Shown: piece after piece, positions 1 through 64,000 of the stretch
Layout: every line of letters begins with the position of its first letter
How positions within the stretch are numbered: the stretch's first letter is position 1
Source: Candidatus Marinacidobacterales bacterium
GTDB lineage: Bacteria; Acidobacteriota; Vicinamibacteria; Marinacidobacterales; SMYC01
Length of the DNA stretch: 64,000 nucleotides
Assembly (NCBI GenBank): GCA_965237955.1
Contig: OZ250169.1
Coordinates: 2,816,001-2,880,000, forward strand
Reading direction: 5' to 3'
Position numbers and translations under genes: made by a program
Notes under the pieces: generated by a model
Told to the model about the DNA's origin: nothing
Databases searched by the model: none
Seen by the model: the letters and a program-made list of their open reading frames with translations, nothing else

Positions 1-8
1 CATCGCCA

Positions 9-680
9 TCAGAAAACCTCGACGAGCTCGGGCGTTTTGCTTTCGAAACGATAGAGCATGGCGGGACGATGGCGTCTCCCCGTAGACTTCTCCCCCAACG
101 CGGTGACCAGACCGAGAGCCAGTATTTTTTTCCTGAAATTCCGTTTGTCGAGCGGTTTGTTCAACACCGTCTCGTAGGCGGTCTGTAGCTCGCTCAGTGT
201 GAATTTTTCCGGAAGCAGCGACCACATGCAATTGGTGTATTGGATTTTCGTGGCAATCCGCCTCTTGGCGTAGTCGAGAATCTCAGCGTGATCGTAGGCG
301 AGCTCTGCCGGGAGTCGCTCACAATCCCAGAATCGAACCGCGCGGTATTTGTCCGTGGTGGTGAGCTCGAGCCCCTCTCGAGGAATGAGCGACACGTAGG
401 CGACGGAAATCACCCGGCCGTCGGGATCGCGAGTCTTGTCGTCGAACGTATAGAGCTGCTCCAAGTAGACGTGGTGCACACCGGTCTGGCGTTCGAGGAT
501 GCGCGCCGCCGCGGCGTCGAGTGTCTCGCCGTCGGCCATGAGCCCGCCGGGAAGAGCCCAAACGTTGTCGAAAGGCTCTTTCATCATCTGAATCAGGAGC
601 ACGTCGAGGCGCCCGTCGATCACGGTGAAAATGCAGTTGTCGACGGCAACGCTGACTTCTTGTTTTTTGTTGATTCTCAT
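9..680 (-). CDS. nrtR: NrtR-family regulator (NUDIX domain + C-terminal winged helix)
   Basis: WALPGG..GETL..AA.R.L Nudix-like box, YLEQLYTF..RDP.GRVIS, and the C-terminal FTLSELQ.AYE..L...LDKRNFRKK...RPA.LY motif typical of NrtR. Confidence 0.85.
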   Translation of the reverse strand: MRINKKQEVSVAVDNCIFTVIDGRLDVLLIQMMKEPFDNVWALPGGLMADGETLDAAAARILERQTGVHHVYLEQLYTFDDKTRDPDGRVISVAYVSLIPREGLELTTTDKYRAVRFWDCERLPAELAYDHAEILDYAKRRIATKIQYTNCMWSLLPEKFTLSELQTAYETVLNKPLDKRNFRKKILALGLVTALGEKSTGRRHRPAMLYRFESKTPELVEVF

Positions 681-828
681 ACACTTAGAGTTAGTGTTAT
701 CTACACACGATCTATTCTAGTAGAACTCCTGCGAGAGAGTCAAGTGGGCGGAGAAGCCCGGATCCTTACAACCCCTCTCCCCCGTTGGGGGAGAGGGAAA
801 GTCGGTGCGGCTCGCTTCGCGAGCCGGT

Positions 829-2388
829 CTAAATTAGTCCAGCCGCGCCGGCAAACGACAGGATCTCCCCCGCTGACTGGAACCGGTCCCCCGGAGCTTT
901 CGCAAGGCAGAGCAAGACGAGCTCCTCGAGCTTTTCATCGATGTCGGTGCGCTTGGCTCGAAGCGGCGGCGGCGGTGTGTGGAGATGGTGCATGAGGAGG
1001 TTCCCCTCGGTAAAAGGTGTTCGGCCCACGAGAAGCTCGTAGAGCGTCGCTCCCAACGAGTAAACGTCGGAGCGCGCATCGGTCGGCCGTCCCTGGATCG
1101 CTTCCGGCGAAATGTATTTCGGAGTCCCCGACATCGAAAACGCCCATCTCTCCCCGTCTTGTTCCTCGTCGGCCGGCCGGGCGAGACCGAAATCGAGAAG
1201 CTTCACCCGATGATCGACGGTGAGCAGGACGTTCGACGGTTTCAGATCACGGTGAATGATCCCGCGGCTGTGAGCGTGGTCGAGGCCCTGGCACACGGAC
1301 ACCAACCAGTGGAGCGCTTCTGCAAGGTCGAGCCACGTCTGCTTGCGAAGGATCGCTTGATAGCTCTCACCTTCGATGAGCTCCATGCAAATGAACGCGT
1401 TGTCGCCGTCGAAACCGAGGTCGTACACGGTCACGATATTGGGATGATTCAACGCCGCCGCCGCACGAGCTTCGTTCAAGAGCTGGTCGCGCGCGTTTTT
1501 TTCTTTGGCGAAGGACTCCGCCAAAACTTTGTAGGCAACGGGCCGCTTGAGAAGATGGTCGTACGCCTTGTAGACGGAACCCATGCCGCCTTTTCCAAGC
1601 ATGCCGGTGATCTCGTAACGCGCTTTGTCTCGGTGCGTCGTGACAGGCTTCGCGCTTTTGATCGTCTTCGCGCGCGTTTTTTCGTCGTCGATCCTCTTTT
1701 GAAGCTTCTTATGGCGCATGCTCGCGCCGTGATAGTCGTAGCGCACCGCCATGACCCGATGAAGGATATCGGCCGCCTCTTCGTAGCGCCCCTCGGATTC
1801 TTCGGCCTTCGCCAGTTCGTTCCACAGTTCAACATTGTCGGCCGTGACCTCTTTGCCAGTGAGTACGGTGCGGAGCTTCTCGGAAGCGAGAGATGCCCAG
1901 CCGCGGCGCTCGAACGCCCGGGAGAGCTCGACGACCGCGACGACGTAGTTCGAATCCGTCGGTGGCACCTGTTGCAGGTATTCGACCATTTTGGTCTCGG
2001 AGTTTGCTTCGGCCGCCGATTTCGCCGCGTCGAAGAATCGCTTCGACTTCGCAAAGAGCAATCCTGCGAGCTCGAAGTCGCCTAACTCGAAGTAGAGCTC
2101 GGCCGCCTTTTCCTTCTCGCCCGCTTTGACGAACAACTCTGCGGCGCGACCTCGTACTTCGGCGCGCAGAGCGGTAGCGGCCGCTTCTGCGTACGCCCCG
2201 GCCTGTTCGTAGCACTCGGACGCTCGCTCCAACTCCCCCGCGGTGTCGAACACTTCGGCAGCGCGTAGCGGATCCCCACCCTTCAGGAACGCTTCGGCGG
2301 CCGCGACCGCGTCCCCTCTGGAGAGCTTTTCGTCCCCAAGCAAGTTCGCGGCCTCGCGTGCATCGCCGGCCTTTTCGTAGAGCTCGGC
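829..2388 (-). pseudogene. Ser/Thr protein kinase with TPR-like N-terminal repeats, 5'-truncated by IS5-family element
   Basis: GKGGMGSVY, VAYK, HRDLKPSN, DFG and GTPKYISPE Hanks-kinase motifs. The ORF runs into the IS5 inverted repeat at 2389, so the ORF-track start lies inside the IS. Confidence 0.85.
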
Positions 2389-3475
2389 TGCCTTGGTGCA
2401 CAACTCGCGATCTCGGTCCACAATTGTCCTGTACTCGCGGATACGAGGTTCCCCATGAGCATTTTCAAACGCACTCAGCGGAAGTATGTGAAGAAGGCCT
2501 ATCGCGTGAAGAATTGGCGTGAATATGAGGCGGGTCTACGCAACCGCGGGAGCCTGACCGTCTGGATCTCGCTCACCGCCGGCAAGCTTGTGAACTGGGA
2601 CGCGCCCCGGCCAAGGAGGAGGAAACCGGGCCGTCAACGCAAGTACTCGAACCACGCCATCGAGACGGCTGTCACCCTGGGCATGGTGTTTCATCTGTCA
2701 TCTAGGCAGAGCGAGGGATTGCTGCGGTCGTTGTTCGCTCTGATGAAGCTAGGCAATGATGTGCCCGATCACACCACGATCTCGAGGCGCAAGGCGAAGC
2801 TGGGTAAGGTCCCCTTCTACCAAGACAAGCAGAAGACGCCGTTGCACATCTTGATCGACAGCAGCGGTCTCGCTGTCCACGCCGGCCAGCTGCGCAGAGC
2901 ACCAAAGAGCAGGGACTATCGCAAGCTCCATCTGTGTGTCGACGAGCAGACTGGCGAAGTCGTTGCCGGCGAGCTGACGAGCAAAAGAGCCCGCGATTCA
3001 TCGCGGGTTGCATCGCTTGTCGGACAGATCGACAGTCCCATCTCATCGGCCAGAGCTGACACCGCATACGACGCCGGCGGTGTCTATGAGGCAATCGAGA
3101 ATCACAGCGCTCATCGCTCGCCGAGGGTGTTGATACCGCCGCGCAAGGGCGCCCTGCTCGCATCGGGGCCGGCGAGCAGCCGACAGCGCAATCGCAACAT
3201 TGCAGCACAAGCTCGGCTCGGCAAACGAAAGTGGCACACAGAATCGGGCTACAGCAAACGGAGCAAAGTCGAGACAACGTTCCATCGCTACAAGGCTATC
3301 GTGGGCTCAGCGATGCGAGCGAGAGGGTTGGCGGCACAGAGAGTCGAGGCAAGGATCGGGTGCAAGATTCTCAACACCATGACGGCGCTCGGGATGCCTG
3401 ATAGCGAGATGATCGGATGATGGGAGTCGGGGCCAAGCGAGCTCTCGGCCTCTATCGGAGTTGTGCACCAAGGCA
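2389..3475 (+). mobile_element. IS5-family (IS903-like) element, type 1
   Basis: Terminal inverted repeats TGCCTTGGTGCACAACTC (2389) and GAGTTGTGCACCAAGGCA (3475) enclose a transposase. No target-site duplication visible. Confidence 0.9.
2455..3420 (+). CDS. IS5-family transposase
   Basis: YRVKNWREYEAGLRNRGSLTVW, PDHTTISRR, IDSSGL, RKLHL, AD.AYD and SKVETTFHRYK motifs. Confidence 0.92.
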   Translation: MSIFKRTQRKYVKKAYRVKNWREYEAGLRNRGSLTVWISLTAGKLVNWDAPRPRRRKPGRQRKYSNHAIETAVTLGMVFHLSSRQSEGLLRSLFALMKLGNDVPDHTTISRRKAKLGKVPFYQDKQKTPLHILIDSSGLAVHAGQLRRAPKSRDYRKLHLCVDEQTGEVVAGELTSKRARDSSRVASLVGQIDSPISSARADTAYDAGGVYEAIENHSAHRSPRVLIPPRKGALLASGPASSRQRNRNIAAQARLGKRKWHTESGYSKRSKVETTFHRYKAIVGSAMRARGLAAQRVEARIGCKILNTMTALGMPDSEMIG

Positions 3476-3493
3476 CCCGCGTGCCCCATCCGG

Positions 3494-4021
3494 CTATTGG
3501 CCGACAGGGCTCATGAAGCCGCCGCTCACGGCGATCAGCACGAGCATGACACCCCACCCGGCCACGCACACCACCACCGCGCGCCATGTCGTCGTGAAAT
3601 CAAGCGCCTGCCGCACCGCCACCACCATCGCGACGAGCATCCAGATCGCTACCACCAGAAGAAGCAGGTCGCCGAGCAGCCCTGGCACGATGCCAAGCAC
3701 GCGCACCACGCCTGGGGCCGCCGCGAAGCCGGTGGTCCGGAGCAACTCCCCCACATCGGAGCGCGTCTGGGGCTGCGCGAAGACCTTGGTGCCGAGGACG
3801 TAGATCAGGACAGCCCAGATGAGCCAGCCGAGCAGCGCCCCCAGGGTGCCGACGATGAAGTCCGCGCCCTGGCCCCCCGCCAGGCCGATACCGCCGGCCA
3901 CGCTCGAGAGGACAACCACACCCATCGCCTGCGCGGTGGCTCTCGGATCCGCCTCGACCTCCTCGTAGATGTTTGGTTTCAGACGGGCAGCGCCAACGAC
4001 GCGTTCAGCAAAGGTATGCAT
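3494..4021 (-). CDS. Yip1-family membrane protein
   Basis: About 175 aa from ATG 4021; IYEEVEAD.AT.QA start, 4-5 hydrophobic segments, LLRTTGFA.APG and VAVRQALD motifs. Confidence 0.7.
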   Translation of the reverse strand: MHTFAERVVGAARLKPNIYEEVEADPRATAQAMGVVVLSSVAGGIGLAGGQGADFIVGTLGALLGWLIWAVLIYVLGTKVFAQPQTRSDVGELLRTTGFAAAPGVVRVLGIVPGLLGDLLLLVVAIWMLVAMVVAVRQALDFTTTWRAVVVCVAGWGVMLVLIAVSGGFMSPVGQ

Positions 4022-4083
4022 ACGCTTACAGAGTATGCCATGCCTCGTTGTGATCCGCATAAAAGAAGATCGCCTATCGATGG

Positions 4084-4165
4084 GCCCTTGGTCCGGTCGC
4101 AAACACAGGTACTGAGCTGCTGATTTATGGTCTATTTCAAAAGCGCCGAGTTTTGGCACAGGACG
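4084..4165 (+). repeat. Type A element end (solo)
   Basis: Matches the right end of 48919-50348 (...GCTGCTGATTTATGGTCTATTTCAAAA.CGCCGAGTTTTGGCACAGGACG). Confidence 0.85.
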
Positions 4166-4836
4166 GGGTGCCTGAATCTGAGGTCAGCGCGGCGCTCGCT
4201 GATTTCCCTATGAATGCTCTTTTGGTGTTTAACAAAGTAACTGGAGTAGGAAACAGACGTACTTTCTCGCCCACTCTCATGCCAGTTTCTGGGTTTGGAG
4301 ACAGCCTAAATCTGATTCGGACTAAGAGAACACCAACTCTTTACGCTGGCTTGTGCGCAAACTTGTCGTCGCTTTGCTTAGATTTTACGGCCCGCCAGAA
4401 AGTCGGTGGAGTGAACATTAACTTCTTTCACGTTCAGCAATTGCCAGTTCTAGGCCCGAACTTCTACACGGAGCCCCGCTTCGCCTTCCTTGTCCCCAAG
4501 GTTCTCGAACTCATCTACACCTCTCACACAATGGCTCCCTTTGCCCGCGATCTCGGCCATGGCGGCCCCCCATTCGCCTGGGATGAGGAACGACGCGCGT
4601 GCCTGCGCGCCGATCTCGACGCCTTCTACGCCCGCGCCTACGGTCTGATCCGCGACGAGCTGCGCTACATCCTCGACCCCGCCGACGTGAAGGGCCCCGA
4701 CTACCCGTCGGAAACCTTCCGCGTACTCAAGGAAAAGGAAATCCGCCAATACGGTGAATATCGCACGCGCCTCCTCGTCCTCGCCGCGTGGGACCGGATG
4801 GAGGCGAATGGCCAATTCACGGGACTTGGTTTGTGA
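4166..4836 (+). pseudogene. C-terminal fragment of a type IIG (Eco57I-like) restriction-modification protein
   Basis: LDFTARQKVGG, PPFAWDEERRA.LRADLDAFYARAYGL and ETFRVLKEKE..YGEYRTR C-terminus. Begins abruptly at a type A end. Confidence 0.8.
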
Positions 4837-5594
4837 TCGAAACGCCCCAAGGTTTCGTCGTCGCTGAGGAATGCCGAAAGGCCGCTTGGCAGAACGGCTA
4901 TCGCCGCCCGCTGGAAGAGGAGGCCGGCTGGGCACGATACGGCTCCACCACTGCGAAGGGGACCATCTACGTCTCCGCGACGGGGCCTTCCGGTCCCTGG
5001 TTCCTCGCTCTCGACCACACGGGCGTCGTCGAGGAACTGGAGCATCCACGCGCCGACATGCCCGGTCCCGGCCTTGCCCGCTATGCCTTCGCCAGGCTAA
5101 CCGAACTTTATGCGGTGCTGCCCAAGGTCTACGATCTTGGCGTAGCGTTGCCCGAGGCCCCGCTCGAAGACTTCCGCGCCGCAACCCGCGACCTGCCAAA
5201 GACCACCGAGGCAGAGCGCCTCGTCGTTCAGCGCATCGGCCAGGGCATCTTTCGCGACCGCCTGCTGACCTACTGGCAGGGCCGTTGCCCCTTGACCGGA
5301 ATCACGGACCGAGACCTGCTGCGTGCCTCGCACATCATTCCCTGGAAGGACTGCCCCGACGACGCCGAACGTCTGAACATTCACAACGGACTGCTTCTCT
5401 CAGCACTTTGGGATGCGGCCTTTGACAGGGGACTAATAACCTTCGATGACGACGGGAGACCAGAGTTCTCGCCTCCCCTGAGCGAGCCGGCACGAACCGA
5501 GCTGCATTGGCATCATCCCATTCCGTTGACAGAGAAGCACCAGAAACGGCTTGCATGGCATCGAGCGAATCATTTCAAGAAAGACCAGGGATGA
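4833..5594 (+). CDS. HNH endonuclease (HNH_2-like)
   Basis: GTG overlaps the upstream TGA; QRIGQ..FR..L..YW.GRC.LTG, LLRASHIIPW, NGLLLS..WDAAFD.GLITF. Confidence 0.85.
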   Translation: MIETPQGFVVAEECRKAAWQNGYRRPLEEEAGWARYGSTTAKGTIYVSATGPSGPWFLALDHTGVVEELEHPRADMPGPGLARYAFARLTELYAVLPKVYDLGVALPEAPLEDFRAATRDLPKTTEAERLVVQRIGQGIFRDRLLTYWQGRCPLTGITDRDLLRASHIIPWKDCPDDAERLNIHNGLLLSALWDAAFDRGLITFDDDGRPEFSPPLSEPARTELHWHHPIPLTEKHQKRLAWHRANHFKKDQG

Positions 5595-5855
5595 CATCAC
5601 GTTTCATTGAAGCGATGCCCGTGGTATGCCCCCAAAAACTGGCCCAAACACAGCTGAAGGAAGTCGCATAGACTGAAGCTCCAGTGGGGAGGGTCCAAGT
5701 GAAGAACCGTTTCTCCGAAGAGAAGTTCGTACCCAATCGGGTCGCACTGAGCATGAACGTCGTCAAGACCATCAAGCGCTCTTCTCGCGTGGAGAGGATC
5801 TCGTGAGGTTGATTTACATGGACGAGGCTGGTATCGGAAATCCTGCCGAGGAGCC

Positions 5856-6320
5856 CGTCCTGTCCAAAAACACAAACGAACTCAAGAGTGGCGCGCCGGG
5901 CCGTTTCGATCGCGTCGTGTCCAAAAATACAAACGCACTCTAAGACCCGCGCGACGGGCCATCGTCGAGTTCAGCTATCATTAATTATGGAGAGCGCCAC
6001 CATCAAGGACTTGGCAACGCGTTTGTGTTTTTCGTGACGACGGGCTCGTTCGCCTACGGCGTCAAAGAGTCCGTGAGTGTGGCCTGTGCCTTCTATTTAT
6101 TCATCCGCGCGCCCAGAACTTGATTAGCGTCGTGTCCAAAAATACAAACGAACTCAAGACCGGCTCGCCGGGACGTTTCGGAATAGACGTATCTACGCTT
6201 GATTGGCCAATGGGAGCTACCCTTGACACTGTTGGTCGTCGCAATCGCTGGTTGGCTCCAGCGTGACCAACAGGCCGCTATCGCGTCCTGTCCAAAAACA
6301 CAAACGAACTCAAGACCGGC
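5856..6320. repeat. Cluster of type B and C ends, including a ~130-bp type B MITE (5913-6042) and a type B transposase 5' remnant
   Basis: CGTC(C/G)TGTCCAAAAA(C/T)ACAAACG at 5856, 5913, 6128 and 6284; CCTGTGCCTTCTATTTATTCATCCG at 6083. Confidence 0.8.
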
Positions 6321-7552
6321 GAGTCTGCGCCGTTTCGATCGTCATCGACCCGTGGCGAGCCCCAGATCTGGGGCGTGTCGGAGGCGATGTCGGCGATTCG
6401 GGTTCCCCGTACGCGCAGGGAAAACACCGTTCAGCAACGAGGTGCCACGCTCCCGGGCGGAGACCTGGATCCAGGCCCGGGCCGCACATGGACCAGAACG
6501 TGCTAGCCGGCTACGCCACGGTAGCCCTGGCCTCGATTCTGGACCCCTCGGGCGGCCTCTTTTCCGCTGCCCGCAAGGTCCCCGGTCAGATGGCGCAAAC
6601 GTGGCACTCGAAAATCGGGATTAGAGACGAATGCCGAAAATGAGGCCCGTTCAGCCCTTCTAGCGCATCTCTGGTGCCACCTACCCTTGCAAAACCCCGC
6701 CAACCGCGCGGAAAATCTCATCCGTCTCTGCAGTGCCACAGTTTGCAAGACTGGGTGGCGGATGGTGCAGTCTCGAGCCATCCGGTCTCGGCAAAAGGTA
6801 TTTTGGCAATTTTGGGAGTCAGGATCGAATTTTGGCCGTGCGCGTGGTTGGGGCAATGTAGCGAAAACTCAGAGAAGCCCTGATGCCCACAGCGTTCTAT
6901 CCTGTTTTGTTACAGTGACTTAACGGAAGCCACCACGTGCTGGTCCCCGCACATCTCATCGGCGGGTGCTCGTTCCGAGCCGGAATCGAATTTGCTTCAA
7001 TCAAATTTCTTGTACGGCAATCTCAACCTCCTGGACGCTTGAAAGAGGGCCGTGTCGTAAACCCTCCGGAGGCGGCTCCGACCGTTACTCATTGTCGCAA
7101 AAGGCTTTACGTCTCATCAGCGAATGTTCGTCGACGGGAACATCTTTCCGGCTATCGCAGTCAGGAGGCTCGAGTGGAGCTTCCGATTCTTGGCTGGAAA
7201 CGATCAGAAACAGAGCAAAACAGGCCATTAACGTGCAATTTGGGGCGATTTTGGGGCTTATCGGGACGTTTTTCCACTTAATCGCGCAGACAATGAGAAG
7301 ACGCTCTACGCCTAGATCGCGCCTGAGGAGAGGACGAATAGCGGAATTCGAATTGGCCAAACCTCGAATTCATCCAGTGGAGTTTTACGGAGGAAACGAA
7401 GATGACTCCGCAGACGGTCCAGTACAAGGAGCTATCCGAGTCTGGAAACCATGACAGGGAATTTGGGCCAGTTTGAGGCTGATTGGTGGAGGCCAGTGTC
7501 GGAGAGCAGCTTGCTGCTAACCGAGGCCATTCACGAAGTGGGCGCTGGAGGC

Positions 7553-9214
7553 TCACAGCGTTTTGACGAGCACTCGCTGTTTCTCCCAATCGTCGGGAAG
7601 CGGATGATGCAAGAGGTAGCTCGAGGTCAGCCCAACGGGCTGGCGGCCTTCGACAATGGCGCGGACGATGTCGGGAGCCAGGAAGGCATAACGGATTGCC
7701 TTGCGCACGCGGTCCGTTGGGATGGCGTTTTCGGTGGCAATCTGCTCATAGGTTTTGCCTGCTTTGATTCGGTCGAGCCAGGAGAGGGCGTTTCTGATAT
7801 TGCGCAGGAGTGTGCGGTCGACGGATTTCGTGGGGTTGCCCAGAACGAGCTTGGTCTCGACGCCGCGTCGACGCAAGCGGAACGGTGCGAGGATGCGGAG
7901 TGCATCCTCGCGAATGCGGTCAGGTCCCATAGACAGGCAATCAGCGAACGCATTGCGGTCGAGCAGGATGGACACAGAGCCGGGGCTGATATCGACCTGC
8001 CGGATAAGACGGAGCAGGGGGGCTGCCGAGGCACTATCATCATTAGTATCGGAACACAGCCCGTCTAAAAAGCGACGCACCGAGGCGAGCTCTTGCATCG
8101 TCGGAGTGTGGATCAACGAGGCCGAGAAGGTCGTGACATCCACATGCTGTCGGATGAGATGCACGACGGTCTGTTCCAGCATCGGGGCGGGCAGTCGCCA
8201 GCCGGAGAGGTCCTTTTGACCACTGTGCTGGATGAGGCGCCGGGAGACGTAGTAGCGGAGCCGTTGCCCGTTTTTCTTTTTGGTGTGGCTCGGCGTCAGC
8301 CGGTCGCCGGTCTCGTCGAAGAGCTTGCCTGCCAGTGGGGAACGGGCTGCACGGCCCTTCGTCGTGCGTCTCCTTGGTTTGGCAGCCCCTGCCTGCAGCT
8401 GCGTTTGGACCGCGTCCCAGAGCTCCGGAGCAATGATCGATGGATGCTGGCCCTCGTAGACACACCTCTGGTGCCGGATGCGGCCGGCGTAGAGAGGATT
8501 GGTCAGCAGGCAGTGGAGGTGTCCGCGACGGAACGGCAGCCCGCCCGTTCGGGTTCCATCCGCGGTGAAGCGTTGCTTGGTACGCAGTCTCAGACGGTCC
8601 GCCTCGGCCTTCACCTGCCGGAGCGTTTCGTGCTTTCGGTACAGCGCATAGAGCGTCCGGACCGTTTCGGCCTCAGCCTCGTTGATGCGCAGCGTGCGCC
8701 CGTCCTTCTCATAGCCGAGCGGTACGCGGCCGCCCATCCATAGTCCCTTGCGCTTGGAGGCAGCGACCTTATCGCGGATCCGCTCGGCCGTGACCTCGCG
8801 TTCGAATTGTGCGAAGGACAGCAGCATATGCAGCGTCAGTCGTCCCATGCTGGTCGCGGTGTTGAAGGACTGAGTCACCGAGACGAAAACCGCGCCGGCC
8901 GCCTCGAGCCGCTCGACGAGCTTTGCAAAGTCGGAGAGGGAACGGGTCAGCCGGTCGACCTTGTAGACCACAATCTGGTCGACGAGACCTGCGTCGATGT
9001 CGGCGAGCAAGCGCTGCAGGCCCGGGCGCTCCAGGGTTCCTCCCGAGAGCCCCGCGTCCTCGTAGACGGTTGGCAGCAGCACCCAGCCCTCCGCTTTCTG
9101 GCTCGCGACATACGCGGCGCAGGCTTCTCGCTGCGCATCGAGGGAGTTGAACTCCTGTTCGAGACCCTCTTCCGCACTCTTTCGCGTATAGATGGCACAG
9201 CGGATCTTCTTCAT
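7553..9214 (-). CDS. Large serine recombinase (resolvase + recombinase domains), copy 1
   Basis: RCAIYTRKS catalytic Ser motif, SGGTLERPGLQRLL, VYKVDRLTRS, FAQFEREV. Probable ATG at 9214, just after the DUF2924 stop. Confidence 0.92.
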   Translation of the reverse strand: MKKIRCAIYTRKSAEEGLEQEFNSLDAQREACAAYVASQKAEGWVLLPTVYEDAGLSGGTLERPGLQRLLADIDAGLVDQIVVYKVDRLTRSLSDFAKLVERLEAAGAVFVSVTQSFNTATSMGRLTLHMLLSFAQFEREVTAERIRDKVAASKRKGLWMGGRVPLGYEKDGRTLRINEAEAETVRTLYALYRKHETLRQVKAEADRLRLRTKQRFTADGTRTGGLPFRRGHLHCLLTNPLYAGRIRHQRCVYEGQHPSIIAPELWDAVQTQLQAGAAKPRRRTTKGRAARSPLAGKLFDETGDRLTPSHTKKKNGQRLRYYVSRRLIQHSGQKDLSGWRLPAPMLEQTVVHLIRQHVDVTTFSASLIHTPTMQELASVRRFLDGLCSDTNDDSASAAPLLRLIRQVDISPGSVSILLDRNAFADCLSMGPDRIREDALRILAPFRLRRRGVETKLVLGNPTKSVDRTLLRNIRNALSWLDRIKAGKTYEQIATENAIPTDRVRKAIRYAFLAPDIVRAIVEGRQPVGLTSSYLLHHPLPDDWEKQRVLVKTL

Positions 9215-9215
9215 G

Positions 9216-9647
9216 TTAGGCCTTGCGCTTGGGCGTGAGACCGAAAAAGCGTGGTCCTGACCAGTGGGTGCCGGTGATTCGCTTTGCGATGGTAGTGAGG
9301 GACGGATAGGTTTTGCCATCGAACCGATAGCCGTTGTCGATTACCTCGACCTGGTAGGTCCGGCCATTCCACTCGCGGACGAGATGGGTGCCGGCAGAAA
9401 CGGACCCTGCGGGAGCGCCGGAGCTTGGTGTCTCGTTCGCCATGGCAGCCAGAGCGCGCCGGGTTGCGGCCGAAAGCCCGCCATGGGTCCGGCACTGGCG
9501 TTCGTGCAAGAGAACGCGGCGCAGGAAAACACGCGAGAGCGAGCTTGGAGGAGCAGCCCCAAAGGTCTGCTCCCAGACCCGCCGTAAGCTGGCGAAGTCC
9601 AAACCGTCCAAAACGACGTTCCGGCCAACCCCTGTATCCTGCGGCAT
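9216..9647 (-). CDS. DUF2924-domain protein, copy 1
   Basis: GT.LVREWNG..YQV.V...GY.FDG..Y.SL..IA..ITG..WSGPRFFGL signature, directly upstream of the serine recombinase. Confidence 0.88.
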   Translation of the reverse strand: MPQDTGVGRNVVLDGLDFASLRRVWEQTFGAAPPSSLSRVFLRRVLLHERQCRTHGGLSAATRRALAAMANETPSSGAPAGSVSAGTHLVREWNGRTYQVEVIDNGYRFDGKTYPSLTTIAKRITGTHWSGPRFFGLTPKRKA

Positions 9648-9818
9648 CACCGAACGTTCGCTCTTGTGCTCGATAAAGTCCAGTCTAATGAGGGACTTCC
9701 GGGTGCGAAGTTCACTGCCCGTAGCTCGCCACGCAGCCCAAGGGTCGGCGGATTCCAAGGGCGTCTAAGCTGCTGATTTGTGGTCTATTTCAAGAGGGGC
9801 GAGTTTTGGCACAGGACG

Positions 9819-9970
9819 GGGTCCATTGGTACAACACGCAACGACTCTTGGAGCCGATCGGAAATGTCTCCCCCGTCGAGTACGAGATGAACTACTATCG
9901 GTCGCAGGAAGGCTCGCTAGAGATGGCGAGACTCAACTAAAACAGTCTCCAGAAAACCCGGGGCGGTTCA
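9819..9970 (+). mobile_element. IS3-family 3' remnant
   Basis: HWYNTQRL.EPIGN.SPVEYE C-terminus and right end ...AAAACCCGGGGCGGTTCA; same sequence at 38262-38480 and 50349-50646. Confidence 0.8.
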
Positions 9971-9971
9971 G

Positions 9972-10678
9972 TTAGGGGGCAAGGTCAGTACCGTTCGAAC
10001 CATGCAGTCGGGACAGTATTTGACCCATCAGATTGTTGATCGTCTGATACCTTTCGGCCGGTGCGGCAAGAATTTCCCCTTCGGACTGAACGTACTTTGA
10101 CGGCAGCAGCTCTCCTCGACAGTGCTCGACAAGCTGACGGGCCGCTTCGGGTGTGGTTTCCAGATGAAACTGAAGCCCCAGCACACGGTTTCCAAACTGG
10201 AACGCCTGGTTTTCACAGGCTTCGCCCCTGGCCAGCAATCGCGCACCATGCGGCAAATCGAACGTCTCGCCGTGCCAGTGGAACACATCCAATAGAGGAC
10301 GGCAAGCCGAACTCGTTCTCCGCGGACGCCGCGTAGACGGGGAACCAGCCAATCTCCTTCGCGGGGTTCGGATAAACCTTCGCACCCATAGCGCTGGCAA
10401 TCAGCTGGGCCCCGAGACACACGCCCAGAACCGGCTTTCCCGTCTGGATGCAATCGCGAATGAAATGTTTTTCGTCCACCAGCCAGGGATGCTTGGTCTC
10501 ATCGTTCACGCTCATGGGGCCGCCCATCACGATCACGAAGTCGACATCCCGGGCCGCAGGCAGATCGGTTGATTCGAAGAACGGCGTGTGTGTTAGCTCA
10601 TATCGAGCTGACCGGAGCCATGACTTCAATGCTGCCGAGTCCTTCGAATGGAACGTGCTGCAAGTAATGAGCTCTCAT
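9972..10678 (-). pseudogene. Class I glutamine amidotransferase (GuaA-like), two frameshifts
   Basis: MRAHYLQHVPFEG start, [26 protein letters not shown] and GLQFHLE motifs spread over three frames. Could be sequencing indels. Confidence 0.8.
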
Positions 10679-11350
10679 TGAGTCACATCCGGTGCTTGCG
10701 CTGTTTGCTGTTGGTGATGTGTACGTATCTCTTTGTAAAAAAAGCGCTTACGCTCCATTTTAGCGCGCGGCGAAGGTCGTGAGCGCTATTTGGGCTGTAA
10801 TTTAATGCAGCGTAACGTCTTAGCGTCATCTCACCAACACTGAATGGCGGAAGCACCGTACAGGACGCCATTCCAAAGGTTGGTGGTCTCCATCATTATT
10901 ACACTCGACGCGCTGCTGGAGTCCTATCTGCTCGGGACGGCTGCGGAACTTCGCACCAGCTTACACCTCTACCCCTGAGTAGAGCCGACGCCGGCCCTCA
11001 AAACGTCCTACATAAAGATGACCAGAGCGTCCTGGTTGCAGGCAGTTTGACAATCTCATGCAGCTCAGGTTTATGGAAGGGACAACCTCTAATACGAAAC
11101 GTCCCGGCGAGCCGGTTTTGAGTTCGTTTGTATTTTTGGACACGACGCCTTTGAACATCGGTCGAATCTTGAAGACCGCGCTGTTCGGCTTTTCAGACCA
11201 AACCCCACGAAAGGTAACGTTTCTCGGCTCAAGTCTGGTCTGAAAATAGTCGTTCAGGAATAGGCCGATCTTGTCGAATATGGCGTAGGCAGACCTTGAT
11301 CGACTACCTGCAAGAGGTCTACGTCGCGTTTGTCATCGACAGTCCGCCGT

Positions 11351-12307
11351 TCACCGCTCGCAGACAACTCCGTCCCCGTCGGCATCTCGCATGTAGGGAT
11401 ACGCAGGATGGCCGCGGCGCACTGGCGCGATCCCGTGGCGCCGTGCTTCAGCGCAAGTGATGCGGCCGTTGCCGTTGTCGTCGTACTGACGGAGCGCGCT
11501 ACTGCCGCTGGTCGCGCGGGTCGAGCCTTGGCGCGCCGTGCCGCCCTTGGCCTCACCGCCACCAGCTTCGCAGACAATCCCGTCGCCGTCACCATCGCGC
11601 ATATAAGCGTAGGCCGGATGGTCGCGGCGCACCGGGGCGATCCCATGGGTGCGAGCCTCGGCGCACGTGATACGGCCATCGTCGTTGTCGTCCCACTGGG
11701 TGAGCATCTCACGCGCATCGGCGGCCGTCGGGGTGATGTCCTGAGCGACCGGTGAGGCACCACGGGCCACCACGACCAGGTCGGTCGACTGGCATCCAGA
11801 CAACACGCGTTCAAGGGTGTCTGCTTCGCGCTGGTCTATCGTCAGACCGTACTTTCGGCGGACAGCGACGCTACGGTCCGCGAACCAGCACCGGTTCTGG
11901 TCGGGTAACCACTCCGCGGCATCCCGAGCGCGCTTCTGGTTCCGGTTCACGCCGGGACTTGCCAGCGTCAGATTCAGCAGATCCGTTGCGAAGCGTCGGC
12001 GGGTCGCCTCATCCGCCACACAAAGTCCGCTGTCGTGTGCCTCGGAGCGGGCGACGATATGTTCAATGTCCGTCTCCCGTTTGTTGGCGAACCAGCGGCC
12101 CGTGTAGGGACCATAGACGCCGCCAAGCTCGGCGATGACCCGGTCCTCCACAGACTGCGGATACTGATAGTCGTCAGCATCGTACGGGGAGCAACGGGAT
12201 TCGGGGGCAACCACCAAGCCCCGCCACGACGTCTGGGCCGTGGCGGGGTTGTGCCACGAGCCCGTGGCGAGCACAGCGATCCATACGGGAATGGGGAAGT
12301 GTCGCAT
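11351..12307 (-). CDS. Secreted HNH-type (DUF1524-like) nuclease with two C-terminal EF-hand/excalibur-like repeats
   Basis: Signal-like N-terminus; DIEHIVA.SEAHDSG, DLLNL.L....NR.K...DAAEWLP; twice DDN..GRITCAEAR.HGIAPVRR.HPAY.YMRD.DGDG.VCE. Confidence 0.75.
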   Translation of the reverse strand: MRHFPIPVWIAVLATGSWHNPATAQTSWRGLVVAPESRCSPYDADDYQYPQSVEDRVIAELGGVYGPYTGRWFANKRETDIEHIVARSEAHDSGLCVADEATRRRFATDLLNLTLASPGVNRNQKRARDAAEWLPDQNRCWFADRSVAVRRKYGLTIDQREADTLERVLSGCQSTDLVVVARGASPVAQDITPTAADAREMLTQWDDNDDGRITCAEARTHGIAPVRRDHPAYAYMRDGDGDGIVCEAGGGEAKGGTARQGSTRATSGSSALRQYDDNGNGRITCAEARRHGIAPVRRGHPAYPYMRDADGDGVVCER

Positions 12308-12589
12308 CTTAGTCTTACCTCTCACAGGCTATGCCGTCGTTCTCTCGGTCGATTGCGCGCGATGGAGACGCATATCGCGGTCCTCCACCTAGTAGCGTAC
12401 AGCGGCGAAGAATGGAACTCGGGTGCTTCCGCAGTTAAATGTTGGCGCCTGCCGTGTAACCCGTTCGCCTGCTAGAGTTTGAGCCTGATTTCGAGAGGCG
12501 CAGTTCTTTCGTCGATGTCGGCTGGGCCGAGTTTTGGCACAGGACGAGGAAGACGCCCAATGAAAGCCAGACCGAAGAGGATCTGATCT

Positions 12590-12772
12590 GAACTCGAGCC
12601 CAGCGTCGCCAACGTAGATGGTGCTGTCGACGTGAGCGCCGGTGATGTCGAGCATGCGCTCCGCGCGGTACACGTCGGCCATGCGCACGAGGATGGACAT
12701 CGCCATCTTCGCAGCACGACCGAGTTCGCCCGCGAGGAGTGCTTTGTCCTTCTCCGCGAGCTCCAAGCTCAC
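12590..12772 (-). pseudogene. Aconitase X catalytic subunit (DUF521), N-terminal fragment
   Basis: LLAGELG.A.KMAM.IL..MA..Y.A.RM.DIT.AHVDS..Y.GDAGLEF, after which similarity stops; a type A end lies just beyond (12524-12546). Confidence 0.65.
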
Positions 12773-14232
12773 GATCCGCTACTCTTTTTCAGGCGGTGGA
12801 CCCAGTAGGTGTTGGTGATGACAACCACGACGACGAGCACCGAAATTTGGATGACGGCGGTCCCAACGCTCGATTCACTCCGGAGCTTCCACCAGCCATC
12901 GGGATCGAATTGCGTCGCCGATTGGTAGAACCACCATGCCAGCATGGCAAGAAACTCGAGCGGCACGACGATCGAGATGGCCCACACGAACCAGCTACCG
13001 ATCGGATGCTTCTCATCTTCGGTGTTGATGAGCTCCTCCCGGAATTTCGCCGCTCCATACTTGATGACGGTCACCGCGATGAAGAAACCGGAGAACATGA
13101 GGCCGATGCCCCAGACCCAATCCTGATTCTTGAAAAAGCCCATGAAAAACGCCGAGGGAAGGCCGAGCACGAACGACACCACGCCGACCGTGGGCACGGC
13201 GCGGGCGCGCGAAAAACCCAGGTCCATCATCATGCGGGACGCCATTTCGAGCATGGCGATGAGCGACGAAATCGCCGCGAAGCTCAGCGCGAGGAAGAAA
13301 ATGGGGAGAAAGAGTCGCCCTCCGGGCATCGACGAGAAAAGCTGCGGCATCCAGATGAACGTCAGGCCTTCGTTGCCGGCAGCGAGAGCGGCCGAGGCCT
13401 GGTCTTCGGGAAGAAGGGCGAAGACGGTACACATCACCGCGATGCCGGCGAGAAGCGAAGCCGAACTGTTGCCGAACGCGGTCGTGAGCGTCGTCAGCGT
13501 GAACGTGTCTTTCTTGCGGAAGTACACGCCATAGGTCGTGACCAGGCCCCAGCCCGCGCCGGTGCTCCACGCGGATTGGGTTAGCGCTGCCAGCCAGACT
13601 TGGTAGTTTCCGAGGTCTTCCCAGTTCGGCGTGAACAGGTAGGCCAGGCCTTTCACGGCCCCGGGAAGAGTGACCGCACGGATGGCCGCGATGATGAGGA
13701 GCACGAAAAGCGCCGGGATGAGGATGCGGTTGGTCCGCTCGATACCACGGACGACGCCTCTATAAATGATGGAGCATCCTATAGCGAGTGCTATGGCGTG
13801 GAAGATGACCGGTTGGATGGGATCACTAGTGAATCGCGTCCAGTAACTCTCGGCATTGTCGGCGGAGAACACCGTGCCCAAGGAAACGGTAAAGTACTTC
13901 AGACACCACCCGGTGACGACGGAGTAATAGAACATGATGAAGCACGTCACCAGTCCCACGAAAACGCCCAACCAGTTGTAGCGTTCTCCTATCAACGTTC
14001 CAACGGCGCCCGCCGGGCCGCGGCGGGTGGTCTTGCCGAGAGCGAACTCGACGAGAAGCAGCGGGATCGCCCACGCGAACAGGAAGATCACCCAGGGGAT
14101 GAGAAACGATCCTCCTCCATTCGCGGCGGCAACTCGTGGAAAACGCCAGATGTTCCCGGTGCCGACCGCCATGCCGATCGAGGTCAGCAGGATCCCCCAT
14201 CGAGACGTGAACTCTTCTTTGGATGTGCTCAT
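12769..14232 (-). CDS. Sodium-dependent transporter, NSS/SNF family
   Basis: F.SRWG.LL..IG.AVGTGNIWRFP...A.NGGG.FLIPW signature; about 11-12 hydrophobic segments. Confidence 0.93.
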   Translation of the reverse strand: MSTSKEEFTSRWGILLTSIGMAVGTGNIWRFPRVAAANGGGSFLIPWVIFLFAWAIPLLLVEFALGKTTRRGPAGAVGTLIGERYNWLGVFVGLVTCFIMFYYSVVTGWCLKYFTVSLGTVFSADNAESYWTRFTSDPIQPVIFHAIALAIGCSIIYRGVVRGIERTNRILIPALFVLLIIAAIRAVTLPGAVKGLAYLFTPNWEDLGNYQVWLAALTQSAWSTGAGWGLVTTYGVYFRKKDTFTLTTLTTAFGNSSASLLAGIAVMCTVFALLPEDQASAALAAGNEGLTFIWMPQLFSSMPGGRLFLPIFFLALSFAAISSLIAMLEMASRMMMDLGFSRARAVPTVGVVSFVLGLPSAFFMGFFKNQDWVWGIGLMFSGFFIAVTVIKYGAAKFREELINTEDEKHPIGSWFVWAISIVVPLEFLAMLAWWFYQSATQFDPDGWWKLRSESSVGTAVIQISVLVVVVVITNTYWVHRLKKSSGS

Positions 14233-14267
14233 GCCACTAGTCCCCTGGATCTTTAATTATCACAGGT

Positions 14268-14435
14268 AAACCCCCGGCTCTGCCGGGGTGACTCGCAGAG
14301 GTTTGACCGTGTGAGGCAGTAATAACAAAGTCCTCCTTGGAAAGCGCCAACTTCCAAACAAGGAGGACTCAATGAAAAACTACGAAAGCCTATCGCACAC
14401 GCGGTACGACTGTAAATACCATGTTGTCTTTATCC
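14268..14435 (+). mobile_element. tnpA: IS200/IS605 left end and tnpA 5' fragment
   Basis: Hairpin AAACCCCCGGC-TCT-GCCGGGG, an SD, then MKNYESLSHTRYDCKYHVVFIP (ATG 14371), cut by a type A-variant end at 14436. Confidence 0.8.
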
Positions 14436-14550
14436 CGTCCTGTGCCAAAATTTGATCCACTTGCAACGTTACAAGCGAACAGTTGACGCGGCGTGGGAGG
14501 TGAGGCCCGCGACAACCATTGAGCAGAGCTACCCTTTGGACGGGTCGTCA

Positions 14551-14962
14551 CCATGCAGATGACCACCTAGTCGAGAGCGAATATCCAAGCGTGTTCCTGA
14601 AGCTGTTTTCACGCTACGCCGAGCGGGCCCACCGAGGGGCTACCGTCGCCAGCGACCATCTACGCGGCACGGCAGTAGTAGTTGAGAATGCCCCCAAGTC
14701 GCTCTCGCGACACGATGGGGCCAGCGCTATTCGCGCTTGCCGGCAGAGGTGTGAGGAGCTCGTTGCCGAGACTTTGGTGGTTCCGTTCTGTGTGTGATAG
14801 TGCACTACGTATTCGGTTACCGCTGTGCGCAGGTGTCGCTCACTGAGAGGTACGAAGCGGTCGAGACACTCTCGACGTATGGAGAGAACGAATCTTTCCG
14901 CGTATGCGTTCAGATTCGGACTGTTCGCTGGAAGGCGGAGGGGCTTCACACCTGAATCTCTC
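14551..14962 (-). mobile_element. Type A transposase 3' remnant
   Basis: [25 protein letters not shown]; matches about 49820-50235 in inverted orientation. Confidence 0.85.
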
Positions 14963-15018
14963 AAGAGGGTCAAGTCTTAATTTTCCTGTCAAATCTCCGT
15001 ACGGTTCCCCGCGCTCGG

Positions 15019-16280
15019 TTAAGCTGCTGATTCCTCCGACGTACGGTTCCCCGCGCTTGCGGGATTCCTCCGAAGCTCGTTGCGAAGCTCCTCGACTTTC
15101 CTAGCGGCGAAGACATCCATCCTCACGCCGCGCCATTTGTTTGCGACGGCCAAGAGCACAGCGAACGAGAGTTTCATCGCGGCCTCCTCGGTGAAGAAGT
15201 GAGGAATGACCTTTGTGCGACGTTTGTGCTCTCCGAACGTGCGCTCAAGTAGATTCGACGTGCGAAGCCTTTTGTGATGCGCCGCAGGAAGGCGTAGCGC
15301 CTGAAGACACGCTTCGAGGGTCTCTTCCATGCACTTCATCGCGCTCGGGAATCGTTGACGGTACCGAGCGATCACCTCCCGACCCTTCTTCAGCCCTTGC
15401 TCGTAGCTGTTCGCATGGAACGACTCAAGGATGGCCGCCTTGAGTTCGTCGCGCACTTCCTTCGGAGCCTTGCCCAGGATGTTCTCGAGGCGGTGCTTCT
15501 GGCAACGTTGCTTGAGGCTTCGAGGGAAGACCTCTGCGATCGCTTTGAGCACTCCAGGATTCCCGTCCGTCACGATGAGCAACGGCTCCCTCATTCCTCG
15601 GGCCACCATCTCCTGCAAGAACCCCTTCCAGTTCTCGTAGGATTCTCGGTTGCCGACACCGATATGAAGAAGAACTCGCGTCCCATCAGCGCGATAGCCG
15701 GTCGCAACGAGGATGGGCTCTTTCCTCTCCGCTCCTTGGTGGTAGCGCAGGTACGTGCCGTCGAGCTCGAGATACAACAGCTTCTCGTTCGAGAGATCCC
15801 GTTTTCGAAACGCCTCGAAATCCTCCGACAGACACCGTGTGACCCGGCTCACCACCGACTTCGAGACACCCGTGCCGCTCAGCACGTCCGCGAACGTCGC
15901 CTCAATGTCACGCGTCGACATCCCGTGGACGTACATCCGCGCGATCAGTTCATCGAGTTTCTCGGTCCGGCTCACGTAGGCGTCGAGAATCTTTGACTGA
16001 AACACCTTCTCTGTTTCTCGTACCTGCGGCACTTGCACCGTTACCGCTCCCTCGCCCGTGAGGACCCGATGCGACTCATACCCGTTGCGTCGTCCCTTCT
16101 CCTTCGTCGTTGCCGGAGCGTTCTCATAGTAGTTTCGACCCAACGCCTCCGTCACCTCGCGCTCCAACGCATATTGAAGCATCATCTGAGCTCCCGACCG
16201 GACGATCTCCGAGAGATTCATCTCCCCAAATACCAGTTGTTCCTCGAACTGCTTGAGCAATCGCTGACTCGGGCGAAGGA
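15019..16280 (-). CDS. IS256-family transposase (5' end probably replaced by a type C end)
   Basis: GRRNGY, GMSTRDIE, LELDGTY, DGNPG, QRCQKH and RTSNLLER motifs; IS256-like end GGTCAAGTCTTAATTTTCCTGTCAAAT near 14968. Confidence 0.88.
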
Positions 16281-16436
16281 CTTCCGACCCATGGGGCTGG
16301 CGGATGAATAAATAGAAGGCACAGGCTTGAGCGCACGGCGTTGCCAATATCTTGGGGTCGGATCGGCCCTGAATGCATCAACTTGACAGGGAGCGGATTG
16401 GTCAAGCAGGTCAATCGTGAGAATATTGGATCGAGC

Positions 16437-17075
16437 ATGAAGAAACGTTCCCTCCGATACGCTGGCGGCAAGGCCGTTCGCGCTCTATTGGAACGTTATG
16501 CGTGCCCGACGTCATTCCATGTTGTCCGCACACGACTCCTCGGCAACATCGCGACGCCCAAGCTCGACGCATCGCCACTCCGAGCTATAGAGAGCTGTTG
16601 GGAAGGTGAGTTGCCGGGGTTCGACAATGTCGGCGCAGCCAGTGAGCTATTCGAGTCCCTGATGGGGCTTTGGAACGAACTGGCAAGGCATCAATCGGCA
16701 ACCAAGCCGTTCCGTTTGACACGGATGGAGGCTAAGCCGGATACGGATGACATTCGCCGCTTGTGCCGGACCCGCACCGAGGAGCTTGAAGGCTTCATCG
16801 ACGGACTGTTCGGTGACGTGGAGTTCATGGATCTGCCCGAACGGGCCAACGAGGCTCTGGACAACCTCGGCAAGATCTATGCCATGACCCGCGGTATCAT
16901 CGATCTCCTGGAGAGAGAGTCGGCGTCAGAGGGGGACCTTAGGGGAATTCTCAAGGACGTTGGGGAGCTCTCACACATCGCAGAGAAAGAACTGCACGCA
17001 GTAATGCTTGCCTGCAAGCGCGCCCGCCAACAGACCCTTTCCACTATCGCCGTGGGCAAACCCACCGTCCATTGA
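16437..17075 (+). CDS. Hypothetical protein
   Basis: 212-aa ORF from ATG 16437 with natural composition; family not recognised. Confidence 0.6.
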   Translation: MKKRSLRYAGGKAVRALLERYACPTSFHVVRTRLLGNIATPKLDASPLRAIESCWEGELPGFDNVGAASELFESLMGLWNELARHQSATKPFRLTRMEAKPDTDDIRRLCRTRTEELEGFIDGLFGDVEFMDLPERANEALDNLGKIYAMTRGIIDLLERESASEGDLRGILKDVGELSHIAEKELHAVMLACKRARQQTLSTIAVGKPTVH

Positions 17076-17194
17076 AGGGAAGTGTCACGAGCAGCCGGAA
17101 GTAGTTCTCACCAGGGGCGATGTCCCGGAAGTGGCGTCGCTCAGATGCCGATTTGTAAACGTTGCCAGTGGATCAAGTTTTGGCACAGGACGAG

Positions 17195-17368
17195 TTACGA
17201 ATCCTTGGTCTTGAGCTGGGCTTTGTTTTCTTGAATGAAGGCGCGGATGTCATCTGTCATCTCGAGCAGTTTCTCCCACTGCTCCTTGTATAAGGTCACC
17301 GGGAAACGGCCCAGTCCGTAAACGGAGACGCCGCCCTTCTGGCTGACTTTGAGGGAGAGCTCTTTCTC
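17195..17368 (-). pseudogene. Small conserved hypothetical protein, 5'-truncated
   Basis: LKVSQKGGVSVYGLGRFPVTLYKEQWEKLL; upstream part replaced by an IS5 fragment. Confidence 0.55.
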
Positions 17369-17829
17369 ACTTGTCGGACAGATCGACAGTCCCATCTCAT
17401 CGGCCAGAGCTGACACCGCATACGACGCCAGCGGCGTCTATGAGGCGATCGAGAATCACAGCGCTCATCGCTCGCCGAGGGTGCTGATACCGCCGCGCAA
17501 GGGCGCCCAGCTCGCATCGGGGCCGGCGAGCAGCCGACAGCGTAATCGCAACATTGCAGCACAAGCTCGGCTCGGCAAACGAAAGTGGCACACAGAATCG
17601 GGCTACAGCAAACGGAGCAAAGTCGAGACAACGTTCCATCGCTACAAGGCTATCGTGGGCTCAGCGATGCGAGCGAGAGGGTTGGCGGCACAGAGAGTCG
17701 AGGCAAGGATCGGGTGCAAGATTCTCAACACCATGACGGCGCTCGGGATGCCTGATAGCGAGATGACCGGATGATGGGAGTCGAGGCCAAGCGAGCTCTC
17801 GGCCTCTATCGGAGTTGTGCACCAAGGCA
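17369..17829 (+). mobile_element. IS5 type 1, 3' partial copy
   Basis: Near-identical to about 3015-3475, including the right inverted repeat. Confidence 0.9.
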
Positions 17830-17994
17830 GCGGGCTGCTACGTTTCTACCATCGGGAAGCCGCATGAGTATTTTGACCTCACGGGAGGTCGAGCTGGCCA
17901 ATGGAGCGAGGTCACTTCGCCTTTACTTCATGTCCACACCTTTTGAGAGTAGCTCGCGTGATGCGGGAAAAAGCGTTAAAAGGTTAACTACCGC

Positions 17995-20472
17995 ATGAGC
18001 ACCAACAATCCGTTCCAGGGAAGTCTTTTCGCCAATGATTTCCTTTGCGGATCCATCGTCGAATCACCCGACTGGCGGGCGATCGACGACATGGCGCTCG
18101 ACACTCTCGAAGCCTCCGTCCGGAACGTTTTCAACCTTTTTCCGACGAGGAAGACGCCCAACGAAAGCCAGACCGAAGAGGATTTGATCTGGCCTGTCCT
18201 CTTACAGCTCGGGTGGACGGCGAGCCTACGGCAGCAAAACCTCTCCACCCGAGGCCGCGAGGACGTGCCCGACGGCCTGCTATTCACAGACGCTGCGGCG
18301 AAGGAACGCGCCAACAGCTTCACCGAGGAATGGAAGCGTTACGAGTTAGGCCTCGCGGTTGTCGAGTCCAAGCGCTGGCTGCGCCCGCTCGACCGCCGCG
18401 CCGAACGCCGGGGCGAGGAAAACGCACCCTCGACTCAGATGCTCCGCTACCTTCGGCGCGTGGACGATCTGACCACCGGCAAGTTGCGATGGGGCGTCCT
18501 CACCAACGGCGCAAGGTGGCGACTCTATTATCAAGGTGCGCGGTCCGTCTCGGAGCAGTTTTTCGAAGTCGATCTCGCGGTGCTTCTCGATCTCCCCGGC
18601 CACAATGACGGCCTGTTCGCCCTCACCGAAGCTGAGCGACACCATTGGCTTAAGGTGTTCATGCTCGTCTTCCGGCGCGAAGCTTTCCTTCCCGGGACGA
18701 CCGATCCGCGCACGTTCCACCAGCGTGCTATCGAGGAAGGCCGGTTCTACGAAGAGCGCGTGGCCTCCAGCCTTTCCGGTTTGGTCTTCGGCCAGGTTTT
18801 TCCTGGGCTTGCTCGCGCCATCGCAGCCGCCGCGCCCGCGGCGCCGTTGCCGGAAGTGCGCGAAGCCGCCCTGATTCTTCTCTACCGCCTGCTCTTCATC
18901 CTCTATGCCGAGGACCGCGACTTACTGCCTGTCCGCGATGCACGCTATGACGACTACGCCCTTCGGGAGAAGGTCCGCGACGATATCAAACAGCGGAAGG
19001 ATCGAGAGGACGTTTTTTCCGCCAGCGCCGCCCGATACTGGTCGGCCATCGACGACCTTTGCCGCGCCATTGACCAAGGCGATGCCTCCATCGGTCTGCC
19101 GCCCTACAACGGCGGGCTGTTCGACCGCGACCGCACGCCACTTCTAGGGCGTATTCGGCTTGACGATCAAGTCATGGCTGATGTCATTGATGCGCTCTCA
19201 TTCGAGCAAACCCCTGATGGTCGTCGCTACATCAACTATCGCGACCTTGGTGTCCAGCAGCTCGGCTCTATCTACGAGCGTTTGCTCGAACACGAGGTCA
19301 TCCGCGATAGCAAGGGGATTACTGTTCGTCCCAATGTTTTCGCACGGAAAGGGTCGGGCAGCTACTACACGCCCGACGATCTGGTCGGCCTGATCATCAA
19401 AGAAACGATCGAGCCCCTGGTCCGGTCGCGCATGGGCGTGTTCACGGCAAAACATTCCGAACTCGCCACGAGCGAACTTTCCAAGGAACGCCAGATCGGC
19501 CGATTAAAGCATGTCGACCCAGCCGAAAAGCTGCTCGACCTGAAAGTCTGCGACCCCGCCATGGGCTCGGGGCACTTTCTGGTCAACCTTGTGGACTATC
19601 TCGCTGACCGGGTGATCACGGCCATGGCCGAGGCGGAAGCTTCGGTGGACGGCTACATTTCGCCGCTGACCGAGCGGATCGACGGTATCCGCAACACGAT
19701 CATGGCCAACGCCAAGGACCGCGGCTGGACCATTGATGCAGACCAGCTCGACGACAGGCATATTGTCCGGCGCATGGTGCTCAAGCGCTGCGTCTATGGC
19801 GTTGACAAGAACCCCATGGCCGTTGAGCTGGCCAAGGTCGCGCTCTGGCTACACACGTTCACGGTGGGCGCACCGTTGAGCTTCCTGGATCATCACCTCC
19901 GTTGCGGCGATAGCCTGTTCGGTTCATGGGTACGCACCGGCATCGATCAGGCGAAGGAGCAAGGCGGTCCGCTCTTTTTGAAAGGGCCAGTAGAACGGGC
20001 CATGCGGGCGGCGGCTTCCATGCAGATTATCGAGGGACTGACCGATGCCGAGATTGCCGAGGCTCATCGTTCCGCGGAAGAGTTCGCCAAGATCGAGAAG
20101 ATGACGGCGCCATTGAATGCCTTCCTTTCCCTGGTCCATGCCTTCGATTGGCTGAACATCCGTAATCGCGACGACAAGGCGGCACTTTCCGCCTACTTCA
20201 ACGGCGTCTTCGGCGATCCCATCGACGTTGCCTCGGGAAGACCGAAGATCTTTTCACCTGAAGTACGGGCGGGTGAGCGGTTTGCCGGATTGCTCGACAA
20301 AGCACAGCAGCTTCTCGACGACGAACGCTTCTTCAATTGGCAAGTGGCTTTTCCCGGTGTGTGGTCGGAGTGGGAAGGCGCCGGGCTGACCGGCGGTTTC
20401 GACGCTGTGATCGGCAATCCGCCCTGGGACCGGATGAAGCTGCAACAGGTTGAGTGGTTCGCGGCGCGGCGC
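17995..20472 (+). pseudogene. Type IIG restriction-modification protein (nuclease + N6-adenine MTase), 3'-truncated by IS5
   Basis: PD..L...VESK nuclease motif, VLTNG.RWRLY, RK.SGSYYTP, CDPAMGSGHF (motif I), GFDAVIGNPPW (motif IV). The IS5 inverted repeat starts at 20473. Confidence 0.9.
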
Positions 20473-21557
20473 GGCGTTGTTGCACCGCTCTGGCTGAGAG
20501 CGAAATCCGCCTATGGTGGTGGCCGAGGTATGTTCGAGCATGAAGTATCCCAAGCGCTGCCAGTACAAGCACGCGAAGCAGAAGAAGTACCACGTTCGCA
20601 ACTGGGCGGAATACAACGAAGGGCTGCGCCGCCGGGGCGATTTGACAGTCTGGTTTGACGAGGAGGCAATCGCGAACTGGAAGGCCGACAAGACCGGTAA
20701 GCCTGGCGGTCAACGGGTCTATTCAGACATGGCGATTGAAACGGGCCTGGTTGTCCGGATGGTGTACAAGCTCGCCTACCGACAAACCGAAGGCTTCTTG
20801 CACTCGATCGCCTCGCTTCTCGGGCTCGGTATCGAGATCCCGGACTACTCGACGTTGTGTCGGCGCTCGAGGTTGCTCCGCAAGAAGCTGCGGATTCCGA
20901 AAGCCGCGAGCACTCAACCCATCCACCTGATGATCGATAGCACGGTCTTGAGGATTCATGTTGGAAACGCTCGCAAACCGCCAAAGCAGCGCGCATGGCG
21001 CAAGTTGCACATCGCCGTTGATCGCGAGACAGGGAACATTGTTGCGTCCGAACTGACGGCGTCACGAGCTCGCGACGCAACCCGAGTCCCCGCTTTGCTA
21101 ACACAGATTCAAGCACCTCTAGTTTCGGTGGCGGCGGACAGTGCATACGACAAGGAAGCGGTCTACGAAGCCATCGAAGCGCACAGTCCTGGACGAAGGA
21201 CGCGCGTGGTGATTCCGCCGCAACGAAACGCGACGCTCAGTCAGAATTCGAACACCGCCATGCAGGAGCGCGATCGCCATATTCGTGCAATCGAAAGACA
21301 CGGCCGACGTGAATGGTACAAGCTCTCAGGCTACACCAAGCGAAGCATGGTGGAGAACGCGGTCTATCGTTACAAGGCGATCATCGGGCCGGAGATGCGG
21401 GCTCGAACGTTGGCGAGGCAACGAGTTGAACACCGAATTGGGTGCGAGATACTCAACAAGATGGCTGCGCTCGGGATGCCCGATACGTACTGCGCCGGGT
21501 GACTCTGCAACCGGCACAGGGAGGTCAGCGATTTGCTCCGGGCCGTGCAACAACGCC
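20473..21557 (+). mobile_element. IS5-family (IS903-like) element, type 2, copy 1 (transposase about 20540-21502)
   Basis: Inverted repeats GGCGTTGTTGCAC / GTGCAACAACGCC; NWAEYNEGLRRRGDLTVW, RKLH and SMVEN motifs. Has DSTV where copy 2 has DSTG. Confidence 0.92.
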
Positions 21558-21872
21558 GGCTCGACCGCTTTGAACTGTCTCTCGGCACGTTCAGCTTCAT
21601 AGCGCGCGCTCAACCTGTACTCGCCACTGCTTCAGGGCAGCGTCGTGGTCGGCTTCGAGGTTCGCCTCTGGCAAAAGGGCAGCCTCGATACCCGCGGGAG
21701 CGATGGCATGAGGAAAATCTTGGCCACTGCATCATCGATCCGTCGGCCACCTACACGCATGACGTTGTATCTCAGTCATTCGGTCCTGACAAGGACCGGT
21801 TGAAGCCGGCGGTCGGTAAACCAACGAGCTATGGGGTCTAAGACGATTGAACTCTTGCGTACTGAAGCGGCA

Positions 21873-22928
21873 TCACAATGTGGCACGCCAGCATCTAATG
21901 ATGCGCAGAAATTTCCCTACATTGTAGCCAATATAAACCAGAGTCTCGTGAATGCCTCGTGAATCGTCTTGTCCAACATCCCCGTCACCTCGCAGGTTTC
22001 TGTTGGCAATCTCCAGCATTCGTTTCAACGATTTCCTCTTGGACAAGGAACTATGGCTCACTTCATTATTGCGAAGGACATCCAACAGTGTACCGAGGGT
22101 GTAGTCGTCCCCATATACTTCAAAGATTTTGAAGTCCAACCAGTCGCCCCTAGCTAGTGAACGGCGACCGTAGTTGAGGGGATTGTAGTCGTCCAAATGA
22201 TTGTATCCGCCGTGCCATTTGCCGAGTCGGTATTCGGAGTCCGCTCGCTGAGAGGACATGAACATACCTTGCTCGAACGAGTTCAGAACGCGAGCGTTCT
22301 GTCCGACATATAGGTCAAATAGAGAGCAGTTGTTTTCGATAGGCTTCTGGCGAATGATTTGTTTGTGCTGTCGAGTGAGGTGCTCCATCGCAGTTTTCGA
22401 GTCGAGCATCATTTTGTGTAGAATGCTCACGACAGTCTGAAACGTGAAATACGAAGCATTAAAAGAGCGTGCCCTGATTAGGTTTGTCTCAAATCCCTTC
22501 ACTAGTTCGCACACGGCGCCAACGCTCCTTGATGCGGCCTTGAGAAAAGCATCTTGTGTCTCGCTCAAAATAAAGGCTAGCTGAGGAGGAGGCCACTTCA
22601 GGGCTTCCTGAAGCCCGGTCTCAGTAAAATCAACATATGCTCCATGATCGCCCTTGGGACAGATCTCCAGCAAGCCATCAGATACAGCTATAAGAAGAAT
22701 GTTCTCATCCTCTTTTGACAAGATGTAATAGCGCCCCGTGAATCCTTTGGCAGAGTTGCTATAAAGAGTGAGATCCTTCTTGCATATGGGGCCGTAGTTA
22801 CCTTCAACAGATAGATCCATTAAGATAAGACAAAGACCTTTTGTTGTTAGGACACCGTTAGGTGATAGGGCGTCCTTTGGTGAACGATCTGTGAAGTACA
22901 GTTTCGTCCAGCCGGAATGTGGTTTCAT
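21873..22928 (-). CDS. Hypothetical protein, visibly lower GC than its neighbours
   Basis: About 350-aa ORF between two IS5 copies; no family recognised. Confidence 0.6.
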   Translation of the reverse strand: MKPHSGWTKLYFTDRSPKDALSPNGVLTTKGLCLILMDLSVEGNYGPICKKDLTLYSNSAKGFTGRYYILSKEDENILLIAVSDGLLEICPKGDHGAYVDFTETGLQEALKWPPPQLAFILSETQDAFLKAASRSVGAVCELVKGFETNLIRARSFNASYFTFQTVVSILHKMMLDSKTAMEHLTRQHKQIIRQKPIENNCSLFDLYVGQNARVLNSFEQGMFMSSQRADSEYRLGKWHGGYNHLDDYNPLNYGRRSLARGDWLDFKIFEVYGDDYTLGTLLDVLRNNEVSHSSLSKRKSLKRMLEIANRNLRGDGDVGQDDSRGIHETLVYIGYNVGKFLRIIRCWRATL

Positions 22929-23129
22929 TGGTAACTGCCTGTGCTCCGCAAAAAAGAAGATCGACCAGAAGCAGCCTACCATAGCAGGTCGGTATTAGAC
23001 CTGCTATGCGGGGGGAAACTCACGTTCTGCCTGTCGCAACCCTGTGCCTTCTATTTATTCATCCGGGCGCCCGAACTTGATTAGTCTCCGGTCTGTCGGC
23101 ACCATACCTGCTTGATTTCGCCGTTTGTT

Positions 23130-24214
23130 GGCGTTGTTGCACCGCTCTGGCTGAGAGCGAATTCCGCCTATGGTGGTGGCCGAGGTATGTTCGAGCATGA
23201 AGTATCCCAAGCGCTGCCAGTACAAGCACGCGAAGCAGAAGAAGTACCACGTTCGCAACTGGGCGGAATACAACGAAGGGCTGCGCCGCCGGGGCGATTT
23301 GACAGTCTGGTTTGACGAGGAGGCAATCGCGAACTGGAAGGCCGACAAGACCGGTAAGCCTGGCGGTCAACGGGTCTATTCAGACATGGCGATTGAAACG
23401 GGCCTGGTTGTCCGGATGGTGTACAAGCTCGCCTACCGACAAACCGAAGGCTTCTTGCACTCGATCGCCTCGCTTCTCGGGCTCGGTATCGAGATCCCGG
23501 ACTACTCGACGTTGTGTCGGCGCTCGAGGTTGCTCCGCAAGAAGCTGCGGATTCCGAAAGCCGCGAGCACTCAACCCATCCACCTGATGATCGATAGCAC
23601 GGGCTTGAGGATTCATGTTGGAAACGCTCGCAAACCGCCAAAGCTGCGCGCATGGCGCAAGTTGCACATCGCCGTTGATCGCGAGACAGGGAACATTGTT
23701 GCGTCCGAACTGACGGCGTCACGAGCTCGCGACGCAACCCGAGTCCCCGCTTTGCTAACACAGATTCAAGCACCTCTAGTGTCGGTGGCGGCGGACAGTG
23801 CATACGACAAGGAAGCGGTCTACGAAGCCATCGAAGCGCACAGTCCTGGACGAAGGACGCGCGTGGTGATTCCGCCGCAACGAAACGCGACGCTCAGTCA
23901 GAATTCGAACACCGCCATGCAGGAGCGCGATCGCCATATTCGTGCAATCGAAAGACACGGCCGACGTGAATGGTACAAGCTCTCAGGCTACACCAAACGA
24001 AGCATGGTGGAGAACGCGGTCTATCGTTACAAGGCGATCATCGGGCCGGAGATGCGGGCTCGAACGTTGGCGAGGCAACGAGTTGAACACCGAATTGGGT
24101 GCGAGATACTCAACAAGATGGCTGCGCTCGGGATGCCCGATACGTACTGCGCCGGGTGACTCTGCAACCGGCACAGGGAGGTCAGCGATTTGCTCCGGGC
24201 CGTGCAACAACGCC
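23130..24214 (+). mobile_element. IS5-family element, type 2, copy 2 (transposase about 23197-24159)
   Basis: Same inverted repeats and near-identical sequence to 20473-21557; inserted into a type C element 5' region (23041-23129). Confidence 0.92.
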
Positions 24215-24631
24215 GGTAGCGGGCGCGAAGACGCGGAACGCGCCCGTGTGGTGGACACGCTCGAGCAACAGACGCGAGAAGCCGAGGGGCAGGGGTTCGA
24301 TATCGATGCGGTGACAGAGAGCGACCTCGCTATGCCGGCACGCACACCATCACCCGTCACCATGGAGGACCTCGACAGGATTATCGGGTCATCTGACCTG
24401 ATGCCGCCAGGGACCGATGTCCAGCCCATGGGACGTCGAGAATACGGCTTCTTGGCCCCGGGAATGACCGAGCGTCTGCGAGTGACCACCGACCCGGAGT
24501 ATTTCGAGGAAAACGCCGAAAGCCTGGAACTGTGGTCCCCAGGAAACCCTCTGTTTACCCCTCCGGAGTTTACTCCGCAGGCGGACGAACCGCCTGCCGA
24601 CAAAACATTGAAGGATATCCTGGATGGCTGA
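24215..24631 (+). pseudogene. C-terminal fragment of a probable SNF2-type helicase from an R-M locus
   Basis: ...RVTTDPEYFEENAESLELWSPGNPLF... resembles C-termini of helicases found beside type IIG genes. Recalled similarity only. Confidence 0.45.
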
Positions 24632-24853
24632 TGCCCGTCCTGTCCAAAAACACAAACGAACTCAAGACTGGCGCGCCGGGCCGTTTCGATCGTCATCGAC
24701 CCGTGGCGAGCCCCAGATCTGGGGCGTGTCGGAGGCGATGTCGGCGATTCGGGTTCCCCGTACGCGCAGGGAAAACACCGTCCAGCAACGAGGTGCCACG
24801 CTCCCGGGCGGAGACCTGGATCCAGGCCCGGGCCGCACATGGACCAGAACGTG

Positions 24854-24986
24854 CTAGTCCCTTGGATCTTTGATTACTATACAAAGTTAGGCTTTTCGCC
24901 AGCCCATAAGATTCATAAGATTCATGCACTTAGAAGGGTTTCGGCAAGCTCTGCTTTATCTAGTTTGTTCTGATACAGGGGACTAG
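24854..24986. mobile_element. MITE inserted at CTAG
   Basis: CTAGTCCCTTGGATC...GATACAGGGGACTAG; the paralogous empty site GTGCTAGCCGG is at about 6500-6510. Confidence 0.85.
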
Positions 24987-26047
24987 CCGGCTACGCCGCG
25001 GTTGCCATGGCCTTGATTCTGGACCCCTCGGGCGGCCTCTTTTCCGACGCTGCACGGCCCTGTCAGCGACCCACTCCCCCCCTTTGGCGCAAACGTGGCA
25101 CTCGAAAATCGGGATTAGAGACGAATGCCGAAAATGAGGCCCGTTCAGCCCTTCTAGCGCGTCTCTGGTGACACCTACCCCTGCAAAACCCCGCCAACCG
25201 CGCGGAAAATCTCACCCGTCTCTGCAGTGCCACAATTGGCCAGACTGGGTGGCGGATGGTGCAGTCTCGAGCCATCCGGTCTCGGCAAAAGGTATTTTGG
25301 CAATTTTGGGAGTCAGGATCGAACTTCTGGCCGTGCGCGTGGTTGGGGCAATGTAGCGAAAACTCAGAGAAGCCCTGATGCCCACAGCGTTCTATCCTGT
25401 TTTTGTACAGTGACTTAACGGAAGCCACCACGTGCTGGTCCCCGCACATCTCATCGACGGGTGCTCGTTCCGAGCCGGAATCGAATTTGCTTCAATCAAA
25501 TGTCTTGTACGGCAATCTCAACCTCCTGGACGCTTGAAAGAGGGCCGTGTCGTAAACCCTCCGGAGGCGGCTCCGACCGTTACTCATTGCCGCAAAAGGC
25601 TTTACGTCTCATCAGCGAATGTTCGTCGACGGGAACATCTTTCCGGCTATCGCAGTCGGGAGGCTCGAGTGGAGCTTCCGGTTCGTGGCTGGAAACGATC
25701 AGAAACAGAGCACAACAGGCCATTAACGTGCAGTTTGGGGCGATTTTGGGGCTTATCGGGACGTTTTTGCGCTTAATCGTGCAGACAATGAGAAGAAGCT
25801 CAACGCCTAGATCGCGCCTGAGGAGAAGGCGAATAGCGGAATTCGAATTGGCCAAACCTCGAATTCATCCAGCGGAGTTTTATGGAGGAAACGAAGATGA
25901 CTCCGCAGACGGTCCAGTACAAGGAGCTATCCGAGTCTGGAAACCATGACAGGGAATTTGGGCCAGTTTGAGGCTGATTGGTGGAGGCCAGTGTCGGAGA
26001 GCAGCTTGCTGCTAACCGAGCCGATTCACGGAGTGGGCGCTGGAGGC

Positions 26048-27663
26048 TCACAGCGTTTTGACGAGCACTCGCTGTTTCTCCCAATCGTCGGGAAGCGGAT
26101 GATGCAAGAGGTAGCTCGAGGTCAGCCCAACGGGCTGGCGGCCTTCGACAATGGCGCGGACGATGTCAGGAGCCAGGAAGGCATAACGGATTGCCTTGCG
26201 CACGCGGTCCGTTGGGATGGCGTCTTCGGTGGCAATCTCCTCATAGGTTTTGCCTGCTTTGATTCGGTCGAGCCAGGAGCGGGCGTTTCTGATATTGCGC
26301 AGGAGTGTGCGGTCGACGGATTTCGTGGGGTTGCCCAGAACGAGCTTGGTCTCGACGCCGCGTCGGCGCAAGCGGAACGGTGCGAGGATGCGGAGTGCAT
26401 CCTCGCGAATGCGGTCAGGTCCCATAGAGAGGCAAGCAGCGAACGCATTGCGGTCGAGCAGGATGGACACAGAGCCAGGGCTGATGTCGACCCGCCGGAT
26501 AAGACGGAGCAGGGGGGCTGCCGAGGCACTATCATCATTACTGCCGGAACACAGCCCGTCTAAAAAGCGACGCACCGAGGCGAGCTCTTGCATCGTCGGA
26601 GTGTGGATCAACGAGGCCGAGAAGGTCGTGGCATCCACATGCTGTCGGATGAGATGCACGGCGGTCTGTTCCAGCATCGGGGCGGGCAGTCGCCAGCCGG
26701 AGAGGTCCTTTTGGCCACTGTGCTGGATGAGGCGCCGGGAGACGTAGTAGCGGAGCCGTTGCCCGTTTTTCTTTTTGGTGTGGCTCGGCGTCAGCCGGTC
26801 CCCGGTCTCGTCGAAGAGCTTGCCTGCCAGTGGGGAGGGGGCTGCACGGCCCTTCGTCGTGCGTCTCCTTGGTTTGGCAGCCCCTGCCTGCAGCTGCGTT
26901 TGGACCGCGTCCCAGAGCTCCGGAGCAATGATCGATGGATGCTGGCCCTCGTAGACACGCCTCTGGTGCCGGATGCGGCCGGCGTAGAGAGGATTGGTCA
27001 GCAGGCAGTGGAGGTGTCCGCGACGGAACGGCAGCCCGCCCGTTCGGGTTCCATCCGCGGTGAAGCGTTGCTTGGTACGCAGTCTCAGACGGTCCGCCTC
27101 GGCCTTCACCTGCCGGAGCGTTTCGTGCTTTCGGTACAGCGCATAGAGCGTCCGGACCGTTTCGGCCTCAGCCTCGTTGATGCGCAGCGTGCGCCCGTCC
27201 TTCTCATAGCCGAGCGGTACGCGGCCGCCCATCCATAGTCCCTTGCGCTTGGAGGCAGCGACCTTATCGCGGATCCGCTCGGCCGTGACCTCGCGTTCGA
27301 ATTGTGCGAAGGACAGCAGCATATGCAGCGTCAGTCGTCCCATGCTGGTCGCGGTGTTGAAGGACTGAGTCACCGAGACGAAAACCGCGCCGGCAGCCTC
27401 GAGCCGCTCGACGAGCTTTGCAAAGTCGGAGAGGGAACGGGTCAGCCGGTCGACCTTGTAGACCACAATCTGCTCGACGAGACCTGCGTCGATGTCGGCG
27501 AGCAAGCGCTGCAGGCCCGGGCGCTCCAGGGTTCCTCCCGAGAGCCCCGCGTCCTCGTAGACGGTTGGCAGCAGCACCCAGCCCTCCGCTTTCTGGCTCG
27601 CGACATACGGCGGCGCAGGCTTCTCGCTGCGCATCGAGGGAGTTGAACTCCTGTTCGAGACCC
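26048..27663 (-). pseudogene. Large serine recombinase, copy 2, 5'-truncated and frameshifted
   Basis: Near-identical to copy 3. The catalytic YTRKS is replaced by a type B MITE at 27664, and there is an extra G near 27609. Confidence 0.9.
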
Positions 27664-27792
27664 CGTCGTGTCCAAAAACACAAACGCGTTGCCAAGCCCT
27701 TGATGGTTGCGCTCTCCATCATAATGATAGATGAAACTCGGCGACGGCCCGGCGCGCCGGTCTTGAGTTCGTTTGTGTTTTTGGACAGGACG
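27664..27792. mobile_element. Type B MITE (129 bp)
   Basis: CGTCGTGTCCAAAAACACAAACG ... CGTTTGTGTTTTTGGACAGGACG; related to 5913-6042 and 38096-38183. Confidence 0.85.
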
Positions 27793-28031
27793 GTACCCTG
27801 ATCGTGTGCCCCGGCGAACGTCTCCAGCGTGAGTGACACGTGCTTCGGCGAACCGTTGTCGCGAAGGTACGCCGGGTCGTCACCTCGTGACCATCCTTGG
27901 TTCCTGAACATCGAGATGGGGCGCGCCGGTTGGGTTCCCGACCGGAGGACCGAAATGGCTCCAATTGCGACATATGAAGATCTCCCCGCCTGATCGGGTT
28001 CACGGTGGTTCACGACGAAACAATACGAGCT

Positions 28032-28083
28032 TGTGCCTTCTATTTATTCATCCGTGCGCACGGATGAATAAATAGAAGGCACA
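28032..28083. repeat. Perfect 52-bp palindrome made of two type C ends
   Basis: TGTGCCTTCTATTTATTCATCCGTGC|GCACGGATGAATAAATAGAAGGCACA. Confidence 0.9.
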
Positions 28084-28255
28084 GGTCGGAAGCCAGCCTT
28101 GGCGCGAAATACCCTGGATTCTGCGCGGATTCCAAGGGCGTCTAAGCTGCTGATTTGCGGTCTATTTCAAAAGGGCCGAGTTTTGGCACAGGACGGGGAC
28201 AGACGAGGTCCTTTCAACGATTCTGTGAACGTTCGGTTCTCCGAAGCCTGCAGGA

Positions 28256-28705
28256 TCACTCCTTCGGACGAGGCCGATTTCTGAAACGCTGCCAGCATTG
28301 CCGGAGCAACAGCGGGATTCCGACCAGGAGCAGATACGGAGTGAGAACGCCGATAACCACCATATGTGGGCCGAGCAATCCGCCGACGAGGCTGAACAGT
28401 ACAGCAAGCGGAGTCGCCACCCCAAGCGTGATCAGTAAAACGCTCCGCGAGGCTCCGACAACTCCTCTCAAGAGGCGTTGCACCAGCAACCCTACCAGCA
28501 CACCGCCCAGAAAAAACAGAACCAAGCTGGAGAACAAAGCCGGAATCGCAAACAGCAACTCCTCTGGATTCCAAGAATCCATGGAGCCGAACCGGACAAG
28601 AGCGACCAGGACTTGCAGAACACAAAATCCGACGCCGAACAGGACGGGCGTCTTCCAGTAACTCCATCGAGAAAAAGAGGAAGTTCTTAAAGGATCGACC
28701 CCCAT
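28256..28705 (-). CDS. Hypothetical membrane protein
   Basis: SD-like GGAGG before the ATG; about 4 hydrophobic segments. Confidence 0.65.
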   Translation of the reverse strand: MGVDPLRTSSFSRWSYWKTPVLFGVGFCVLQVLVALVRFGSMDSWNPEELLFAIPALFSSLVLFFLGGVLVGLLVQRLLRGVVGASRSVLLITLGVATPLAVLFSLVGGLLGPHMVVIGVLTPYLLLVGIPLLLRQCWQRFRNRPRPKE

Positions 28706-29035
28706 AAATCCTCCAATTCGAACCCTGCGCGGAGCCGATGCGCGCGGGCTACTTGATTCTGTCTATTATCCCGCAAGACGGCCTGGCCGGCACTGCGCTA
28801 CAGGACCGGCAATGTCGTCTTGATCCTGAATCCTCGGGCCAGACGATTGTAAAGCCTACGGCCCTTGGTCCGGTCGCAAACACAGACACTAAGCTGCTGA
28901 TTGATGGTCTATTTCAAAAGGGCCGAGTTTTGGCACAGGGCGGGGTGTCTCGGACAGTGAGGTCAAACGCATCCGCCGTTTCATTCGCGAGCCGTACGGA
29001 ATGGTATTGGTGACGGGCCCGAGCACGAGTCGGGA

Positions 29036-29470
29036 TCATCCGCCGATGCCGTCGGCAGAGAGGTAGGCGTCGAGCGAGTGGAGCTCCTGCGACAGGTCGT
29101 CGACCATGTTCCTCAACAAGTGTCGCGTCGATAGCATCCCGGCGACGTTCCCCCCGCGGTCGATGATGGGAAGATGGCGAATGTGGTTGCTCGTCATCAT
29201 CGCGAGAGCCTCGCGATGATGCATGTTGCTGGCAGCAACGATGGGCGGCGAGGTCATCACGTCGCGGATTGGGGTCTCATCCAAGTGGCTTCCTTTGGCC
29301 ACCACACGCTTCAGGAGATCGCTAGCGGTGAAGATGCCCTTCGCCGATTGGTTCTCCACCACCACGACTGCGCCGGCACCGCAGTCAACCATTGTTTCCA
29401 CGGCGTGTCGGACCGTGGACTCGGTTCCGATCGTCACCGCCGGAGTCCGGGTGATCTTGAGCAGCTTCAT
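29036..29470 (-). CDS. CBS-domain protein
   Basis: Two CBS repeats (GAVVVV..GIFT..D; IRHLPII...G.VAGMLS); GGAGG upstream. Confidence 0.88.
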   Translation of the reverse strand: MKLLKITRTPAVTIGTESTVRHAVETMVDCGAGAVVVVENQSAKGIFTASDLLKRVVAKGSHLDETPIRDVMTSPPIVAASNMHHREALAMMTSNHIRHLPIIDRGGNVAGMLSTRHLLRNMVDDLSQELHSLDAYLSADGIGG

Positions 29471-29859
29471 AAACTGGCCTCCTTGTCTCGCACCTTCGGC
29501 GTGGCGTTGGACGTGATCCCCGTACGGGCGTTCAGTTAGGCAATCGAGAAATCAGGTATAGTGTGCCTCCTCGCGAGTAGGAGGAGAGCGACTTGTAGAC
29601 GTAAATCTTATACACCAATAAGCGGTCGGATTTCAACTCCAAGTCACATCGCAGCGCTGCTACTTCGACGTGAAAACATCTGGGTGTGGGCTCCGAGATA
29701 TTGGGTCTGGGAACTAGCTCAGGGTTCGGGTTCCGGTTGCATTCTGGTGAGGAGGCGCCCGACGATTGCAGGTAACTGGACTTGATCCAGTTTCGTGGAC
29801 ACATTCTGAACGGCGGATACGATGTCCACAATGGCAAAGACAACGCAGCCCCGGCGACC

Positions 29860-29957
29860 CCTGTGATCCGCAAAAAAGAAGAACGGCCAGAAGCAGCCGA
29901 CCATAGCAAGTCTAAAACGCGCAATCAACGCTTGATAGACTTTTTGCGGAGCACAGG
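29860..29957. mobile_element. Type D MITE (~98 bp)
   Basis: CCTGTGATCCGCAAAAA ... TTTTTGCGGAGCACAGG; the same end occurs near 4049, 22938 and 30543. Confidence 0.75.
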
Positions 29958-30039
29958 TCGTCCTGTGCCAAAACTCAGCCCTTTTGAAATAGACCATAAA
30001 TCAGCAGCTTAGCGACTGGGCCAAGGGCCCTTAGGCTCT

Positions 30040-30269
30040 ACAGTTACCCAAAACCCGCGGTCGACGTTCGAGAGCCGCGGCCGTTTCACCGAACGGCGGA
30101 GGACGGCGAGCTGCTGCCGAAGAGCGACATTGTCGAGAGCCAGCTCGCGACGAGCCTTGAAGGCGGAGATGAGAGCGCGAACAAACGACGAAATCAAGCA
30201 GGCATGGTGCCGGCAGACCGGAGACTAATCAAGTTTGGGGCGCCCGGATGAATAAATAGAAGGCACAGG
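30040..30269 (-). mobile_element. Type C left end and transposase N-terminal fragment
   Basis: ISSFVRALISAFKARRELALDNVALRQQLAVLRRS..RPRL behind the CCTGTGCCTTCTATTTATTCATCCG end. Confidence 0.75.
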
Positions 30270-30543
30270 CCCTTGGCCCCCCAGTCGCTAAGCTGCTGAT
30301 TTATGGTCTATTTCGAAAGGGCCGAGTTTTGGCACAGGACGGGATCCTGCGAACAGACAAGATTCCGAGCGAATGCGAGGGCATTGACGAAAGCGGGCAC
30401 AATATTTGAGAGCAGACGCAAGAGCAAACCTTTCCACGCTTACAATGACGTCGGATCACCTCATCCGTTCGCCGCGAAACGGCCAATCCTGGCAGGTCTA
30501 AACTGCAGAATCAACGACGGATCGAGTTTTTGCGGAGCACAGG

Positions 30544-31110
30544 TCGTCGCTGTGGATTTCTTCAACGTAGTCACCGTCAGCTTTCGCGTGCTTTACGTCT
30601 TCGTCATCATGGAAATCGGCACCTGCAAGATGCTTCACTTCAACGTAACGGCGCATCCGACCGCGGAGTGGACGTTGCAACAGTTCCGGGAGGCGATTGG
30701 GTGCGAGCACGACTATCGATTCGTCATCGCGGACCGCGATGACAAGTTCTCAGCAGACATCCGCCGCTCCGTCCGGGGGATGGGTGTTCGGCCGTTGAGG
30801 ACGCCGCGCAGAGCACCGCAGGCGAATGCCTACTGTGAGAGACTCATCGGCACCACACGCCGGGAGTGCTTGGATTTTCTGATACCGCTGTCAGAGGAAC
30901 ATCTTCGCCGACTCTTGACCAAATGGCGTGAGTACTACAATCGGGCGAGACCACATTCATCGCTCGGCCCATGCCTTCCCACCCCCTGTGTCGAGCTTCC
31001 GATGAAACCGGGACCAGCACCGACATCGATTACCCGCCCAGCGCGTCGTTGCCTCGAGGCCGGTCCTTGGTGGGCTCCATCACGATTACCGGTTGTCACG
31101 CGTCGCCTGA
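30544..31110 (+). pseudogene. Integrase-core (rve) transposase C-terminal fragment
   Basis: AVDFF.V.T, HFNVTAHPTAEWT.QQ, DRDDKF, P.ANAYCER.IGT.RRECLD, YYN..RPH.SLG. Confidence 0.85.
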
Positions 31111-31326
31111 CTGAGCTAGCCTCTCGCGGTGAATAATGCGTTATTTCTTGAGCACGTTATTGCGTCGGTGGCTCGGCGGCGACAGCGTGCAGAATTTCCA
31201 CCAAGACGAAGACGAGTCGGCAGGACGTTGCTCTCATGGCTGTCTGCCCGTCGATACGCGATCCTCTTTTTTGCAGATCACACGTGTACCAACGCTTGAT
31301 GGCAGAAGCACCGATTAGAGCCTGTC

Positions 31327-33186
31327 CTATCTTCGGCGGGCAAGGTCTTCGTCGAGCCAACTCATTCGTTCGACGATCCACTGTTTCAGGTAGTCGACTT
31401 CCTGTTGGTAGGACACCAAGCCCACGAGGCCCGGAGGTTCGCGCCATATCTTGTCGCCGATGGTGGGCCAATACCCGAAGTTTCTCTTCTGTGCCTCCTG
31501 TAAATCTTGAGCCATCTCATCCACGCTTTGGAGAAGGGTCCTGGTTCGAAAATGGCTCTTCCTCAAGTCGAACCACCGCTTGTTCAAAATCCGTTGAAAA
31601 TCGGCGTCTTCGAAGAGGACGCGCCAAAAGAGGTCATGTTTCTTGACAAACCACCCACCGGCCAGATCCCCCCTCCACTTTGTGGAGTTCCCAAAGGATT
31701 GGTCGAAATCCCATGCCGGTCCAGCTTTCAATTTCGCGGAGCGATCCTTGTGGAAAAAACTGCTATAGACGTACGCGTCGACATTTTTCGTTACCTCCTG
31801 GATGAGCATTTCATCCACGAAACTGTCGATGTCGATCCATCCTGAATACTGCATGATGAGAGCCCCAGAGTTGCTCTGACGCATGAACTCCCGGAAACGG
31901 CCATCGTACGTTTTGATGTACTCGACCTGCTCGTTGCGGGCCCGGTCGGGTCGGGGATAAATCAAGTTGAGAGCATTCTGGCCCGAGACGCCACCACGTT
32001 TACTGTACTCGTAGATATATCCTCCGGTCACTGCCTCGCCAGAAACGTCAGCCGAACTAAGAGGCGACACATTCACGCGATTCTGATCTCGCTTGATCTT
32101 CTCCATGAAAACGTACAAGCCCTGGTACCGTCCGTTGACGATCAACTCACAGTGGACGGTGCGGCTCGAATAGTGACCCATCATTCGCGACATCTGATGG
32201 GCAAGAGAGTTACGTAGAAAAGTACGATCGTAGTAAGATGCGTTTAGGATCCAGTCGTTATCTTTAGGAAGGCCGAGCACTGAGATATTTAGGTTGTTTC
32301 CATCTTGGTCTGTGGTTTCAACAGCATACGACTTCTTCGGAAAGTACATTTGGGACGAGTATCCACGGGTTTCGATCCCGATGAATCCGTCGTATCCGTT
32401 GTAAGAGTTCGTTAAGTAATTACGTCGCCCGTTCTGGTTGTTGACAATGCCCATGTGCGCGGAAACCTTGGGCTCGTCAGGAATGTCGGCACTGTTCTCG
32501 GTGGTGATGACGACGATCGGGAGATTCGACCCTGCCACTTCGATGGTACTTGCTAGCCACTCTGGCAAAGGAAGAAAGTCCTGGCCATCATCCATCATCT
32601 CGGCAATGAGGTAAGCATTGGAGGAGAGATCGGTTGAACTCTCACTTACGTTGTGAACCTGCAGAGCCAAGACGTTATCATCGGGCTGGAGCACATTCAG
32701 GGGGACATCACTACTTTCTGGGATCCCACCTTCATAGAGCAACGCTTCGTGCGAAACGCTCGATGGTTGATTGTGCGCAGGATGCGCCCCGCGCAAGCCT
32801 GCAGACCGCGCGATCTCGACGTTGTTTATATAAGCGACAAAAGCGTCGTCGTAATCCACGTAGAGCTCCATGGACGTGAGTTGGCTCGGATCCGGAAGTG
32901 AGAAGGTACGTCGCAGATAAACAGAGATGGTGTGATCGATCACGGTACCATCGTCGGAGTCTCCGTAGCCGATGCCACCAGTGCCTTCGGCCCAATGGCT
33001 GTCGTCGAAGGACTGCTTGCGCCAGTCGGCAGTCGGCTTGGCATTGCCGATAAAGTATCGCCAGCTCATATCAGGACCGACCACGATTCCTTTGTGAGGG
33101 TTGCCTGATTGGGGTAATAGACAAGCCTGGAGTCCCGCCAGCACGAGCAAAGATGGGAGCCAACACGTCGAAAGTCCCTGCCTCAT
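31327..33186 (-). CDS. CotH kinase-family protein
   Basis: Probable ATG 33186 overlapping the upstream stop; RG.SS..FPKKSY, D.DWIL.A.Y.D...RN, Y.GLY...EKIK, GP.WDFD..FGN. Confidence 0.88.
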   Translation of the reverse strand: MRQGLSTCWLPSLLVLAGLQACLLPQSGNPHKGIVVGPDMSWRYFIGNAKPTADWRKQSFDDSHWAEGTGGIGYGDSDDGTVIDHTISVYLRRTFSLPDPSQLTSMELYVDYDDAFVAYINNVEIARSAGLRGAHPAHNQPSSVSHEALLYEGGIPESSDVPLNVLQPDDNVLALQVHNVSESSTDLSSNAYLIAEMMDDGQDFLPLPEWLASTIEVAGSNLPIVVITTENSADIPDEPKVSAHMGIVNNQNGRRNYLTNSYNGYDGFIGIETRGYSSQMYFPKKSYAVETTDQDGNNLNISVLGLPKDNDWILNASYYDRTFLRNSLAHQMSRMMGHYSSRTVHCELIVNGRYQGLYVFMEKIKRDQNRVNVSPLSSADVSGEAVTGGYIYEYSKRGGVSGQNALNLIYPRPDRARNEQVEYIKTYDGRFREFMRQSNSGALIMQYSGWIDIDSFVDEMLIQEVTKNVDAYVYSSFFHKDRSAKLKAGPAWDFDQSFGNSTKWRGDLAGGWFVKKHDLFWRVLFEDADFQRILNKRWFDLRKSHFRTRTLLQSVDEMAQDLQEAQKRNFGYWPTIGDKIWREPPGLVGLVSYQQEVDYLKQWIVERMSWLDEDLARRR

Positions 33187-35240
33187 TCCGACCGCCTTTT
33201 TGCCGATTGCTGCAGAGTCTCTAGCTCTCGCGGCAAGATGGCAAAAAGCACGACCATCACGACCGTGTTGATCACCGCCAGGAGGAGGGTAAGATCGAAA
33301 CCGGCCGCCATACGCAGCTCTGATAGGCCCGAGGCAAGGCGCTCCAAGAGCATGTAGCGAGTACCGTACAAGCGTCCCAGACCGGAATGCAGGAGAAGAT
33401 TCAAGATGTAGCTCGTCATGGCCCCGGCACAGAGGATCTTCAACCCTCGCGAGCCCAGACCGGTGCCGAAAAGAAGCGGGAACGCAACGTGCGGATGATT
33501 TTCGAAAACGCCAACCGAGAATGTGGCATAGGCAAGAAAAACGGTAGCGCTGGAGAGCAGTGCCGGGAGGGTTCCGGGAAACCGATACTGCTGCCAGCAA
33601 ATCCATGCCAAGACTAAAGCAAAGATCGCGGTTCCGACAGAGCCTGCCGCGAAAGAAACGTCGCTGAGTAAGAGACGGGAAACGGGGCCAGCGATCGAAA
33701 CCGTTCCCACTGTTGCCAAGTTCGCCAGGTGGCCATAGATCCACCAAGGATTGGGGTACCCGCTCGATAGATTTCCAGGAACGAGTTGACGAACGATCTG
33801 TACGACCATGGCGGGGAGGGTCCCTGCGATAGTGAAAGGGAGTAGAACGATCAGCGTCACACCTGCCGCGCCCGCGACCGCCCTCCCGATCGTCTCCCTA
33901 AGACGCGCTTGGTTCGCCAGCAATGCGACCAACACGCTGGGTGTCGCGACCGCACCCAGGAGTTTCGTCATCGAAGCCATGACCAGAAGTGCTCCGGCCG
34001 AGAGGGCGTGAGATCGACCCGCCGCAATGACCGCTACCATGACGAGAGGTGAGTAGGTCTGGTCCTGAAAACCGAGGATGGCACTGCTCAGCCAGGAAAT
34101 GGGGAGCGCCCAAAAGAGCGCGGCCAGGACCGCAGCACGGCGTGGTCGGTGCCGGAAGAGCCACAGCAAGATAGCGACGATCGCAACGTCTCCCGCTACG
34201 GCGGGTAGCTTGGCCGCCACGTTGCGCGCCTCGGCTCGGTCGAGAGGAAGCGGTAGGCTCTGTACGAAGCCCCAGGAGAGGCGCCAGGCGACCATGGCAA
34301 GTGGGGGATAGTCGATCAAGAAGCTCCGGTCGCGGCTTTGTACTTCCCACAGAGGTTCTTCTCCGCGAAGCTGGGAAAGGAAATGCCCTGGAGGAACCGC
34401 GTCCGGATCGCCGTAGACTCTTGTGATCCCGTGAGAGGTAGCGCGGGTGGTCCAGGCTTGCCAGTACTCCATATCCCAAGAGCCTGCTGAGGGTAGAAAG
34501 TACAGCCGCACCCAGGATCCGAAAACTGCCGCGATCAAGAGGGCCACCGCCAACCAATAAGATGACCGAGTGCCTCGTTCGAGACGTCGGCCGGCCTCGA
34601 AGCCCGAGAGCACGAGCCCGCCAATGAGAAGCAAACGTAAACAGGAGGGCCGGTCCGGGAAAAGCACGAAAACCATGGCCGGCGTATAAGCGAGAGTGAG
34701 GAGCCCTGCAGAGCAGAGGCCAAGACCGGTCGCCACGGCACGCCCCCTCCACACGAGAAAGACAAGCGTCAGAGCGCTGGCGAGGCCGCTTGCAGTAAGG
34801 ATGGAGCTCCAAGCCGGACTGGCCGTGGGAGTGACCGAGAGAGACCGAAGCCGGATTACGGGAGTCCCCTCGAGGCGGAAGATGTCCAGGCGCGCTCCCG
34901 GGTTGGTAGCACGGGGCAGCGTGAGACTTGCCGTTCCGCCGCTGTCTGATGGGAGTTGGTACACCGGACCCTGATCCACCGAGACGGCTAGCGTGGCTCG
35001 GGCGAGAGGCTCCTGCTCGAAGTTGATGAAGATGTTGGGAGCAAAGCGTCGGTTGATTCCAGGCAGGAGCACTACCGCTCTTTGGTCCACATTTCCTTTT
35101 GCGCTCACCCCCTTTACAAGACGTGGCCAACCCGCGGAATCTGGCCCGAGGCGGAAAGGAAAAGACGTGACGGCGAGAACGCTGATGCCGGCAAGGAAAC
35201 CCATGGCCGCTACGAGGCCGACGGGTTTCCAAAGAGTCAA
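33183..35240 (-). CDS. Polytopic membrane protein, probable GT-C glycosyltransferase
   Basis: GSWDMEYW, IDYPPL, KLPA..GD, S...G.QD and many TM segments resemble GT-C mannosyltransferase-like proteins. Confidence 0.6.
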   Translation of the reverse strand: MTLWKPVGLVAAMGFLAGISVLAVTSFPFRLGPDSAGWPRLVKGVSAKGNVDQRAVVLLPGINRRFAPNIFINFEQEPLARATLAVSVDQGPVYQLPSDSGGTASLTLPRATNPGARLDIFRLEGTPVIRLRSLSVTPTASPAWSSILTASGLASALTLVFLVWRGRAVATGLGLCSAGLLTLAYTPAMVFVLFPDRPSCLRLLLIGGLVLSGFEAGRRLERGTRSSYWLAVALLIAAVFGSWVRLYFLPSAGSWDMEYWQAWTTRATSHGITRVYGDPDAVPPGHFLSQLRGEEPLWEVQSRDRSFLIDYPPLAMVAWRLSWGFVQSLPLPLDRAEARNVAAKLPAVAGDVAIVAILLWLFRHRPRRAAVLAALFWALPISWLSSAILGFQDQTYSPLVMVAVIAAGRSHALSAGALLVMASMTKLLGAVATPSVLVALLANQARLRETIGRAVAGAAGVTLIVLLPFTIAGTLPAMVVQIVRQLVPGNLSSGYPNPWWIYGHLANLATVGTVSIAGPVSRLLLSDVSFAAGSVGTAIFALVLAWICWQQYRFPGTLPALLSSATVFLAYATFSVGVFENHPHVAFPLLFGTGLGSRGLKILCAGAMTSYILNLLLHSGLGRLYGTRYMLLERLASGLSELRMAAGFDLTLLLAVINTVVMVVLFAILPRELETLQQSAKRRSE

Positions 35241-35688
35241 AGAAGTGACGTCCTTAGTTTGAGATGAGCGGCATTATATTTCAGCCACGCCATCTGGTGT
35301 GGGACTGAGAAGAGCTCTTGATCTGTATTGGTCACCGCGAGGGGAAATCGATTTCAGGGGAAGTTGTGGCCGCGGTGACCCCATGACTTGCCGACGATGG
35401 CGTCCACGGCCGGCTGGTGGAAGGCGGGAAGATGTGATTGGAGACGGTCTCTTTAGTCTCTCACAAAGCTCCCTTCCGGCAACTAAGTCTTCCAGTCCAT
35501 CGCGACTCCTTCCGCTGAACTGGAACACGTATCCCACCGCGATGGCGAATTCAAGCGGCCTTTGGGAAGGTGCAAACTGCTGACCCGCTGCCGCACGGGG
35601 TGCTTGCCCTGTTCGCTGTTGATCGATCGACTGCAAGCCCATGAAATCATGAGTATAACAGCCTATTTTTCAACGCCGCTACACTGGA

Positions 35689-35968
35689 ATGATGAAAACC
35701 ATCCAGAATCAGGCATGCTCCAAGCCAGGGTGCGAGAACTGTGGAAAGCGGGGCATCAACATCGGTGGCCACGGCTGGTTTACCACCAAGTCGGGTCGCC
35801 GACGGCGTTACCGTTGCAAGATATGCGGGGGAACCGTTAGGCAGGAACACGGGCACAGCGTATTCCGGCCTTCGCTGCACTCGCGGGGAGTTCGACCAAG
35901 TAGCGAGCCTGCGAGTCGAGGGCGTGAGCATTTCTGCCACGGCCCGTCTCGCGGGTCGTTCCCGCAAA
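35689..35968 (+). pseudogene. IS1-like transposase N-terminal remnant
   Basis: C..PGC.NCG...HG..T.SG.R.RYRC..CG zinc ribbon, then a frameshifted L.VEG.SISATAR HTH; cut by a type C end. Confidence 0.6.
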
Positions 35969-35970
35969 CA

Positions 35971-36132
35971 CCTGTGCCTTCTATTTATTCATCCGCGCGC
36001 CCCGAACTTGATTGGTCTTCGGTCTACCGGCACCATACCTACATGATTTCGTCGTTTGTTCTTGCTCTCATCTCTGCCTTCAAGGCTCGTCGCGAGCTGG
36101 TGCCCGCGGATGAATAAAATAGAAGGCACAGG
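35971..36132. mobile_element. Type C MITE (internally deleted element)
   Basis: CCTGTGCCTTCTATTTATTCATCCG ... CGGATGAATAAAATAGAAGGCACAGG enclosing the first codons of the type C transposase. Confidence 0.8.
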
Positions 36133-36244
36133 TCGGAAGACAGCCCTGCGGCGCGAGATACCCTCGCTTCTGCGCGGATTCCAAGGGCGTCTAAGCTGCT
36201 GATTTGTGGTCTATTTCAAAAGGGCCGAGTTTTGGCACAGGACG

Positions 36245-36557
36245 GGGTCGGTTGCAGACGGCTGGGGTTGCGTGGGCGATTGAGGAACGTGGCGACCATC
36301 GCGTTCTATCGGAGGCTTCGGGCACCTGCGTATTCCTGGATCCGAGAACGAAGGGCTGTGGGATCTACGACGTGCGGCCGACGCAGTGCCGGAACTTCCC
36401 CTTCACGCCGGGCAAAGACTCGCCAATCGCTACTCGTTCACAGTGGAACACGGCGCGAGAGCACTGTCCTGGTATCGGTATCGGACGATACTACGACAAG
36501 CGACACATTCGAAAGTTAGTTCGGGGTCGCGCCCAGCATGGTAGCTTCCAAGTCTGA
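36245..36557 (+). pseudogene. YkgJ/CxxCxxCC-family protein, 5'-truncated
   Basis: CVFLD....C.IY..RP.QCR.FPF...CPGIG; starts at a type A end. Confidence 0.75.
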
Positions 36558-36571
36558 GGACCGCGGTAGGG

Positions 36572-36978
36572 CGTCGTGTCCAAAAACACAAACGAACTCA
36601 AGACCGGCCCGCCGGGACGTTTCGGAATAGACGTATCTACGTTTGATTGGCCAATGGGAGCTAGAATCCTCGGTCATGAGCACGCCGGTCCAGCCCTTGA
36701 CCTTGTTGGTCGTCGCCATCGCTGGTTGGCTCCAGCGTGACCATCAGGCCGCTATCGTCTACTTGCTCGAGGAGAACAAAATCCTCAAAGCTCGGCTTTG
36801 CGGGAGGAAGCTTCGTCTCACAGACGACGAGCGATGTCGGCTCGCGGTAAAGGGTAAGGCGCTTGGCCGGAAACTCTTGGCAGAAGTCGCCGGTATCGTC
36901 ACACCGGAAACCCTTCTGGCTTGGCACCGAAGGCTCATCGCCGTCGTGTCCAAAAATACAAACGAACTCAAGACCGGC
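36572..36978 (+). mobile_element. Type B left end, transposase N-terminus (ATG about 36676) and a second type B end
   Basis: MSTPVQPLTLLVVAIAGWLQRDHQ..I.YL.EEN.IL...LA.KGK.LGR..L..VA.IVTPETLL.WHR, homologous to the type A transposase. Confidence 0.85.
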
Positions 36979-37218
36979 TAGCAACGCGCCCTCGTCGCAA
37001 CGCTTTAAGGTAGGCCACGCCTGTAAAGCCAACCCGCGGCTACTGCCACGCTCGCTTTTGGCCTCCATCATTCGGCGAACGGCATTGCCCCTTATTAATG
37101 TGGTAGCGGGATGGCTGGCTGTTCATCGGCTCATTGTGTCAGTCGCCGTCTCAACTTGATAGCACCTGACAATACCCTAGCACGCTACCGAACCGTCTCA
37201 CGCTAGAATGGCTTCGTT

Positions 37219-37977
37219 ATGTCGAAGCTGTACTTTCGGACTCTATGGGCCGGCGTCGCGTCGCCCTTTGCGGCAGCGGGTCTTGGCCTGTTCGTCTATC
37301 GGGGCCTGACGCGCGCGAGCGCCGACAGGGACGCCGACTTCGTCTTCCGTCTCTCCATAGTCGCGATCGCGATGGCCTTGCCGGGCATCATCACTCTCGT
37401 CCTCGCGCTCGCCGACCACCGCAAAGGAGCCTTCTCAACCATGAGCAAGGTGGGCCTGATGCTCGGCATTTTGTCGCTCGGTCTCGTGTTCCTTCCGATT
37501 CGAGGCGTCGTCGAGCGCGCTACGCAGGCGCGGAATCTGGCGCTCAGTGACGTCGAGGCGCCGCCTTTCTCGACGGCGGACATCCACGGCAACACTCATC
37601 GTCTCGACGAGCATGGAGGAAAGGTCGTGCTCGTAAACGTTTGGGCGACCTGGTGTCCGCCGTGCCGCAAGGAAATGCCGGGTCTCGACAAGCTCTATCA
37701 GGAACGCAAGAAACAGGGATTCATGGTCTTCGGCCTCTCCACAGAGGACCTCGAAACGCAGCTCGACTTCGAAGAAAACGTCCTGTCGGTGAGCTACCCC
37801 CTTCTGACGATCGAGGGGGACGTCCCCGAGATTTATCAGACGACGGCGCGATACCCCGCCAACTACCTAATCGATCGCGAAGGACGGCTGCAACCCGCGC
37901 CGAGTACGGAGCAGCCTTTCGAGAATCTCGTCGTCGCCGTCGACGCGCTCCTGAAGCAGCAGATCATTCGTCGGTAG
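37219..37977 (+). CDS. TlpA-family thiol-disulfide oxidoreductase with N-terminal TM segments
   Basis: GKVVLVNVWATWCPPCRKEMP, YP.NYLIDREG. Confidence 0.9.
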   Translation: MSKLYFRTLWAGVASPFAAAGLGLFVYRGLTRASADRDADFVFRLSIVAIAMALPGIITLVLALADHRKGAFSTMSKVGLMLGILSLGLVFLPIRGVVERATQARNLALSDVEAPPFSTADIHGNTHRLDEHGGKVVLVNVWATWCPPCRKEMPGLDKLYQERKKQGFMVFGLSTEDLETQLDFEENVLSVSYPLLTIEGDVPEIYQTTARYPANYLIDREGRLQPAPSTEQPFENLVVAVDALLKQQIIRR

Positions 37978-38261
37978 CGACGGCCACCCTAGGTGGGCGG
38001 CGCGGGCCCGAGCTCTCGCGCAAGCCTTTCCTTCTCAGCTTCGAAGTCGGCCCGGAATGCGTCCGCAACGGGCGGACCTGGCGGGTAGGTCTGCGCGTCG
38101 TGTCCAAGAATACAAACGCACTCTAAGACCCGCGCGACGGGCCATCGTCGAGTTCATCTATATTATGTAGAGCGCCACCATCATCCAAGGGCGTCTAAGC
38201 TGCTGATTTGTGGTCTATTTCAAAAGGGCCGAGTTTTGGCACAGGACGGGCACGGCGAGTA

Positions 38262-38480
38262 CCTATGGTGATCCATCGACGCGGGCCCTGGCGTGGTCCT
38301 GAGGACGTCGAGTTAGCCACCCTCGAGTGGGTGCATTGGTACAACACGCAACGACTCTTGGAGCCGAGCGGAAATGTCTCCCCGGTCGAGTACGAGATGA
38401 ACTACTATCGGTCGCAGGAAGGCTCGCTGGAGATGGCGAGGCTCAACTAAAACAGTCTCGGGAAAACCCGGGGCGGTTCA
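38262..38480 (+). mobile_element. IS3-family 3' remnant
   Basis: GPWR..EDVELATLEWVHWYN..RL; right end ...GGGGCGGTTCA. Confidence 0.8.
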
Positions 38481-38707
38481 ATTCACCAAATTCCTCACTC
38501 TGGAGTCGGACCTAAGTTCGGGGGAAGATCATCATGACCAAGGATTTGGCTATCTCCTGCCGCAGTTGCTGTGGTTGCGTGCCGCGTTAGATTCGCAAAG
38601 GAGGGAAGTGTGGATACCATAACAATCGTCCTTCTGGTTCTTGTTGCCATTAGTGTGGCGGCTCTATTCTTTACCTGGCAGACATCCCAAAAGAACGGAA
38701 GATTGTC

Positions 38708-38821
38708 TGCCTTGGTGCATAAATACAGGTAAGTCATTGATTCCATTGACTCTGCTATTTTTGCACCAAAAACGTAACCTGCTGATTCCTTTAGAGTTGT
38801 CCAGAGTTATGCACCAAGGCA
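38708..38821. mobile_element. 114-bp MITE with IS5 type 1 ends
   Basis: TGCCTTGGTGCATAA ... TTATGCACCAAGGCA; inverted copy at 61589-61702. Confidence 0.88.
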
Positions 38822-38930
38822 GTGAACCACAGCCTGTGACTGATGACGACGACCGGTACGGGCGCCGCGTCTTCGTCGGCCGAGAAGCCACGACCGAGCG
38901 CCGGAGGCACACCAAGCACGTCGAAGTAAT
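38822..38930 (-). pseudogene. ADOP/MacB-type ABC permease internal fragment
   Basis: YFDVLGVPPALGRGFS.DED....VVVISHRLW. Confidence 0.65.
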
Positions 38931-39000
38931 GGCGAAGAGACCCCAGCAATCGTTGATGAACGGATCGATCACTTTGAACACGAAACGCAGAGTTTCCTCG

Positions 39001-39146
39001 CTGGCGGCAACGAGTTGAACACCGAATTGGGTGCGAGATACTCAACAAGATGGCTGCGTTCGGGATGCCCGATACGTACTGCGCCGGGTGACTCTGCAAC
39101 CGGCACAGGGAGGTCAGCGATTTGCTCCGGGCCGTGCAACAACGCC
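39001..39146 (+). mobile_element. IS5 type 2, 3' remnant
   Basis: Matches about 21411-21557, including the right inverted repeat. Confidence 0.85.
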
Positions 39147-39293
39147 GAGCCGGCATGAGATTCGGCACGCTCGACCTGCGACCGAACCTCCTCTCCAGCT
39201 GCTCACAGAGGCTCGACGGCCGGCGGATTGTCCGCGAAGCCTCTCGAACAACGCCACGAGGAAACAAGACTCCCTTGATATGCTTTCGGAGAC

Positions 39294-41267
39294 ATGAAAG
39301 TCGGTTTTGACGTCCGCGTCTCGGCGCTGTGCCTCTTGCTCGCCCCCACCGTTTCCTCTACCGGTGCAGCGGAGACCGTTGCAGACACGAAGTTCAGTGT
39401 GAACCGAGGTTTCTACGTAATCCCTTTCCGCGTGAAGATCAGTTCCGTCACGCCCGACGCCGAGATTCGATATACGACCGACGGCAGCGAGCCCGCGCTC
39501 AACCACGGCTCCGGCGGCCCGAGCCCTCAGCTCGTCGAAGTCACGACGACGACCGTGCTCCGTGCCAAGGCGTTTCGCGAAGGTCTTGAGCCCACCAACG
39601 TGGATACACAGACATACCTGTTTACGAACCACGTGCTCGAGCAGCCCGACGAGATCCCGGGCTATCCGTCCCTTGTCATGAGAACTAGCGGGAGCACATC
39701 AGCGACTCTCGATTACGGAATGGACCCGGAGATCGCGCGCGACCCGGCCTACCGTGAGCGACTCCTCGATGGACTCGAGTCCATTCCTTCCATTTCGCTC
39801 GTCCTGCCGAAGGAGCACATGTTCGGACACGGCGGCATCTATTACGCCACGGACGGAAACGGCCCCACGCATGCGGCGTCGGTGGAGGTGCTCTACGCCG
39901 ACGAGCCGGATGCGAGCTTCCAGGTCGATTGCGGTCTCGAATCTCACGCGACCGTTGCGGTAAAGCGTTCCTTCAAGCTCAAGTTTCAGAGCGAGTTTGG
40001 GCCGGGAAAGCTCGTGACCCCGTTCTTCAGGGGCTCGCCGTTGAACGGCGACTCCGCCACAACCGTCATCGACCGTATCGTGCTCCGCGCCGGAAACGAG
40101 CGCTCCTTCGCCCTTCGTGGCTATCCCCATCGAACGACTTATGCGCGCGACGAGTGGGCGCGCGACAGCCAGATCGCGATGACGGGCGCTGGCTCGCGCG
40201 GTCTCTTCGTGCATTTGTACATCAACGGTCTCTATTGGGGCCTCTACAACGCCGTCGAGCGCCCGGACGCGTGGTTCACATCTGCCTACTTTGGCGGCAC
40301 GCCCGACGATTGGGCGGTCGTGAACCACGGGGGGCGCGTGTCCGGAAGCCTGACACGTTGGGACTACCTGCGGAGGGTGCTCAAAAGCAAGAACATGACC
40401 GAAGCTGCTCACTTCGAAGAGCTCGAAGAATACTTGGATGTGACGCGGTTCGCCGATTACCTGATCCTCGCGTTCTACGCAGGCTTCGGAGACTGGCCAC
40501 TCAACAACTGGTACGGCGCGAACCGCAATCGAGAGCCCGGCCCGTTCATGTTTTTCGTCTGGGACGCCGAAGTGAGCTGGGTGTGGAACCGTCGTCGAGA
40601 CGGCGCCCGGCGCCGCCCCGACCGCCCGTGGAACATCCAAGAGCATTTCCGCTCGAGCCTCGATTTGAAGGGCCCGACCATGGTCGGGATATGGCACGCC
40701 GCGCGCAAAAACATCGACTTCATGATGCTGTTCGCGGATCGTGTCTACGAACATTGTTTCGGCAACGGCGCCTTGAGCGACGCGCGCTCGCTGGCGCGAT
40801 GGGACGTGTTGACCGACACGATTGCGCAGGCGGTCGTCGCGGAGTCCGCGCGATGGGGCGACGTCAACGAAGAGCTCGGGGACCACGTGAGGACGGCGGA
40901 AACATTCGATACCGACGTAGCGCGCGTAAGGTCGATGATGGACGGCGCCGCCTCACGCCTCATCGATACCTTACGGAGGGAGGGCTATTATCCGAATATC
41001 GATCCCCCGCGCCTCGAGGTGAGCCGTGGTTTTCTGGGACGCCAAAGCTTCTCGGCCTCGAATCCGAATGACGGCGGGGTGGTGTACTACACGGCTGACG
41101 GCACCGATCCACGGGCCGCCGGCGGCGCCGTCGCGGCCAGTGCGTCGATTGGCGAAGACAAAGAGCGGCTTCGGGCGGAGCGCGACGCGAGGATCAAAGC
41201 GCGCGTCCTGAAGGACGGCGTATGGAGCGCTCTCGCGACCGCGACCACGCCACTACCGGCGTCGTAA
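39294..41267 (+). CDS. Secreted CotH-like protein with Fn3-associated (chitobiase-like) domains
   Basis: Signal peptide; IRYTTDGSEP and VYYT.DGTDP domains; VHLYING.YWGLYN..ERPD, DWP.NNW, WDAE. Confidence 0.82.
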   Translation: MKVGFDVRVSALCLLLAPTVSSTGAAETVADTKFSVNRGFYVIPFRVKISSVTPDAEIRYTTDGSEPALNHGSGGPSPQLVEVTTTTVLRAKAFREGLEPTNVDTQTYLFTNHVLEQPDEIPGYPSLVMRTSGSTSATLDYGMDPEIARDPAYRERLLDGLESIPSISLVLPKEHMFGHGGIYYATDGNGPTHAASVEVLYADEPDASFQVDCGLESHATVAVKRSFKLKFQSEFGPGKLVTPFFRGSPLNGDSATTVIDRIVLRAGNERSFALRGYPHRTTYARDEWARDSQIAMTGAGSRGLFVHLYINGLYWGLYNAVERPDAWFTSAYFGGTPDDWAVVNHGGRVSGSLTRWDYLRRVLKSKNMTEAAHFEELEEYLDVTRFADYLILAFYAGFGDWPLNNWYGANRNREPGPFMFFVWDAEVSWVWNRRRDGARRRPDRPWNIQEHFRSSLDLKGPTMVGIWHAARKNIDFMMLFADRVYEHCFGNGALSDARSLARWDVLTDTIAQAVVAESARWGDVNEELGDHVRTAETFDTDVARVRSMMDGAASRLIDTLRREGYYPNIDPPRLEVSRGFLGRQSFSASNPNDGGVVYYTADGTDPRAAGGAVAASASIGEDKERLRAERDARIKARVLKDGVWSALATATTPLPAS

Positions 41268-41786
41268 TTGTTTACTGCGTATTCCAGCCATCGTGAACGC
41301 CGAATCCAGAGCAAGCTGAACAGCGAATCCGGTGAAGCCGAACGCTCATCGAAGCGATGAAGTGTTGGGTGACCTCCTTCCCACTGATTGAAAACGTGAA
41401 CCTATCTTACCTGCGTGTTGTGTAGCAAGGGGCGGCAGGTCGGTGCCGGAGGGAGCGGGCGTAAGGAAAGACGCGAAGCGACCTTCCCGCTCCCGTCCTG
41501 TGCCAAAATTAGGCCCTTTTGAAATAAACAACAAATCAGCAGCTTAGTGTCTGTGTTTGCGCCCGGGCCAAGGGCGTGCAATTCCTACTCCTCGTTCTGG
41601 CTGGCTGACTCAACCGCCAGGAGCAGGATGTGATCGACTACCTGCGAGAGGAGAACCGTGTGCTCCGATCCTGTGCGCGCGGATGAATAAATAGAAGGTA
41701 CAACCGGCAGTTCGCCAATCTCATACAGCTCGAGTTTATGGAAGGGACAACCCTCGGAGCGGAACCCGGCTGTGCTGACCCGCGCG

Positions 41787-44258
41787 TCAGAACCTGAACT
41801 TCATCTCGCCTACAACGGTCCGCCGGAGCAGGTCGCCGAAGATGTGCTGCTGGACAGTTTGGTTGAACAGGTTGGTCACCTTCACCGTCGTCGTGACGGT
41901 GCCTCCCTGCCACTTCACCCCGAAGCTACCGTTCACCGTCGCGTACCCGTCGGTGTAGCCGTGATACGCCGACGTGAGGACGTCGCTCCAGAACGCGTCG
42001 GTGGCGGCGTTCACCGAGGCGGAGCCCAGCAGCCTCGACCCGTTCCACGTCATCGCTGCGTTGAACCGGTGCGTCGGGGGCAGGTTGAGCTCCGCCGGCA
42101 GATACGGGTTCGGATTGTCCAGGATCTCCGGTTCGGACTGCCACGAGTAGTTGATGGACGCGGCTAGCGACCGTGAGACCTTCTGTTCGAGCCACAGCTC
42201 CATGCCGGTCTGGCGGATCGGACCCAAATTCAGGTATGTGAACGCGGTTCGAGGCAGAAAGATCCCTAACTGCGCCATCTGCGTCAGCACGAGCGGCGGG
42301 AGCCGCCATCCGGGCGGTGGACTTGCTGCGGTATACGGGTCGAGACTTGGCGGCAGCGCGGTGAAGTTGATGGAGTCATCCCGCCGGTTGACGAAGAACG
42401 AGCCGCCGAGCGTCGTCCCGCGCGGGAGCACGCCAGTGTAGCTCACTTCGTACGCCGTCAACGATTCCTCCGTCAACTCGTCCTGGGGCATCCCGCCGAT
42501 CGGGATGTCGCTGCCGGACGCGCCGACCACGAGCGGAAACGGCTGGGCGACCGCTGGCTGCAGCACCGGCGGCAGAAGCGGCGCGAGGGCGCTCAGGTCC
42601 ACCGGGCTGACGATGTTCGTCTGCAGGGCGTTGTTGATGACCGACGGCGCACGGAAGGCTCGGTTGTACGACAGCGTGACGGAGTGATCCTCTGCCGGCT
42701 TGACGATGAACGCGATCCGCGGCGAGAACTTTGGGTCGGAGAGGTTGCCGAATTTGTCCACGCGCCCGCCCAGAACGAGGCGGAACCGTTCCCAGAAGAT
42801 CTCGTCCTGCAGGTACCCGCCCACCTCGAGGCGGTTCTCGCCAAGCGGTGCGAGGGTGATGTCGAAGTTGTTCTGCCGCACGTTGCCACCGTAGTTCAGC
42901 CGGTGCCGGCTTCCGAGGAACACCGAGTGGCCGATCTCGCCGTCGAACGTCTGTGACTTGAAGTCGAGCTGCTGCGGCATCCCGGTGGCGATGTCCGGCA
43001 GCAACAGGTTCGGTGCCTTGCCGTCCAGGAAGTTCGCGAAGAACTGTATCTGCAGGTCGCCCCGCGTGTAGTTCAGCTTGCCGTAGCCCATGTATGTCCC
43101 CGACTGCATGTCGAACGGACCGATGCCGCTGTGGACGATTCCTTCCGTGCCGGCCACGCCGCCCGAGTAAGTGATGGTGGCATCGGACAGCTCCTGGTCG
43201 ACCCGCACCTCGAACTTCGGCTGGCTGGTGCCCCGGTTCGCGAATCCGGTCCCGAATGCGGCGGTGCCCGAGTCCAGAGGGTAGAACGCTCCTCCCACGG
43301 TCTGTCCGGGCTGACGCGGGTCGTCGATCACCGGGATCCGGCCCGTCGGCCGGGCGAACGCGTCGGACCTGAAGTAGCCGCCGCTGACGCGGTACGACAG
43401 CCGGTCGCTCGGCGCCCGCGTCACGGTCGCGTTCGCACCGAACATCGAGCCCTCGCCAAGTCCGACGCCCGATCCGTCATTCCGGTCGACGTACCCGCCG
43501 CTGAGCGTCACCGTCGTGCCGACCGATTCCCGCGGCGGCTTGGTGATGATGTTGACCGCCCCGGTCATGGCGTTGGCGCCCCACACCGCGGACGCTGGCC
43601 CCCGCACCACCTCGATCTGCTCCACGTCGTCGAAGTTGGTCGGGAGCAGGTCCCACATCACGAGGCCGAAGAAGTCAAGGTAGACGCTGCGTCCGTCCAC
43701 CAGGACGAGCTGCGAGTTCGTCAGCGTGTTGCCGGGGCTGCGGCTGGTGACCTGCACGTCGCGGGCCGAGAGCTGGATCACGTTGACGCCCGGCGTCGCA
43801 CGCAGGAGGTCGCCGTAGTTCTGGGCCGGCGTGGTTTCAAGCGTGGCGGTGGAGATGACCGACATGGACACCGGCGCATCGATCAGCCGGACCTCGTTTC
43901 GCGATGCGGTCACGACCACCGTGTCACCGAAGCTGGCGAGCTGCAGCACCACCTCGGGCAGCACCACCACGCCGTCGGACACCACCACGTCATTGACCGT
44001 CGCATCAGAGAAGCCGGTCAGAGACACGGTCAGCGTGTAGGTGCCCGGAGCGATTCCGCCGGACAGCTCGAAGTCGCCCCGCTCGTCCGAATAGACGGTG
44101 CGCGGTACGCCGTCTCCTCGCAACGTCACGGTGGTGCCCGACAGCACCAGACCGGTCTGGTCAACGACGCTGCCGGTGACGCTTCCGGTCTGCGCCGATC
44201 CGGACGCCGGCCATGTGACGAGCAGGAAAAGGCGCAAAATTCCAACGTGACGAATCAT
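41787..44258 (-). CDS. TonB-dependent receptor
   Basis: SD GGAGG before ATG 44258; carboxypeptidase-like N-domain, DTVVVTASR TonB box, LVLVDGRS, IEVVRGP.SA.WG.NA..G..NIIT, C-terminal F. Confidence 0.92.
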   Translation of the reverse strand: MIRHVGILRLFLLVTWPASGSAQTGSVTGSVVDQTGLVLSGTTVTLRGDGVPRTVYSDERGDFELSGGIAPGTYTLTVSLTGFSDATVNDVVVSDGVVVLPEVVLQLASFGDTVVVTASRNEVRLIDAPVSMSVISTATLETTPAQNYGDLLRATPGVNVIQLSARDVQVTSRSPGNTLTNSQLVLVDGRSVYLDFFGLVMWDLLPTNFDDVEQIEVVRGPASAVWGANAMTGAVNIITKPPRESVGTTVTLSGGYVDRNDGSGVGLGEGSMFGANATVTRAPSDRLSYRVSGGYFRSDAFARPTGRIPVIDDPRQPGQTVGGAFYPLDSGTAAFGTGFANRGTSQPKFEVRVDQELSDATITYSGGVAGTEGIVHSGIGPFDMQSGTYMGYGKLNYTRGDLQIQFFANFLDGKAPNLLLPDIATGMPQQLDFKSQTFDGEIGHSVFLGSRHRLNYGGNVRQNNFDITLAPLGENRLEVGGYLQDEIFWERFRLVLGGRVDKFGNLSDPKFSPRIAFIVKPAEDHSVTLSYNRAFRAPSVINNALQTNIVSPVDLSALAPLLPPVLQPAVAQPFPLVVGASGSDIPIGGMPQDELTEESLTAYEVSYTGVLPRGTTLGGSFFVNRRDDSINFTALPPSLDPYTAASPPPGWRLPPLVLTQMAQLGIFLPRTAFTYLNLGPIRQTGMELWLEQKVSRSLAASINYSWQSEPEILDNPNPYLPAELNLPPTHRFNAAMTWNGSRLLGSASVNAATDAFWSDVLTSAYHGYTDGYATVNGSFGVKWQGGTVTTTVKVTNLFNQTVQQHIFGDLLRRTVVGEMKFRF

Positions 44259-44559
44259 CAAGTAACCTCCACTAAGATTTCGGACGCATGCCAGATGTGG
44301 TCTCGTCATGACCATCACCTCGGATTGTAGATGAAAGATCAGGAAAGTGTCACGAGCAGCACGTGATGCGGGCTGGGCTGACCACACGGTGCCTGACGTT
44401 CAGAGACACCTTCGTGTGCACGCCGACATCCTCATTAATGGCGTTCGCCGACACAGGCAGGCCAGCTGACACTAGCATTCAAACACGGCGTAGCAACATA
44501 TCTGGACTCCTCTAGTCAAGCCCCTTTCTTAATAAATCTTCCATCGAAGCTGCGCATCC

Positions 44560-44770
44560 ATCGCGTCGTGACGAGTGGGTCAGACTGCAAACGTATCTTC
44601 GGCCTCAGTGAGGAGCGTCTTGGGTGCTCCGGGCCATGATGGAAAATCCGCGCGCGAGGAGCCAATCACTTTGAACGACCTCTTAGGGCCAGTGTTGCTA
44701 TCGGCTTGACCCCGCGCCGGTCCGACCGGTACGCCATCAGTTGGATGGGTATCGTCGCAGCCTCTTTTGG
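44560..44770 (-). ncRNA. Predicted bridge RNA / seekRNA of the IS1111-type element (boundaries approximate)
   Basis: The minus strand carries TAGCAACA...TCAAAGTG inside a GCCGAT/ATTGGC stem (target loop) and TTCCATCA...AGATACG (donor loop). These match target TAGCAA-CA-CTTGA and junction TTCCAT-CA-TATCT. Confidence 0.75.
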
Positions 44771-44808
44771 AAGGGAAAAAGGAAAACACGAAAGTGGAGC
44801 CTCTAAGT

Positions 44809-45840
44809 CTAAGCGGCCATCGGCGACTGGAATTCACTCTCGCGGGTGGAGACGGCCCAGACGATCCGGGCGAGTTTGTTGGCGACAGCAATCACGGCCT
44901 TGTTGTGTCCCCGCGAGCGGTGGACCTTCCGAGCCCAGGCGCGGAGCTTGTCGGGCGGGCTCTTACTGACGTTCGCCGCGCGGAGCACGGCGCGCCCGCC
45001 CTGGGTGAGGAGCATACGGAGGTAGGAGTCGCCACGCTTGGTGATGCGTCCGAGGCGGCGAATGTCGCCACTGGAGTTTTCCTTGGGAACTAGGCCGAGG
45101 TAGCTCGAGAAGCGGCGCCCCGATGGGAAGCGGCGAAGATCGCCGACGAAGCCCACGATGGCGGTCGCGGTCAGAAGTCCGATGCCGGGAATGGCGAGAA
45201 GTCGTTGGACTTCAGGAAGCTGCTTGGTGAGCGCCTTGAGCTCGTGCTCGATGCCAGCGCACTTGTCCTTGAGTTCTCGAATCTCGGAGCAGGCATCACG
45301 GAGATGCGAACGGAGCACGTCGGGCAAATCAGAATCAGCGTCTTCGACGAGTTCGAAGAGGGCGGGCACGACGAAGTGAGCGCCCTTTGGGATGATGAAT
45401 CCGAGTTCGCGCAGGATCCCGCGTACGGCATTGATGCGTGCGGTCCGTGTGGAGAGCCATCCTGAGCGCAGGCGATGGAGCGCGGCGAGGCTGTGCTGGT
45501 GCACGGACTTAATGGGCACGGGAAGAATCTCCTCGTTCCTGTAGGCCTCGAGCAACGCTTTGGCGTCGGCGCGGTCGTTCTTGCTCCCGCGTCGATAGGG
45601 CCTCACGAGGTGAGGTGGGAGCAGGACGACGTCGTGTCCCAACCTTCGGAACGTCCTTGCCCAGAAGTGAGCAGAGCCGCAGGCTTCGAGAAGCACGGTG
45701 GCAGCGCTCTGTTTGGCAAAAAACGACACCAACTTGGGTCGACTCACACGGAGTTGCTTGGACACCTTCCCCGCTTCTCCCGAGATGGCAATCTCGAAGA
45801 CGTTCTTTGCAAGATCCACAGCGATCGTCGTATCTTTCAT
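44809..45840 (-). CDS. IS110-family (IS1111 type) recombinase/transposase
   Basis: AVDLAKNVF, LEACGSAHFW, KNDRADA (DEDD RuvC domain); IPGIG..TA, YLGLVP...SSG, GRITKRG..YLR; SD AGGAGG. Confidence 0.95.
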   Translation of the reverse strand: MKDTTIAVDLAKNVFEIAISGEAGKVSKQLRVSRPKLVSFFAKQSAATVLLEACGSAHFWARTFRRLGHDVVLLPPHLVRPYRRGSKNDRADAKALLEAYRNEEILPVPIKSVHQHSLAALHRLRSGWLSTRTARINAVRGILRELGFIIPKGAHFVVPALFELVEDADSDLPDVLRSHLRDACSEIRELKDKCAGIEHELKALTKQLPEVQRLLAIPGIGLLTATAIVGFVGDLRRFPSGRRFSSYLGLVPKENSSGDIRRLGRITKRGDSYLRMLLTQGGRAVLRAANVSKSPPDKLRAWARKVHRSRGHNKAVIAVANKLARIVWAVSTRESEFQSPMAA

Positions 45841-45921
45841 TCGGACTCCTCCTTTTCGATGCGTATTCGACTGACTTTGGCACATCGATGCCGTCTATGT
45901 CAGCGGAGGAGTCCATTCCAT

Positions 45922-46390
45922 CACTTGATGGCGGAAGCACCGAATAGAGTCCATGCCGACGGCAAGAACCAGCGAGAGCCACCCACTTGATGGCGGAAGC
46001 ACCGAATAGAGTCCATGCCGACGGCAAGAACCACTTGATGGCGGAAGCACCGAATAGAGTCCATGCCGACGGCAAGAACCACTTGATGGCGGAAGCACCG
46101 AATAGAGTCCATGCCGACGGCAAGAACCAGCGAGAGCCACCCCTTGATGGCGGAAGCACCGAATAGAGTCCATGCCGACGGCAAGAACCAGCGAGAGCCA
46201 CCCCTTGATGGCGGAAGCACCGAATAGAGTCCATGCCGACGGCAAGAACCAGCGAGAGCCACCCACTTGATGGCGGAAGCACCGAATAGAGTCCATGCCG
46301 ACGGCAAGAACCAGCGAGAGCCACCCCTTGATGGCGGAAGCACCGAATAGAGTCCATGCCGACGGCAAGAACCAGCGAGAGCCACCCACT
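45922..46390. repeat. Tandem array of 8 units (62,48,48,61,61,62,61,62 bp), no spacers
   Basis: Unit CTTGATGGCGGAAGCACCGAATAGAGTCCATGCCGACGGCAAGAACCA[GCGAGAGCCACCC(A)] starts at 45924, 45986, 46034, 46082, 46143, 46204, 46266 and 46327. Confidence 0.95.
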
Positions 46391-47702
46391 GGGGAGCGAC
46401 TGCGGTGGTCAGCCTGATCATCCACGAAGAAATCGCCTATCTAAAGGTGCACGATCTCCCGAGGGCGGTTCGAGACCGGCACATGGAGTGGTGGCATGCC
46501 CCGATTCCCGACGGAGAGGCACCGGAACAGGACTTCGAGCACGCCTGGAAGGCCACCGGCGAGTCCATCCGGAACCGGCTGCGGCTCGGCTTCGACGTGC
46601 TGCTCCACTGCCGGGGTGGTCTGGGACGCGCCGGGACCATCACAGCCCGCCTGCTGGTGGAGTTGGGCGTGCAACCGGACGATGCGATCCGCCGCGTGCG
46701 CGACGCCCGCGAATGGACCATCGAGAACGGCTCCCAGCTGGCTCACGTGAGGCAGTGTTCGGCACAAGCACCATCGGTTCCATCCCGGAGACCGCGGACG
46801 ACATCCACGACCGGGCGCTCGGGGCCTTCCTCGGTCTGGCGGTGGGCGACGCGGTCGGCACGACGCTCGAATTCTGCTCCCGCGATACGCAGCCGCGTCT
46901 AGAAGACATGGTCGGTGGCGGCCCGTTCGATCTGCCGGCCGGCGCTTGGACCGACGACACGGCCATGGCGCTGGCCCTTGCCGACAGCCTGGCGGAATCC
47001 AAGACGCTCGACTGCCGGGACCTGATGGACCGTTTCGTGAAGTGGTGGCGAGACGGAGACTACTCGTGGAGCGGAGACTGCTTCGACATCGGAAACACGA
47101 CCTGCCAAGCGCTCACCCGGTACCTACGGACGGGTGACCCGGTCGCGGGTTCGACCGATCCCTTGAGCGCAGGCAACGGCTCGCTGATGCGGCTCGCCCC
47201 CGTTGCGCTCCGGTTCAGGCACGACCGGCCGCGCCTGATCGCAGCAGCCGCCGACCAGTCCCGGACGACCCACGGAGCCGAGGAAGCAGTGGACGCCTGC
47301 CGGGCGTTCGGCGAGCTCCTAGCGGACGCCATCGCCGGGTCACCGTTCTCGGACGTTCTGGCTCCGAGACGGTTCACGGGAGCGGCGGCAATCACTCAGG
47401 TCATAGCCGGCAGCTGGCGAGGACGGACACGGGATACGATCCGCTCCAGCGGGTACGTCGTTCACACGCTCGAAGCCGCCATCTGGTCAGTCGCCCGCAC
47501 CGGAGACTTCCGCAGCGCGGTGCTGCTCGCGGCCAACCTGGCCGACGACGCCGATACGGTAGCAGCAGTGACGGGGCAGCTCGCCGGCGCCCTCTACGGC
47601 CTGAACGCCATCCCCGACCACTGGCGGGAACGCGTTGCCTGGAAGGATCGACTCCTGGCAGCGGCGCGGCGGTTGCTGTCGGAACCCCTTGCCGACCGGT
47701 AG
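46390..47702 (+). pseudogene. CX5R phosphatase (CDKN3-like) + ADP-ribosylglycohydrolase; 5'-truncated, frame change between domains
   Basis: WGATAVVSLI...LLHCRGGLGRAG; then GLAVGDA.G, WTDDT.M, CFDIGNT, GNGSLMR and DADT.AAVTGQLAGA in another frame from about 46780. Confidence 0.85.
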
Positions 47703-47809
47703 AAGTTGGGTGGGTAGCCGAAGCACGGCTCTTGACCCGGTCGCAAACACAGACACTAAGCTGCTGATATTATGGTCTGTTTCAAAAGGCCGAGTTTTGG
47801 CACAGGACG

Positions 47810-48270
47810 GGGACGGGATGCTGCGCGCCCGCGCGCCGGCCGACCAGGTCCGTCTCGAACGGCTGGTGGGCGACGCGCTGCCGGCCGCTGGCGCGGTCGC
47901 GGTCAGTGGGTCGATCGTGCTCCGCCGCTCGGCCGTGGTGCCGCCGTTCGTGGTGCACGTCAAGCCGGTGGGCGTCCCGCACCCGGACCACGGTGCGCGG
48001 CACGTGGCCGCGCTCGTGCTGATTGTCGAGCCGGGGCGCCAGCATCGCATCAATCCCGACCTGGTGGCCACGACCCTGGACCTGACGCCGGCGGAGACGC
48101 AGGTGGCGGTCTGGTTGGCGGAAGGCAAAAGCGTGCGCGACATGGCCGAGGCGACGGGGCATACGGACGCCGCCATCTACTGGCACCTGCAGCGGATCTA
48201 CCAGAAGCACTCCCTCTCGCGGCAGGCGGACCTGGTGCGGTTGGTGCTGTCGCTCGCCGAGATCGGATGA
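47810..48270 (+). pseudogene. LuxR-type HTH regulator, 5'-truncated duplicate
   Basis: Matches 58710-59170; begins exactly at a type A end. Confidence 0.9.
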
Positions 48271-48918
48271 GGGCGGCGCGGGCGTGATCCGCGCGGGTGC
48301 GGTAGACGTTGACGGCCTCGACGCCCTCGGCCTGCCGCGCGTCGCGCTGCGCGTGGCCCGGCCAACCGGCGGCAGGCGCCCGGCCCGAGTGCGGCACACC
48401 CTTGAATCACACGGCGCGCGCGCGCCCACCGGTGCCGGGTGCGCGGTCGGCCAGCTCGGCCCCGTGGCGGCACTGGTCGGCGTGTGTGGCGGCATGGGTC
48501 GCCACCGTGTCCCATGCCTCGGCCGCGGGCGCGGTTCGCGGTCGCGGCGTCGGTCGCGGCGTCAGCGACCTGGGCGGCGCGCGCGTGGTGCGCCGCGGCG
48601 GTGCGTGCCTCGTCCGCTTTCACGGCGCGGGCGCGCATCAGGTCGAGCGCCTTGCTCGCCTTGGTGCTCAGCGCGCTGGCGGTGGTGATTGTCTTCGGCA
48701 TCGGCTGTGGTGTCCTTTCTGCGCGGGGGCTCGTCGGGGATTCCGTCCTGGCCGCCGATGAGGTCGATGAGCGCGGTCCTGTGCCGGCGTCGCCGGTCCT
48801 TGATGGCGATCAGGTGCTGCTCCCGCTGGTCCATCCGCGCGGGGAGTGCCTCCATCCGCGCGATCGCCCGATCGAACAAAGGGAGCGCCGTCGTCAGCTC
48901 GGGCGATGGCGTCGTCGT

Positions 48919-50348
48919 CGTCCTGTGCCAAAACTCGGCCCTCTTGAAATAGACCACAAATCAGCAGCTTAGTGTCTGTGTTTGCGACCGGACCAAGGGC
49001 CGTAGGCTTTACAATCGTCTGGCCCGAGGGTGTTATCTTCAGATCCATGATGACGTACCACGTGCAATTCCTACTGCTCGTTCTAGCTGGCTGGGTCAAC
49101 CGCCAGCAGCAGGATGTGATCGACTACCAGCAAGAGGAGAACCGTGTGCTCCGAGCCGGGCTTCGGGGCAAGCGTCTCAGTCTCTCGGACGACGACCGGC
49201 GCAGGCTCGCGGTCAAGGCCCAGGCTTTGGGCCGCGAGGCGCTGGCCCAGATTGCGTCCGTTGCCACACCCGCTACGCTTCTGCGTTGGTACCGCTGCCT
49301 CATCGCAGCCAAGTACGATGGCAGCAAGAACCGGAGCCCAGGCCGACCTCCGACGGCGAAGGACATCCGTGAGCTCATTGTGCGCGTGGCGCGGGAGAAC
49401 CCGACGTGGGGATATACGCGCCTGCGAGGCGCACTCAAGAACCTAGGACATGAACTCGGACGCAACACTATCAAGAGGATCCTCGCCGAGCACGGTATCG
49501 CTCCTGCGCCGGAGCGGGGCAAGAGCATGTCGTGGAGCACCTTCATCAAGGCTCATTGGGGCGCCATCGCTGCGACAGACCTGTTCACCGTCGAGGTTGT
49601 GAACCCGTTCGGGCTCGTCCGCTACCATGTCCTGTTTGTCATCGATATCGCCACTCGCTGCGTGTGCATCGGTGGGATAACGTCGGACACCCCAACGGGG
49701 AGTGGATGAAGCAGGTGGCAAGAAACCTCACTGACATGTGGGATGGTTTCCTCCTTGGCAAGCGATACCTCATCCACGACCGGGACCCGCTATTCACCGA
49801 GGCGGTACGTGGGCTGTTGAGAGATTCAGGCGTGAAGCCCCTTCGCCTTCCCGCTAATAGTCCGAATCTGAACGCATATGCGGAAAGATTCGTTCTCTCC
49901 ATACGTCGAGAGTGTCTCGACCGCTTCGTACCTCTCAGTGAGCGACACCTGCGCACAGCGGTAACCGAATACGTAGTGCACTATCACACAGAACGGAACC
50001 ACCAAGGTCTCGGCAACGAGCTCCTCACACCTCTGCCGGCAAGCGCGAATGACGCTGGCCCCATCGTGTCGCGAGAGCGACTTGGGGGCATTCTCAACTA
50101 CTACTGCCGTGCCGCGTAGATTGTCGCCGGCGACGGTAGCCCCTCGGCGGGCTCGACCGGCGTAGCGTGGAAACAGCTTCAGGAACATGCTTCGATATTC
50201 GCTCTCGACTAGGTGGTCATCTGCATGGTGACGACCCGCCCGCCCAAGACGATTGTAAAGCCCACGGCCCTTGGCCCGGTCGCAAACACAGACACTAAGT
50301 TGCTGATTTATGGCCTATTTCAAAAGGGCCGAGTTTTGGCACAGGACG
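48919..50348 (+). mobile_element. Full-length type A integrase-core (rve/DDE; IS481-like) element, 1430 bp
   Basis: About 100-bp imperfect terminal inverted repeats starting CGTCCTGTGCCAAAACTCGGCCC, enclosing one transposase gene; no target-site duplication. Confidence 0.88.
49047..50119 (+). pseudogene. Type A integrase-core transposase, frameshift near 49690
   Basis: ENPTWGY.R..G.L..LG, W.TF...H, TDLFTV (D), HDRD (D), NAYAERF (E), ERNHQG, RLGG.L.YY. Confidence 0.88.
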
Positions 50349-50646
50349 GGGTATTGAGCCGTCCGTCGGCAGCCGAGGCGACTCTTACGATAACGCTTTG
50401 GCTGAATCCATCATCGGCCTCTACAAGACCGAGGTGATCCGTCGACGCGGGCCCTGGCGTGGTCCTGAGGACGTCGAGTTCGCCACCCTCAAGTAGGTGC
50501 ATTGGTACAACACGCAACGACTCTTGGAGCCGATCGGAAATGTCTCTCCGGTCGAGTACGAGATGAACTACTATCGGTCGCAGGAAGGCTCGCTAGAGAT
50601 GGCGAGACTCAACTAAAACAGTCTCCGGAAAACCCGGGGCGGTTCA
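50349..50646 (+). mobile_element. IS3-family 3' remnant
   Basis: SVG..GDSYDNALAES.IGLYK.EVI; internal stop; right end ...GGCGGTTCA. Confidence 0.82.
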
Positions 50647-50967
50647 GAACACCCTCGGGATCGTAAAGTGGCTGCATTTGTCTCTCCTCTCCTCGCTGTC
50701 TGTTTAGAGATTACGCTAGCCTGCAATCCAGGAGAAATCAACCCGGTCATTCAAGTGCTGCGAACCAAGCGTAGACACGTCTATTCTGAAACGTCCCGGC
50801 AAGCCGGTCTTGAGTTCGTTTGTATTTTTGGACACGCCGCGATCGGCGCAGGCTTGTCTCGCTCTCAGCCAAGAGCGGTACAACGACACCACTAAAATTG
50901 GTACACTTTTAGAAGTTCCCATGACCATTAGTACAGCAGTCAATTCAGCGAAAGGGAGCTTTTTCAC

Positions 50968-53766
<2,799 letters not shown>

Positions 53767-54127
53767 CTGCCATCAGGGCCGCTTCTTTCACTGTCCCTGC
53801 GGATACAGAGCCGGGCAAAGGTTCCCGCCTAATCGACTTCTAGGCACCAGCCCTGAGCTAGTCTCGTGGGGGCTTCCTGGTCGTGCGACGGGCAGAATGA
53901 GAGGGGCGTTGCGCGTCGCGTCCTGCGCCAAAACTCGGCCTTTTTGAAATAGACCATAGATCAGCAGCTTAGTGTGTCTGTGTTTGCGACCGGGCCAAGG
54001 GCCGTAGGCTTTACAATCGCGTCGTGTCCGAAAATGCGTACGGAGCCGAAAGCTCGAATCCTGGAGGCGTTCTCGAGATTCACGGAGACCAGCCGACGCG
54101 GCACTGGCTCTGCGATAGGCGCTCCCG

Positions 54128-54550
54128 CTTCCTGTGCCAAAACTCGGCCCTTTTGAAATAGGCCATAAATCAGCAGCTTAGTGTCTGTGTTTGCGACCGG
54201 ACCAAGGGCCGTAGGCTTTACAATCGTCTGGCCCGAGGGTGTTATCTTCAGCTCCATGATGACGTACCACATGCAATTCCTACTGCTCGTTCTAGCTGGC
54301 TGGGTCAACCGCCAGCAGCAGGATGTGATCGACTACCAGCAAGAGGAGAACCGTGTGCTCCGAGCCGGGCTTCGGGGCAAACGTCTCAGGCTCTCGGACG
54401 ACGAGCGGCGCAGGCTCGCCGTCAAGGCCCAGGCTTTGGGCCGCGAGGCGCTGGCCCAGATTGCGTCCGTTGCCACACCCGCTACGCTTCTGCGTTGGTA
54501 CCGCTGCCTCATCGCAGCCAAGTACGATGGCAGCAAGAACCGGAGTCCAG
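54128..54550 (+). mobile_element. Type A left end and transposase N-terminal fragment
   Basis: Matches 48919-49340, then switches to type C sequence. Confidence 0.85.
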
Positions 54551-54821
54551 GCACCATACCTACATGATTTCGTCGTTTGTTCTTGCTCTCATCTCTGCCT
54601 TCAAGGCTCGTCGCGAGCTGGTGCCCGCGATGAATAAAATAGGGTTCTCCCGTCCTGTGCCAAAACTCGGCTCTTTTGAAATAGACCACAAATCAGCAGC
54701 TTAGACGCCCTTGGAATCCGCCGACCCTTGGGCTGCGGGGCGAGCTACGGGCAGTGAACTGCGCACCCGGAAGTCCCTCATTAGACTGGACTTTATCGAG
54801 CACAAGAGCGAACGTTCGGTG

Positions 54822-55253
54822 ATGCCGCAGGATACAGGGGTTGGCCGGAACGTCGTTTTGGACGGTTTGGACTTCGCCAGCTTACGGCGGGTCTGGGAGC
54901 AGACCTTTGGGGCTGCTCCTCCAAGCTCGCTCTCGCGTGTTTTCCTGCGCCGCGTTCTCTTGCACGAACGCCAGTGCCGGACCCATGGCGGGCTTTCGGC
55001 CGCAACCCGGCGCGCTCTGGCTGCCATGGCGAACGAGACACCAAGCTCCGGCGCTCTCGCAGGGTCCGTTTCTGCCGGCACCCATCTCGTCCGCGAGTGG
55101 AATGGCCGGACCTACCAGGTCGAGGTAATCGACAACGGCTATCGGTTCGATGGCAAAACCTATCCGTCCCTCACTACCATCGCAAAGCGAATCACCAGCA
55201 CCCACTGGTCTGGACCACGCTTTTTCGGTCTCACGCCCAAGCGCAAGGCCTAA
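54822..55253 (+). CDS. DUF2924-domain protein, second copy
   Basis: Near-identical to 9216-9647. Confidence 0.88.
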   Translation: MPQDTGVGRNVVLDGLDFASLRRVWEQTFGAAPPSSLSRVFLRRVLLHERQCRTHGGLSAATRRALAAMANETPSSGALAGSVSAGTHLVREWNGRTYQVEVIDNGYRFDGKTYPSLTTIAKRITSTHWSGPRFFGLTPKRKA

Positions 55254-55254
55254 C

Positions 55255-56916
55255 ATGAAGAAGATCCGCTGTGCCATCTATACGCGAAAGAGTGCGGAAG
55301 AGGGTCTCGAACAGGAGTTCAACTCCCTCGATGCGCAGCGAGAAGCCTGCGCCGCGTATGTCGCGAGCCAGAAAGCGGAGGGCTGGGTGCTGCTGCCAAC
55401 CGTCTACGAGGACGCGGGGCTCTCGGGAGGAACCCTGGAGCGCCCGGGCCTGCAGCGCTTGCTCGCCGACATCGACGCAGGTCTCGTCGAGCAGATTGTG
55501 GTCTACAAGGTCGACCGGCTGACCCGTTCCCTCTCCGACTTTGCAAAGCTCGTCGAGCGGCTCGAGGCTGCCGGCGCGGTTTTCGTCTCGGTGACTCAGT
55601 CCTTCAACACCGCGACCAGCATGGGACGACTGACGCTGCATATGCTGCTGTCCTTCGCACAATTCGAACGCGAGGTCACGGCCGAGCGGATCCGCGATAA
55701 GGTCGCTGCCTCCAAGCGCAAGGGACTATGGATGGGCGGCCGCGTACCGCTCGGCTATGAGAAGGACGGGCGCACGCTGCGCATCAACGAGGCTGAGGCC
55801 GAAACGGTCCGGACGCTCTATGCGCTGTACCGAAAGCACGAAACGCTCCGGCAGGTGAAGGCCGAGGCGGACCGTCTGAGACTGCGTACCAAGCAACGCT
55901 TCACCGCGGATGGAACCCGAACGGGCGGGCTGCCGTTCCGTCGCGGACACCTCCACTGCCTGCTGACCAATCCTCTCTACGCCGGCCGCATCCGGCACCA
56001 GAGGCGTGTCTACGAGGGCCAGCATCCATCGATCATTGCTCCGGAGCTCTGGGACGCGGTCCAAACGCAGCTGCAGGCAGGGGCTGCCAAACCAAGGAGA
56101 CGCACGACGAAGGGCCGTGCAGCCCCCTCCCCACTGGCAGGCAAGCTCTTCGACGAGACCGGGGACCGGCTGACGCCGAGCCACACCAAAAAGAAAAACG
56201 GGCAACGGCTCCGCTACTACGTCTCCCGGCGCCTCATCCAGCACAGTGGCCAAAAGGACCTCTCCGGCTGGCGACTGCCCGCCCCGATGCTGGAACAGAC
56301 CGCCGTGCATCTCATCCGACAGCATGTGGATGCCACGACCTTCTCGGCCTCGTTGATCCACACTCCGACGATGCAAGAGCTCGCCTCGGTGCGTCGCTTT
56401 TTAGACGGGCTGTGTTCCGGCAGTAATGATGATAGTGCCTCGGCAGCCCCCCTGCTCCGTCTTATCCGGCGGGTCGACATCAGCCCTGGCTCTGTGTCCA
56501 TCCTGCTCGACCGCAATGCGTTCGCTGCTTGCCTCTCTATGGGACCTGACCGCATTCGCGAGGATGCACTCCGCATCCTCGCACCGTTCCGCTTGCGCCG
56601 ACGCGGCGTCGAGACCAAGCTCGTTCTGGGCAACCCCACGAAATCCGTCGACCGCACACTCCTGCGCAATATCAGAAACGCCCGCTCCTGGCTCGACCGA
56701 ATCAAAGCAGGCAAAACCTATGAGGAGATTGCCACCGAAGACGCCATCCCAACGGACCGCGTGCGCAAGGCAATCCGTTATGCCTTCCTGGCTCCTGACA
56801 TCGTCCGCGCCATTGTCGAAGGCCGCCAGCCCGTTGGGCTGACCTCGAGCTACCTCTTGCATCATCCGCTTCCCGACGATTGGGAGAAACAGCGAGTGCT
56901 CGTCAAAACGCTGTGA
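55255..56916 (+). CDS. Large serine recombinase, copy 3
   Basis: Intact RCAIYTRKS; near-identical to copies 1 and 2. Confidence 0.92.
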   Translation: MKKIRCAIYTRKSAEEGLEQEFNSLDAQREACAAYVASQKAEGWVLLPTVYEDAGLSGGTLERPGLQRLLADIDAGLVEQIVVYKVDRLTRSLSDFAKLVERLEAAGAVFVSVTQSFNTATSMGRLTLHMLLSFAQFEREVTAERIRDKVAASKRKGLWMGGRVPLGYEKDGRTLRINEAEAETVRTLYALYRKHETLRQVKAEADRLRLRTKQRFTADGTRTGGLPFRRGHLHCLLTNPLYAGRIRHQRRVYEGQHPSIIAPELWDAVQTQLQAGAAKPRRRTTKGRAAPSPLAGKLFDETGDRLTPSHTKKKNGQRLRYYVSRRLIQHSGQKDLSGWRLPAPMLEQTAVHLIRQHVDATTFSASLIHTPTMQELASVRRFLDGLCSGSNDDSASAAPLLRLIRRVDISPGSVSILLDRNAFAACLSMGPDRIREDALRILAPFRLRRRGVETKLVLGNPTKSVDRTLLRNIRNARSWLDRIKAGKTYEEIATEDAIPTDRVRKAIRYAFLAPDIVRAIVEGRQPVGLTSSYLLHHPLPDDWEKQRVLVKTL

Positions 56917-58030
56917 GCCTCCAGCGCCCACTCCGTGAATCGGCTCGGTTAGCAGCAAGCTGCTCTCCGACACTGGCCTCCACCAATCAGCCTCAAACTG
57001 GCCCAAATTCCCTGTCATGGTTTCCAGACTCGGATAGCTCCTTGTACTGGACCGTCTGCGGAGTCATCTTCGTTTCCTCCATAAAACTCCGCTGGATGAA
57101 TTCGAGGTTTGGCCAATTCGAATTCCGCTATTCGCCTTCTCCTCAGGCGCGATCTAGGCGTTGAGCTTCTTCTCATTGTCTGCACGATTAAGCGCAAAAA
57201 CGTCCCGATAAGCCCCAAAATCGCCCCAAACTGCACGTTAATGGCCTGTTGTGCTCTGTTTCTGATCGTTTCCAGCCACGAACCGGAAGCTCCACTCGAG
57301 CCTCCCGACTGCGATAGCCGGAAAGATGTTCCCGTCGACGAACATTCGCTGATGAGACGTAAAGCCTTTTGCGGCAATGAGTAACGGTCGGAGCCGCCTC
57401 CGGAGGGTTTACGACACGGCCCTCTTTCAAGCGTCCAGGAGGTTGAGATTGCCGTACAAGACATTTGATTGAAGCAAATTCGATTCCGGCTCGGAACGAG
57501 CACCCGTCGATGAGATGTGCGGGGACCAGCACGTGGTTGCTTCCGTTAAGTCACTGTAAAAAAACAGGATAGAACGCTGTGGGCATCAGGGCTTCTCTGA
57601 GTTTTCGCTACATTGCCCCAACCACGCGCACGGCCAAAATTCGATCCTGACTCCCAAAATTGCCAAAATACCTTTTGCCGAGACCGGATGGCTCGAGACT
57701 GCACCATCCGCCACCCCGTCCTGTGCCAAAACTCGGCCCTTTTGAAATAGACCGCAAATCAGCAGCTTAGACGCCCTTGGAATCCGCGCAGAATCCAGGG
57801 TATTTCGCGCCGCAGGGCTGACTTCCGACCCATGGGCTGGCGGATGAATAAATAGAAGGCACACCCAACTCGGCGTCTTCTTGTTGCCCGCGAATGTCGG
57901 ACCCCAACGGGGAGTGGATGAAGCAGGTGGCAAGAAACCTCACGGACATGTGGGATGGTTTCCTAGTTGCTGATTAATGGCCTATTTCAAATGGGCCGAG
58001 TTTTGGCACAGGACGGGGGCGGACATCGTC

Positions 58031-59170
58031 ATGAACACCCAGGACACCTTTGCACGCATCCTGGCGTCGTTGTACGACGCCATGCTCGACGAGAGCCGCT
58101 GGCCGCCGGCCACCTCGGCCCTGATCGACGAGGCCTGCGGCCTGACAGGCAATGGCCTCATGGTCGGTGAAGGCCCGAAGAACGACGTCCGGGGGCTCTT
58201 CGTCGGGCTTTACTATCGGGGGCAGCGCCGCGAAGACCTGGAGCGCGAGTACCTCAAAACCTACCATCCCATCGACGAACGGGTGCCGCGCTTCCGGCAA
58301 CTGCCGGCCCGGCGCCTGGTGCACATCACCAACCTGTACACGGCCGAGGAGTTGAAGACCTCACCGACCTACAACGAGATCCTGCGCCGGGCCGGGATGC
58401 AGGACGGCCTGAACGTCCGGCTCCCCGGGCTGGACGGCTCCCACATCGGCTGGGGCCTGAACGATCCCGTCGACTCGGAGGGCTGGGGGCCGTCGCGGAT
58501 CGCGATGGTCCAGCGGCTGCTGCCCCATATCCAGCAGTTCGTCCGCGTCCGGCAGGCGCTGGTCCGCGCCGAGGCGCGGACCACGACCGTGACCGCCCTG
58601 CTCGACAACCCGCGGATCGGCCTCCTCGAACTGGACCGGCGCGGGCGGATCCTGGCGGCGAACGACCGCGCCCACACCATCCTGCGGCACGGCGATGGGT
58701 TGGTGGACCGGGACGGGATGCTGCGCGCCCGCGCGCCGGCCGACCAGGTCCGTCTCGAACGGCTGGTGGGCGACGCGCTGCCGGCCGCTGGCGCGGTCGC
58801 GGTCAGTGGGTCGATCGTGCTCCGCCGCTCGGCCGTGGTGCCGCCGTTCGTGGTGCACGTCAAGCCGGTGGGCGTCCCGCACCCGGACCACGGTGCGCGG
58901 CACGTGGCCGCGCTCGTGCTGATTGTCGAGCCGGGGCGCCAGCATCGCATCAATCCCGACCTGGTGGCCACGACCCTGGACCTGACGCCGGCGGAGACGC
59001 AGGTGGCGGTCTGGTTGGCGGAAGGCAAAAGCGTGCGCGACATGGCCGAGGCGACGGGGCATACGGACGCCGCCATCTACTGGCACCTGCAGCGGATCTA
59101 CCAGAAGCACTCCCTCTCGCGGCAGGCGGACCTGGTGCGGTTGGTGCTGTCGCTCGCCGAGATCGGATGA
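58031..59170 (+). CDS. LuxR-type C-terminal HTH transcriptional regulator with PAS-like central region
   Basis: LYDA.LD..RW start, LLDN..IG.LELD..GRIL.AN, LTPAE.QVA..LAEG.S...A...RQADLV. Confidence 0.85.
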   Translation: MNTQDTFARILASLYDAMLDESRWPPATSALIDEACGLTGNGLMVGEGPKNDVRGLFVGLYYRGQRREDLEREYLKTYHPIDERVPRFRQLPARRLVHITNLYTAEELKTSPTYNEILRRAGMQDGLNVRLPGLDGSHIGWGLNDPVDSEGWGPSRIAMVQRLLPHIQQFVRVRQALVRAEARTTTVTALLDNPRIGLLELDRRGRILAANDRAHTILRHGDGLVDRDGMLRARAPADQVRLERLVGDALPAAGAVAVSGSIVLRRSAVVPPFVVHVKPVGVPHPDHGARHVAALVLIVEPGRQHRINPDLVATTLDLTPAETQVAVWLAEGKSVRDMAEATGHTDAAIYWHLQRIYQKHSLSRQADLVRLVLSLAEIG

Positions 59171-60310
59171 GGGCGGCGCGGGCGTGATCCGCGCGGGTGC
59201 GGTAGACGTTGACGGCCTCGACGCCCTCGGCCTGCCGCGCGTCGCGCTGCGCGTGGCCCGGCCAACCGGCGGCAGGCGCCCGGCCCGAGTGCGGCACACC
59301 CTTGAATCACACGGCGCGCGCGCGCCCACCGGTGCCGGGTGCGGTCGGCCAGCTCGGCCCCGTGGCGGCACTGGTCGGCGTGTGTGGCGGCATGGGTCGC
59401 CACCGTGTCCCATGCCTCGGCCGCGGGCGCGGTTCGCGGTCGCGGCGTCGGTCGCGGCGTCAGCGACCTGGGCGGCGCGCGCGTGGTGCGCCGCGGCGGT
59501 GCGTGCCTCGTCCGCTTTCACGGCGCGGGCGCGCATCAGGTCGAGCGCCTTGCTCGCCTTGGTGCTCAGCGCGCTGGCGGTGGTGATTGTCTTCGGCATC
59601 GGCTGTGGTGTCCTTTCTGCGCGGGGGCTCGTCGGGGATTCCGTCCTGGCCGCCGATGAGGTCGATGAGCGCGGTCCTGTGCCGGCGTCGCCGGTCCTTG
59701 ATGGCGATCAGGTGCTGCTCCCGCTGGTCCATCCGCGCGATCGCCCGATCGAACAAAGGGAGCGCCGTCGTCAGCTCGGGCGATGGCGTCGTCGTCGTCC
59801 TGTGCCAAAACTCGGCCCTCTTGAAATAGACCACAAATCAGCAGCTTAGTGTCTGTGTTTGCGACCGGACCAAGGGCCGTAGGCTTTACAATCGTCTGGC
59901 CCGAGGGTGTTATCTTCAGATCCATGATGACGTACCACGTGCAATTCCTCGTCCTGTGCCAAAACTCGGCCCTTTTGAAATAGCCGATTAATCAACAGCT
60001 TCGTGTCTGTGTTTGCGACTGGGCCAAGGACTGTAGACTCTACAATCGTCTTGGGCGGGCAGGTCATCACCATGCAGATGACCACCTAGTCGAGAGCGAA
60101 TATCGAAGCGTGTTCCTGAAGCGGTTTCCACGCTACGCTGAGCGGGCCCACCGAGGGGCTACCGTCGCCAGCAACCATCTACGCGGCACGGCAGTTGTAC
60201 TTGAGAATGCCCGTCGTGTCCAAAAACACGAACGCACTCACCACCTCGGACCTTTGGGAGGTGCAAACTGCTGACCCGCTGGGCGTTCGAGTATTTGGAC
60301 CAGACGGCAT

Positions 60311-61486
60311 CTATTCGTCGGTCTGCCCGCGGCCAGCCTGTCTGTCCAGACCGAGGACATCCAGCGTCTCATTCAGATCAGAAGCGACCTGACTTGGACG
60401 ACTACGCGCAAGAACGACGGACCGTTTCCAAGACAATGCTTCCTTAACGATCTCTCCAATTCGCAAGGATGACACCTCCCGCGTGCCGATCCAGCCATCA
60501 CGCACGAGGTCAGTGAAGAGAGTGTTGGTTAGGTGTCTCCCTGTGTTCTCGAAGGTGACGACCCGCCCTCCCTGAGGCCCCCGCAGTGACACATCATCGA
60601 GTATCGCTTCCACAAATTGGCGGGGCAGATACATCCCAGGCAAGAGACTTTCTGAAAGCACCTCTAACTGAACTCGCGTACAGAGCTTGAAGTAGAACCC
60701 GTCGCCGCACAAACGGTAGCTCGACGGTCCACACTCTACCTGCCAGGCGTCAGGCTCGTCGATTCGGAACTGCTGCATTTTTCTCAGTTGGCGGTCGAAT
60801 GACACATCGGGCCGATAGTGCCGTTGCTCCATGAGCTTGTACTGCACCATTGTCCAGGCATTGAACATCTCATTAAAATAGAGCAGATCAACGCCCAGCG
60901 ACTCCTCAATCCTGTGTCTGTTGACGTTAAATACCTCTAGTTGCCGGTCGTCCAGTTGAAATACTGCTCCCAAAACCGTGTGGCGAGTTCGGGTCGCACC
61001 GGCGAAAAACGAGGCGTCCTTCGCAATAACCTGATCTTCGATCGTCTGAACGGGCAGACCGCCAAGAAACGACTTCAGTCTGTCGCCCTCTGATGGCGTC
61101 CATTCCTGCAAGGCACGCTTCCGGAGGCGTCTTGATGGATCAAACGTGTCCAGGGCGAGGCCAATCGTGTCCCGCTGCTGCGCTACGATCATCACACCAG
61201 GTCGGTCAATCCGTTCGCGACTTTGGTCGCGCTGACGCTCAAGCCGCTTAAGAACCTCCAGGGATGATGGATCAATCACACCGACGGCGCGCTTCATATC
61301 ACGCCAGGTCCCCGGAGGCACCCGCCCACCCACACCCGATAGGACGCTCACGATATTCCACCGGACTCGTGAATCCATTAGTTGCTCTACCTCAGCGAGA
61401 GGAATCCTGGTGTCCGCAACGCAAGTGAACTCGAGAAGGTGCCCCCACCATAGTTGAAGGTTCGAGGTGGTGGCGGCTCCTGACAC
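60311..61486 (-). CDS. Hypothetical protein, possible PD-(D/E)XK-like nuclease
   Basis: 391-aa ORF with E..LGVDLLY.N......VQYK; start uncertain. Confidence 0.55.
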   Translation of the reverse strand: MSGAATTSNLQLWWGHLLEFTCVADTRIPLAEVEQLMDSRVRWNIVSVLSGVGGRVPPGTWRDMKRAVGVIDPSSLEVLKRLERQRDQSRERIDRPGVMIVAQQRDTIGLALDTFDPSRRLRKRALQEWTPSEGDRLKSFLGGLPVQTIEDQVIAKDASFFAGATRTRHTVLGAVFQLDDRQLEVFNVNRHRIEESLGVDLLYFNEMFNAWTMVQYKLMEQRHYRPDVSFDRQLRKMQQFRIDEPDAWQVECGPSSYRLCGDGFYFKLCTRVQLEVLSESLLPGMYLPRQFVEAILDDVSLRGPQGGRVVTFENTGRHLTNTLFTDLVRDGWIGTREVSSLRIGEIVKEALSWKRSVVLARSRPSQVASDLNETLDVLGLDRQAGRGQTDE

Positions 61487-61588
61487 ATGGTTTACCCGAC
61501 TTTGGCGTGCTTGTCGAGCGCTTGATTCTCAGTGACCTCCGCTAACTTCGCTTCGAGGATCGGTAGCGATTGGTATCCAATGATACGA

Positions 61589-61702
61589 TGCCTTGGTGCA
61601 TAACTCTGGACAACTCTAAAGGAATCAGCAGGTTACGTTTTTGGTGCAAAAATAGCAGAGTCAATGGAATCAATGACTTACCTGTATTTATGCACCAAGG
61701 CA
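61589..61702. mobile_element. 114-bp MITE with IS5 type 1 ends, second copy
   Basis: Reverse complement of 38708-38821. Confidence 0.88.
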
Positions 61703-62046
61703 CTCTATTCCTGGAATCCATCTTATCTTGCCGAAAATGGATCCCCGTCCTGTGCCAAAACTCGGCCCTTTTGAAATAGGCCATAAATCAGCAACTTAGT
61801 GTCTGTGTTTGCGACCGGGCCAAGGGCCGTGGGCTTTACAATCGTCTTGGGCGGGCGGGTCGTCACCATGCAGATGACCTCCTAGTCGAGAGCGAATATC
61901 CAAACGTGTTCCTGAAGCTGTTTCCACGCTACGCCGGTCGAGCCCGCCGAGGGGCTACCGTCGCCGGCGACAATCTACGCGGCACGGCAGTAGTAGTTGA
62001 GAATGCCCCCAAGTCGCTCTCGCGACACGATGGGGCCAGCGCGTTC

Positions 62047-63413
62047 GGATGTGTCCCGAGGTTCGTGGAAAAAGAACGGCGCCCTCCACTCCGTCATCAG
62101 GGTATCATATCAGGCGGCAGCCTCCGCGTGTTCGAGAACCTCGCTCAGACGTTGGTAGCCGTCGATGCGTCGTAGTTGAATCTGGCCAGAGGCGATAAGC
62201 CCAAACAGCAAAGCGACCGCGGACTCCTCGCTGGAGAACGACGCTTGGGTTTTCGTCCGGCGTCGAAACTCGCGGTTGAGATTCTCCAGAGCATTGGTCG
62301 TTCGAATCGATTTCCACATGGCACGAGGGAATTCGTAGAAGGTCAGCAGCTGATTACCGGCCTCCTCTAGGCTTCGGACGACGGCCGGCGCGAGAGGCGT
62401 CCACTTGGCGACGAGCTCGTCATAGGCTTTGCGAGCATCGATCCCGTTCTTGGCGTAGACGATCCGGTTGTAGTCACGCCGGAGCTCACGGCGTGCGTGC
62501 GCCGGGCAATGTTCGAGCAAGTTGGCGCGCTTGTGCTCGGTACATCGCTGCAACCGGCACCCCGGCCACTTCTCGAGCGCTTTCGTCAGCCCCTTGTGGC
62601 CGTCGCTGATCACTAGCTTGGGAGCCCGGAGTCCTCGAGCCTGGAGTCCCTCCAGCACGGAGCCCCAATGCGTCGAGGCTTCGCTCACCGCCAGACGCAA
62701 TGACAACAGACGTTTCTGCCCGTCTGGCGCGACCCCGAGCGCGACCAGTACGGGTACGCTGATCACACGTTTCGCCATCCGCACTTTCAGGTGGAAGCCG
62801 TCCAGGTAAACGATCGCGTAGACCTCCTCGCTGAGAGCACGGTTCTGCCATTCCTCGAAGCGCTCCTTCAGCCGGCTAACCACGCGAGACACCGCGCTCT
62901 TCGATAGGTGCTCCTCACCGAGCAGTGGTTTCAGCGCTTTGCGGATCCGGCGGCTATTCGCGCCCGACAAGTACGTCCCCAAGATCGCCTCGTCGACCTC
63001 ACGAGTCCGGCGCGCGTACCGGGGCAACAGCTCGCTCCTGAACTCTGTCGTTTCTCCCGTTTCCTCGTCTCGCACGCGGGCTCGTGGCACCCGGAGCTCG
63101 CGAGTTCCCACCGACGTCGTCACGCGACGGGTTTCGGCTCCGTTGCGATATCCACGGCGGTCTTCCGCACGCTCGTAGCTACCACACCCCAGCGCTTGGT
63201 TGACTTCTTCCTCGAGCACGACCTCGATCGCCTCCAGTACCCGCTTACGCAGCCGAAGTTGGACGAACTCCCGGTACTCGCTTACAGACTCCTTCGATAT
63301 GGTGGTAGGCTTCTTCATGGCGTAATCCTCCTCCTCGCCTTTACAGGCGTGGTTTGGTTTTTCTTAACCGGAGGTTACGCCATTCTTATTTCCACGGGAA
63401 TCGGGACAGATCC
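62047..63413 (-). mobile_element. IS256-family element
   Basis: Imperfect inverted repeats GGATGTGTCCCGAGGTTCGTGGAAA / TTTCCACGGGAATCGGGACAGATCC; inserted into a type A right-end remnant (61746-62046). Confidence 0.85.
62110..63318 (-). CDS. IS256-family transposase
   Basis: GYRNG, VPRAR, YLDG, ISDG..GL, QRC..H, IRTTN.LE.LNRE.RRR. Confidence 0.93.
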   Translation of the reverse strand: MKKPTTISKESVSEYREFVQLRLRKRVLEAIEVVLEEEVNQALGCGSYERAEDRRGYRNGAETRRVTTSVGTRELRVPRARVRDEETGETTEFRSELLPRYARRTREVDEAILGTYLSGANSRRIRKALKPLLGEEHLSKSAVSRVVSRLKERFEEWQNRALSEEVYAIVYLDGFHLKVRMAKRVISVPVLVALGVAPDGQKRLLSLRLAVSEASTHWGSVLEGLQARGLRAPKLVISDGHKGLTKALEKWPGCRLQRCTEHKRANLLEHCPAHARRELRRDYNRIVYAKNGIDARKAYDELVAKWTPLAPAVVRSLEEAGNQLLTFYEFPRAMWKSIRTTNALENLNREFRRRTKTQASFSSEESAVALLFGLIASGQIQLRRIDGYQRLSEVLEHAEAAA

Positions 63414-63416
63414 GCG

Positions 63417-63627
63417 CGTCCTGTCCAAAAACACAAACGAACTCAAGACTGGCGCGCCGGGACGTTTCGGATCAGAGACGTCTGAGGCTTGGTTGGCCAA
63501 TGGAAAGCTAGAATCCTAGGTCATGAGGAGGCAGAGCCAGCCCTGGACATAGTTGGTCGTCGCCATCCCTGGTTGGATCCAGCGTGACCAACAGGCCGCT
63601 ATTCGTTTGTGTTTTTGGACACGACGC
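63417..63627. mobile_element. Type B internally deleted element (~210 bp)
   Basis: Type B ends on both sides enclosing the first codons of the type B transposase. Confidence 0.8.
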
Positions 63628-63831
63628 CTGACGATGAGAGAACTGTGTCTTCAGAATTCTGGTTCAAACTCTAGCACGCAGACCGGTTAGGGGTTGGCCG
63701 CCAACACTTAATTGCGGAAGCACCAAACTGCCTGTAACCAGGATGCTTTGGTCGTCTTCATGTAGGACGTCTTTAGGGTCGGCGTCCGCTCCATCGGCTA
63801 TTTCAAAAAGGCTGAGTTTTGGCACAGGACG

Positions 63832-64000
63832 GGTTCACCACCTCGACGGTGAACAGGTCTGTCGCAGCGATGGCGCCCCAATGAGCCTTGATGAAGGTGC
63901 TCCACGACATGCACCTGCCCCGCTCCGGCGCAGGAGCGATACCGTGCTCGGCGAGGATCCTCTTGATAGTGTTGCGTCCGAGTTCATGTCCGAGGTTCTT
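63832..64000 (-). mobile_element. Type A transposase internal fragment cut by a type A end
   Basis: Reverse complement of about 49436-49605, abutting the end at 63831. Confidence 0.85.

Follow-up and report, generated by a model that had tools for sequence, protein, structure and literature searches.

A stretch of 64,000 nucleotides from a Candidatus Marinacidobacterales bacterium (hereafter, the window) contains many gene fragments bounded by one recurrent terminal sequence. This raises the question of what these ends are and which process joined the fragments into a mosaic. The first-pass annotation counted about 24 such ends (type A) and a single full-length element, saw no target-site duplications, and proposed that a very active integrase-core family drives adjacent deletions, inversions or one-ended capture. 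The ends were found at all 24 positions, each with the common terminal sequence CGTCCTGTGCCAAAAC... A regular expression for the tip matches 23 of them, the remaining end (28942) having one mismatch. Thirteen tips end with ...GTTTTGGCACAGGACG and have the element on the left (4165, 9818, 12546, 17192, 28195, 28942, 30341, 36244, 38248, 47809, 50348, 58015, 63831), and eleven start with CGTCCTGTGCCAAAA and have it on the right (14436, 29959, 41494, 48919, 53919, 54128, 54651, 57717, 59796, 59950, 61746). A BLAST search with the full family A element recovers 21 of the 24 ends; at 12546, 14436 and 17192 the likeness to this element is limited to the first ~18–45 nt. The window ranks 4th in density of A ends among 128 64-kb bins of the genome; 30% of it is single-copy and 70% is repeated. 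Its relevant parts are as follows.

4083–4165, minus strand: solo A end of 83 nt, adjoining a Yip1-domain ORF
6465–9818, minus strand: cargo element with DUF2924 (9219–9764), a 588-aa large serine recombinase (7553–9319) and a 54-nt A tip (9765–9818); the far tip is missing here
12524–12546, minus strand: tip-only match of ~23 nt, located where a different repeat ends, cutting an AcnX gene
14436–17192, no strand: probable variant of the family A element, bounded by inverted repeats of its own (CGTCCTGTGCCAAAAYTTGATCCACT...)
25243–28195, minus strand: the serine-recombinase cargo element in a third copy, which is damaged, with an A tip (28142–28195) and an N-terminally truncated recombinase (26051–27718)
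28832–28942, minus strand: solo A end of 111 nt
29959–30341, no strand: gene-less miniature element of 383 bp with two A-type tips
36131–36244, minus strand: A tip with 54 nt in common with the IS and 118 nt in common with 57713–57830, adjoining a CxxCxxCC/YkgJ-like gene that is truncated (from 36245 on)
38184–38248, minus strand: A tip closing a 2-kb unit (36245–38250) that is 100% identical at two other genome sites and 99% identical in a genome from another family
41494–41575, plus strand: solo A end of 82 nt
47724–47809, minus strand: solo A end of 86 nt, cutting an ORF whose copy after 58015 is longer
48919–50348, plus strand: full family A element of 1430 bp with ~102-bp inverted repeats, the sole uninterrupted full-length copy in the window
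53919–54017, plus strand: solo A end of 99 nt
54128–54552, plus strand: truncated family A copy, first 425 nt
54651–57716, plus strand: serine-recombinase cargo element with an A tip (54651–54704), DUF2924 (54705–55250) and recombinase (55150–56916), cut by the next A tip at element position 3066 (...CCACCC)
57717–58015, no strand: miniature element of 299 bp with two A tips, the right one adjoining an ORF (57974–59167) with a weak LuxR-type HTH match
59796–59949, plus strand: truncated family A copy consisting of the first 154 nt; its outer junction is that of 48919, and the next tip cuts it
59950–60212, plus strand: truncated and inverted family A copy consisting of the last 263 nt; a type B tip comes next, at 60210
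61746–62041, plus strand: truncated and inverted family A copy consisting of the last 296 nt, with an IS256-like element (62047–63413) cutting it
63798–63831, minus strand: tip-only end of 34 nt, adjoining an inverted fragment from within the family A transposase gene (63829–64000 is 49437–49608 inverted, 98%)

The family A element is 1,428 bp long and contains a single rve-type transposase gene between inverted repeats of ~102 bp (89–99% identity). The tips begin with CGTCCTGTGCC, and their positions 1–20 are conserved at a level of at least 93% across 460 ends. A continuous ORF of 381–385 aa is present in 14 of the 21 full copies; intact copies are 1428 bp long and encode the HTH_32, HTH_21 and rve_3 domains, the latter bearing out the assignment to an integrase-core family. 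In the window copy (48919–50348) the transposase is split between two frames, 48948–49706 (HTH_32/HTH_21) and 49454–50116 (rve_3). This is a frameshift mutation, and it comes with a 2-nt difference in length. The count of one full-length element in the window is right for uninterrupted copies; the segment 14436–17192 looks like an additional, interrupted variant copy, with 14538–14967 matching the full element's right part at 95–96% and an IS256-family transposase gene (15022–16377) as the interruption. The family A protein is 96–99% identical across six genomes from two families of one acidobacterial order, and the other genomes contain 41 full copies.

The best NCBIfam match of the transposase is IS481 (NF033577, 101.1 bits with the cut-off of 224, profile positions 6–280 of 284), followed by IS3 (NF033516, 82.4 bits with the cut-off of 160). 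Elements of the IS481 family have short inverted repeats of few tens of bp beginning with TGT and produce target duplications of 4–15 bp. Family A resembles them in its length of about 1.4 kb and in the single uninterrupted ORF for an HTH and rve DDE transposase, but its score is far under the cut-off, its tips read CGTCCTG, its inverted repeats are much longer, and no such duplication was found, although control IS families in like regions lost theirs too. With the IS3 family (copy-out/paste-in, two frames) it shares HTH_21 and rve_3, as well as the two-framed look of the window copy. Membership in IS3 was rejected given that the ORF is continuous in most copies, with no programmed −1 frameshift, and the score is under the cut-off; the 3–4-bp duplications were not found either. 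The Tn3 family was rejected as well: the transposase is only 381 aa long and has rve_3, there are no duplications (5 bp in Tn3), and the test for one-ended units was negative. Family A can be described as an unnamed, well-delimited IS481 relative whose inverted repeats are unusually long and whose flank motif is strict, and which has miniature and cargo forms.

Genome-wide, there are 460 A ends and only 21 full copies, the latter being 92–100% identical, so the family is indeed numerous and recent. Full copies account for 44 ends (21 pairable), 131 ends belong to copies truncated at 106–1420 nt, and 109 have only ~54 nt in common with the element. The 20-mer pattern of the tip has 426 matches genome-wide, far above chance, as compared to 0 for its reversed control. 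The A ends occur only within about 3.1 Mb of the genome, whose size is 8.13 Mb, and the scrambled state is limited to about 40% of the chromosome. Miniature elements of 316–318 bp (15 copies) and 391–395 bp (6 copies) are short, multi-copy and transposase-less with IS inverted repeats, as MITEs are; 29959–30341 and 57717–58015 are the window cases. Transposase-less cargo elements of 3.4–6.3 kb retain the tips as well, similar to "transporter" IS derivatives. They differ from known derivatives of both kinds in that there are no flanking duplications and that a large serine recombinase, together with DUF2924, is among the family A cargo, in about 30 copies bounded by the 54-nt tip; one element of 3427 bp with this cargo has A tips on both sides. 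Hence, the 24 type A ends are terminal inverted repeats of an IS481-like, rve-type IS and of its transposase-less derivatives. REP elements, which the available excerpt of PMC3733652 describes as hairpin-forming palindromes of 20–40 bp headed by CGTC, were also considered and rejected, as the CGTC-headed tip folds no better than its shuffles (z = +0.56). A search of the window with Rfam models at gathering scores yielded 0 matches.

Genes are indeed cut at the ends in the four cases examined (36244, 47809, 12546, 63831). At 36244 the YkgJ-like gene is truncated, while its three other copies continue uninterrupted. At 47809 the ORF is cut and its copy after 58015 is ~690 nt longer; the LuxR assignment, given earlier, has only a weak match behind it. 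At 12546 profile positions 2–66 of 400 are left of AcnX, and at 63831 it is the element's own transposase that is cut, the tip adjoining an inverted piece of the family A gene. Many truncations of A copies, in turn, were made by ends of other IS families, with inner breakpoints adjoining their termini, e.g. TGAACCGCCCC...; another A tip adjoins 13 of 131 inner breakpoints. One A copy is found in three pieces with overlaps of 3 and 8 nt (nested insertion).

The absence of target-site duplications was confirmed. Exact direct repeats of at least 3 nt flank 2 of 73 convergent pairs less than 1.5 kb apart in this genome and 2 of 41 full copies in other genomes; with boundary shifts of up to 5 nt allowed, at most 4 of the 73 pairs have direct repeats. 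An uninterrupted paralogue spans the joined flanks for 4 of 114 pairs, and a clean empty site, for none. Simple insertion of family A was not found. Instead, nearly all A ends adjoin ...(G)ACCC, both flanks of an element reading ...ACCC toward it. The logo of 425 distinct flanks outside the tip has G at −5 (0.49), A at −4 (0.68), and C at −3 (0.63), −2 (0.89) and −1 (0.78). Uninterrupted paralogues go on with NGT (compare CGT of the tip) and not GGGT. In 190 junction families where the paralogue is unrelated to tips beyond nt 5, the frequencies in the displaced sequence are 0.65 for G at +2 and 0.59 for T at +3, as compared to the background of 0.30 and 0.21, respectively, after (A/T)CCC, while G at +1 is depleted (0.13 vs 0.40). 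In 29 of 235 junction families, an A- or B-type tip was itself displaced. GGGT is not enriched upstream, which excludes a long duplication. The expected partner joint (A at −3) is matched by 4% of flanks, and partner junctions were found for at most 12 of 257 junctions. At the site ...CCACCC^ (^ marks the joint) of the serine-recombinase element, five different A elements are found, in 5 of the 22 copies reaching the site. This pattern, with an ACCC flank, displaced NGT and a partner almost never found, fits no two-ended insertion at one site and is specific to family A. Hence, insertion followed by random loss of one side is not sufficient to explain the one-sidedness.

Loss of duplications is seen in other IS families as well. 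In two IS5-like families, none of the full copies (0 of 80 and 0 of 50) is flanked by a duplication of its own. For one IS5-like family (103 left and 106 right ends), seven nine-base duplications are split across different copies, with 0.04 expected, and four of the five inspected pairs join inverted copies 8–356 kb apart; a partner was found for 7 of its 103 left ends. In an IS256-like family, 5 of the 11 full copies retain exact 8-bp duplications, and each of these copies lies in an IS-poor region, at 5.43–7.05 Mb; the duplications are absent at four sites, all in A-rich (IS-rich) regions. Thus, IS-rich territories are without almost all target duplications while IS-poor regions retain them, and the scrambling belongs to IS-saturated regions rather than to family A alone. 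Accordingly, the claim that family A drives the mosaic stands as far as the ends at cut genes and the absence of duplications are concerned, but duplications and partner flanks have been lost in other IS families too. One-ended capture failed a direct test.

The mosaic was probably formed by repeated insertion of family A beside ...ACCC sites, interruption due to other insertion sequences, and deletion and inversion events between the numerous IS copies in this repeat-saturated region, involving several families and not A alone. The transposase would act in trans on the tips of gene-less and cargo elements, as their common tips suggest. Insertions may once have made short duplications that were later erased by rearrangement, and the partner flanks may have been lost by deletions between or beside IS copies. 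We infer the process behind each junction (adjacent deletion, inversion or recombination between copies) from the junctions as they stand in the assembled sequence. A laboratory model of high IS activity under relaxed selection is comparable: according to the available excerpt of PMC12065110, 363 deletions, 54 inversions and 40 duplications accumulated, 99% of them IS-associated, with many short IS-adjacent deletions. IS scrambling in host-restricted bacteria shares with our case numerous IS copies, IS-bounded deletions and inversions, and copies without own duplications, whereas here the scrambling is limited to about 40% of the chromosome and includes DNA that is 98–99% identical to other genera.

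A rather unlikely alternative is that the transposase joins a single cleaved tip to sites mimicking its own cleavage site. The transferred-strand tip ends with ...ACG and the flank starts with GGGTC; targets would read ...ACN^GGGTC with the ACN side displaced, and deletions and inversions would end exactly at tips with no target duplication. The strict logo of the 425 flanks, the G/T enrichment at +2/+3 in the 190 junction families, the tips displaced in 29 of 235 families, the five A elements at one serine-recombinase element site (5 of 22 copies) and the partner junctions for at most 12 of 257 all agree with it. Copy-out/paste-in transposases are known, from the available text of PMC7780238, for asymmetric single-end strand transfer beside the second inverted repeat; on our reading of that text, this step attacks the other strand and retains the repeat side, not the flank side. 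The proposed chemistry is itself derived from sequence. Orphan flanks are as common in IS5-like families (partner for 7 of 103 left ends), so the one-sidedness may stem from later deletions. Moreover, the tip at 47809 is of a subtype other than that at 58015; hence this junction is no simple adjacent deletion from the neighbouring element. That the transposase is mainly a sequence-directed, one-end-at-a-time recombinase whose tip replaces sequence at ACN^GGGTC, related tips being favoured, is rather unlikely.

Still less probable is an assembly or binning artefact, a chimeric path through repeats of several co-resident organisms. Relatives with the element are titled metagenome-assembled genomes, the genome is a single contig with an estimated contamination of 6.2%, window segments are 98–99% identical to other genera and another family of the order, and in run X16 the contig depth of single-copy segments of 28–42 kb differs about 8-fold. 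However, in run X1 single-copy segments are evenly deep (16–36), and the GC-content of A-rich regions is 59.6%, that of A-free regions 60.6%. Like junctions occur in independent assemblies: tips follow ...TGTACCAATG(C/G)ACC(C/T) in three other records and this genome, and the serine-recombinase end with the tip is found in two other records. Mis-joins would re-pair flanks rather than lose partners, and real inversions leave just such 9-bp duplications split between inverted IS copies. Finally, the large serine recombinase (with DUF2924) that travels between the tips could use them as its recombination sites, in which case they would not be transposase substrates. The 54-nt tips bounding about 30 recombinase-element copies, the sequence-specific junctions and the lack of target duplications would agree with this, but it is very improbable, since the tips are the outer part of ~102-bp repeats that bracket the rve gene in 21 copies of this genome and in 41 from other genomes, no recombinase lies near most tips (those of full copies and miniature elements), and the two junctions of an element are mirror images, unlike direct repeats of a crossover core.

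Insertion beside own or end-like sequences is known for IS30 and IS911, where the end-like target stays next to the newcomer. Family A is similar in that the displaced NGT resembles CGT of the tip and a related tip is displaced in some junction families, but its end-like target is gone, and abutted tip-tip junctions of less than 25 nt were not seen. If the ACCC^NGT rule is enzyme chemistry and not later loss, it would represent a new DDE-transposase route of genome remodelling and provide a handle for predicting deletion endpoints. With a transposase acting as a one-end recombinase, DNA would be reshuffled and deleted at hundreds of precise junctions, never with a target duplication.

The first-pass annotation, made from the sequence alone, described the window as a gene-fragment mosaic joined by about 24 type A ends, that is, terminal sequences of family A, an IS481-like element with ~102-bp inverted repeats and intact copies of 1,428 bp. 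The same terminal sequence is present at each of the 24 positions: 13 tips read ...GAGTTTTGGCACAGGACG with the element on the left side, and 11 read CGTCCTGTGCCAAAAC... with the element on the right side. BLAST with the full element of the window as a query recovered 21 of the 24 ends; at 12546, 14436 and 17192 the common sequence is limited to the outermost ~18–45 nt. In a repeat search of the window the ends fall into families of 10–13 same-strand copies. The 20-mer pattern of the tip occurs 426 times genome-wide, and its reversed control 0 times. Given these counts and the terminal sequence found at all positions, the 24 tips are real and exceed chance.

As had been noted, the window contains a single uninterrupted full-length element:

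48919..50348, full family A element, 1430 bp, its first and last ~102 nt being the inverted repeats

Its gene is split over two frames, the first carrying HTH_32/HTH_21 and the second rve_3. The family A protein has rve_3, HTH_32 and HTH_21 domains and belongs to an integrase-core family, as had been assigned. The genome-wide count of ends against transposases suggested by the same annotation yielded 460 distinct A ends and 21 paired full copies, in which the ORF is continuous with 381–385 aa in 14 cases and 363–367 aa in three, and split in four. Since 14 of the 21 have one continuous ORF, the two-frame gene in the window reflects a mutation rather than a programmed frameshift. The transposase is IS481-like by architecture, yet it scores below both curated NCBIfam cut-offs (101 bits against 224 for IS481, 82 bits against 160 for IS3). 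Its metagenome relatives number in the thousands (~357 aa, about 65% identity, best name 'transposase InsO family'), and the top match in the plasmid collection has 39% identity and no annotation beyond 'integrase core domain-containing protein'. In the literature searched, neither a paper with the 15-mers of the tip nor a description of family A, its ~102-bp repeats, CG-starting tips, cargo forms or junction rule was found, and the Rfam search returned zero matches. Type A tips show no hairpin folding, so a reading of them as REP-like repeats, of the kind described in PMC3733652, was rejected.

The window lies at 2,816,001–2,880,000 of a single contig of 8.13 Mb. Only 44 of the 460 A ends belong to full copies; 131 are copies cut off after 106–1420 nt, 109 have only about 54 nt in common, and the remainder 31–105 nt. 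Adjacent ends are convergent in 125 cases, divergent in 126 and of the same direction in 208, hence no orientation rule applies. Small two-ended elements recur at lengths of 316–318 bp (15 elements) and 391–395 bp (six elements). The 54-nt class takes in a cargo element, complete at genome positions 870870–874296 (3427 bp, tips on both sides), whose genes encode DUF2924 together with a large serine recombinase of 588 aa; although bounded by IS tips, it has a recombinase of its own. About 30 copies of most of its length are present in the genome, three of them in the window.

Copies of the cargo element in the window
54651..57716, cargo element with a 54-nt A tip
6465..9818, cargo element with a 54-nt A tip
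25243..28195, cargo element with a 54-nt A tip

The A ends are limited to 0–1.25, 2.0–2.5, 2.75–3.75 and 7.25–8.13 Mb. Of 128 bins of 64 kb, 85 have none, and the window, in which BLAST defines 21 ends, ranks fourth in density. Two back-to-back pairs of A tips (7838746/7838772 and 7854559/7854587 of the genome) enclose spacers of 25 and 27 nt that start with GGGTC and end with (G/A)CCC or GGG, one spacer having a small hairpin-like palindrome.

Only 30% of the window has no second copy in the genome. Besides family A it contains two IS5-like families, IS256-like and IS110-family genes, and three serine-recombinase elements. A tandem array of ~61-nt units (45860–46448, eight copies, some pairs 99–100% identical), the core of which is the 30-mer CCACCCCTTGATGGCGGAAGCACCGAATAG, adjoins an IS110-family gene (44812–45894); single copies of this 30-mer are located at 10834, 31289 and 63701. 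At least 12 tips of a second, related type, B, read CGTC(C/G)TGTCCAAAAACAC...; their resemblance to type A tips ends after the first ~8 nt.

Type B tips in the window, CGTC(C/G)TGTCCAAAAACACAAACGAACTCAAGAC
5854, type B tip
5911, type B tip
6126, type B tip
6282, type B tip
24634, type B tip
27662, type B tip
36570, type B tip
36940, type B tip
38094, type B tip
54018, type B tip
60210, type B tip
63415, type B tip

Their flanks lack the ACCC motif described below, and in the flank family ...CTGCCTTCCGACCC| 56 copies continue with a type B tip and four with an A tip. The type B transposase may be one of the 54–62%-identical paralogues.

The earlier claim that tips cut genes is borne out at four places. 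The tip at 36244 adjoins ...|GGGTCGG within a CxxCxxCC (YkgJ-like) gene. Three other copies of this gene in the genome, as well as a copy from another family's genome, continue upstream without a tip; the upstream part was nowhere found joined to a tip. Past 58015, the distal part of a 1.8-kb piece is identical to the 1.1-kb piece past 47809, so that two tips, each of its own subtype, have cut the same ORF, which has a weak LuxR-type match, at different points. AcnX at 12546 retains only the first 66 of 400 profile positions, and the tip at 63831 adjoins an inverted internal piece of the family A transposase gene itself.

The absence of target-site duplications noted at first pass holds for family A. 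Exact direct repeats of at least 3 nt flank only 2 of the 73 convergent pairs closer than 1.5 kb in this genome and only 2 of the 41 full copies in other genomes; with the two assumed boundaries shifted by −5 to +5 nt, the count does not exceed 4 of 73. Other IS families served as controls. Both IS5-like families have perfect inverted repeats, and none of 80 full copies of one (2389–3475) or of 50 of the other (20473–21557 / 23130–24214) has its own duplication. In the former, 9-base duplications are split between copies: five pairs among full copies, and seven, where 0.04 would be expected, when 103 left ends are compared with 106 right ends. Four of the five pairs inspected connect inverted copies 8–356 kb apart; such split duplications are a trace of inversion between copies or of inverting intramolecular transposition. 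Exact 8-bp duplications flank 5 of 11 full IS256-like copies, all five at 5.43–7.05 Mb, which validates the detection method; by eye, two further copies have a repeat shifted by a single base, and the four without any duplication, including one in the window, are all from A-rich regions. Together these controls indicate that the loss of duplications and partner flanks is a property of IS-rich territories.

Among 425 distinct flanks, the sequence toward the A tip is (G)ACCC, with frequencies of 0.49 for G at −5, 0.68 for A at −4, and 0.63, 0.89 and 0.78 for C at −3, −2 and −1, respectively; full copies show it at their left and right ends alike. For 257 of the 460 ends the flank has uninterrupted paralogues, and the motif, being present in them, is part of the target. 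The displaced sequence, as read from the paralogues, starts with NGT: in 190 junction families, those unrelated to any tip beyond nucleotide 5, G at +2 and T at +3 have frequencies of 0.65 and 0.59 against a background of 0.30 and 0.21, and G is depleted at +1. In 29 of 235 junction families an A- or B-type tip is what was displaced. At the cargo-element site ...CCACCC|AGTCTGG..., 5 of the 22 copies reaching the site have an A tip, from five different A elements.

Two-ended insertion at one site would require GGGT after ACCC, or a duplication of at least 10 bp starting with GGGT, or half of the flanks ending in ACN. No GGGT is seen after ACCC. A long target duplication (GGGT...ACCC) was rejected, as own repeats up to 60 nt are absent and upstream GGGT is not enriched, and A occupies −3 in only 4% of flanks, not in half. 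Such insertion therefore does not fit the junction motif. Partner duplications across ends are at or below expectation for k = 5–8, while k = 10 and k = 20 gave one case each; at most 12 of 257 junctions have a partner at another tip. The displaced continuation lies within 30 kb downstream at 30 of 257 junctions (plus 23 trivial ones) and upstream, as a control, at 53 of 257; this rejects one-tip insertion units and speaks against the one-ended capture that had been suggested. Target deletion between two nearby sites was also rejected, with two candidates only, one clean (a tip-bounded unit whose two flanks are separated by 132 bp in the parental sequence) and one of 37 bp with a complex, tip-containing reference. 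Of 114 joined-flank queries for empty sites in this genome four were spanned, none cleanly: one by a 79%-identical paralogue with five extra bases at the site, the others by self or gapped matches. The 41 full copies from other genomes, whose empty sites were sought in this genome, gave one marginal match, and for one element checked in 20 relatives the seemingly unique flanks proved to be other repeats within ~100 nt. Since the requirements of insertion are unseen, partners scarce and one-tip units rejected, each A junction now present appears to have arisen by its own one-sided event at an ACCC|NGT site. Ordinary insertion does not explain the asymmetric motif.

Full family A copies with 93–99% protein identity are found in several metagenome-assembled-genome records of one acidobacterial order, and one with 86% in a Gemmatimonadota record. 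The tip pattern occurs in 5 of 20 relatives, from two families (276, 364, 113, 75 and 27 copies), and not in the other 15; the transposase is distributed in the same way. Kilobase segments of the window recur at 98–99% identity, with different surroundings, in genomes of other genera and of another family; this DNA is horizontally shared. The 2-kb unit 36245–38250 (truncated CxxCxxCC gene, AhpC/TSA-like gene and tips) is 100% identical to genome positions 8045170–8047175 and, over part of its length, to 2988484–2990334, and is 99% identical in an other-family genome of the order. The 4.9-kb segment 31024–35944, which contains a CotH-kinase-domain gene, has 98%-identical counterparts in a genome of another genus and in one of another family, the latter shortened and with IS5-like copies on either side. 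Such shared segments, with a contamination estimate of 6.2%, keep a chimeric assembly under consideration, but we regard it as improbable: junctions of the same kinds recur in independent assemblies, GC content is similar between A-rich and A-free parts, and the contig depth of single-copy segments is even in one run, though uneven in another. In runs labelled sponge metagenome about half of the sampled words are present, and aligned contigs match at about 99%. Logan contigs, which are not raw reads, end 23–30 nt inside the tips over 28000–42000; a span of 31 nt to each side of a junction was seen in none of them.

We consider it probable that the mosaic was built by multiplication of an IS481-like family with its derivatives, interruption by other IS, and recombination and deletion. 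Family A, with its strong site preference, would have multiplied together with gene-less and cargo derivatives, its copies would have been interrupted by other IS families, and the hundreds of copies would have lost partners and duplications through recombination among them and IS-adjacent deletions. The pattern of a laboratory IS expansion (PMC12065110) matches this history. The earlier view that family A drives the shuffling stands insofar as an integrase-core family without duplications is found at cut genes, but it is weakened by the loss of duplications and partners in IS5-like elements as well, and of duplications in IS256-like elements of A-rich regions. The main rival has the family A enzyme itself join single tips to sites that resemble the one it cleaves. 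Single-end strand transfer beside a second repeat is an established copy-out/paste-in step (PMC7780238), but the geometry required here is unlike that step, and we hold this rival to be unlikely. Orphan flanks are about equally common in the IS5-like control, so the one-sidedness may stem either from the enzyme or from later deletions. That A tips are serine-recombinase sites is a minor rival and very improbable. The general picture of IS saturation, mosaic genes and lost duplications is already known; family A, with its ~102-bp repeats, tips starting with CG, cargo forms and ACCC|NGT junction rule, appears to be an unnamed family.

What the first reader, a model, noticed from the sequence alone, without database searches (positions are those of the whole stretch)
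44491..46390. IS110 bridge-recombinase element abutting a spacer-less tandem array whose units start at its target half-site
Seen: removing the IS (44499-45921) restores TAGCAA-CA-CTTGATGG, and CA-CTTGATGG is the start of the 8-unit array. Unit length varies only at the junction. The 62-bp units join at CC-CA-CTTG, the 48-bp units join at another CA inside the unit (GAAC-CA, normally followed by GCG), and the 61-bp units are 1 nt off. The array ends at a further CA (CCCA-CTGGGG) inside a truncated phosphatase gene. Established: IS110 enzymes recombine at a 2-nt core set by a bridge RNA. Inference: the array was built by repeated core-directed recombination rather than slippage, giving an IS110-associated landing pad or decoy array. 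I do not know this arrangement from the literature.
Basis: partly seen in the sequence, partly recalled or inferred. Interest (0 to 1): 0.85.

Follow-up and report, generated by a model that had tools for sequence, protein, structure and literature searches.

The report
Jumping-gene misjoins build a tandem array
An RNA-guided jumping gene is followed by eight head-to-tail copies of its neighbouring DNA that all begin exactly at its insertion point, likely a functionless by-product of its recombinase joining that end to wrong spots nearby, a side-reaction recently described for this family but seen here on DNA outside the element.

Summary
The array is in the sequence as described: 8 units of 62, 48, 48, 61, 61, 62, 61 and 62 bp, each starting right after the CA core. 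The element is IS1111-type, with 24 right ends in this genome. It inserts into the terminal repeat of an IS1-like element/MITE. Each unit is 18 nt of that repeat plus the start of a phosphatase gene, not a dedicated repeat. The same signature recurs: 17 distinct duplication junctions in three genomes all begin exactly 3' of the core and all end in C-N (17 of 17, P about 1e-9), with little or no microhomology. That points to the recombinase and against slippage or assembly error. A landing pad or decoy is not supported: the array is at 1 of 4 paralogous loci, absent from a relative and from 8 laid runs, and holds no insertions. Recombinase-linked tandem expansion at IS110 loci is described in an August 2026 preprint, and this scan noted related IS-plus-flank duplications elsewhere. 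The unusual part is that these units retain only the target half, contain no element DNA, and are as short as 16 bp. No raw reads confirm the array itself.

The parts
44365..44496 (+). Remnant of a 244-bp MITE (left part missing) whose terminal repeat is the target; ends in the left target half TAGCAA
   Evidence: 97% identical to the empty MITE at G000:705071-705204
44497..44498 (+). Left core CA
44499..45923 (-). IS1111-type element, 1425 bp, counting the right core CA at 45922-45923
   Evidence: 24 right and 25 left ends in G000; empty site restored
44809..45885 (-). IS110-family RNA-guided transposase ORF (likely start ATG at 45840); VDLAK, LEACG, KNDRADA and ENSSG motifs present
   Evidence: PF01548 and PF02371; NF033542 308.7 bits against cut-off 140; motifs
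44499..44808 (-). Non-coding region downstream of the transposase; predicted bridge/seek RNA
   Evidence: position; guide matches; no Rfam match
44692..44700 (-). Predicted left-target guide UAGCAACAC
   Evidence: changes with the target in paralogue L003
44667..44671 (-). Predicted right-target guide AAGUG (pairs with CA-CTT)
   Evidence: changes to CAGCG in L003, whose target is CA-CTG
44636..44644 (-). Predicted left-donor guide UUCCAUCAU
44592..44598 (-). Predicted right-donor guide AGAUACG (pairs with CG-TATCT, one mismatch to the CA core)
44503..44512 (+). Subterminal inverted repeat TGGACTCCTC at the non-coding end
   Evidence: sequence
45906..45915 (-). Subterminal inverted repeat TGGACTCCTC at the transposase-start end
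   Evidence: sequence
45924..46388 (+). Tandem array of 8 units (62, 48, 48, 61, 61, 62, 61, 62 bp), each starting at core+1
45924..45941 (+). First 18 nt of every unit: outer part of the IS1-like/MITE terminal repeat (right target half)
   Evidence: follows all 24 right ends in G000 and more than 100 empty ends
45942..45985 (+). Rest of the unit: ribosome-binding region and first codons of a phosphatase/ADP-ribosylglycohydrolase gene
   Evidence: single-copy, MITE-free allele at G000:3055xxx, minus strand
46356..47702 (+). Phosphatase/ADP-ribosylglycohydrolase gene with a 137-bp deletion at 46388/46389; phosphatase remnant in another frame (46405-46902)
   Evidence: Pfam PF22784 and PF03747; deletion

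Best explanation
The array is a run of tandem copies of the DNA just outside an IS1111-type element, likely started by one-ended misjoining by the element's own recombinase and probably without function. Shown: the element sits at a CA core in the terminal repeat of an IS1-like MITE; every unit starts at the base after that core; and every new junction ends in C-N. Inferred from IS621 structures: the recombinase nicks the window + strand just 3' of the core and holds the 5' end (CTTGATGG...) as a phosphoserine. Inferred: instead of the proper partner, a 3'-OH ending in C-N 16-800 nt downstream is joined to that end, and replication fixes the one-strand join as a head-to-tail duplication. The likelier source of that 3'-OH (about 0.48 of the 0.75) is a second nick at a poorly matched site on the sister copy, i.e. 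half-match chemistry; the alternative (about 0.27) is given as the first rival. At least three such joins (62, 61 and 48 bp) seeded this array. At least one of them used, or was moved to, an internal junction, because a 62-bp unit stands ahead of the 48-bp units. Other copies may come from ordinary unequal exchange between identical units.
For: 17 distinct junctions (9 in G000, 1 in G033, 7 in G012): all start at core+1; 17 of 17 have C at core position 1 (5.0 expected, P about 1e-9); 11 are CA (0.9 expected), 2 CG, 2 CC, 2 CT. Six have no left microhomology, and right microhomology is 0-2 nt. Eight of 56 perfect tandem-duplication loci in G000 start at this element's cores, against about 0.001 expected. 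Of 41 terminal-repeat ends with an unusual upstream side, the 11 with an upstream copy all trace to an IS junction. Full off-target insertions in G012 take the left core from the target (CT, CG) and the right core from the donor (CA), which fixes the crossover 3' of the core on the + strand, the same register as the duplications. Four guide-like matches lie in the non-coding region in IS621 order, and both target guides change with the target in a 91%-identical paralogue. IS621 is cut 3' of the core with a 5'-phosphoserine, and after exchange the right guides pair with only the incoming core, plus two handshake bases (PMC13626964, passages). Half-match recombination is shown in vitro (10.64898/2026.08.31.748434). 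Tandem repeats arose as by-products in 3 of 96 colonies for CazIS110 (10.1101/2025.10.25.684509). G012 has the same mixed-length architecture at the other junction (19, 29, 454, 29, 382, 428 bp; and 46, 46).
Against: No raw reads: contigs of 8 public runs laid on a paralogue show the empty allele but no array or duplication joint (contigs drop rare variants, and the joint tables showed none). Target-side duplications were found only in G000: 5 of 24 right ends (3 independent loci), 0 of 68 in five relatives, and no core-anchored case in the GTDB or JGI scans (this genome's own records may be left out of those scans). Both mechanistic preprints find joins to the right target half by a non-donor strand rare or absent (34-fold lower; none), yet the array needs them. 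The donated sites match the guides only weakly (left-donor likeness 36 vs 23.7, P=0.003; left-target likeness P=0.05; no match on the far side, P=0.34 and 0.77). Two of the 17 junctions lie in G012 units with internal rearrangements that may include assembly noise. Activity of this transposase was not tested.
Confidence: 0.75

Rival explanations
1. Nick, extend, rejoin (a route within the best explanation). The recombinase nicks at the core and stays on the 5' end. A host polymerase extends the free 3'-OH by strand displacement, and the enzyme religates when the new end presents C-N. This duplicates exactly the stretch copied and needs no second cut site.
For: Strict polarity: all 17 duplications lie 3' of the core, and all 93 left-donor ends examined (25 in G000, 68 in relatives) are followed by a guide-matching target half, with no reciprocal deletions. 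Units of 16, 19 and 29 bp are too short for two sites on one duplex to synapse (established DNA stiffness, recalled). There is no guide match beyond the donated core.
Against: Deletion-type joins to the same end exist (G000:3137927, the inside of an IS1-like gene joined at CA to the terminal repeat) and cannot be made by extension. Weak left-donor likeness of the donated ends suggests recognition of a second site. Half-match products form in a cell-free system without host repair. Search one search found no paper describing this route.
Confidence: 0.27
2. Ordinary replication slippage or microhomology-mediated duplication next to an IS end, without the recombinase.
For: 11 of 17 junctions share the CA dinucleotide, and the 62-bp join shares CACT; identical units amplify easily once two exist; the 61-bp form could be a 1-nt loss from the 62-bp junction.
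Against: Six junctions have no left microhomology but keep the first core C. Starts are pinned to core+1 in 17 of 17. Duplications of 292-565 bp have 0-2 nt of homology. None starts at the 116 empty ends with almost the same sequence.
Confidence: 0.08
3. Assembly or consensus artefact of a repeat-rich metagenome-assembled genome.
For: No independent reads show the array; the genome is packed with repeats and has 6.2% estimated contamination; some G012 units look chimeric.
Against: An assembler has no reason to place every breakpoint at core+1 and after C-N in three separately assembled genomes. The 16-bp duplication is shared by three paralogous loci that differ by point changes. The genome is one contig.
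Confidence: 0.07
4. A maintained landing pad or decoy array that attracts or titrates the recombinase.
For: Each unit recreates core plus right target half. Unit order implies that an internal junction was reused or a unit was moved.
Against: Present at 1 of 4 paralogous loci and absent from the same insertion site in G015. No IS sits in any of the 7 internal junctions. They lack the TAGCAA half found at 18 of the 19 genuine left junctions in G000. The genome already holds at least 116 empty ends. The units are essentially identical, hence recent.
Confidence: 0.05
5. The IS1-like transposase acting on its own terminal repeat built the array.
For: Every unit contains the outer 18 nt of that repeat, and an apparently autonomous IS1-like copy exists.
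Against: The variable junctions lie inside the repeat at the IS1111 core, while the outer end GCACC|GAATAG is constant in all units. A duplication anchored at the outer end looks different (L113).
Confidence: 0.03

Closest known systems
[quoted passage not shown] 4B and 4E; read: parts 1-4 of 7 and passages; figures and supplements not seen)
   Same: In-place tandem expansion at an IS110-family locus (n = 468 cases), one-sided boundaries, attributed to the resident recombinase. The partial element-end duplications in G000, G012 and G033 look like this class; read on the transposase strand they are 'LD-only' (my inference).
   Different: There, repeat units retain a donor half of the element. 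The window's units contain no element DNA and retain the target half. In the text read, that paper set a 50-bp minimum unit, did not classify target-half boundaries and did not report a first-core-base rule. Its supplements may bear on this.
Half-match recombination by IS621 (Xie et al.; bioRxiv 10.64898/2026.08.31.748434; read: parts 1-3 of 6)
   Same: One matched arm plus the core suffices; single-strand exchange; a new right-target half alone gave product in vitro.
   Different: Shown for IS621 with a full donor partner. LT-RT rejoining was 34-fold rarer, RT-only sites were excluded from the genomic tally, and no flank arrays are described in the parts read.
Tandem cargo repeats and direct top-strand transfer by CazIS110-1 (Sun et al.; bioRxiv 10.1101/2025.10.25.684509; read: parts 1-3 of 5)
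   Same: Top-strand-only joins; tandem repeats as by-products (3 of 96 colonies); one-ended new-target-to-RD junctions.
   Different: The repeats were of the whole cargo between correct ends; target regeneration was not seen.
IS1111 family members that target other elements' repeats: IS4321/IS5075 in Tn21 terminal repeats (Partridge and Hall 2003; title seen in reference lists only) and seekRNA elements (Siddiquee et al., PMC11187229; read: part 1 of 9 and passages)
   Same: Subterminal inverted repeats, downstream non-coding region, fixed site and orientation inside a terminal inverted repeat.
   Different: The target here is the terminal repeat of an IS1-like element and its MITEs; search returned two papers, not read, neither evidently on this target.

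Membership tests
IS110 superfamily (bridge recombinases) | DEDD RuvC-like domain plus Tnp20 domain with catalytic serine | tested here: met
   PF01548 and PF02371 above cut-off; NF033542 308.7 bits; motifs present
IS110 superfamily (bridge recombinases) | Insertion at a short core without target duplication | tested here: met
   CA core; empty sites in the genome and in public contigs
IS110 superfamily (bridge recombinases) | Non-coding region with guides for target and donor halves | tested here: met
   four matches in the expected order; both target guides change with the target in L003; the fold itself is not better than shuffles (z -0.73)
IS110 superfamily (bridge recombinases) | RNA is expressed, binds the enzyme, and the complex recombines DNA | not testable with these tools
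IS1111 group | Long non-coding region downstream of the transposase gene | tested here: met
   310 nt at 44499-44808
IS1111 group | Subterminal inverted repeats of about 11-13 bp with asymmetric extensions (7 or 6, and 3 bp) | tested here: met
   perfect 10-bp TGGACTCCTC with extensions of 6 (plus core) and 4 nt; slightly off the usual lengths (definition from PMC11187229)
IS1111 group | Transposase groups with IS1111 in a tree | not tested
   no tree built
IS110 tandem expansion class of Hu et al. 2026 | Tandem non-coding units (at least 50 bp, at least 95% identity) next to the transposase | tested here: met
   61- and 62-bp units, 98% matches
IS110 tandem expansion class of Hu et al. 2026 | Unit boundaries retain a donor half (LD-only) | tested here: not met
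   window units retain the right target half and no donor sequence; the element-end duplications elsewhere do retain a donor half
CRISPR/TIGR-like guide arrays | Repeats separated by variable spacers | tested here: not met
   units identical except at the junction; no Rfam match
IS1 family (host element) | IS1 transposase between terminal inverted repeats of about 23 bp | tested here: inconclusive
   1197-bp element at G000:3086457-3087653; best hit NF033558 E 5.9e-22, 78.6 bits, below the cut-off of 100

The most novel reading that the evidence does not exclude
IS1111 recombinases keep nicking their own insertion junctions after transposition and rejoin the held 5' end to almost any nearby 3' end finishing in C-N, possibly one made by polymerase extension of the nick itself. 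This works on the target half as well as the donor half, so an inserted element iteratively writes mixed-length tandem arrays of host DNA outside its own boundaries, and each new junction can be used again. Bridge-editing junctions would carry the same liability.
Probability: 0.3. Interest if true: 0.7.

Novelty: new variant of a known kind. Interest (0 to 1): 0.42.

Why it matters
It is a clean natural record of a side-reaction of RNA-guided recombinases that are being developed as editors. The 17 junctions give testable rules: start fixed 3' of the core, only the first core base required, strict polarity, units down to 16 bp, and joins to the target half, which two recent studies found rare. 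Hu et al. call the end asymmetry unresolved, and this element offers a direct substrate set for it. It is not a new functional system.

Tried and rejected
Rfam scan of 44200-46600: no match. Folding of the non-coding region: no better than shuffles, so guide assignment rests on matches and covariation. Public runs: 8 of the 24 listed were laid, on paralogue L001 rather than on the array; all were contigs; no duplication joints were listed; the empty allele appeared as a joint in 5 of 8. This shows nothing about the source sample. Pattern scans for 15-75 bp repeats of the terminal-repeat end: 1 hit in genome contigs, anchored at the outer MITE end and so a different event; 0 in metagenome contigs. 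Of 55 genomes of the order, 7 carry the occupied right junction; flanks were read for G000, G008, G012, G015, G018 and G033 only, not for G013's single site or two further G018 sites. The left-end pattern missed the G008/G012/G015 variant, so left ends there were seen only inside fetched loci (59 matches). An off-by-one offset affected the lengths and right-microhomology values of four G000 junctions; corrected (338, 473, 396, 292 bp). Truncated IS copies were checked for reciprocal deletions from the left target; none of the 7 looked at was preceded by it. Considered and rejected: guide array, IS1-transposase origin, landing pad. Literature searches; none returned a description of target-half-anchored flank arrays, but bioRxiv supplements and figures could not be seen.

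Full report
Observation. The array is present as described: eight units starting at 45924, of 62, 48, 48, 61, 61, 62, 61 and 62 bp, identical except at the junctions. The end of the array is a 137-bp deletion in the adjacent gene. Its far breakpoint is CG in 4 of 5 homologous alleles, including the closest, so it is not simply another CA.

The element. The minus-strand ORF is an IS110-family transposase with its catalytic motifs. A 310-nt non-coding region lies downstream of the gene and 10-bp subterminal inverted repeats flank the element, which is the IS1111 layout described in PMC11187229 (part 1 and passages). The non-coding region holds four guide-like matches in IS621 order: left target 44692-44700, right target 44667-44671, left donor 44636-44644 and right donor 44592-44598. 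In a 91%-identical paralogue (L003) with the different target TAACAAT-CA-CTG, both target guides have changed to match. This is one natural reprogramming event. The RNA fold is not better than shuffles.

What the unit is. All 24 right ends in this genome are followed by CTTGATGGCGGAAGCACC or a close variant. That sequence is the outer end of the terminal inverted repeat of an abundant MITE family and of a 1197-bp IS1-like element (best family hit below cut-off). At least 116 such ends are empty. The rest of the unit is the start of a phosphatase/ADP-ribosylglycohydrolase gene. The MITE-free allele of that gene, the allele with the MITE end but no IS (contigs), and the allele with the IS and one unit (three paralogues in G000; G015) were all seen. 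The inferred order is therefore gene, MITE end, IS1111 insertion, then duplication.

The signature repeats. In G000, 5 of 24 right ends carry a duplication starting at core+1: the window array, a 16-bp unit shared by three paralogues, and a 79-bp unit at an unrelated site. Six of 25 left ends are preceded by a partial copy of the element that also starts at core+1 (338, 473, 396 and 292 bp). In five relatives, 11 of 59 left-end matches show the same, including a mixed-length array in G012 (19, 29, 454, 29, 382, 428 bp); 0 of 68 right ends do. Across 17 distinct junctions the donated end has C at the first core position in 17 (5.0 expected; P about 1e-9), and the core is CA in 11, CG in 2, CC in 2 and CT in 2. 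The 61-bp unit is thus a CC-core join, a type also seen in G033. Two of the 17 lie in G012 units with internal rearrangements; without them the count is 15 of 15. The donated side is weakly like the left donor (36 vs 23.7 matches, P=0.003) and marginally like the left target (P=0.05). The far side matches neither right half (P=0.34 and 0.77). Genome-wide, 8 of 56 perfect tandem-duplication loci start at this element's cores, about 5 independent events, against about 0.001 loci expected. All 93 left-donor ends examined are followed by a guide-matching target half, so there are no joins of the opposite polarity at that end.

Mechanism. Off-target full insertions in G012 take the left core from the target and the right core from the donor, which places the crossover 3' of the core on the window + strand. 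IS621 is cut there, leaving a 3'-OH on the core and a 5'-phosphoserine on the next base; after exchange the right guides pair with only the incoming core, plus two handshake bases (PMC13626964, passages). The duplications share that register. I infer that the held 5' end was joined to a wrong 3'-OH ending in C-N downstream and that replication fixed the join. Half-match recombination (10.64898/2026.08.31.748434, parts 1-3) and tandem by-products of top-strand copy-out (10.1101/2025.10.25.684509, parts 1-3) make a second nick on the sister copy the likelier source. Extension of the nick itself followed by religation explains the polarity and the 16-29 bp units at least as well, but not deletion-type joins such as G000:3137927. 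Three junction types seed the array. A 62-bp unit ahead of the 48-bp units means an internal junction was reused or a unit was moved; the remaining copies may be ordinary unequal exchange.

Results against. No raw reads confirm the array; contigs of 8 runs laid on a paralogue list no duplication joints. Target-side duplications were seen only in G000. The two mechanistic preprints find joins to the right target half by a non-donor strand rare or absent. Activity of the enzyme is untested.

Function. The array is private to one of four paralogous loci, holds no insertions, lacks the left target half and sits beside a damaged gene. A landing pad or decoy is unlikely.

Comparison and novelty. Hu et al. 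(10.64898/2026.08.14.744561, parts 1-4 and passages) report 468 cases of tandem non-coding units beside IS110 transposases, with one-sided donor boundaries, and call the asymmetry unresolved. The element-end duplications here fit that class. The window array differs in lying wholly outside the element and retaining the target half; I did not find that in the text read or in searches, but figures and supplements were not visible. Two earlier notes of this scan describe IS-plus-flank duplications at the core in other genomes; I had found the preprint before seeing them and did not check them. Verdict: new variant of a known side-reaction; interest 0.42.

Noticed in passing
G000:C1:5882274-5889019: A second, distant IS110-family element (about 28% protein identity) forms a four-copy tandem array. 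Its end (...GATCC-TG) is joined either to flank DNA about 140 bp before the element or to a TG site inside it: the donor-anchored type of misjoin.
   Followed up: partly
L003 (G000:C1:5245500-5247600): 91%-identical paralogue with both target guides changed to match a different target (TAACAAT-CA-CTG), with a 1-nt shorter loop: a natural reprogramming.
   Followed up: partly
window 46356-47702: The window allele carries the phosphatase and hydrolase domains in different frames; the 137-bp deletion puts the hydrolase domain back in frame with the original start codon (448-aa ORF). Could be chance (1 in 3).
   Followed up: no
L002 (G000:C1:3055000-3056400, minus strand): The MITE-free phosphatase/hydrolase gene is preceded by GTTAGAG, like an integron cassette core site (motif recalled); the genome has one integron integrase above cut-off at about 3346421. 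attC sites were not tested.
   Followed up: partly
G000:C1:289216, 3137927, 7884667, 1145282(-), 947407(-), 122393(-): Terminal-repeat ends joined at core+1 to unrelated upstream DNA (cores CA four times, CC once, AA once); possibly long-range one-ended joins.
   Followed up: partly
L074, L076-L079, L081 (G012): Six copies inserted at off-target sites that keep only CTT/CTC on the right; G012 also has the most element-end duplications.
   Followed up: partly
G000:C1:704979-705222 and window 48919-50352, 41276-41496: A 244-bp MITE with 23-bp terminal repeats that, with the IS1111 inside, recurs as a 1666-1674 bp composite; two other very high-copy repeats (a 1434-bp integrase-domain IS and a 221-bp repeat) lie in the window.
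   Followed up: no
L113:1666-1763: Duplication of a 39-bp MITE end anchored at the outer end of the terminal repeat, in a record titled Candidatus Marinacidobacterales; a different event type.
   Followed up: partly

What the first reader, a model, noticed from the sequence alone, without database searches (positions are those of the whole stretch)
44560..44770. Readable bridge/seekRNA: four guide segments match target and donor
Seen, plus-strand coordinates: TGTTGCTA (44693-44700) is the reverse complement of the left flank TAGCAACA. CACTTTGA (44667-44674) resembles the right flank CACTTGA. ATGATGGAA (44636-44644) and CGTATCT (44592-44598) match the circle junction TTCCAT-CA-TATCT with one mismatch. 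The target pair is closed by a GCCGAT/ATTGGC stem. Established: IS1111-type elements encode their guide RNA downstream of the transposase. Inference: an intact, probably programmable recombinase with a CA core.
Basis: partly seen in the sequence, partly recalled or inferred. Interest (0 to 1): 0.75.

Follow-up and report, generated by a model that had tools for sequence, protein, structure and literature searches.

The report
RNA-guided element targeting IS1-like transposon ends
A small jumping gene carries four short segments of a predicted guide RNA that match its own ends and its landing site inside the end of another jumping gene, and related copies change guide and landing site together, which makes it a clear new example of a known RNA-guided mechanism rather than a new one.

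Summary
Observation confirmed. The stretch is the guide-RNA region of an intact IS1111-group IS110 element (44499-45923; nearest named relative ISPa25, 46%). All four segments are where stated, in order (0 of 20,000 shuffles). Guides change in step with flanks across homologues. All 18 left junctions in this genome read TAGCAA-CA, against 7 of 142 empty ends, and none of those 7 has the full right half. CA is not an obligatory duplicated core: homologues carry different cores at the two junctions, which places the cut just after the core. Head-to-tail duplications start exactly at that cut, including the 8-unit array at 45924; all 18 distinct joins have C two bases before the cut. Such duplications and half-match recombination are described in 2026 preprints. 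RNA, circle and activity were not shown. The scan found this element before in another genome. New member of a known kind.

The parts
44499..45923 (-). IS1111-group IS110 element, 1425 bp counting one CA core
   Evidence: Ends fixed by about 15 near-identical full copies and by empty sites
44809..45885 (-). IS110-family recombinase ORF (358 aa from the first ATG; likely start at the ATG at 45840 behind a GGAGG, inferred)
   Evidence: PF01548 + PF02371, NF033542 308.7 bits over cut-off 140; D10, E53, D90, D93 and S258-G259 in the 344-aa range used
44570..44751 (-). Conserved core of the predicted bridge/seekRNA (true ends unknown)
   Evidence: Alignment of 25 homologous regions with conserved stems and variable guides; no Rfam match
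44692..44700 (-). Left target guide UAGCAACAC
   Evidence: Identical to target TAGCAA-CA-C; changes with the left flank in homologues
44667..44674 (-). Right target guide (UCA)AAGUG, complementary to CA-CTT
   Evidence: Changes with the right flank in homologues
44636..44644 (-). Left donor guide UUCCAUCAU
   Evidence: Identical to the predicted circle junction TTCCAT-CA-T
44592..44598 (-). Right donor guide AGAUACG
   Evidence: Complementary to TATCT; changes with the element end in L047, L048, L051, L052
44661..44705 (-). Target-binding loop with closing stem (44700-44705 pairing with 44661-44666)
   Evidence: Single-sequence fold; four pairs invariant in 25 of 25, flanking helix with compensatory changes
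44491..44498 (+). Left target half TAGCAA and core CA
   Evidence: 18 of 18 left junctions in the genome
44503..44512 (+). Right-end subterminal inverted repeat TGGACTCCTC, 4 bases inside the cut
   Evidence: Sequence; conserved in homologues
45906..45915 (+). Left-end subterminal inverted repeat GAGGAGTCCA
   Evidence: Sequence; conserved in homologues
45916..45923 (+). Left donor half TTCCAT and core CA
44365..44498 (+). Remnant of the 244-bp short IS1-like element (host of the insertion)
   Evidence: 97% to positions 93-226 of the empty copy at C1:704979-705222
45924..45941 (+). Right target half and outer tip of the IS1-like terminal inverted repeat
   Evidence: 173 matches with up to 2 mismatches in the genome; paired in inverted orientation round 105-1200 bp elements
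45924..46390 (+). Tandem array of 8 units (62, 48, 48, 61, 61, 62, 61 bp, then the resident copy), each starting at the first base after the core
   Evidence: sibling loci have a 16-bp duplication at the same base instead
46356..47702 (+). Neighbouring phosphatase / ADP-ribosylglycohydrolase gene; its first codons lie in the repeat unit and it has a 137-bp deletion at 46388/46389
   Evidence: Pfam hits; intact 493-aa copy near C1:3.056 Mb; deletion against the sibling at C1:2974141

Best explanation
This is an intact IS1111-group insertion sequence whose downstream non-coding region holds four segments matching its target and its own ends, and these likely form a two-loop guide RNA that directs the recombinase into one terminal inverted repeat of an IS1-like transposon. 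Shown: anatomy, guide-flank matches, covariation, target identity and selectivity. Inferred from published IS110 work: the RNA is made from the minus strand and binds the recombinase; the window plus strand is cut just after the two-base core; one strand is copied out as a circle joining TTCCAT-CA to TATCT; the circle is joined into TAGCAA-CA-CTTG. Inferred here: occasional one-sided (half-match) strand transfers from an existing junction to a nearby C-N site give the head-to-tail duplications that begin at the cut, both inside the element (extra copies of the RNA region) and in the flank (the array at 45924).
For: Ordered four-word match, 0 of 20,000 shuffles. A 91% variant in the same genome has other flanks (TAACAAT-CA / CA-CTGG) and guides changed in step (UAACAAUCG; GCAGCG), donor guides unchanged; a third programme in L149/L156. 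Permutation over homologues: left guide score 126 against 82.7 +/- 4.4 (22 distinct guides), right guide 49 against 20.3 +/- 3.7 (15 distinct guides), 0 of 20,000 each. Selectivity: 18 of 18 filled against 7 of 142 empty ends read TAGCAA-CA; the 7 continue CCTGA, TTTGA x3, ATTGA, GTTGA, CTTAA, none CTTGA. Of 16 short-element copies with this end, 14 are filled. Host bodies differ (85-96.5%) while the inserts are 97.8-100% alike, so the insertions were separate events. Relatives: 32 of 44 left flanks TAGCAA-CA, 56 of 62 right flanks CA-CTTGA; L090 and L091 sit in non-repeat DNA that still reads AGCAA-CA-CTTGA. Duplications at the cut: 4 of 18 left junctions and 5 of 24 right junctions here, 0 of 142 empty ends, 69 of 200,000 random positions; also 5 of 44 related loci and a joint in run X16. 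All 18 distinct joins have C at -2 (11 CA, 3 CG, 2 CC, 2 CT).
Against: No transcript, circle or activity shown; no circle joint in 4 runs. Four of the 18 loci share both flanks and are copies of one region, and homologues are kin, so the p-values overstate. 12 of 44 relatives' left flanks depart from TAGCAA-CA, some widely (GAGCTG-CA, AGCTTA-CT). One exact TAGCAACACTT outside any repeat (C1:234179) and many AGCAACACTT words are empty. The left guide lies in three different registers to the cut across homologues, which had to be allowed in the test. Several homologues have GG or TG at the left junction, so C at -2 is not a family-wide rule. The window's array was not covered by any run laid, flank-side duplications were in 0 of 62 relatives' right junctions, and L085, L087, L088 also hold rearrangements not anchored at the cut.
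Confidence: 0.88

Rival explanations
1. The RNA match is needed but not enough: the element also needs something about the IS1-like end (bound transposase, DNA shape, bases beyond the guide).
For: Every main-type copy in this genome is in the repeat, while an exact TAGCAACACTT outside it and many AGCAACACTT words are empty. A 2026 preprint title reports a sequence-plus-structure rule for ISPpu10 (10.64898/2026.03.19.712850, search listing only).
Against: L090 and L091 are inserted in non-repeat DNA matching only the guide word; the empty outside words lack either the first T or the G after CTT.
Confidence: 0.15
2. Only the short target-loop RNA (seekRNA) acts; the ends are read by protein through the subterminal repeats and the donor loop is dispensable.
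For: A short 82-nt seekRNA sufficed for ISEc11 movement (PMC11187229, part 3); target-loop-only RNA is the main species for CazIS110-1 (10.1101/2025.10.25.684509).
Against: The right donor guide changes with the element end in L047, L048, L051 and L052, which points to selection on pairing; full RNA was needed for circle formation in CazIS110-1.
Confidence: 0.12
3. The shared flanks come from one old insertion that was then spread as a composite by the IS1-like transposase or by segment duplication, not from repeated guided insertion.
For: Four loci share both flanks; the outer 20 bp of the host repeat survive the insertion.
Against: Host bodies are 85-96.5% alike round inserts of 97.8-100%; inserts lie in different host subfamilies and in an autonomous-type copy; the guide-flank covariation is independent of this.
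Confidence: 0.05
4. The duplications at the junctions are assembly or amplification artefacts, or ordinary replication slippage at a 2-4 bp microhomology, unrelated to the recombinase.
For: 11 of 18 joins share CA with the true junction; the 48- and 61-bp units can derive from the 62-bp unit by slippage; the array is not covered by the runs laid; one related genome shows mosaic rearrangements.
Against: 0 of 142 empty ends with the same right half carry such a duplication; they recur in three assemblies and one short-read run; the 7 non-CA joins have 0-1 bp of homology yet all have C at -2 (about 1e-4 by my arithmetic at a C fraction of 0.28).
Confidence: 0.2

Closest known systems
ISPa25 / ISPa21 / ISKpn4 / ISPst6 (IS1111 group, attC-targeting; seekRNA of PMC11187229)
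   Same: Best plasmid match ISPa25 family, 46.3% over the whole protein, ISPa21 family 42.6%; RNA region downstream of the gene; subterminal repeats; order of the two target matches as described for IS1111.
   Different: Target is an IS1-like terminal repeat, not attC; several distant homologues fetched here still have GTTRRRY-like flanks (motif recalled).
IS4321 / IS5075 (IS1111 group)
   Same: Insert into the terminal inverted repeat of another mobile element (title of Partridge and Hall 2003 seen in reference lists; paper not read).
   Different: Their host is Tn21-family; here the host is an IS1-like element and its short derivatives. Not found in print in three searches.
IS621 / ISCro4 / CazIS110-1 bridge RNA systems (PMC11208160; PDB 8wt6, 9t56; 10.1101/2025.10.25.684509)
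   Same: Two loops, four guides in the order LTG, RTG, LDG, RDG; DEDD plus serine; cut after a two-base core.
   Different: IS110 group with the RNA upstream; only distantly alike (E 5e-9 and 2e-8, C-terminal part). No IS1111-group structure was matched.
Half-match recombination and tandem expansion of IS110 loci (10.64898/2026.08.31.748434; 10.64898/2026.08.14.744561)
   Same: One-sided joins that keep one true end; tandem non-coding units beside the transposase (468 cases there).
   Different: They report repeat units keeping almost only left-donor matches; here units keep the right-donor half, and some keep the right-target half and duplicate flank DNA. The word IS1111 does not occur in the expansion preprint's main text; conventions for left and right may differ and supplements were closed.
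ISPpu9 with Ssr9 (PMC12288879, abstract only)
   Same: Extra copies of the small-RNA region of an IS110 element.
   Different: There fixed modules with their own end boxes; here variable end points (19-565 bp).

Membership tests
IS110 family | DEDD RuvC-fold domain plus C-terminal PF02371 domain | tested here: met
   PF01548 47.1 bits, PF02371 87.8 bits, both over cut-off; NF033542
IS110 family | Catalytic D-E-D-D and serine of the SG motif | tested here: met
   Motifs located by inspection; assignment of roles from established knowledge
IS1111 group | Subterminal inverted repeats of 11-13 bp, about 7 bp from the left end and 3 bp from the right | tested here: met
   10 perfect bp, 8 and 4 bases from the cut (7 and 3 if one mismatched base is added); criterion from PMC11187229
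IS1111 group | Long non-coding region downstream of the transposase | tested here: met
   44499-44808, 310 bp, against a short left end
IS1111 group | Match to the top strand lies 5' of the match to the bottom strand in the RNA | tested here: met
   First guide is complementary to the transposase strand, second to the other
IS1111 group | No target duplication; one fixed position and orientation | tested here: met
   Empty sites hold one CA; all copies at the same base and orientation
IS1111 group | Circular intermediate | tested here: inconclusive
   No full-circle joint listed in 4 runs kept as contigs, which drop rare forms
IS1111 group | Promoter formed at the circle junction | tested here: inconclusive
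   TTGACT at 44514-44519 is conserved, but the best -10 is TGGAAT at 18 bp
Bridge/seekRNA system | Target guides covary with targets | tested here: met
Bridge/seekRNA system | Donor guides match and covary with element ends | tested here: met
   By inspection in four homologues; no statistic
Bridge/seekRNA system | Conserved two-loop fold | tested here: met
   19 consensus pairs, 7 with compensatory changes; z -2.59
Bridge/seekRNA system | RNA is made, binds the recombinase and can be reprogrammed | not testable with these tools
   Contigs of an RNA run cover parts of the element but cannot show a transcript
IS1 family (host element) | IS1-type transposase with zinc finger and DDE domain | tested here: inconclusive
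   NF033558 E 6e-22 but 78.6 bits under cut-off 100; PF03400 under cut-off; hence 'IS1-like'
IS1 family (host element) | Terminal inverted repeats round the transposase | tested here: met
   Both ends at 2 of 11 transposase hits, one end at 4
IS1 family (host element) | Target duplication of 8-9 bp (recalled) | tested here: not met
   At most 3 bp shared in 44 end pairs; many pairs may be ends of different insertions or reshaped by deletions

The most novel reading that the evidence does not exclude
IS1111 recombinases leave a readable record of one-sided strand transfers in natural genomes: they cut after the core, need only a C at core position 1 at a nearby site, and duplicate DNA on the right of either junction, including host DNA outside the element in pieces as short as 16 bp. 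This would fix the cut position for a group with no matched structure, show a right-target-anchored product not described in the preprints read, and predict a specific by-product of bridge editors.
Probability: 0.4. Interest if true: 0.5.

Novelty: new member of a known kind. Interest (0 to 1): 0.3.

Why it matters
That makes it a good candidate for a structure and for editing tests in a group less studied than IS621. The junction-anchored duplications give a testable rule for the cut site and a by-product worth checking in bridge editors. The basic mechanism, the habit of targeting other elements' ends, and tandem growth of IS110 loci are all already described.

Tried and rejected
Rfam scan of 44000-46600 at E up to 1: no match. 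Circle junction and transcript: not seen in 4 runs kept as contigs; this is no evidence of absence, and no further runs could be laid, so the question stays open. The joint 44496 to 45922 in run X2 is the empty form but can come from any other copy of the repeat. The array has no cover in these runs. Idea that the duplicated RNA regions form a guide array with different programmes: rejected, 22 of 24 RNA copies in the genome have identical guides, one is the variant and one has a small change next to the donor guide. Idea that the shared 18-bp right flank is part of the IS110 element: rejected, it occurs at 142 empty ends and the variant lacks it. REP/REPIN, IS91 or intron ends as the target: rejected once the repeat was found round an IS1-like transposase. 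A partial RNA-like fragment at C1:5560833-5561020 has no intact target loop and was not pursued. Rows left out of the permutation test: of 43 distant loci examined, those without a readable end or guide, L018 (no guide pattern), L039 and L104 (false end), L011 (left end only), and repeats of the same guide. Literature searches for IS1-end targeting found nothing relevant; most subscription papers are not searched. No structure or complex prediction was run, as it would not have changed the verdict.

Full report
Observation. The four segments are at the given coordinates in the 310-bp region downstream of a minus-strand IS110 recombinase gene (ORF 44809-45885). Read on the gene's strand they give, in order, a word identical to the left flank plus core, a word complementary to core plus right flank, a word identical to the element's left end plus core, and a word complementary to its right end. 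This ordered set was found in 0 of 20,000 shuffles. The region folds better than 99 of 100 shuffles (z -2.59), has no Rfam match, and aligns with 24 homologous regions as conserved stems round variable loops, 7 of 19 consensus pairs showing compensatory change.

The element. The genome is one contig of 8.13 Mb with about 15 full copies at 99-100% and many fragments. The element is 1425 bp with one CA core, with 10-bp subterminal inverted repeats 4 and 8 bases from the cut. DEDD and SG motifs are present. The best named match is the ISPa25 family at 46.3%. Relatives at 93-98% protein identity lie in genomes titled Candidatus Marinacidobacterales; 8 of 41 genomes searched have the RNA region (including this one). 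It meets the sequence criteria for the IS1111 group given in PMC11187229 (parts 2 and 3 of 9 and passages read) and PMC11208160 (passages).

Are these real guides? A 91% variant in the same genome sits between TAACAAT-CA and CA-CTGG and has the target guides UAACAAUCG and GCAGCG, with donor guides unchanged. L149 and L156 show a third programme. Over homologues down to about 47% identity, own guide against own flank scored 126 against 82.7 +/- 4.4 for the left guide (22 distinct guides) and 49 against 20.3 +/- 3.7 for the right (15), with 0 of 20,000 permutations reaching either. The left guide needed three registers (cut after position 8, 9 or 10), allowed equally in the permutations; the window's element uses the shortest. 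The right donor guide follows changes of the element end in four homologues. Homologues are kin, so these are not exact probabilities.

The target. The right flank continues as an 18-bp word found 173 times with up to two mismatches. It is the terminal inverted repeat of short elements of about 105-245 bp and of a 1197-bp element with an IS1-like transposase (scores under the family cut-offs, no 8-9 bp target duplication seen). All 18 outermost left junctions of the main element read TAGCAA-CA; only 7 of 142 empty ends do (Fisher 2e-18, overstated by four sibling loci), and none of the 7 continues CTTGA. Of 16 copies of the 244-bp subfamily with this end, 14 are filled; one empty copy reads CA-CCTGA, the other has a truncated tip. 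The autonomous-looking copy at C1:3086457 lacks three bases across the core and is empty, while its 98% sibling is filled. Host bodies differ by 3.5-15% round inserts that are 97.8-100% alike, so the insertions were separate. In relatives 32 of 44 left and 56 of 62 right flanks are the same words, and two copies lie in non-repeat DNA that matches the guide. Against a purely RNA-set choice, one exact 11-mer outside the repeat is empty, and 12 of 44 left flanks deviate.

The core and the cut. In many homologues the left junction has CG, GG or TG and the right junction CA. So the core is not duplicated: the left junction keeps the target's core and the right keeps the donor's, which puts the cut on the window plus strand just after the core (inference; it agrees with top-strand exchange described in 10.1101/2025.10.25.684509, parts 1-3 of 5 read).

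Duplications at the cut. The array beside the element (units of 62, 48, 48, 61, 61, 62, 61 bp) starts at the first base after the core. Three sibling loci have a 16-bp duplication and another locus a 79-bp one at the same base: 5 of 24 right junctions, against 0 of 142 empty ends and 69 of 200,000 random positions. At 4 of 18 left junctions the first 292-475 bp of the element, with the whole RNA region, are repeated. Five of 44 related loci show the same (19-565 bp; L159 repeats and extends L087 and is counted once), and run X16 has a joint going back 533 bp to the same base (duplication or partial circle). All 18 distinct joins have C two bases before the cut; 7 are not CA and share 0-1 bp with the true junction. 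The last base of both right-hand guides is an invariant G that could read that C (inference). Against: the array was not covered by the runs laid, flank-side duplications were in 0 of 62 relatives' right junctions, the 48- and 61-bp units may be secondary, and one genome also has rearrangements not tied to the cut.

What is known. Half-match recombination (10.64898/2026.08.31.748434, parts 1-3 of 6) and tandem growth of IS110 loci, including 468 cases of non-coding units beside the transposase (10.64898/2026.08.14.744561, part 1, section 8 and passages), cover this behaviour. That preprint reports units keeping almost only left-donor matches, whereas these keep the right-donor or right-target half; its supplements were closed and may hold such cases, and its left/right convention may differ for IS1111. 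ISPpu9 has separate RNA modules (PMC12288879, abstract only). Targeting another element's terminal repeat is known for IS4321/IS5075 (title only). An IS1-like end as target was not found in three searches. The scan's earlier notes describe this element in another genome, a 565-bp duplication, and several IS1111 elements aimed at IS66 and IS256 ends; these were read after my analysis and are not independent support.

Verdict. Observation confirmed, interpretation supported and sharpened. It works like, and by every sequence test belongs to, the IS1111 group of RNA-guided IS110 elements (0.88). RNA, circle and activity remain unshown. New member of a known kind; interest 0.3. The boldest open reading, a natural record of one-sided transfers that also duplicate host DNA, has probability 0.4 and interest 0.5.

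Noticed in passing
window 46356-47702; siblings G000:C1:2974141, 3011927, 7874092, 3055800: A fused dual-specificity phosphatase / ADP-ribosylglycohydrolase gene occurs in several copies; the window's copy has a 137-bp deletion running from a CA-CTG to a CG-CTG site, both resembling core plus right half.
   Followed up: partly
G000:C1:3086457-3087653 and 7995397: IS1-like ends that lack three bases across the core (TAGCA-CTTGA) are empty; possible escape variants, as is the CA-CCTGA end at C1:705205.
   Followed up: partly
whole genome G000: About 200 ends of the IS1-like repeat family, mostly single ends or 105-245 bp elements, clustered at 0.2-1.2, 2.8-3.2 and 7.8-8.0 Mb, with no target duplication at 44 end pairs; many abut the ends of other elements.
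   Followed up: partly
G000:C1:5883373-5888855: Four matches to a distant IS110 transposase (28% over the C-terminal half) follow each other at spacings of about 1.5-1.7 kb, a possible tandem array of a second IS110 element.
   Followed up: no
L085, L087, L088, L093: Copies in one related genome are patchworks of short pieces of the element itself (18-300 bp), like template-switch repair or amplification chimeras.
   Followed up: no
L009, L033, L051, L052 and others: Distant homologues from metagenomes have flanks resembling attC core sites (motif recalled), with the left guide in a longer register and different cores at the two junctions.
   Followed up: partly
window 48972-50119: Frameshifted integrase-core (rve_3, HTH_21) transposase-like gene; intact 363-aa copies lie near many IS1-like ends.
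   Followed up: no
window 41787-44387: TonB-dependent receptor gene on the minus strand just left of the host element remnant.
   Followed up: no
G000:C1:5560833-5561020 (L002): Orphan fragment of a related element: transposase 3' end and the start of the RNA region, cut off at the target loop.
   Followed up: partly
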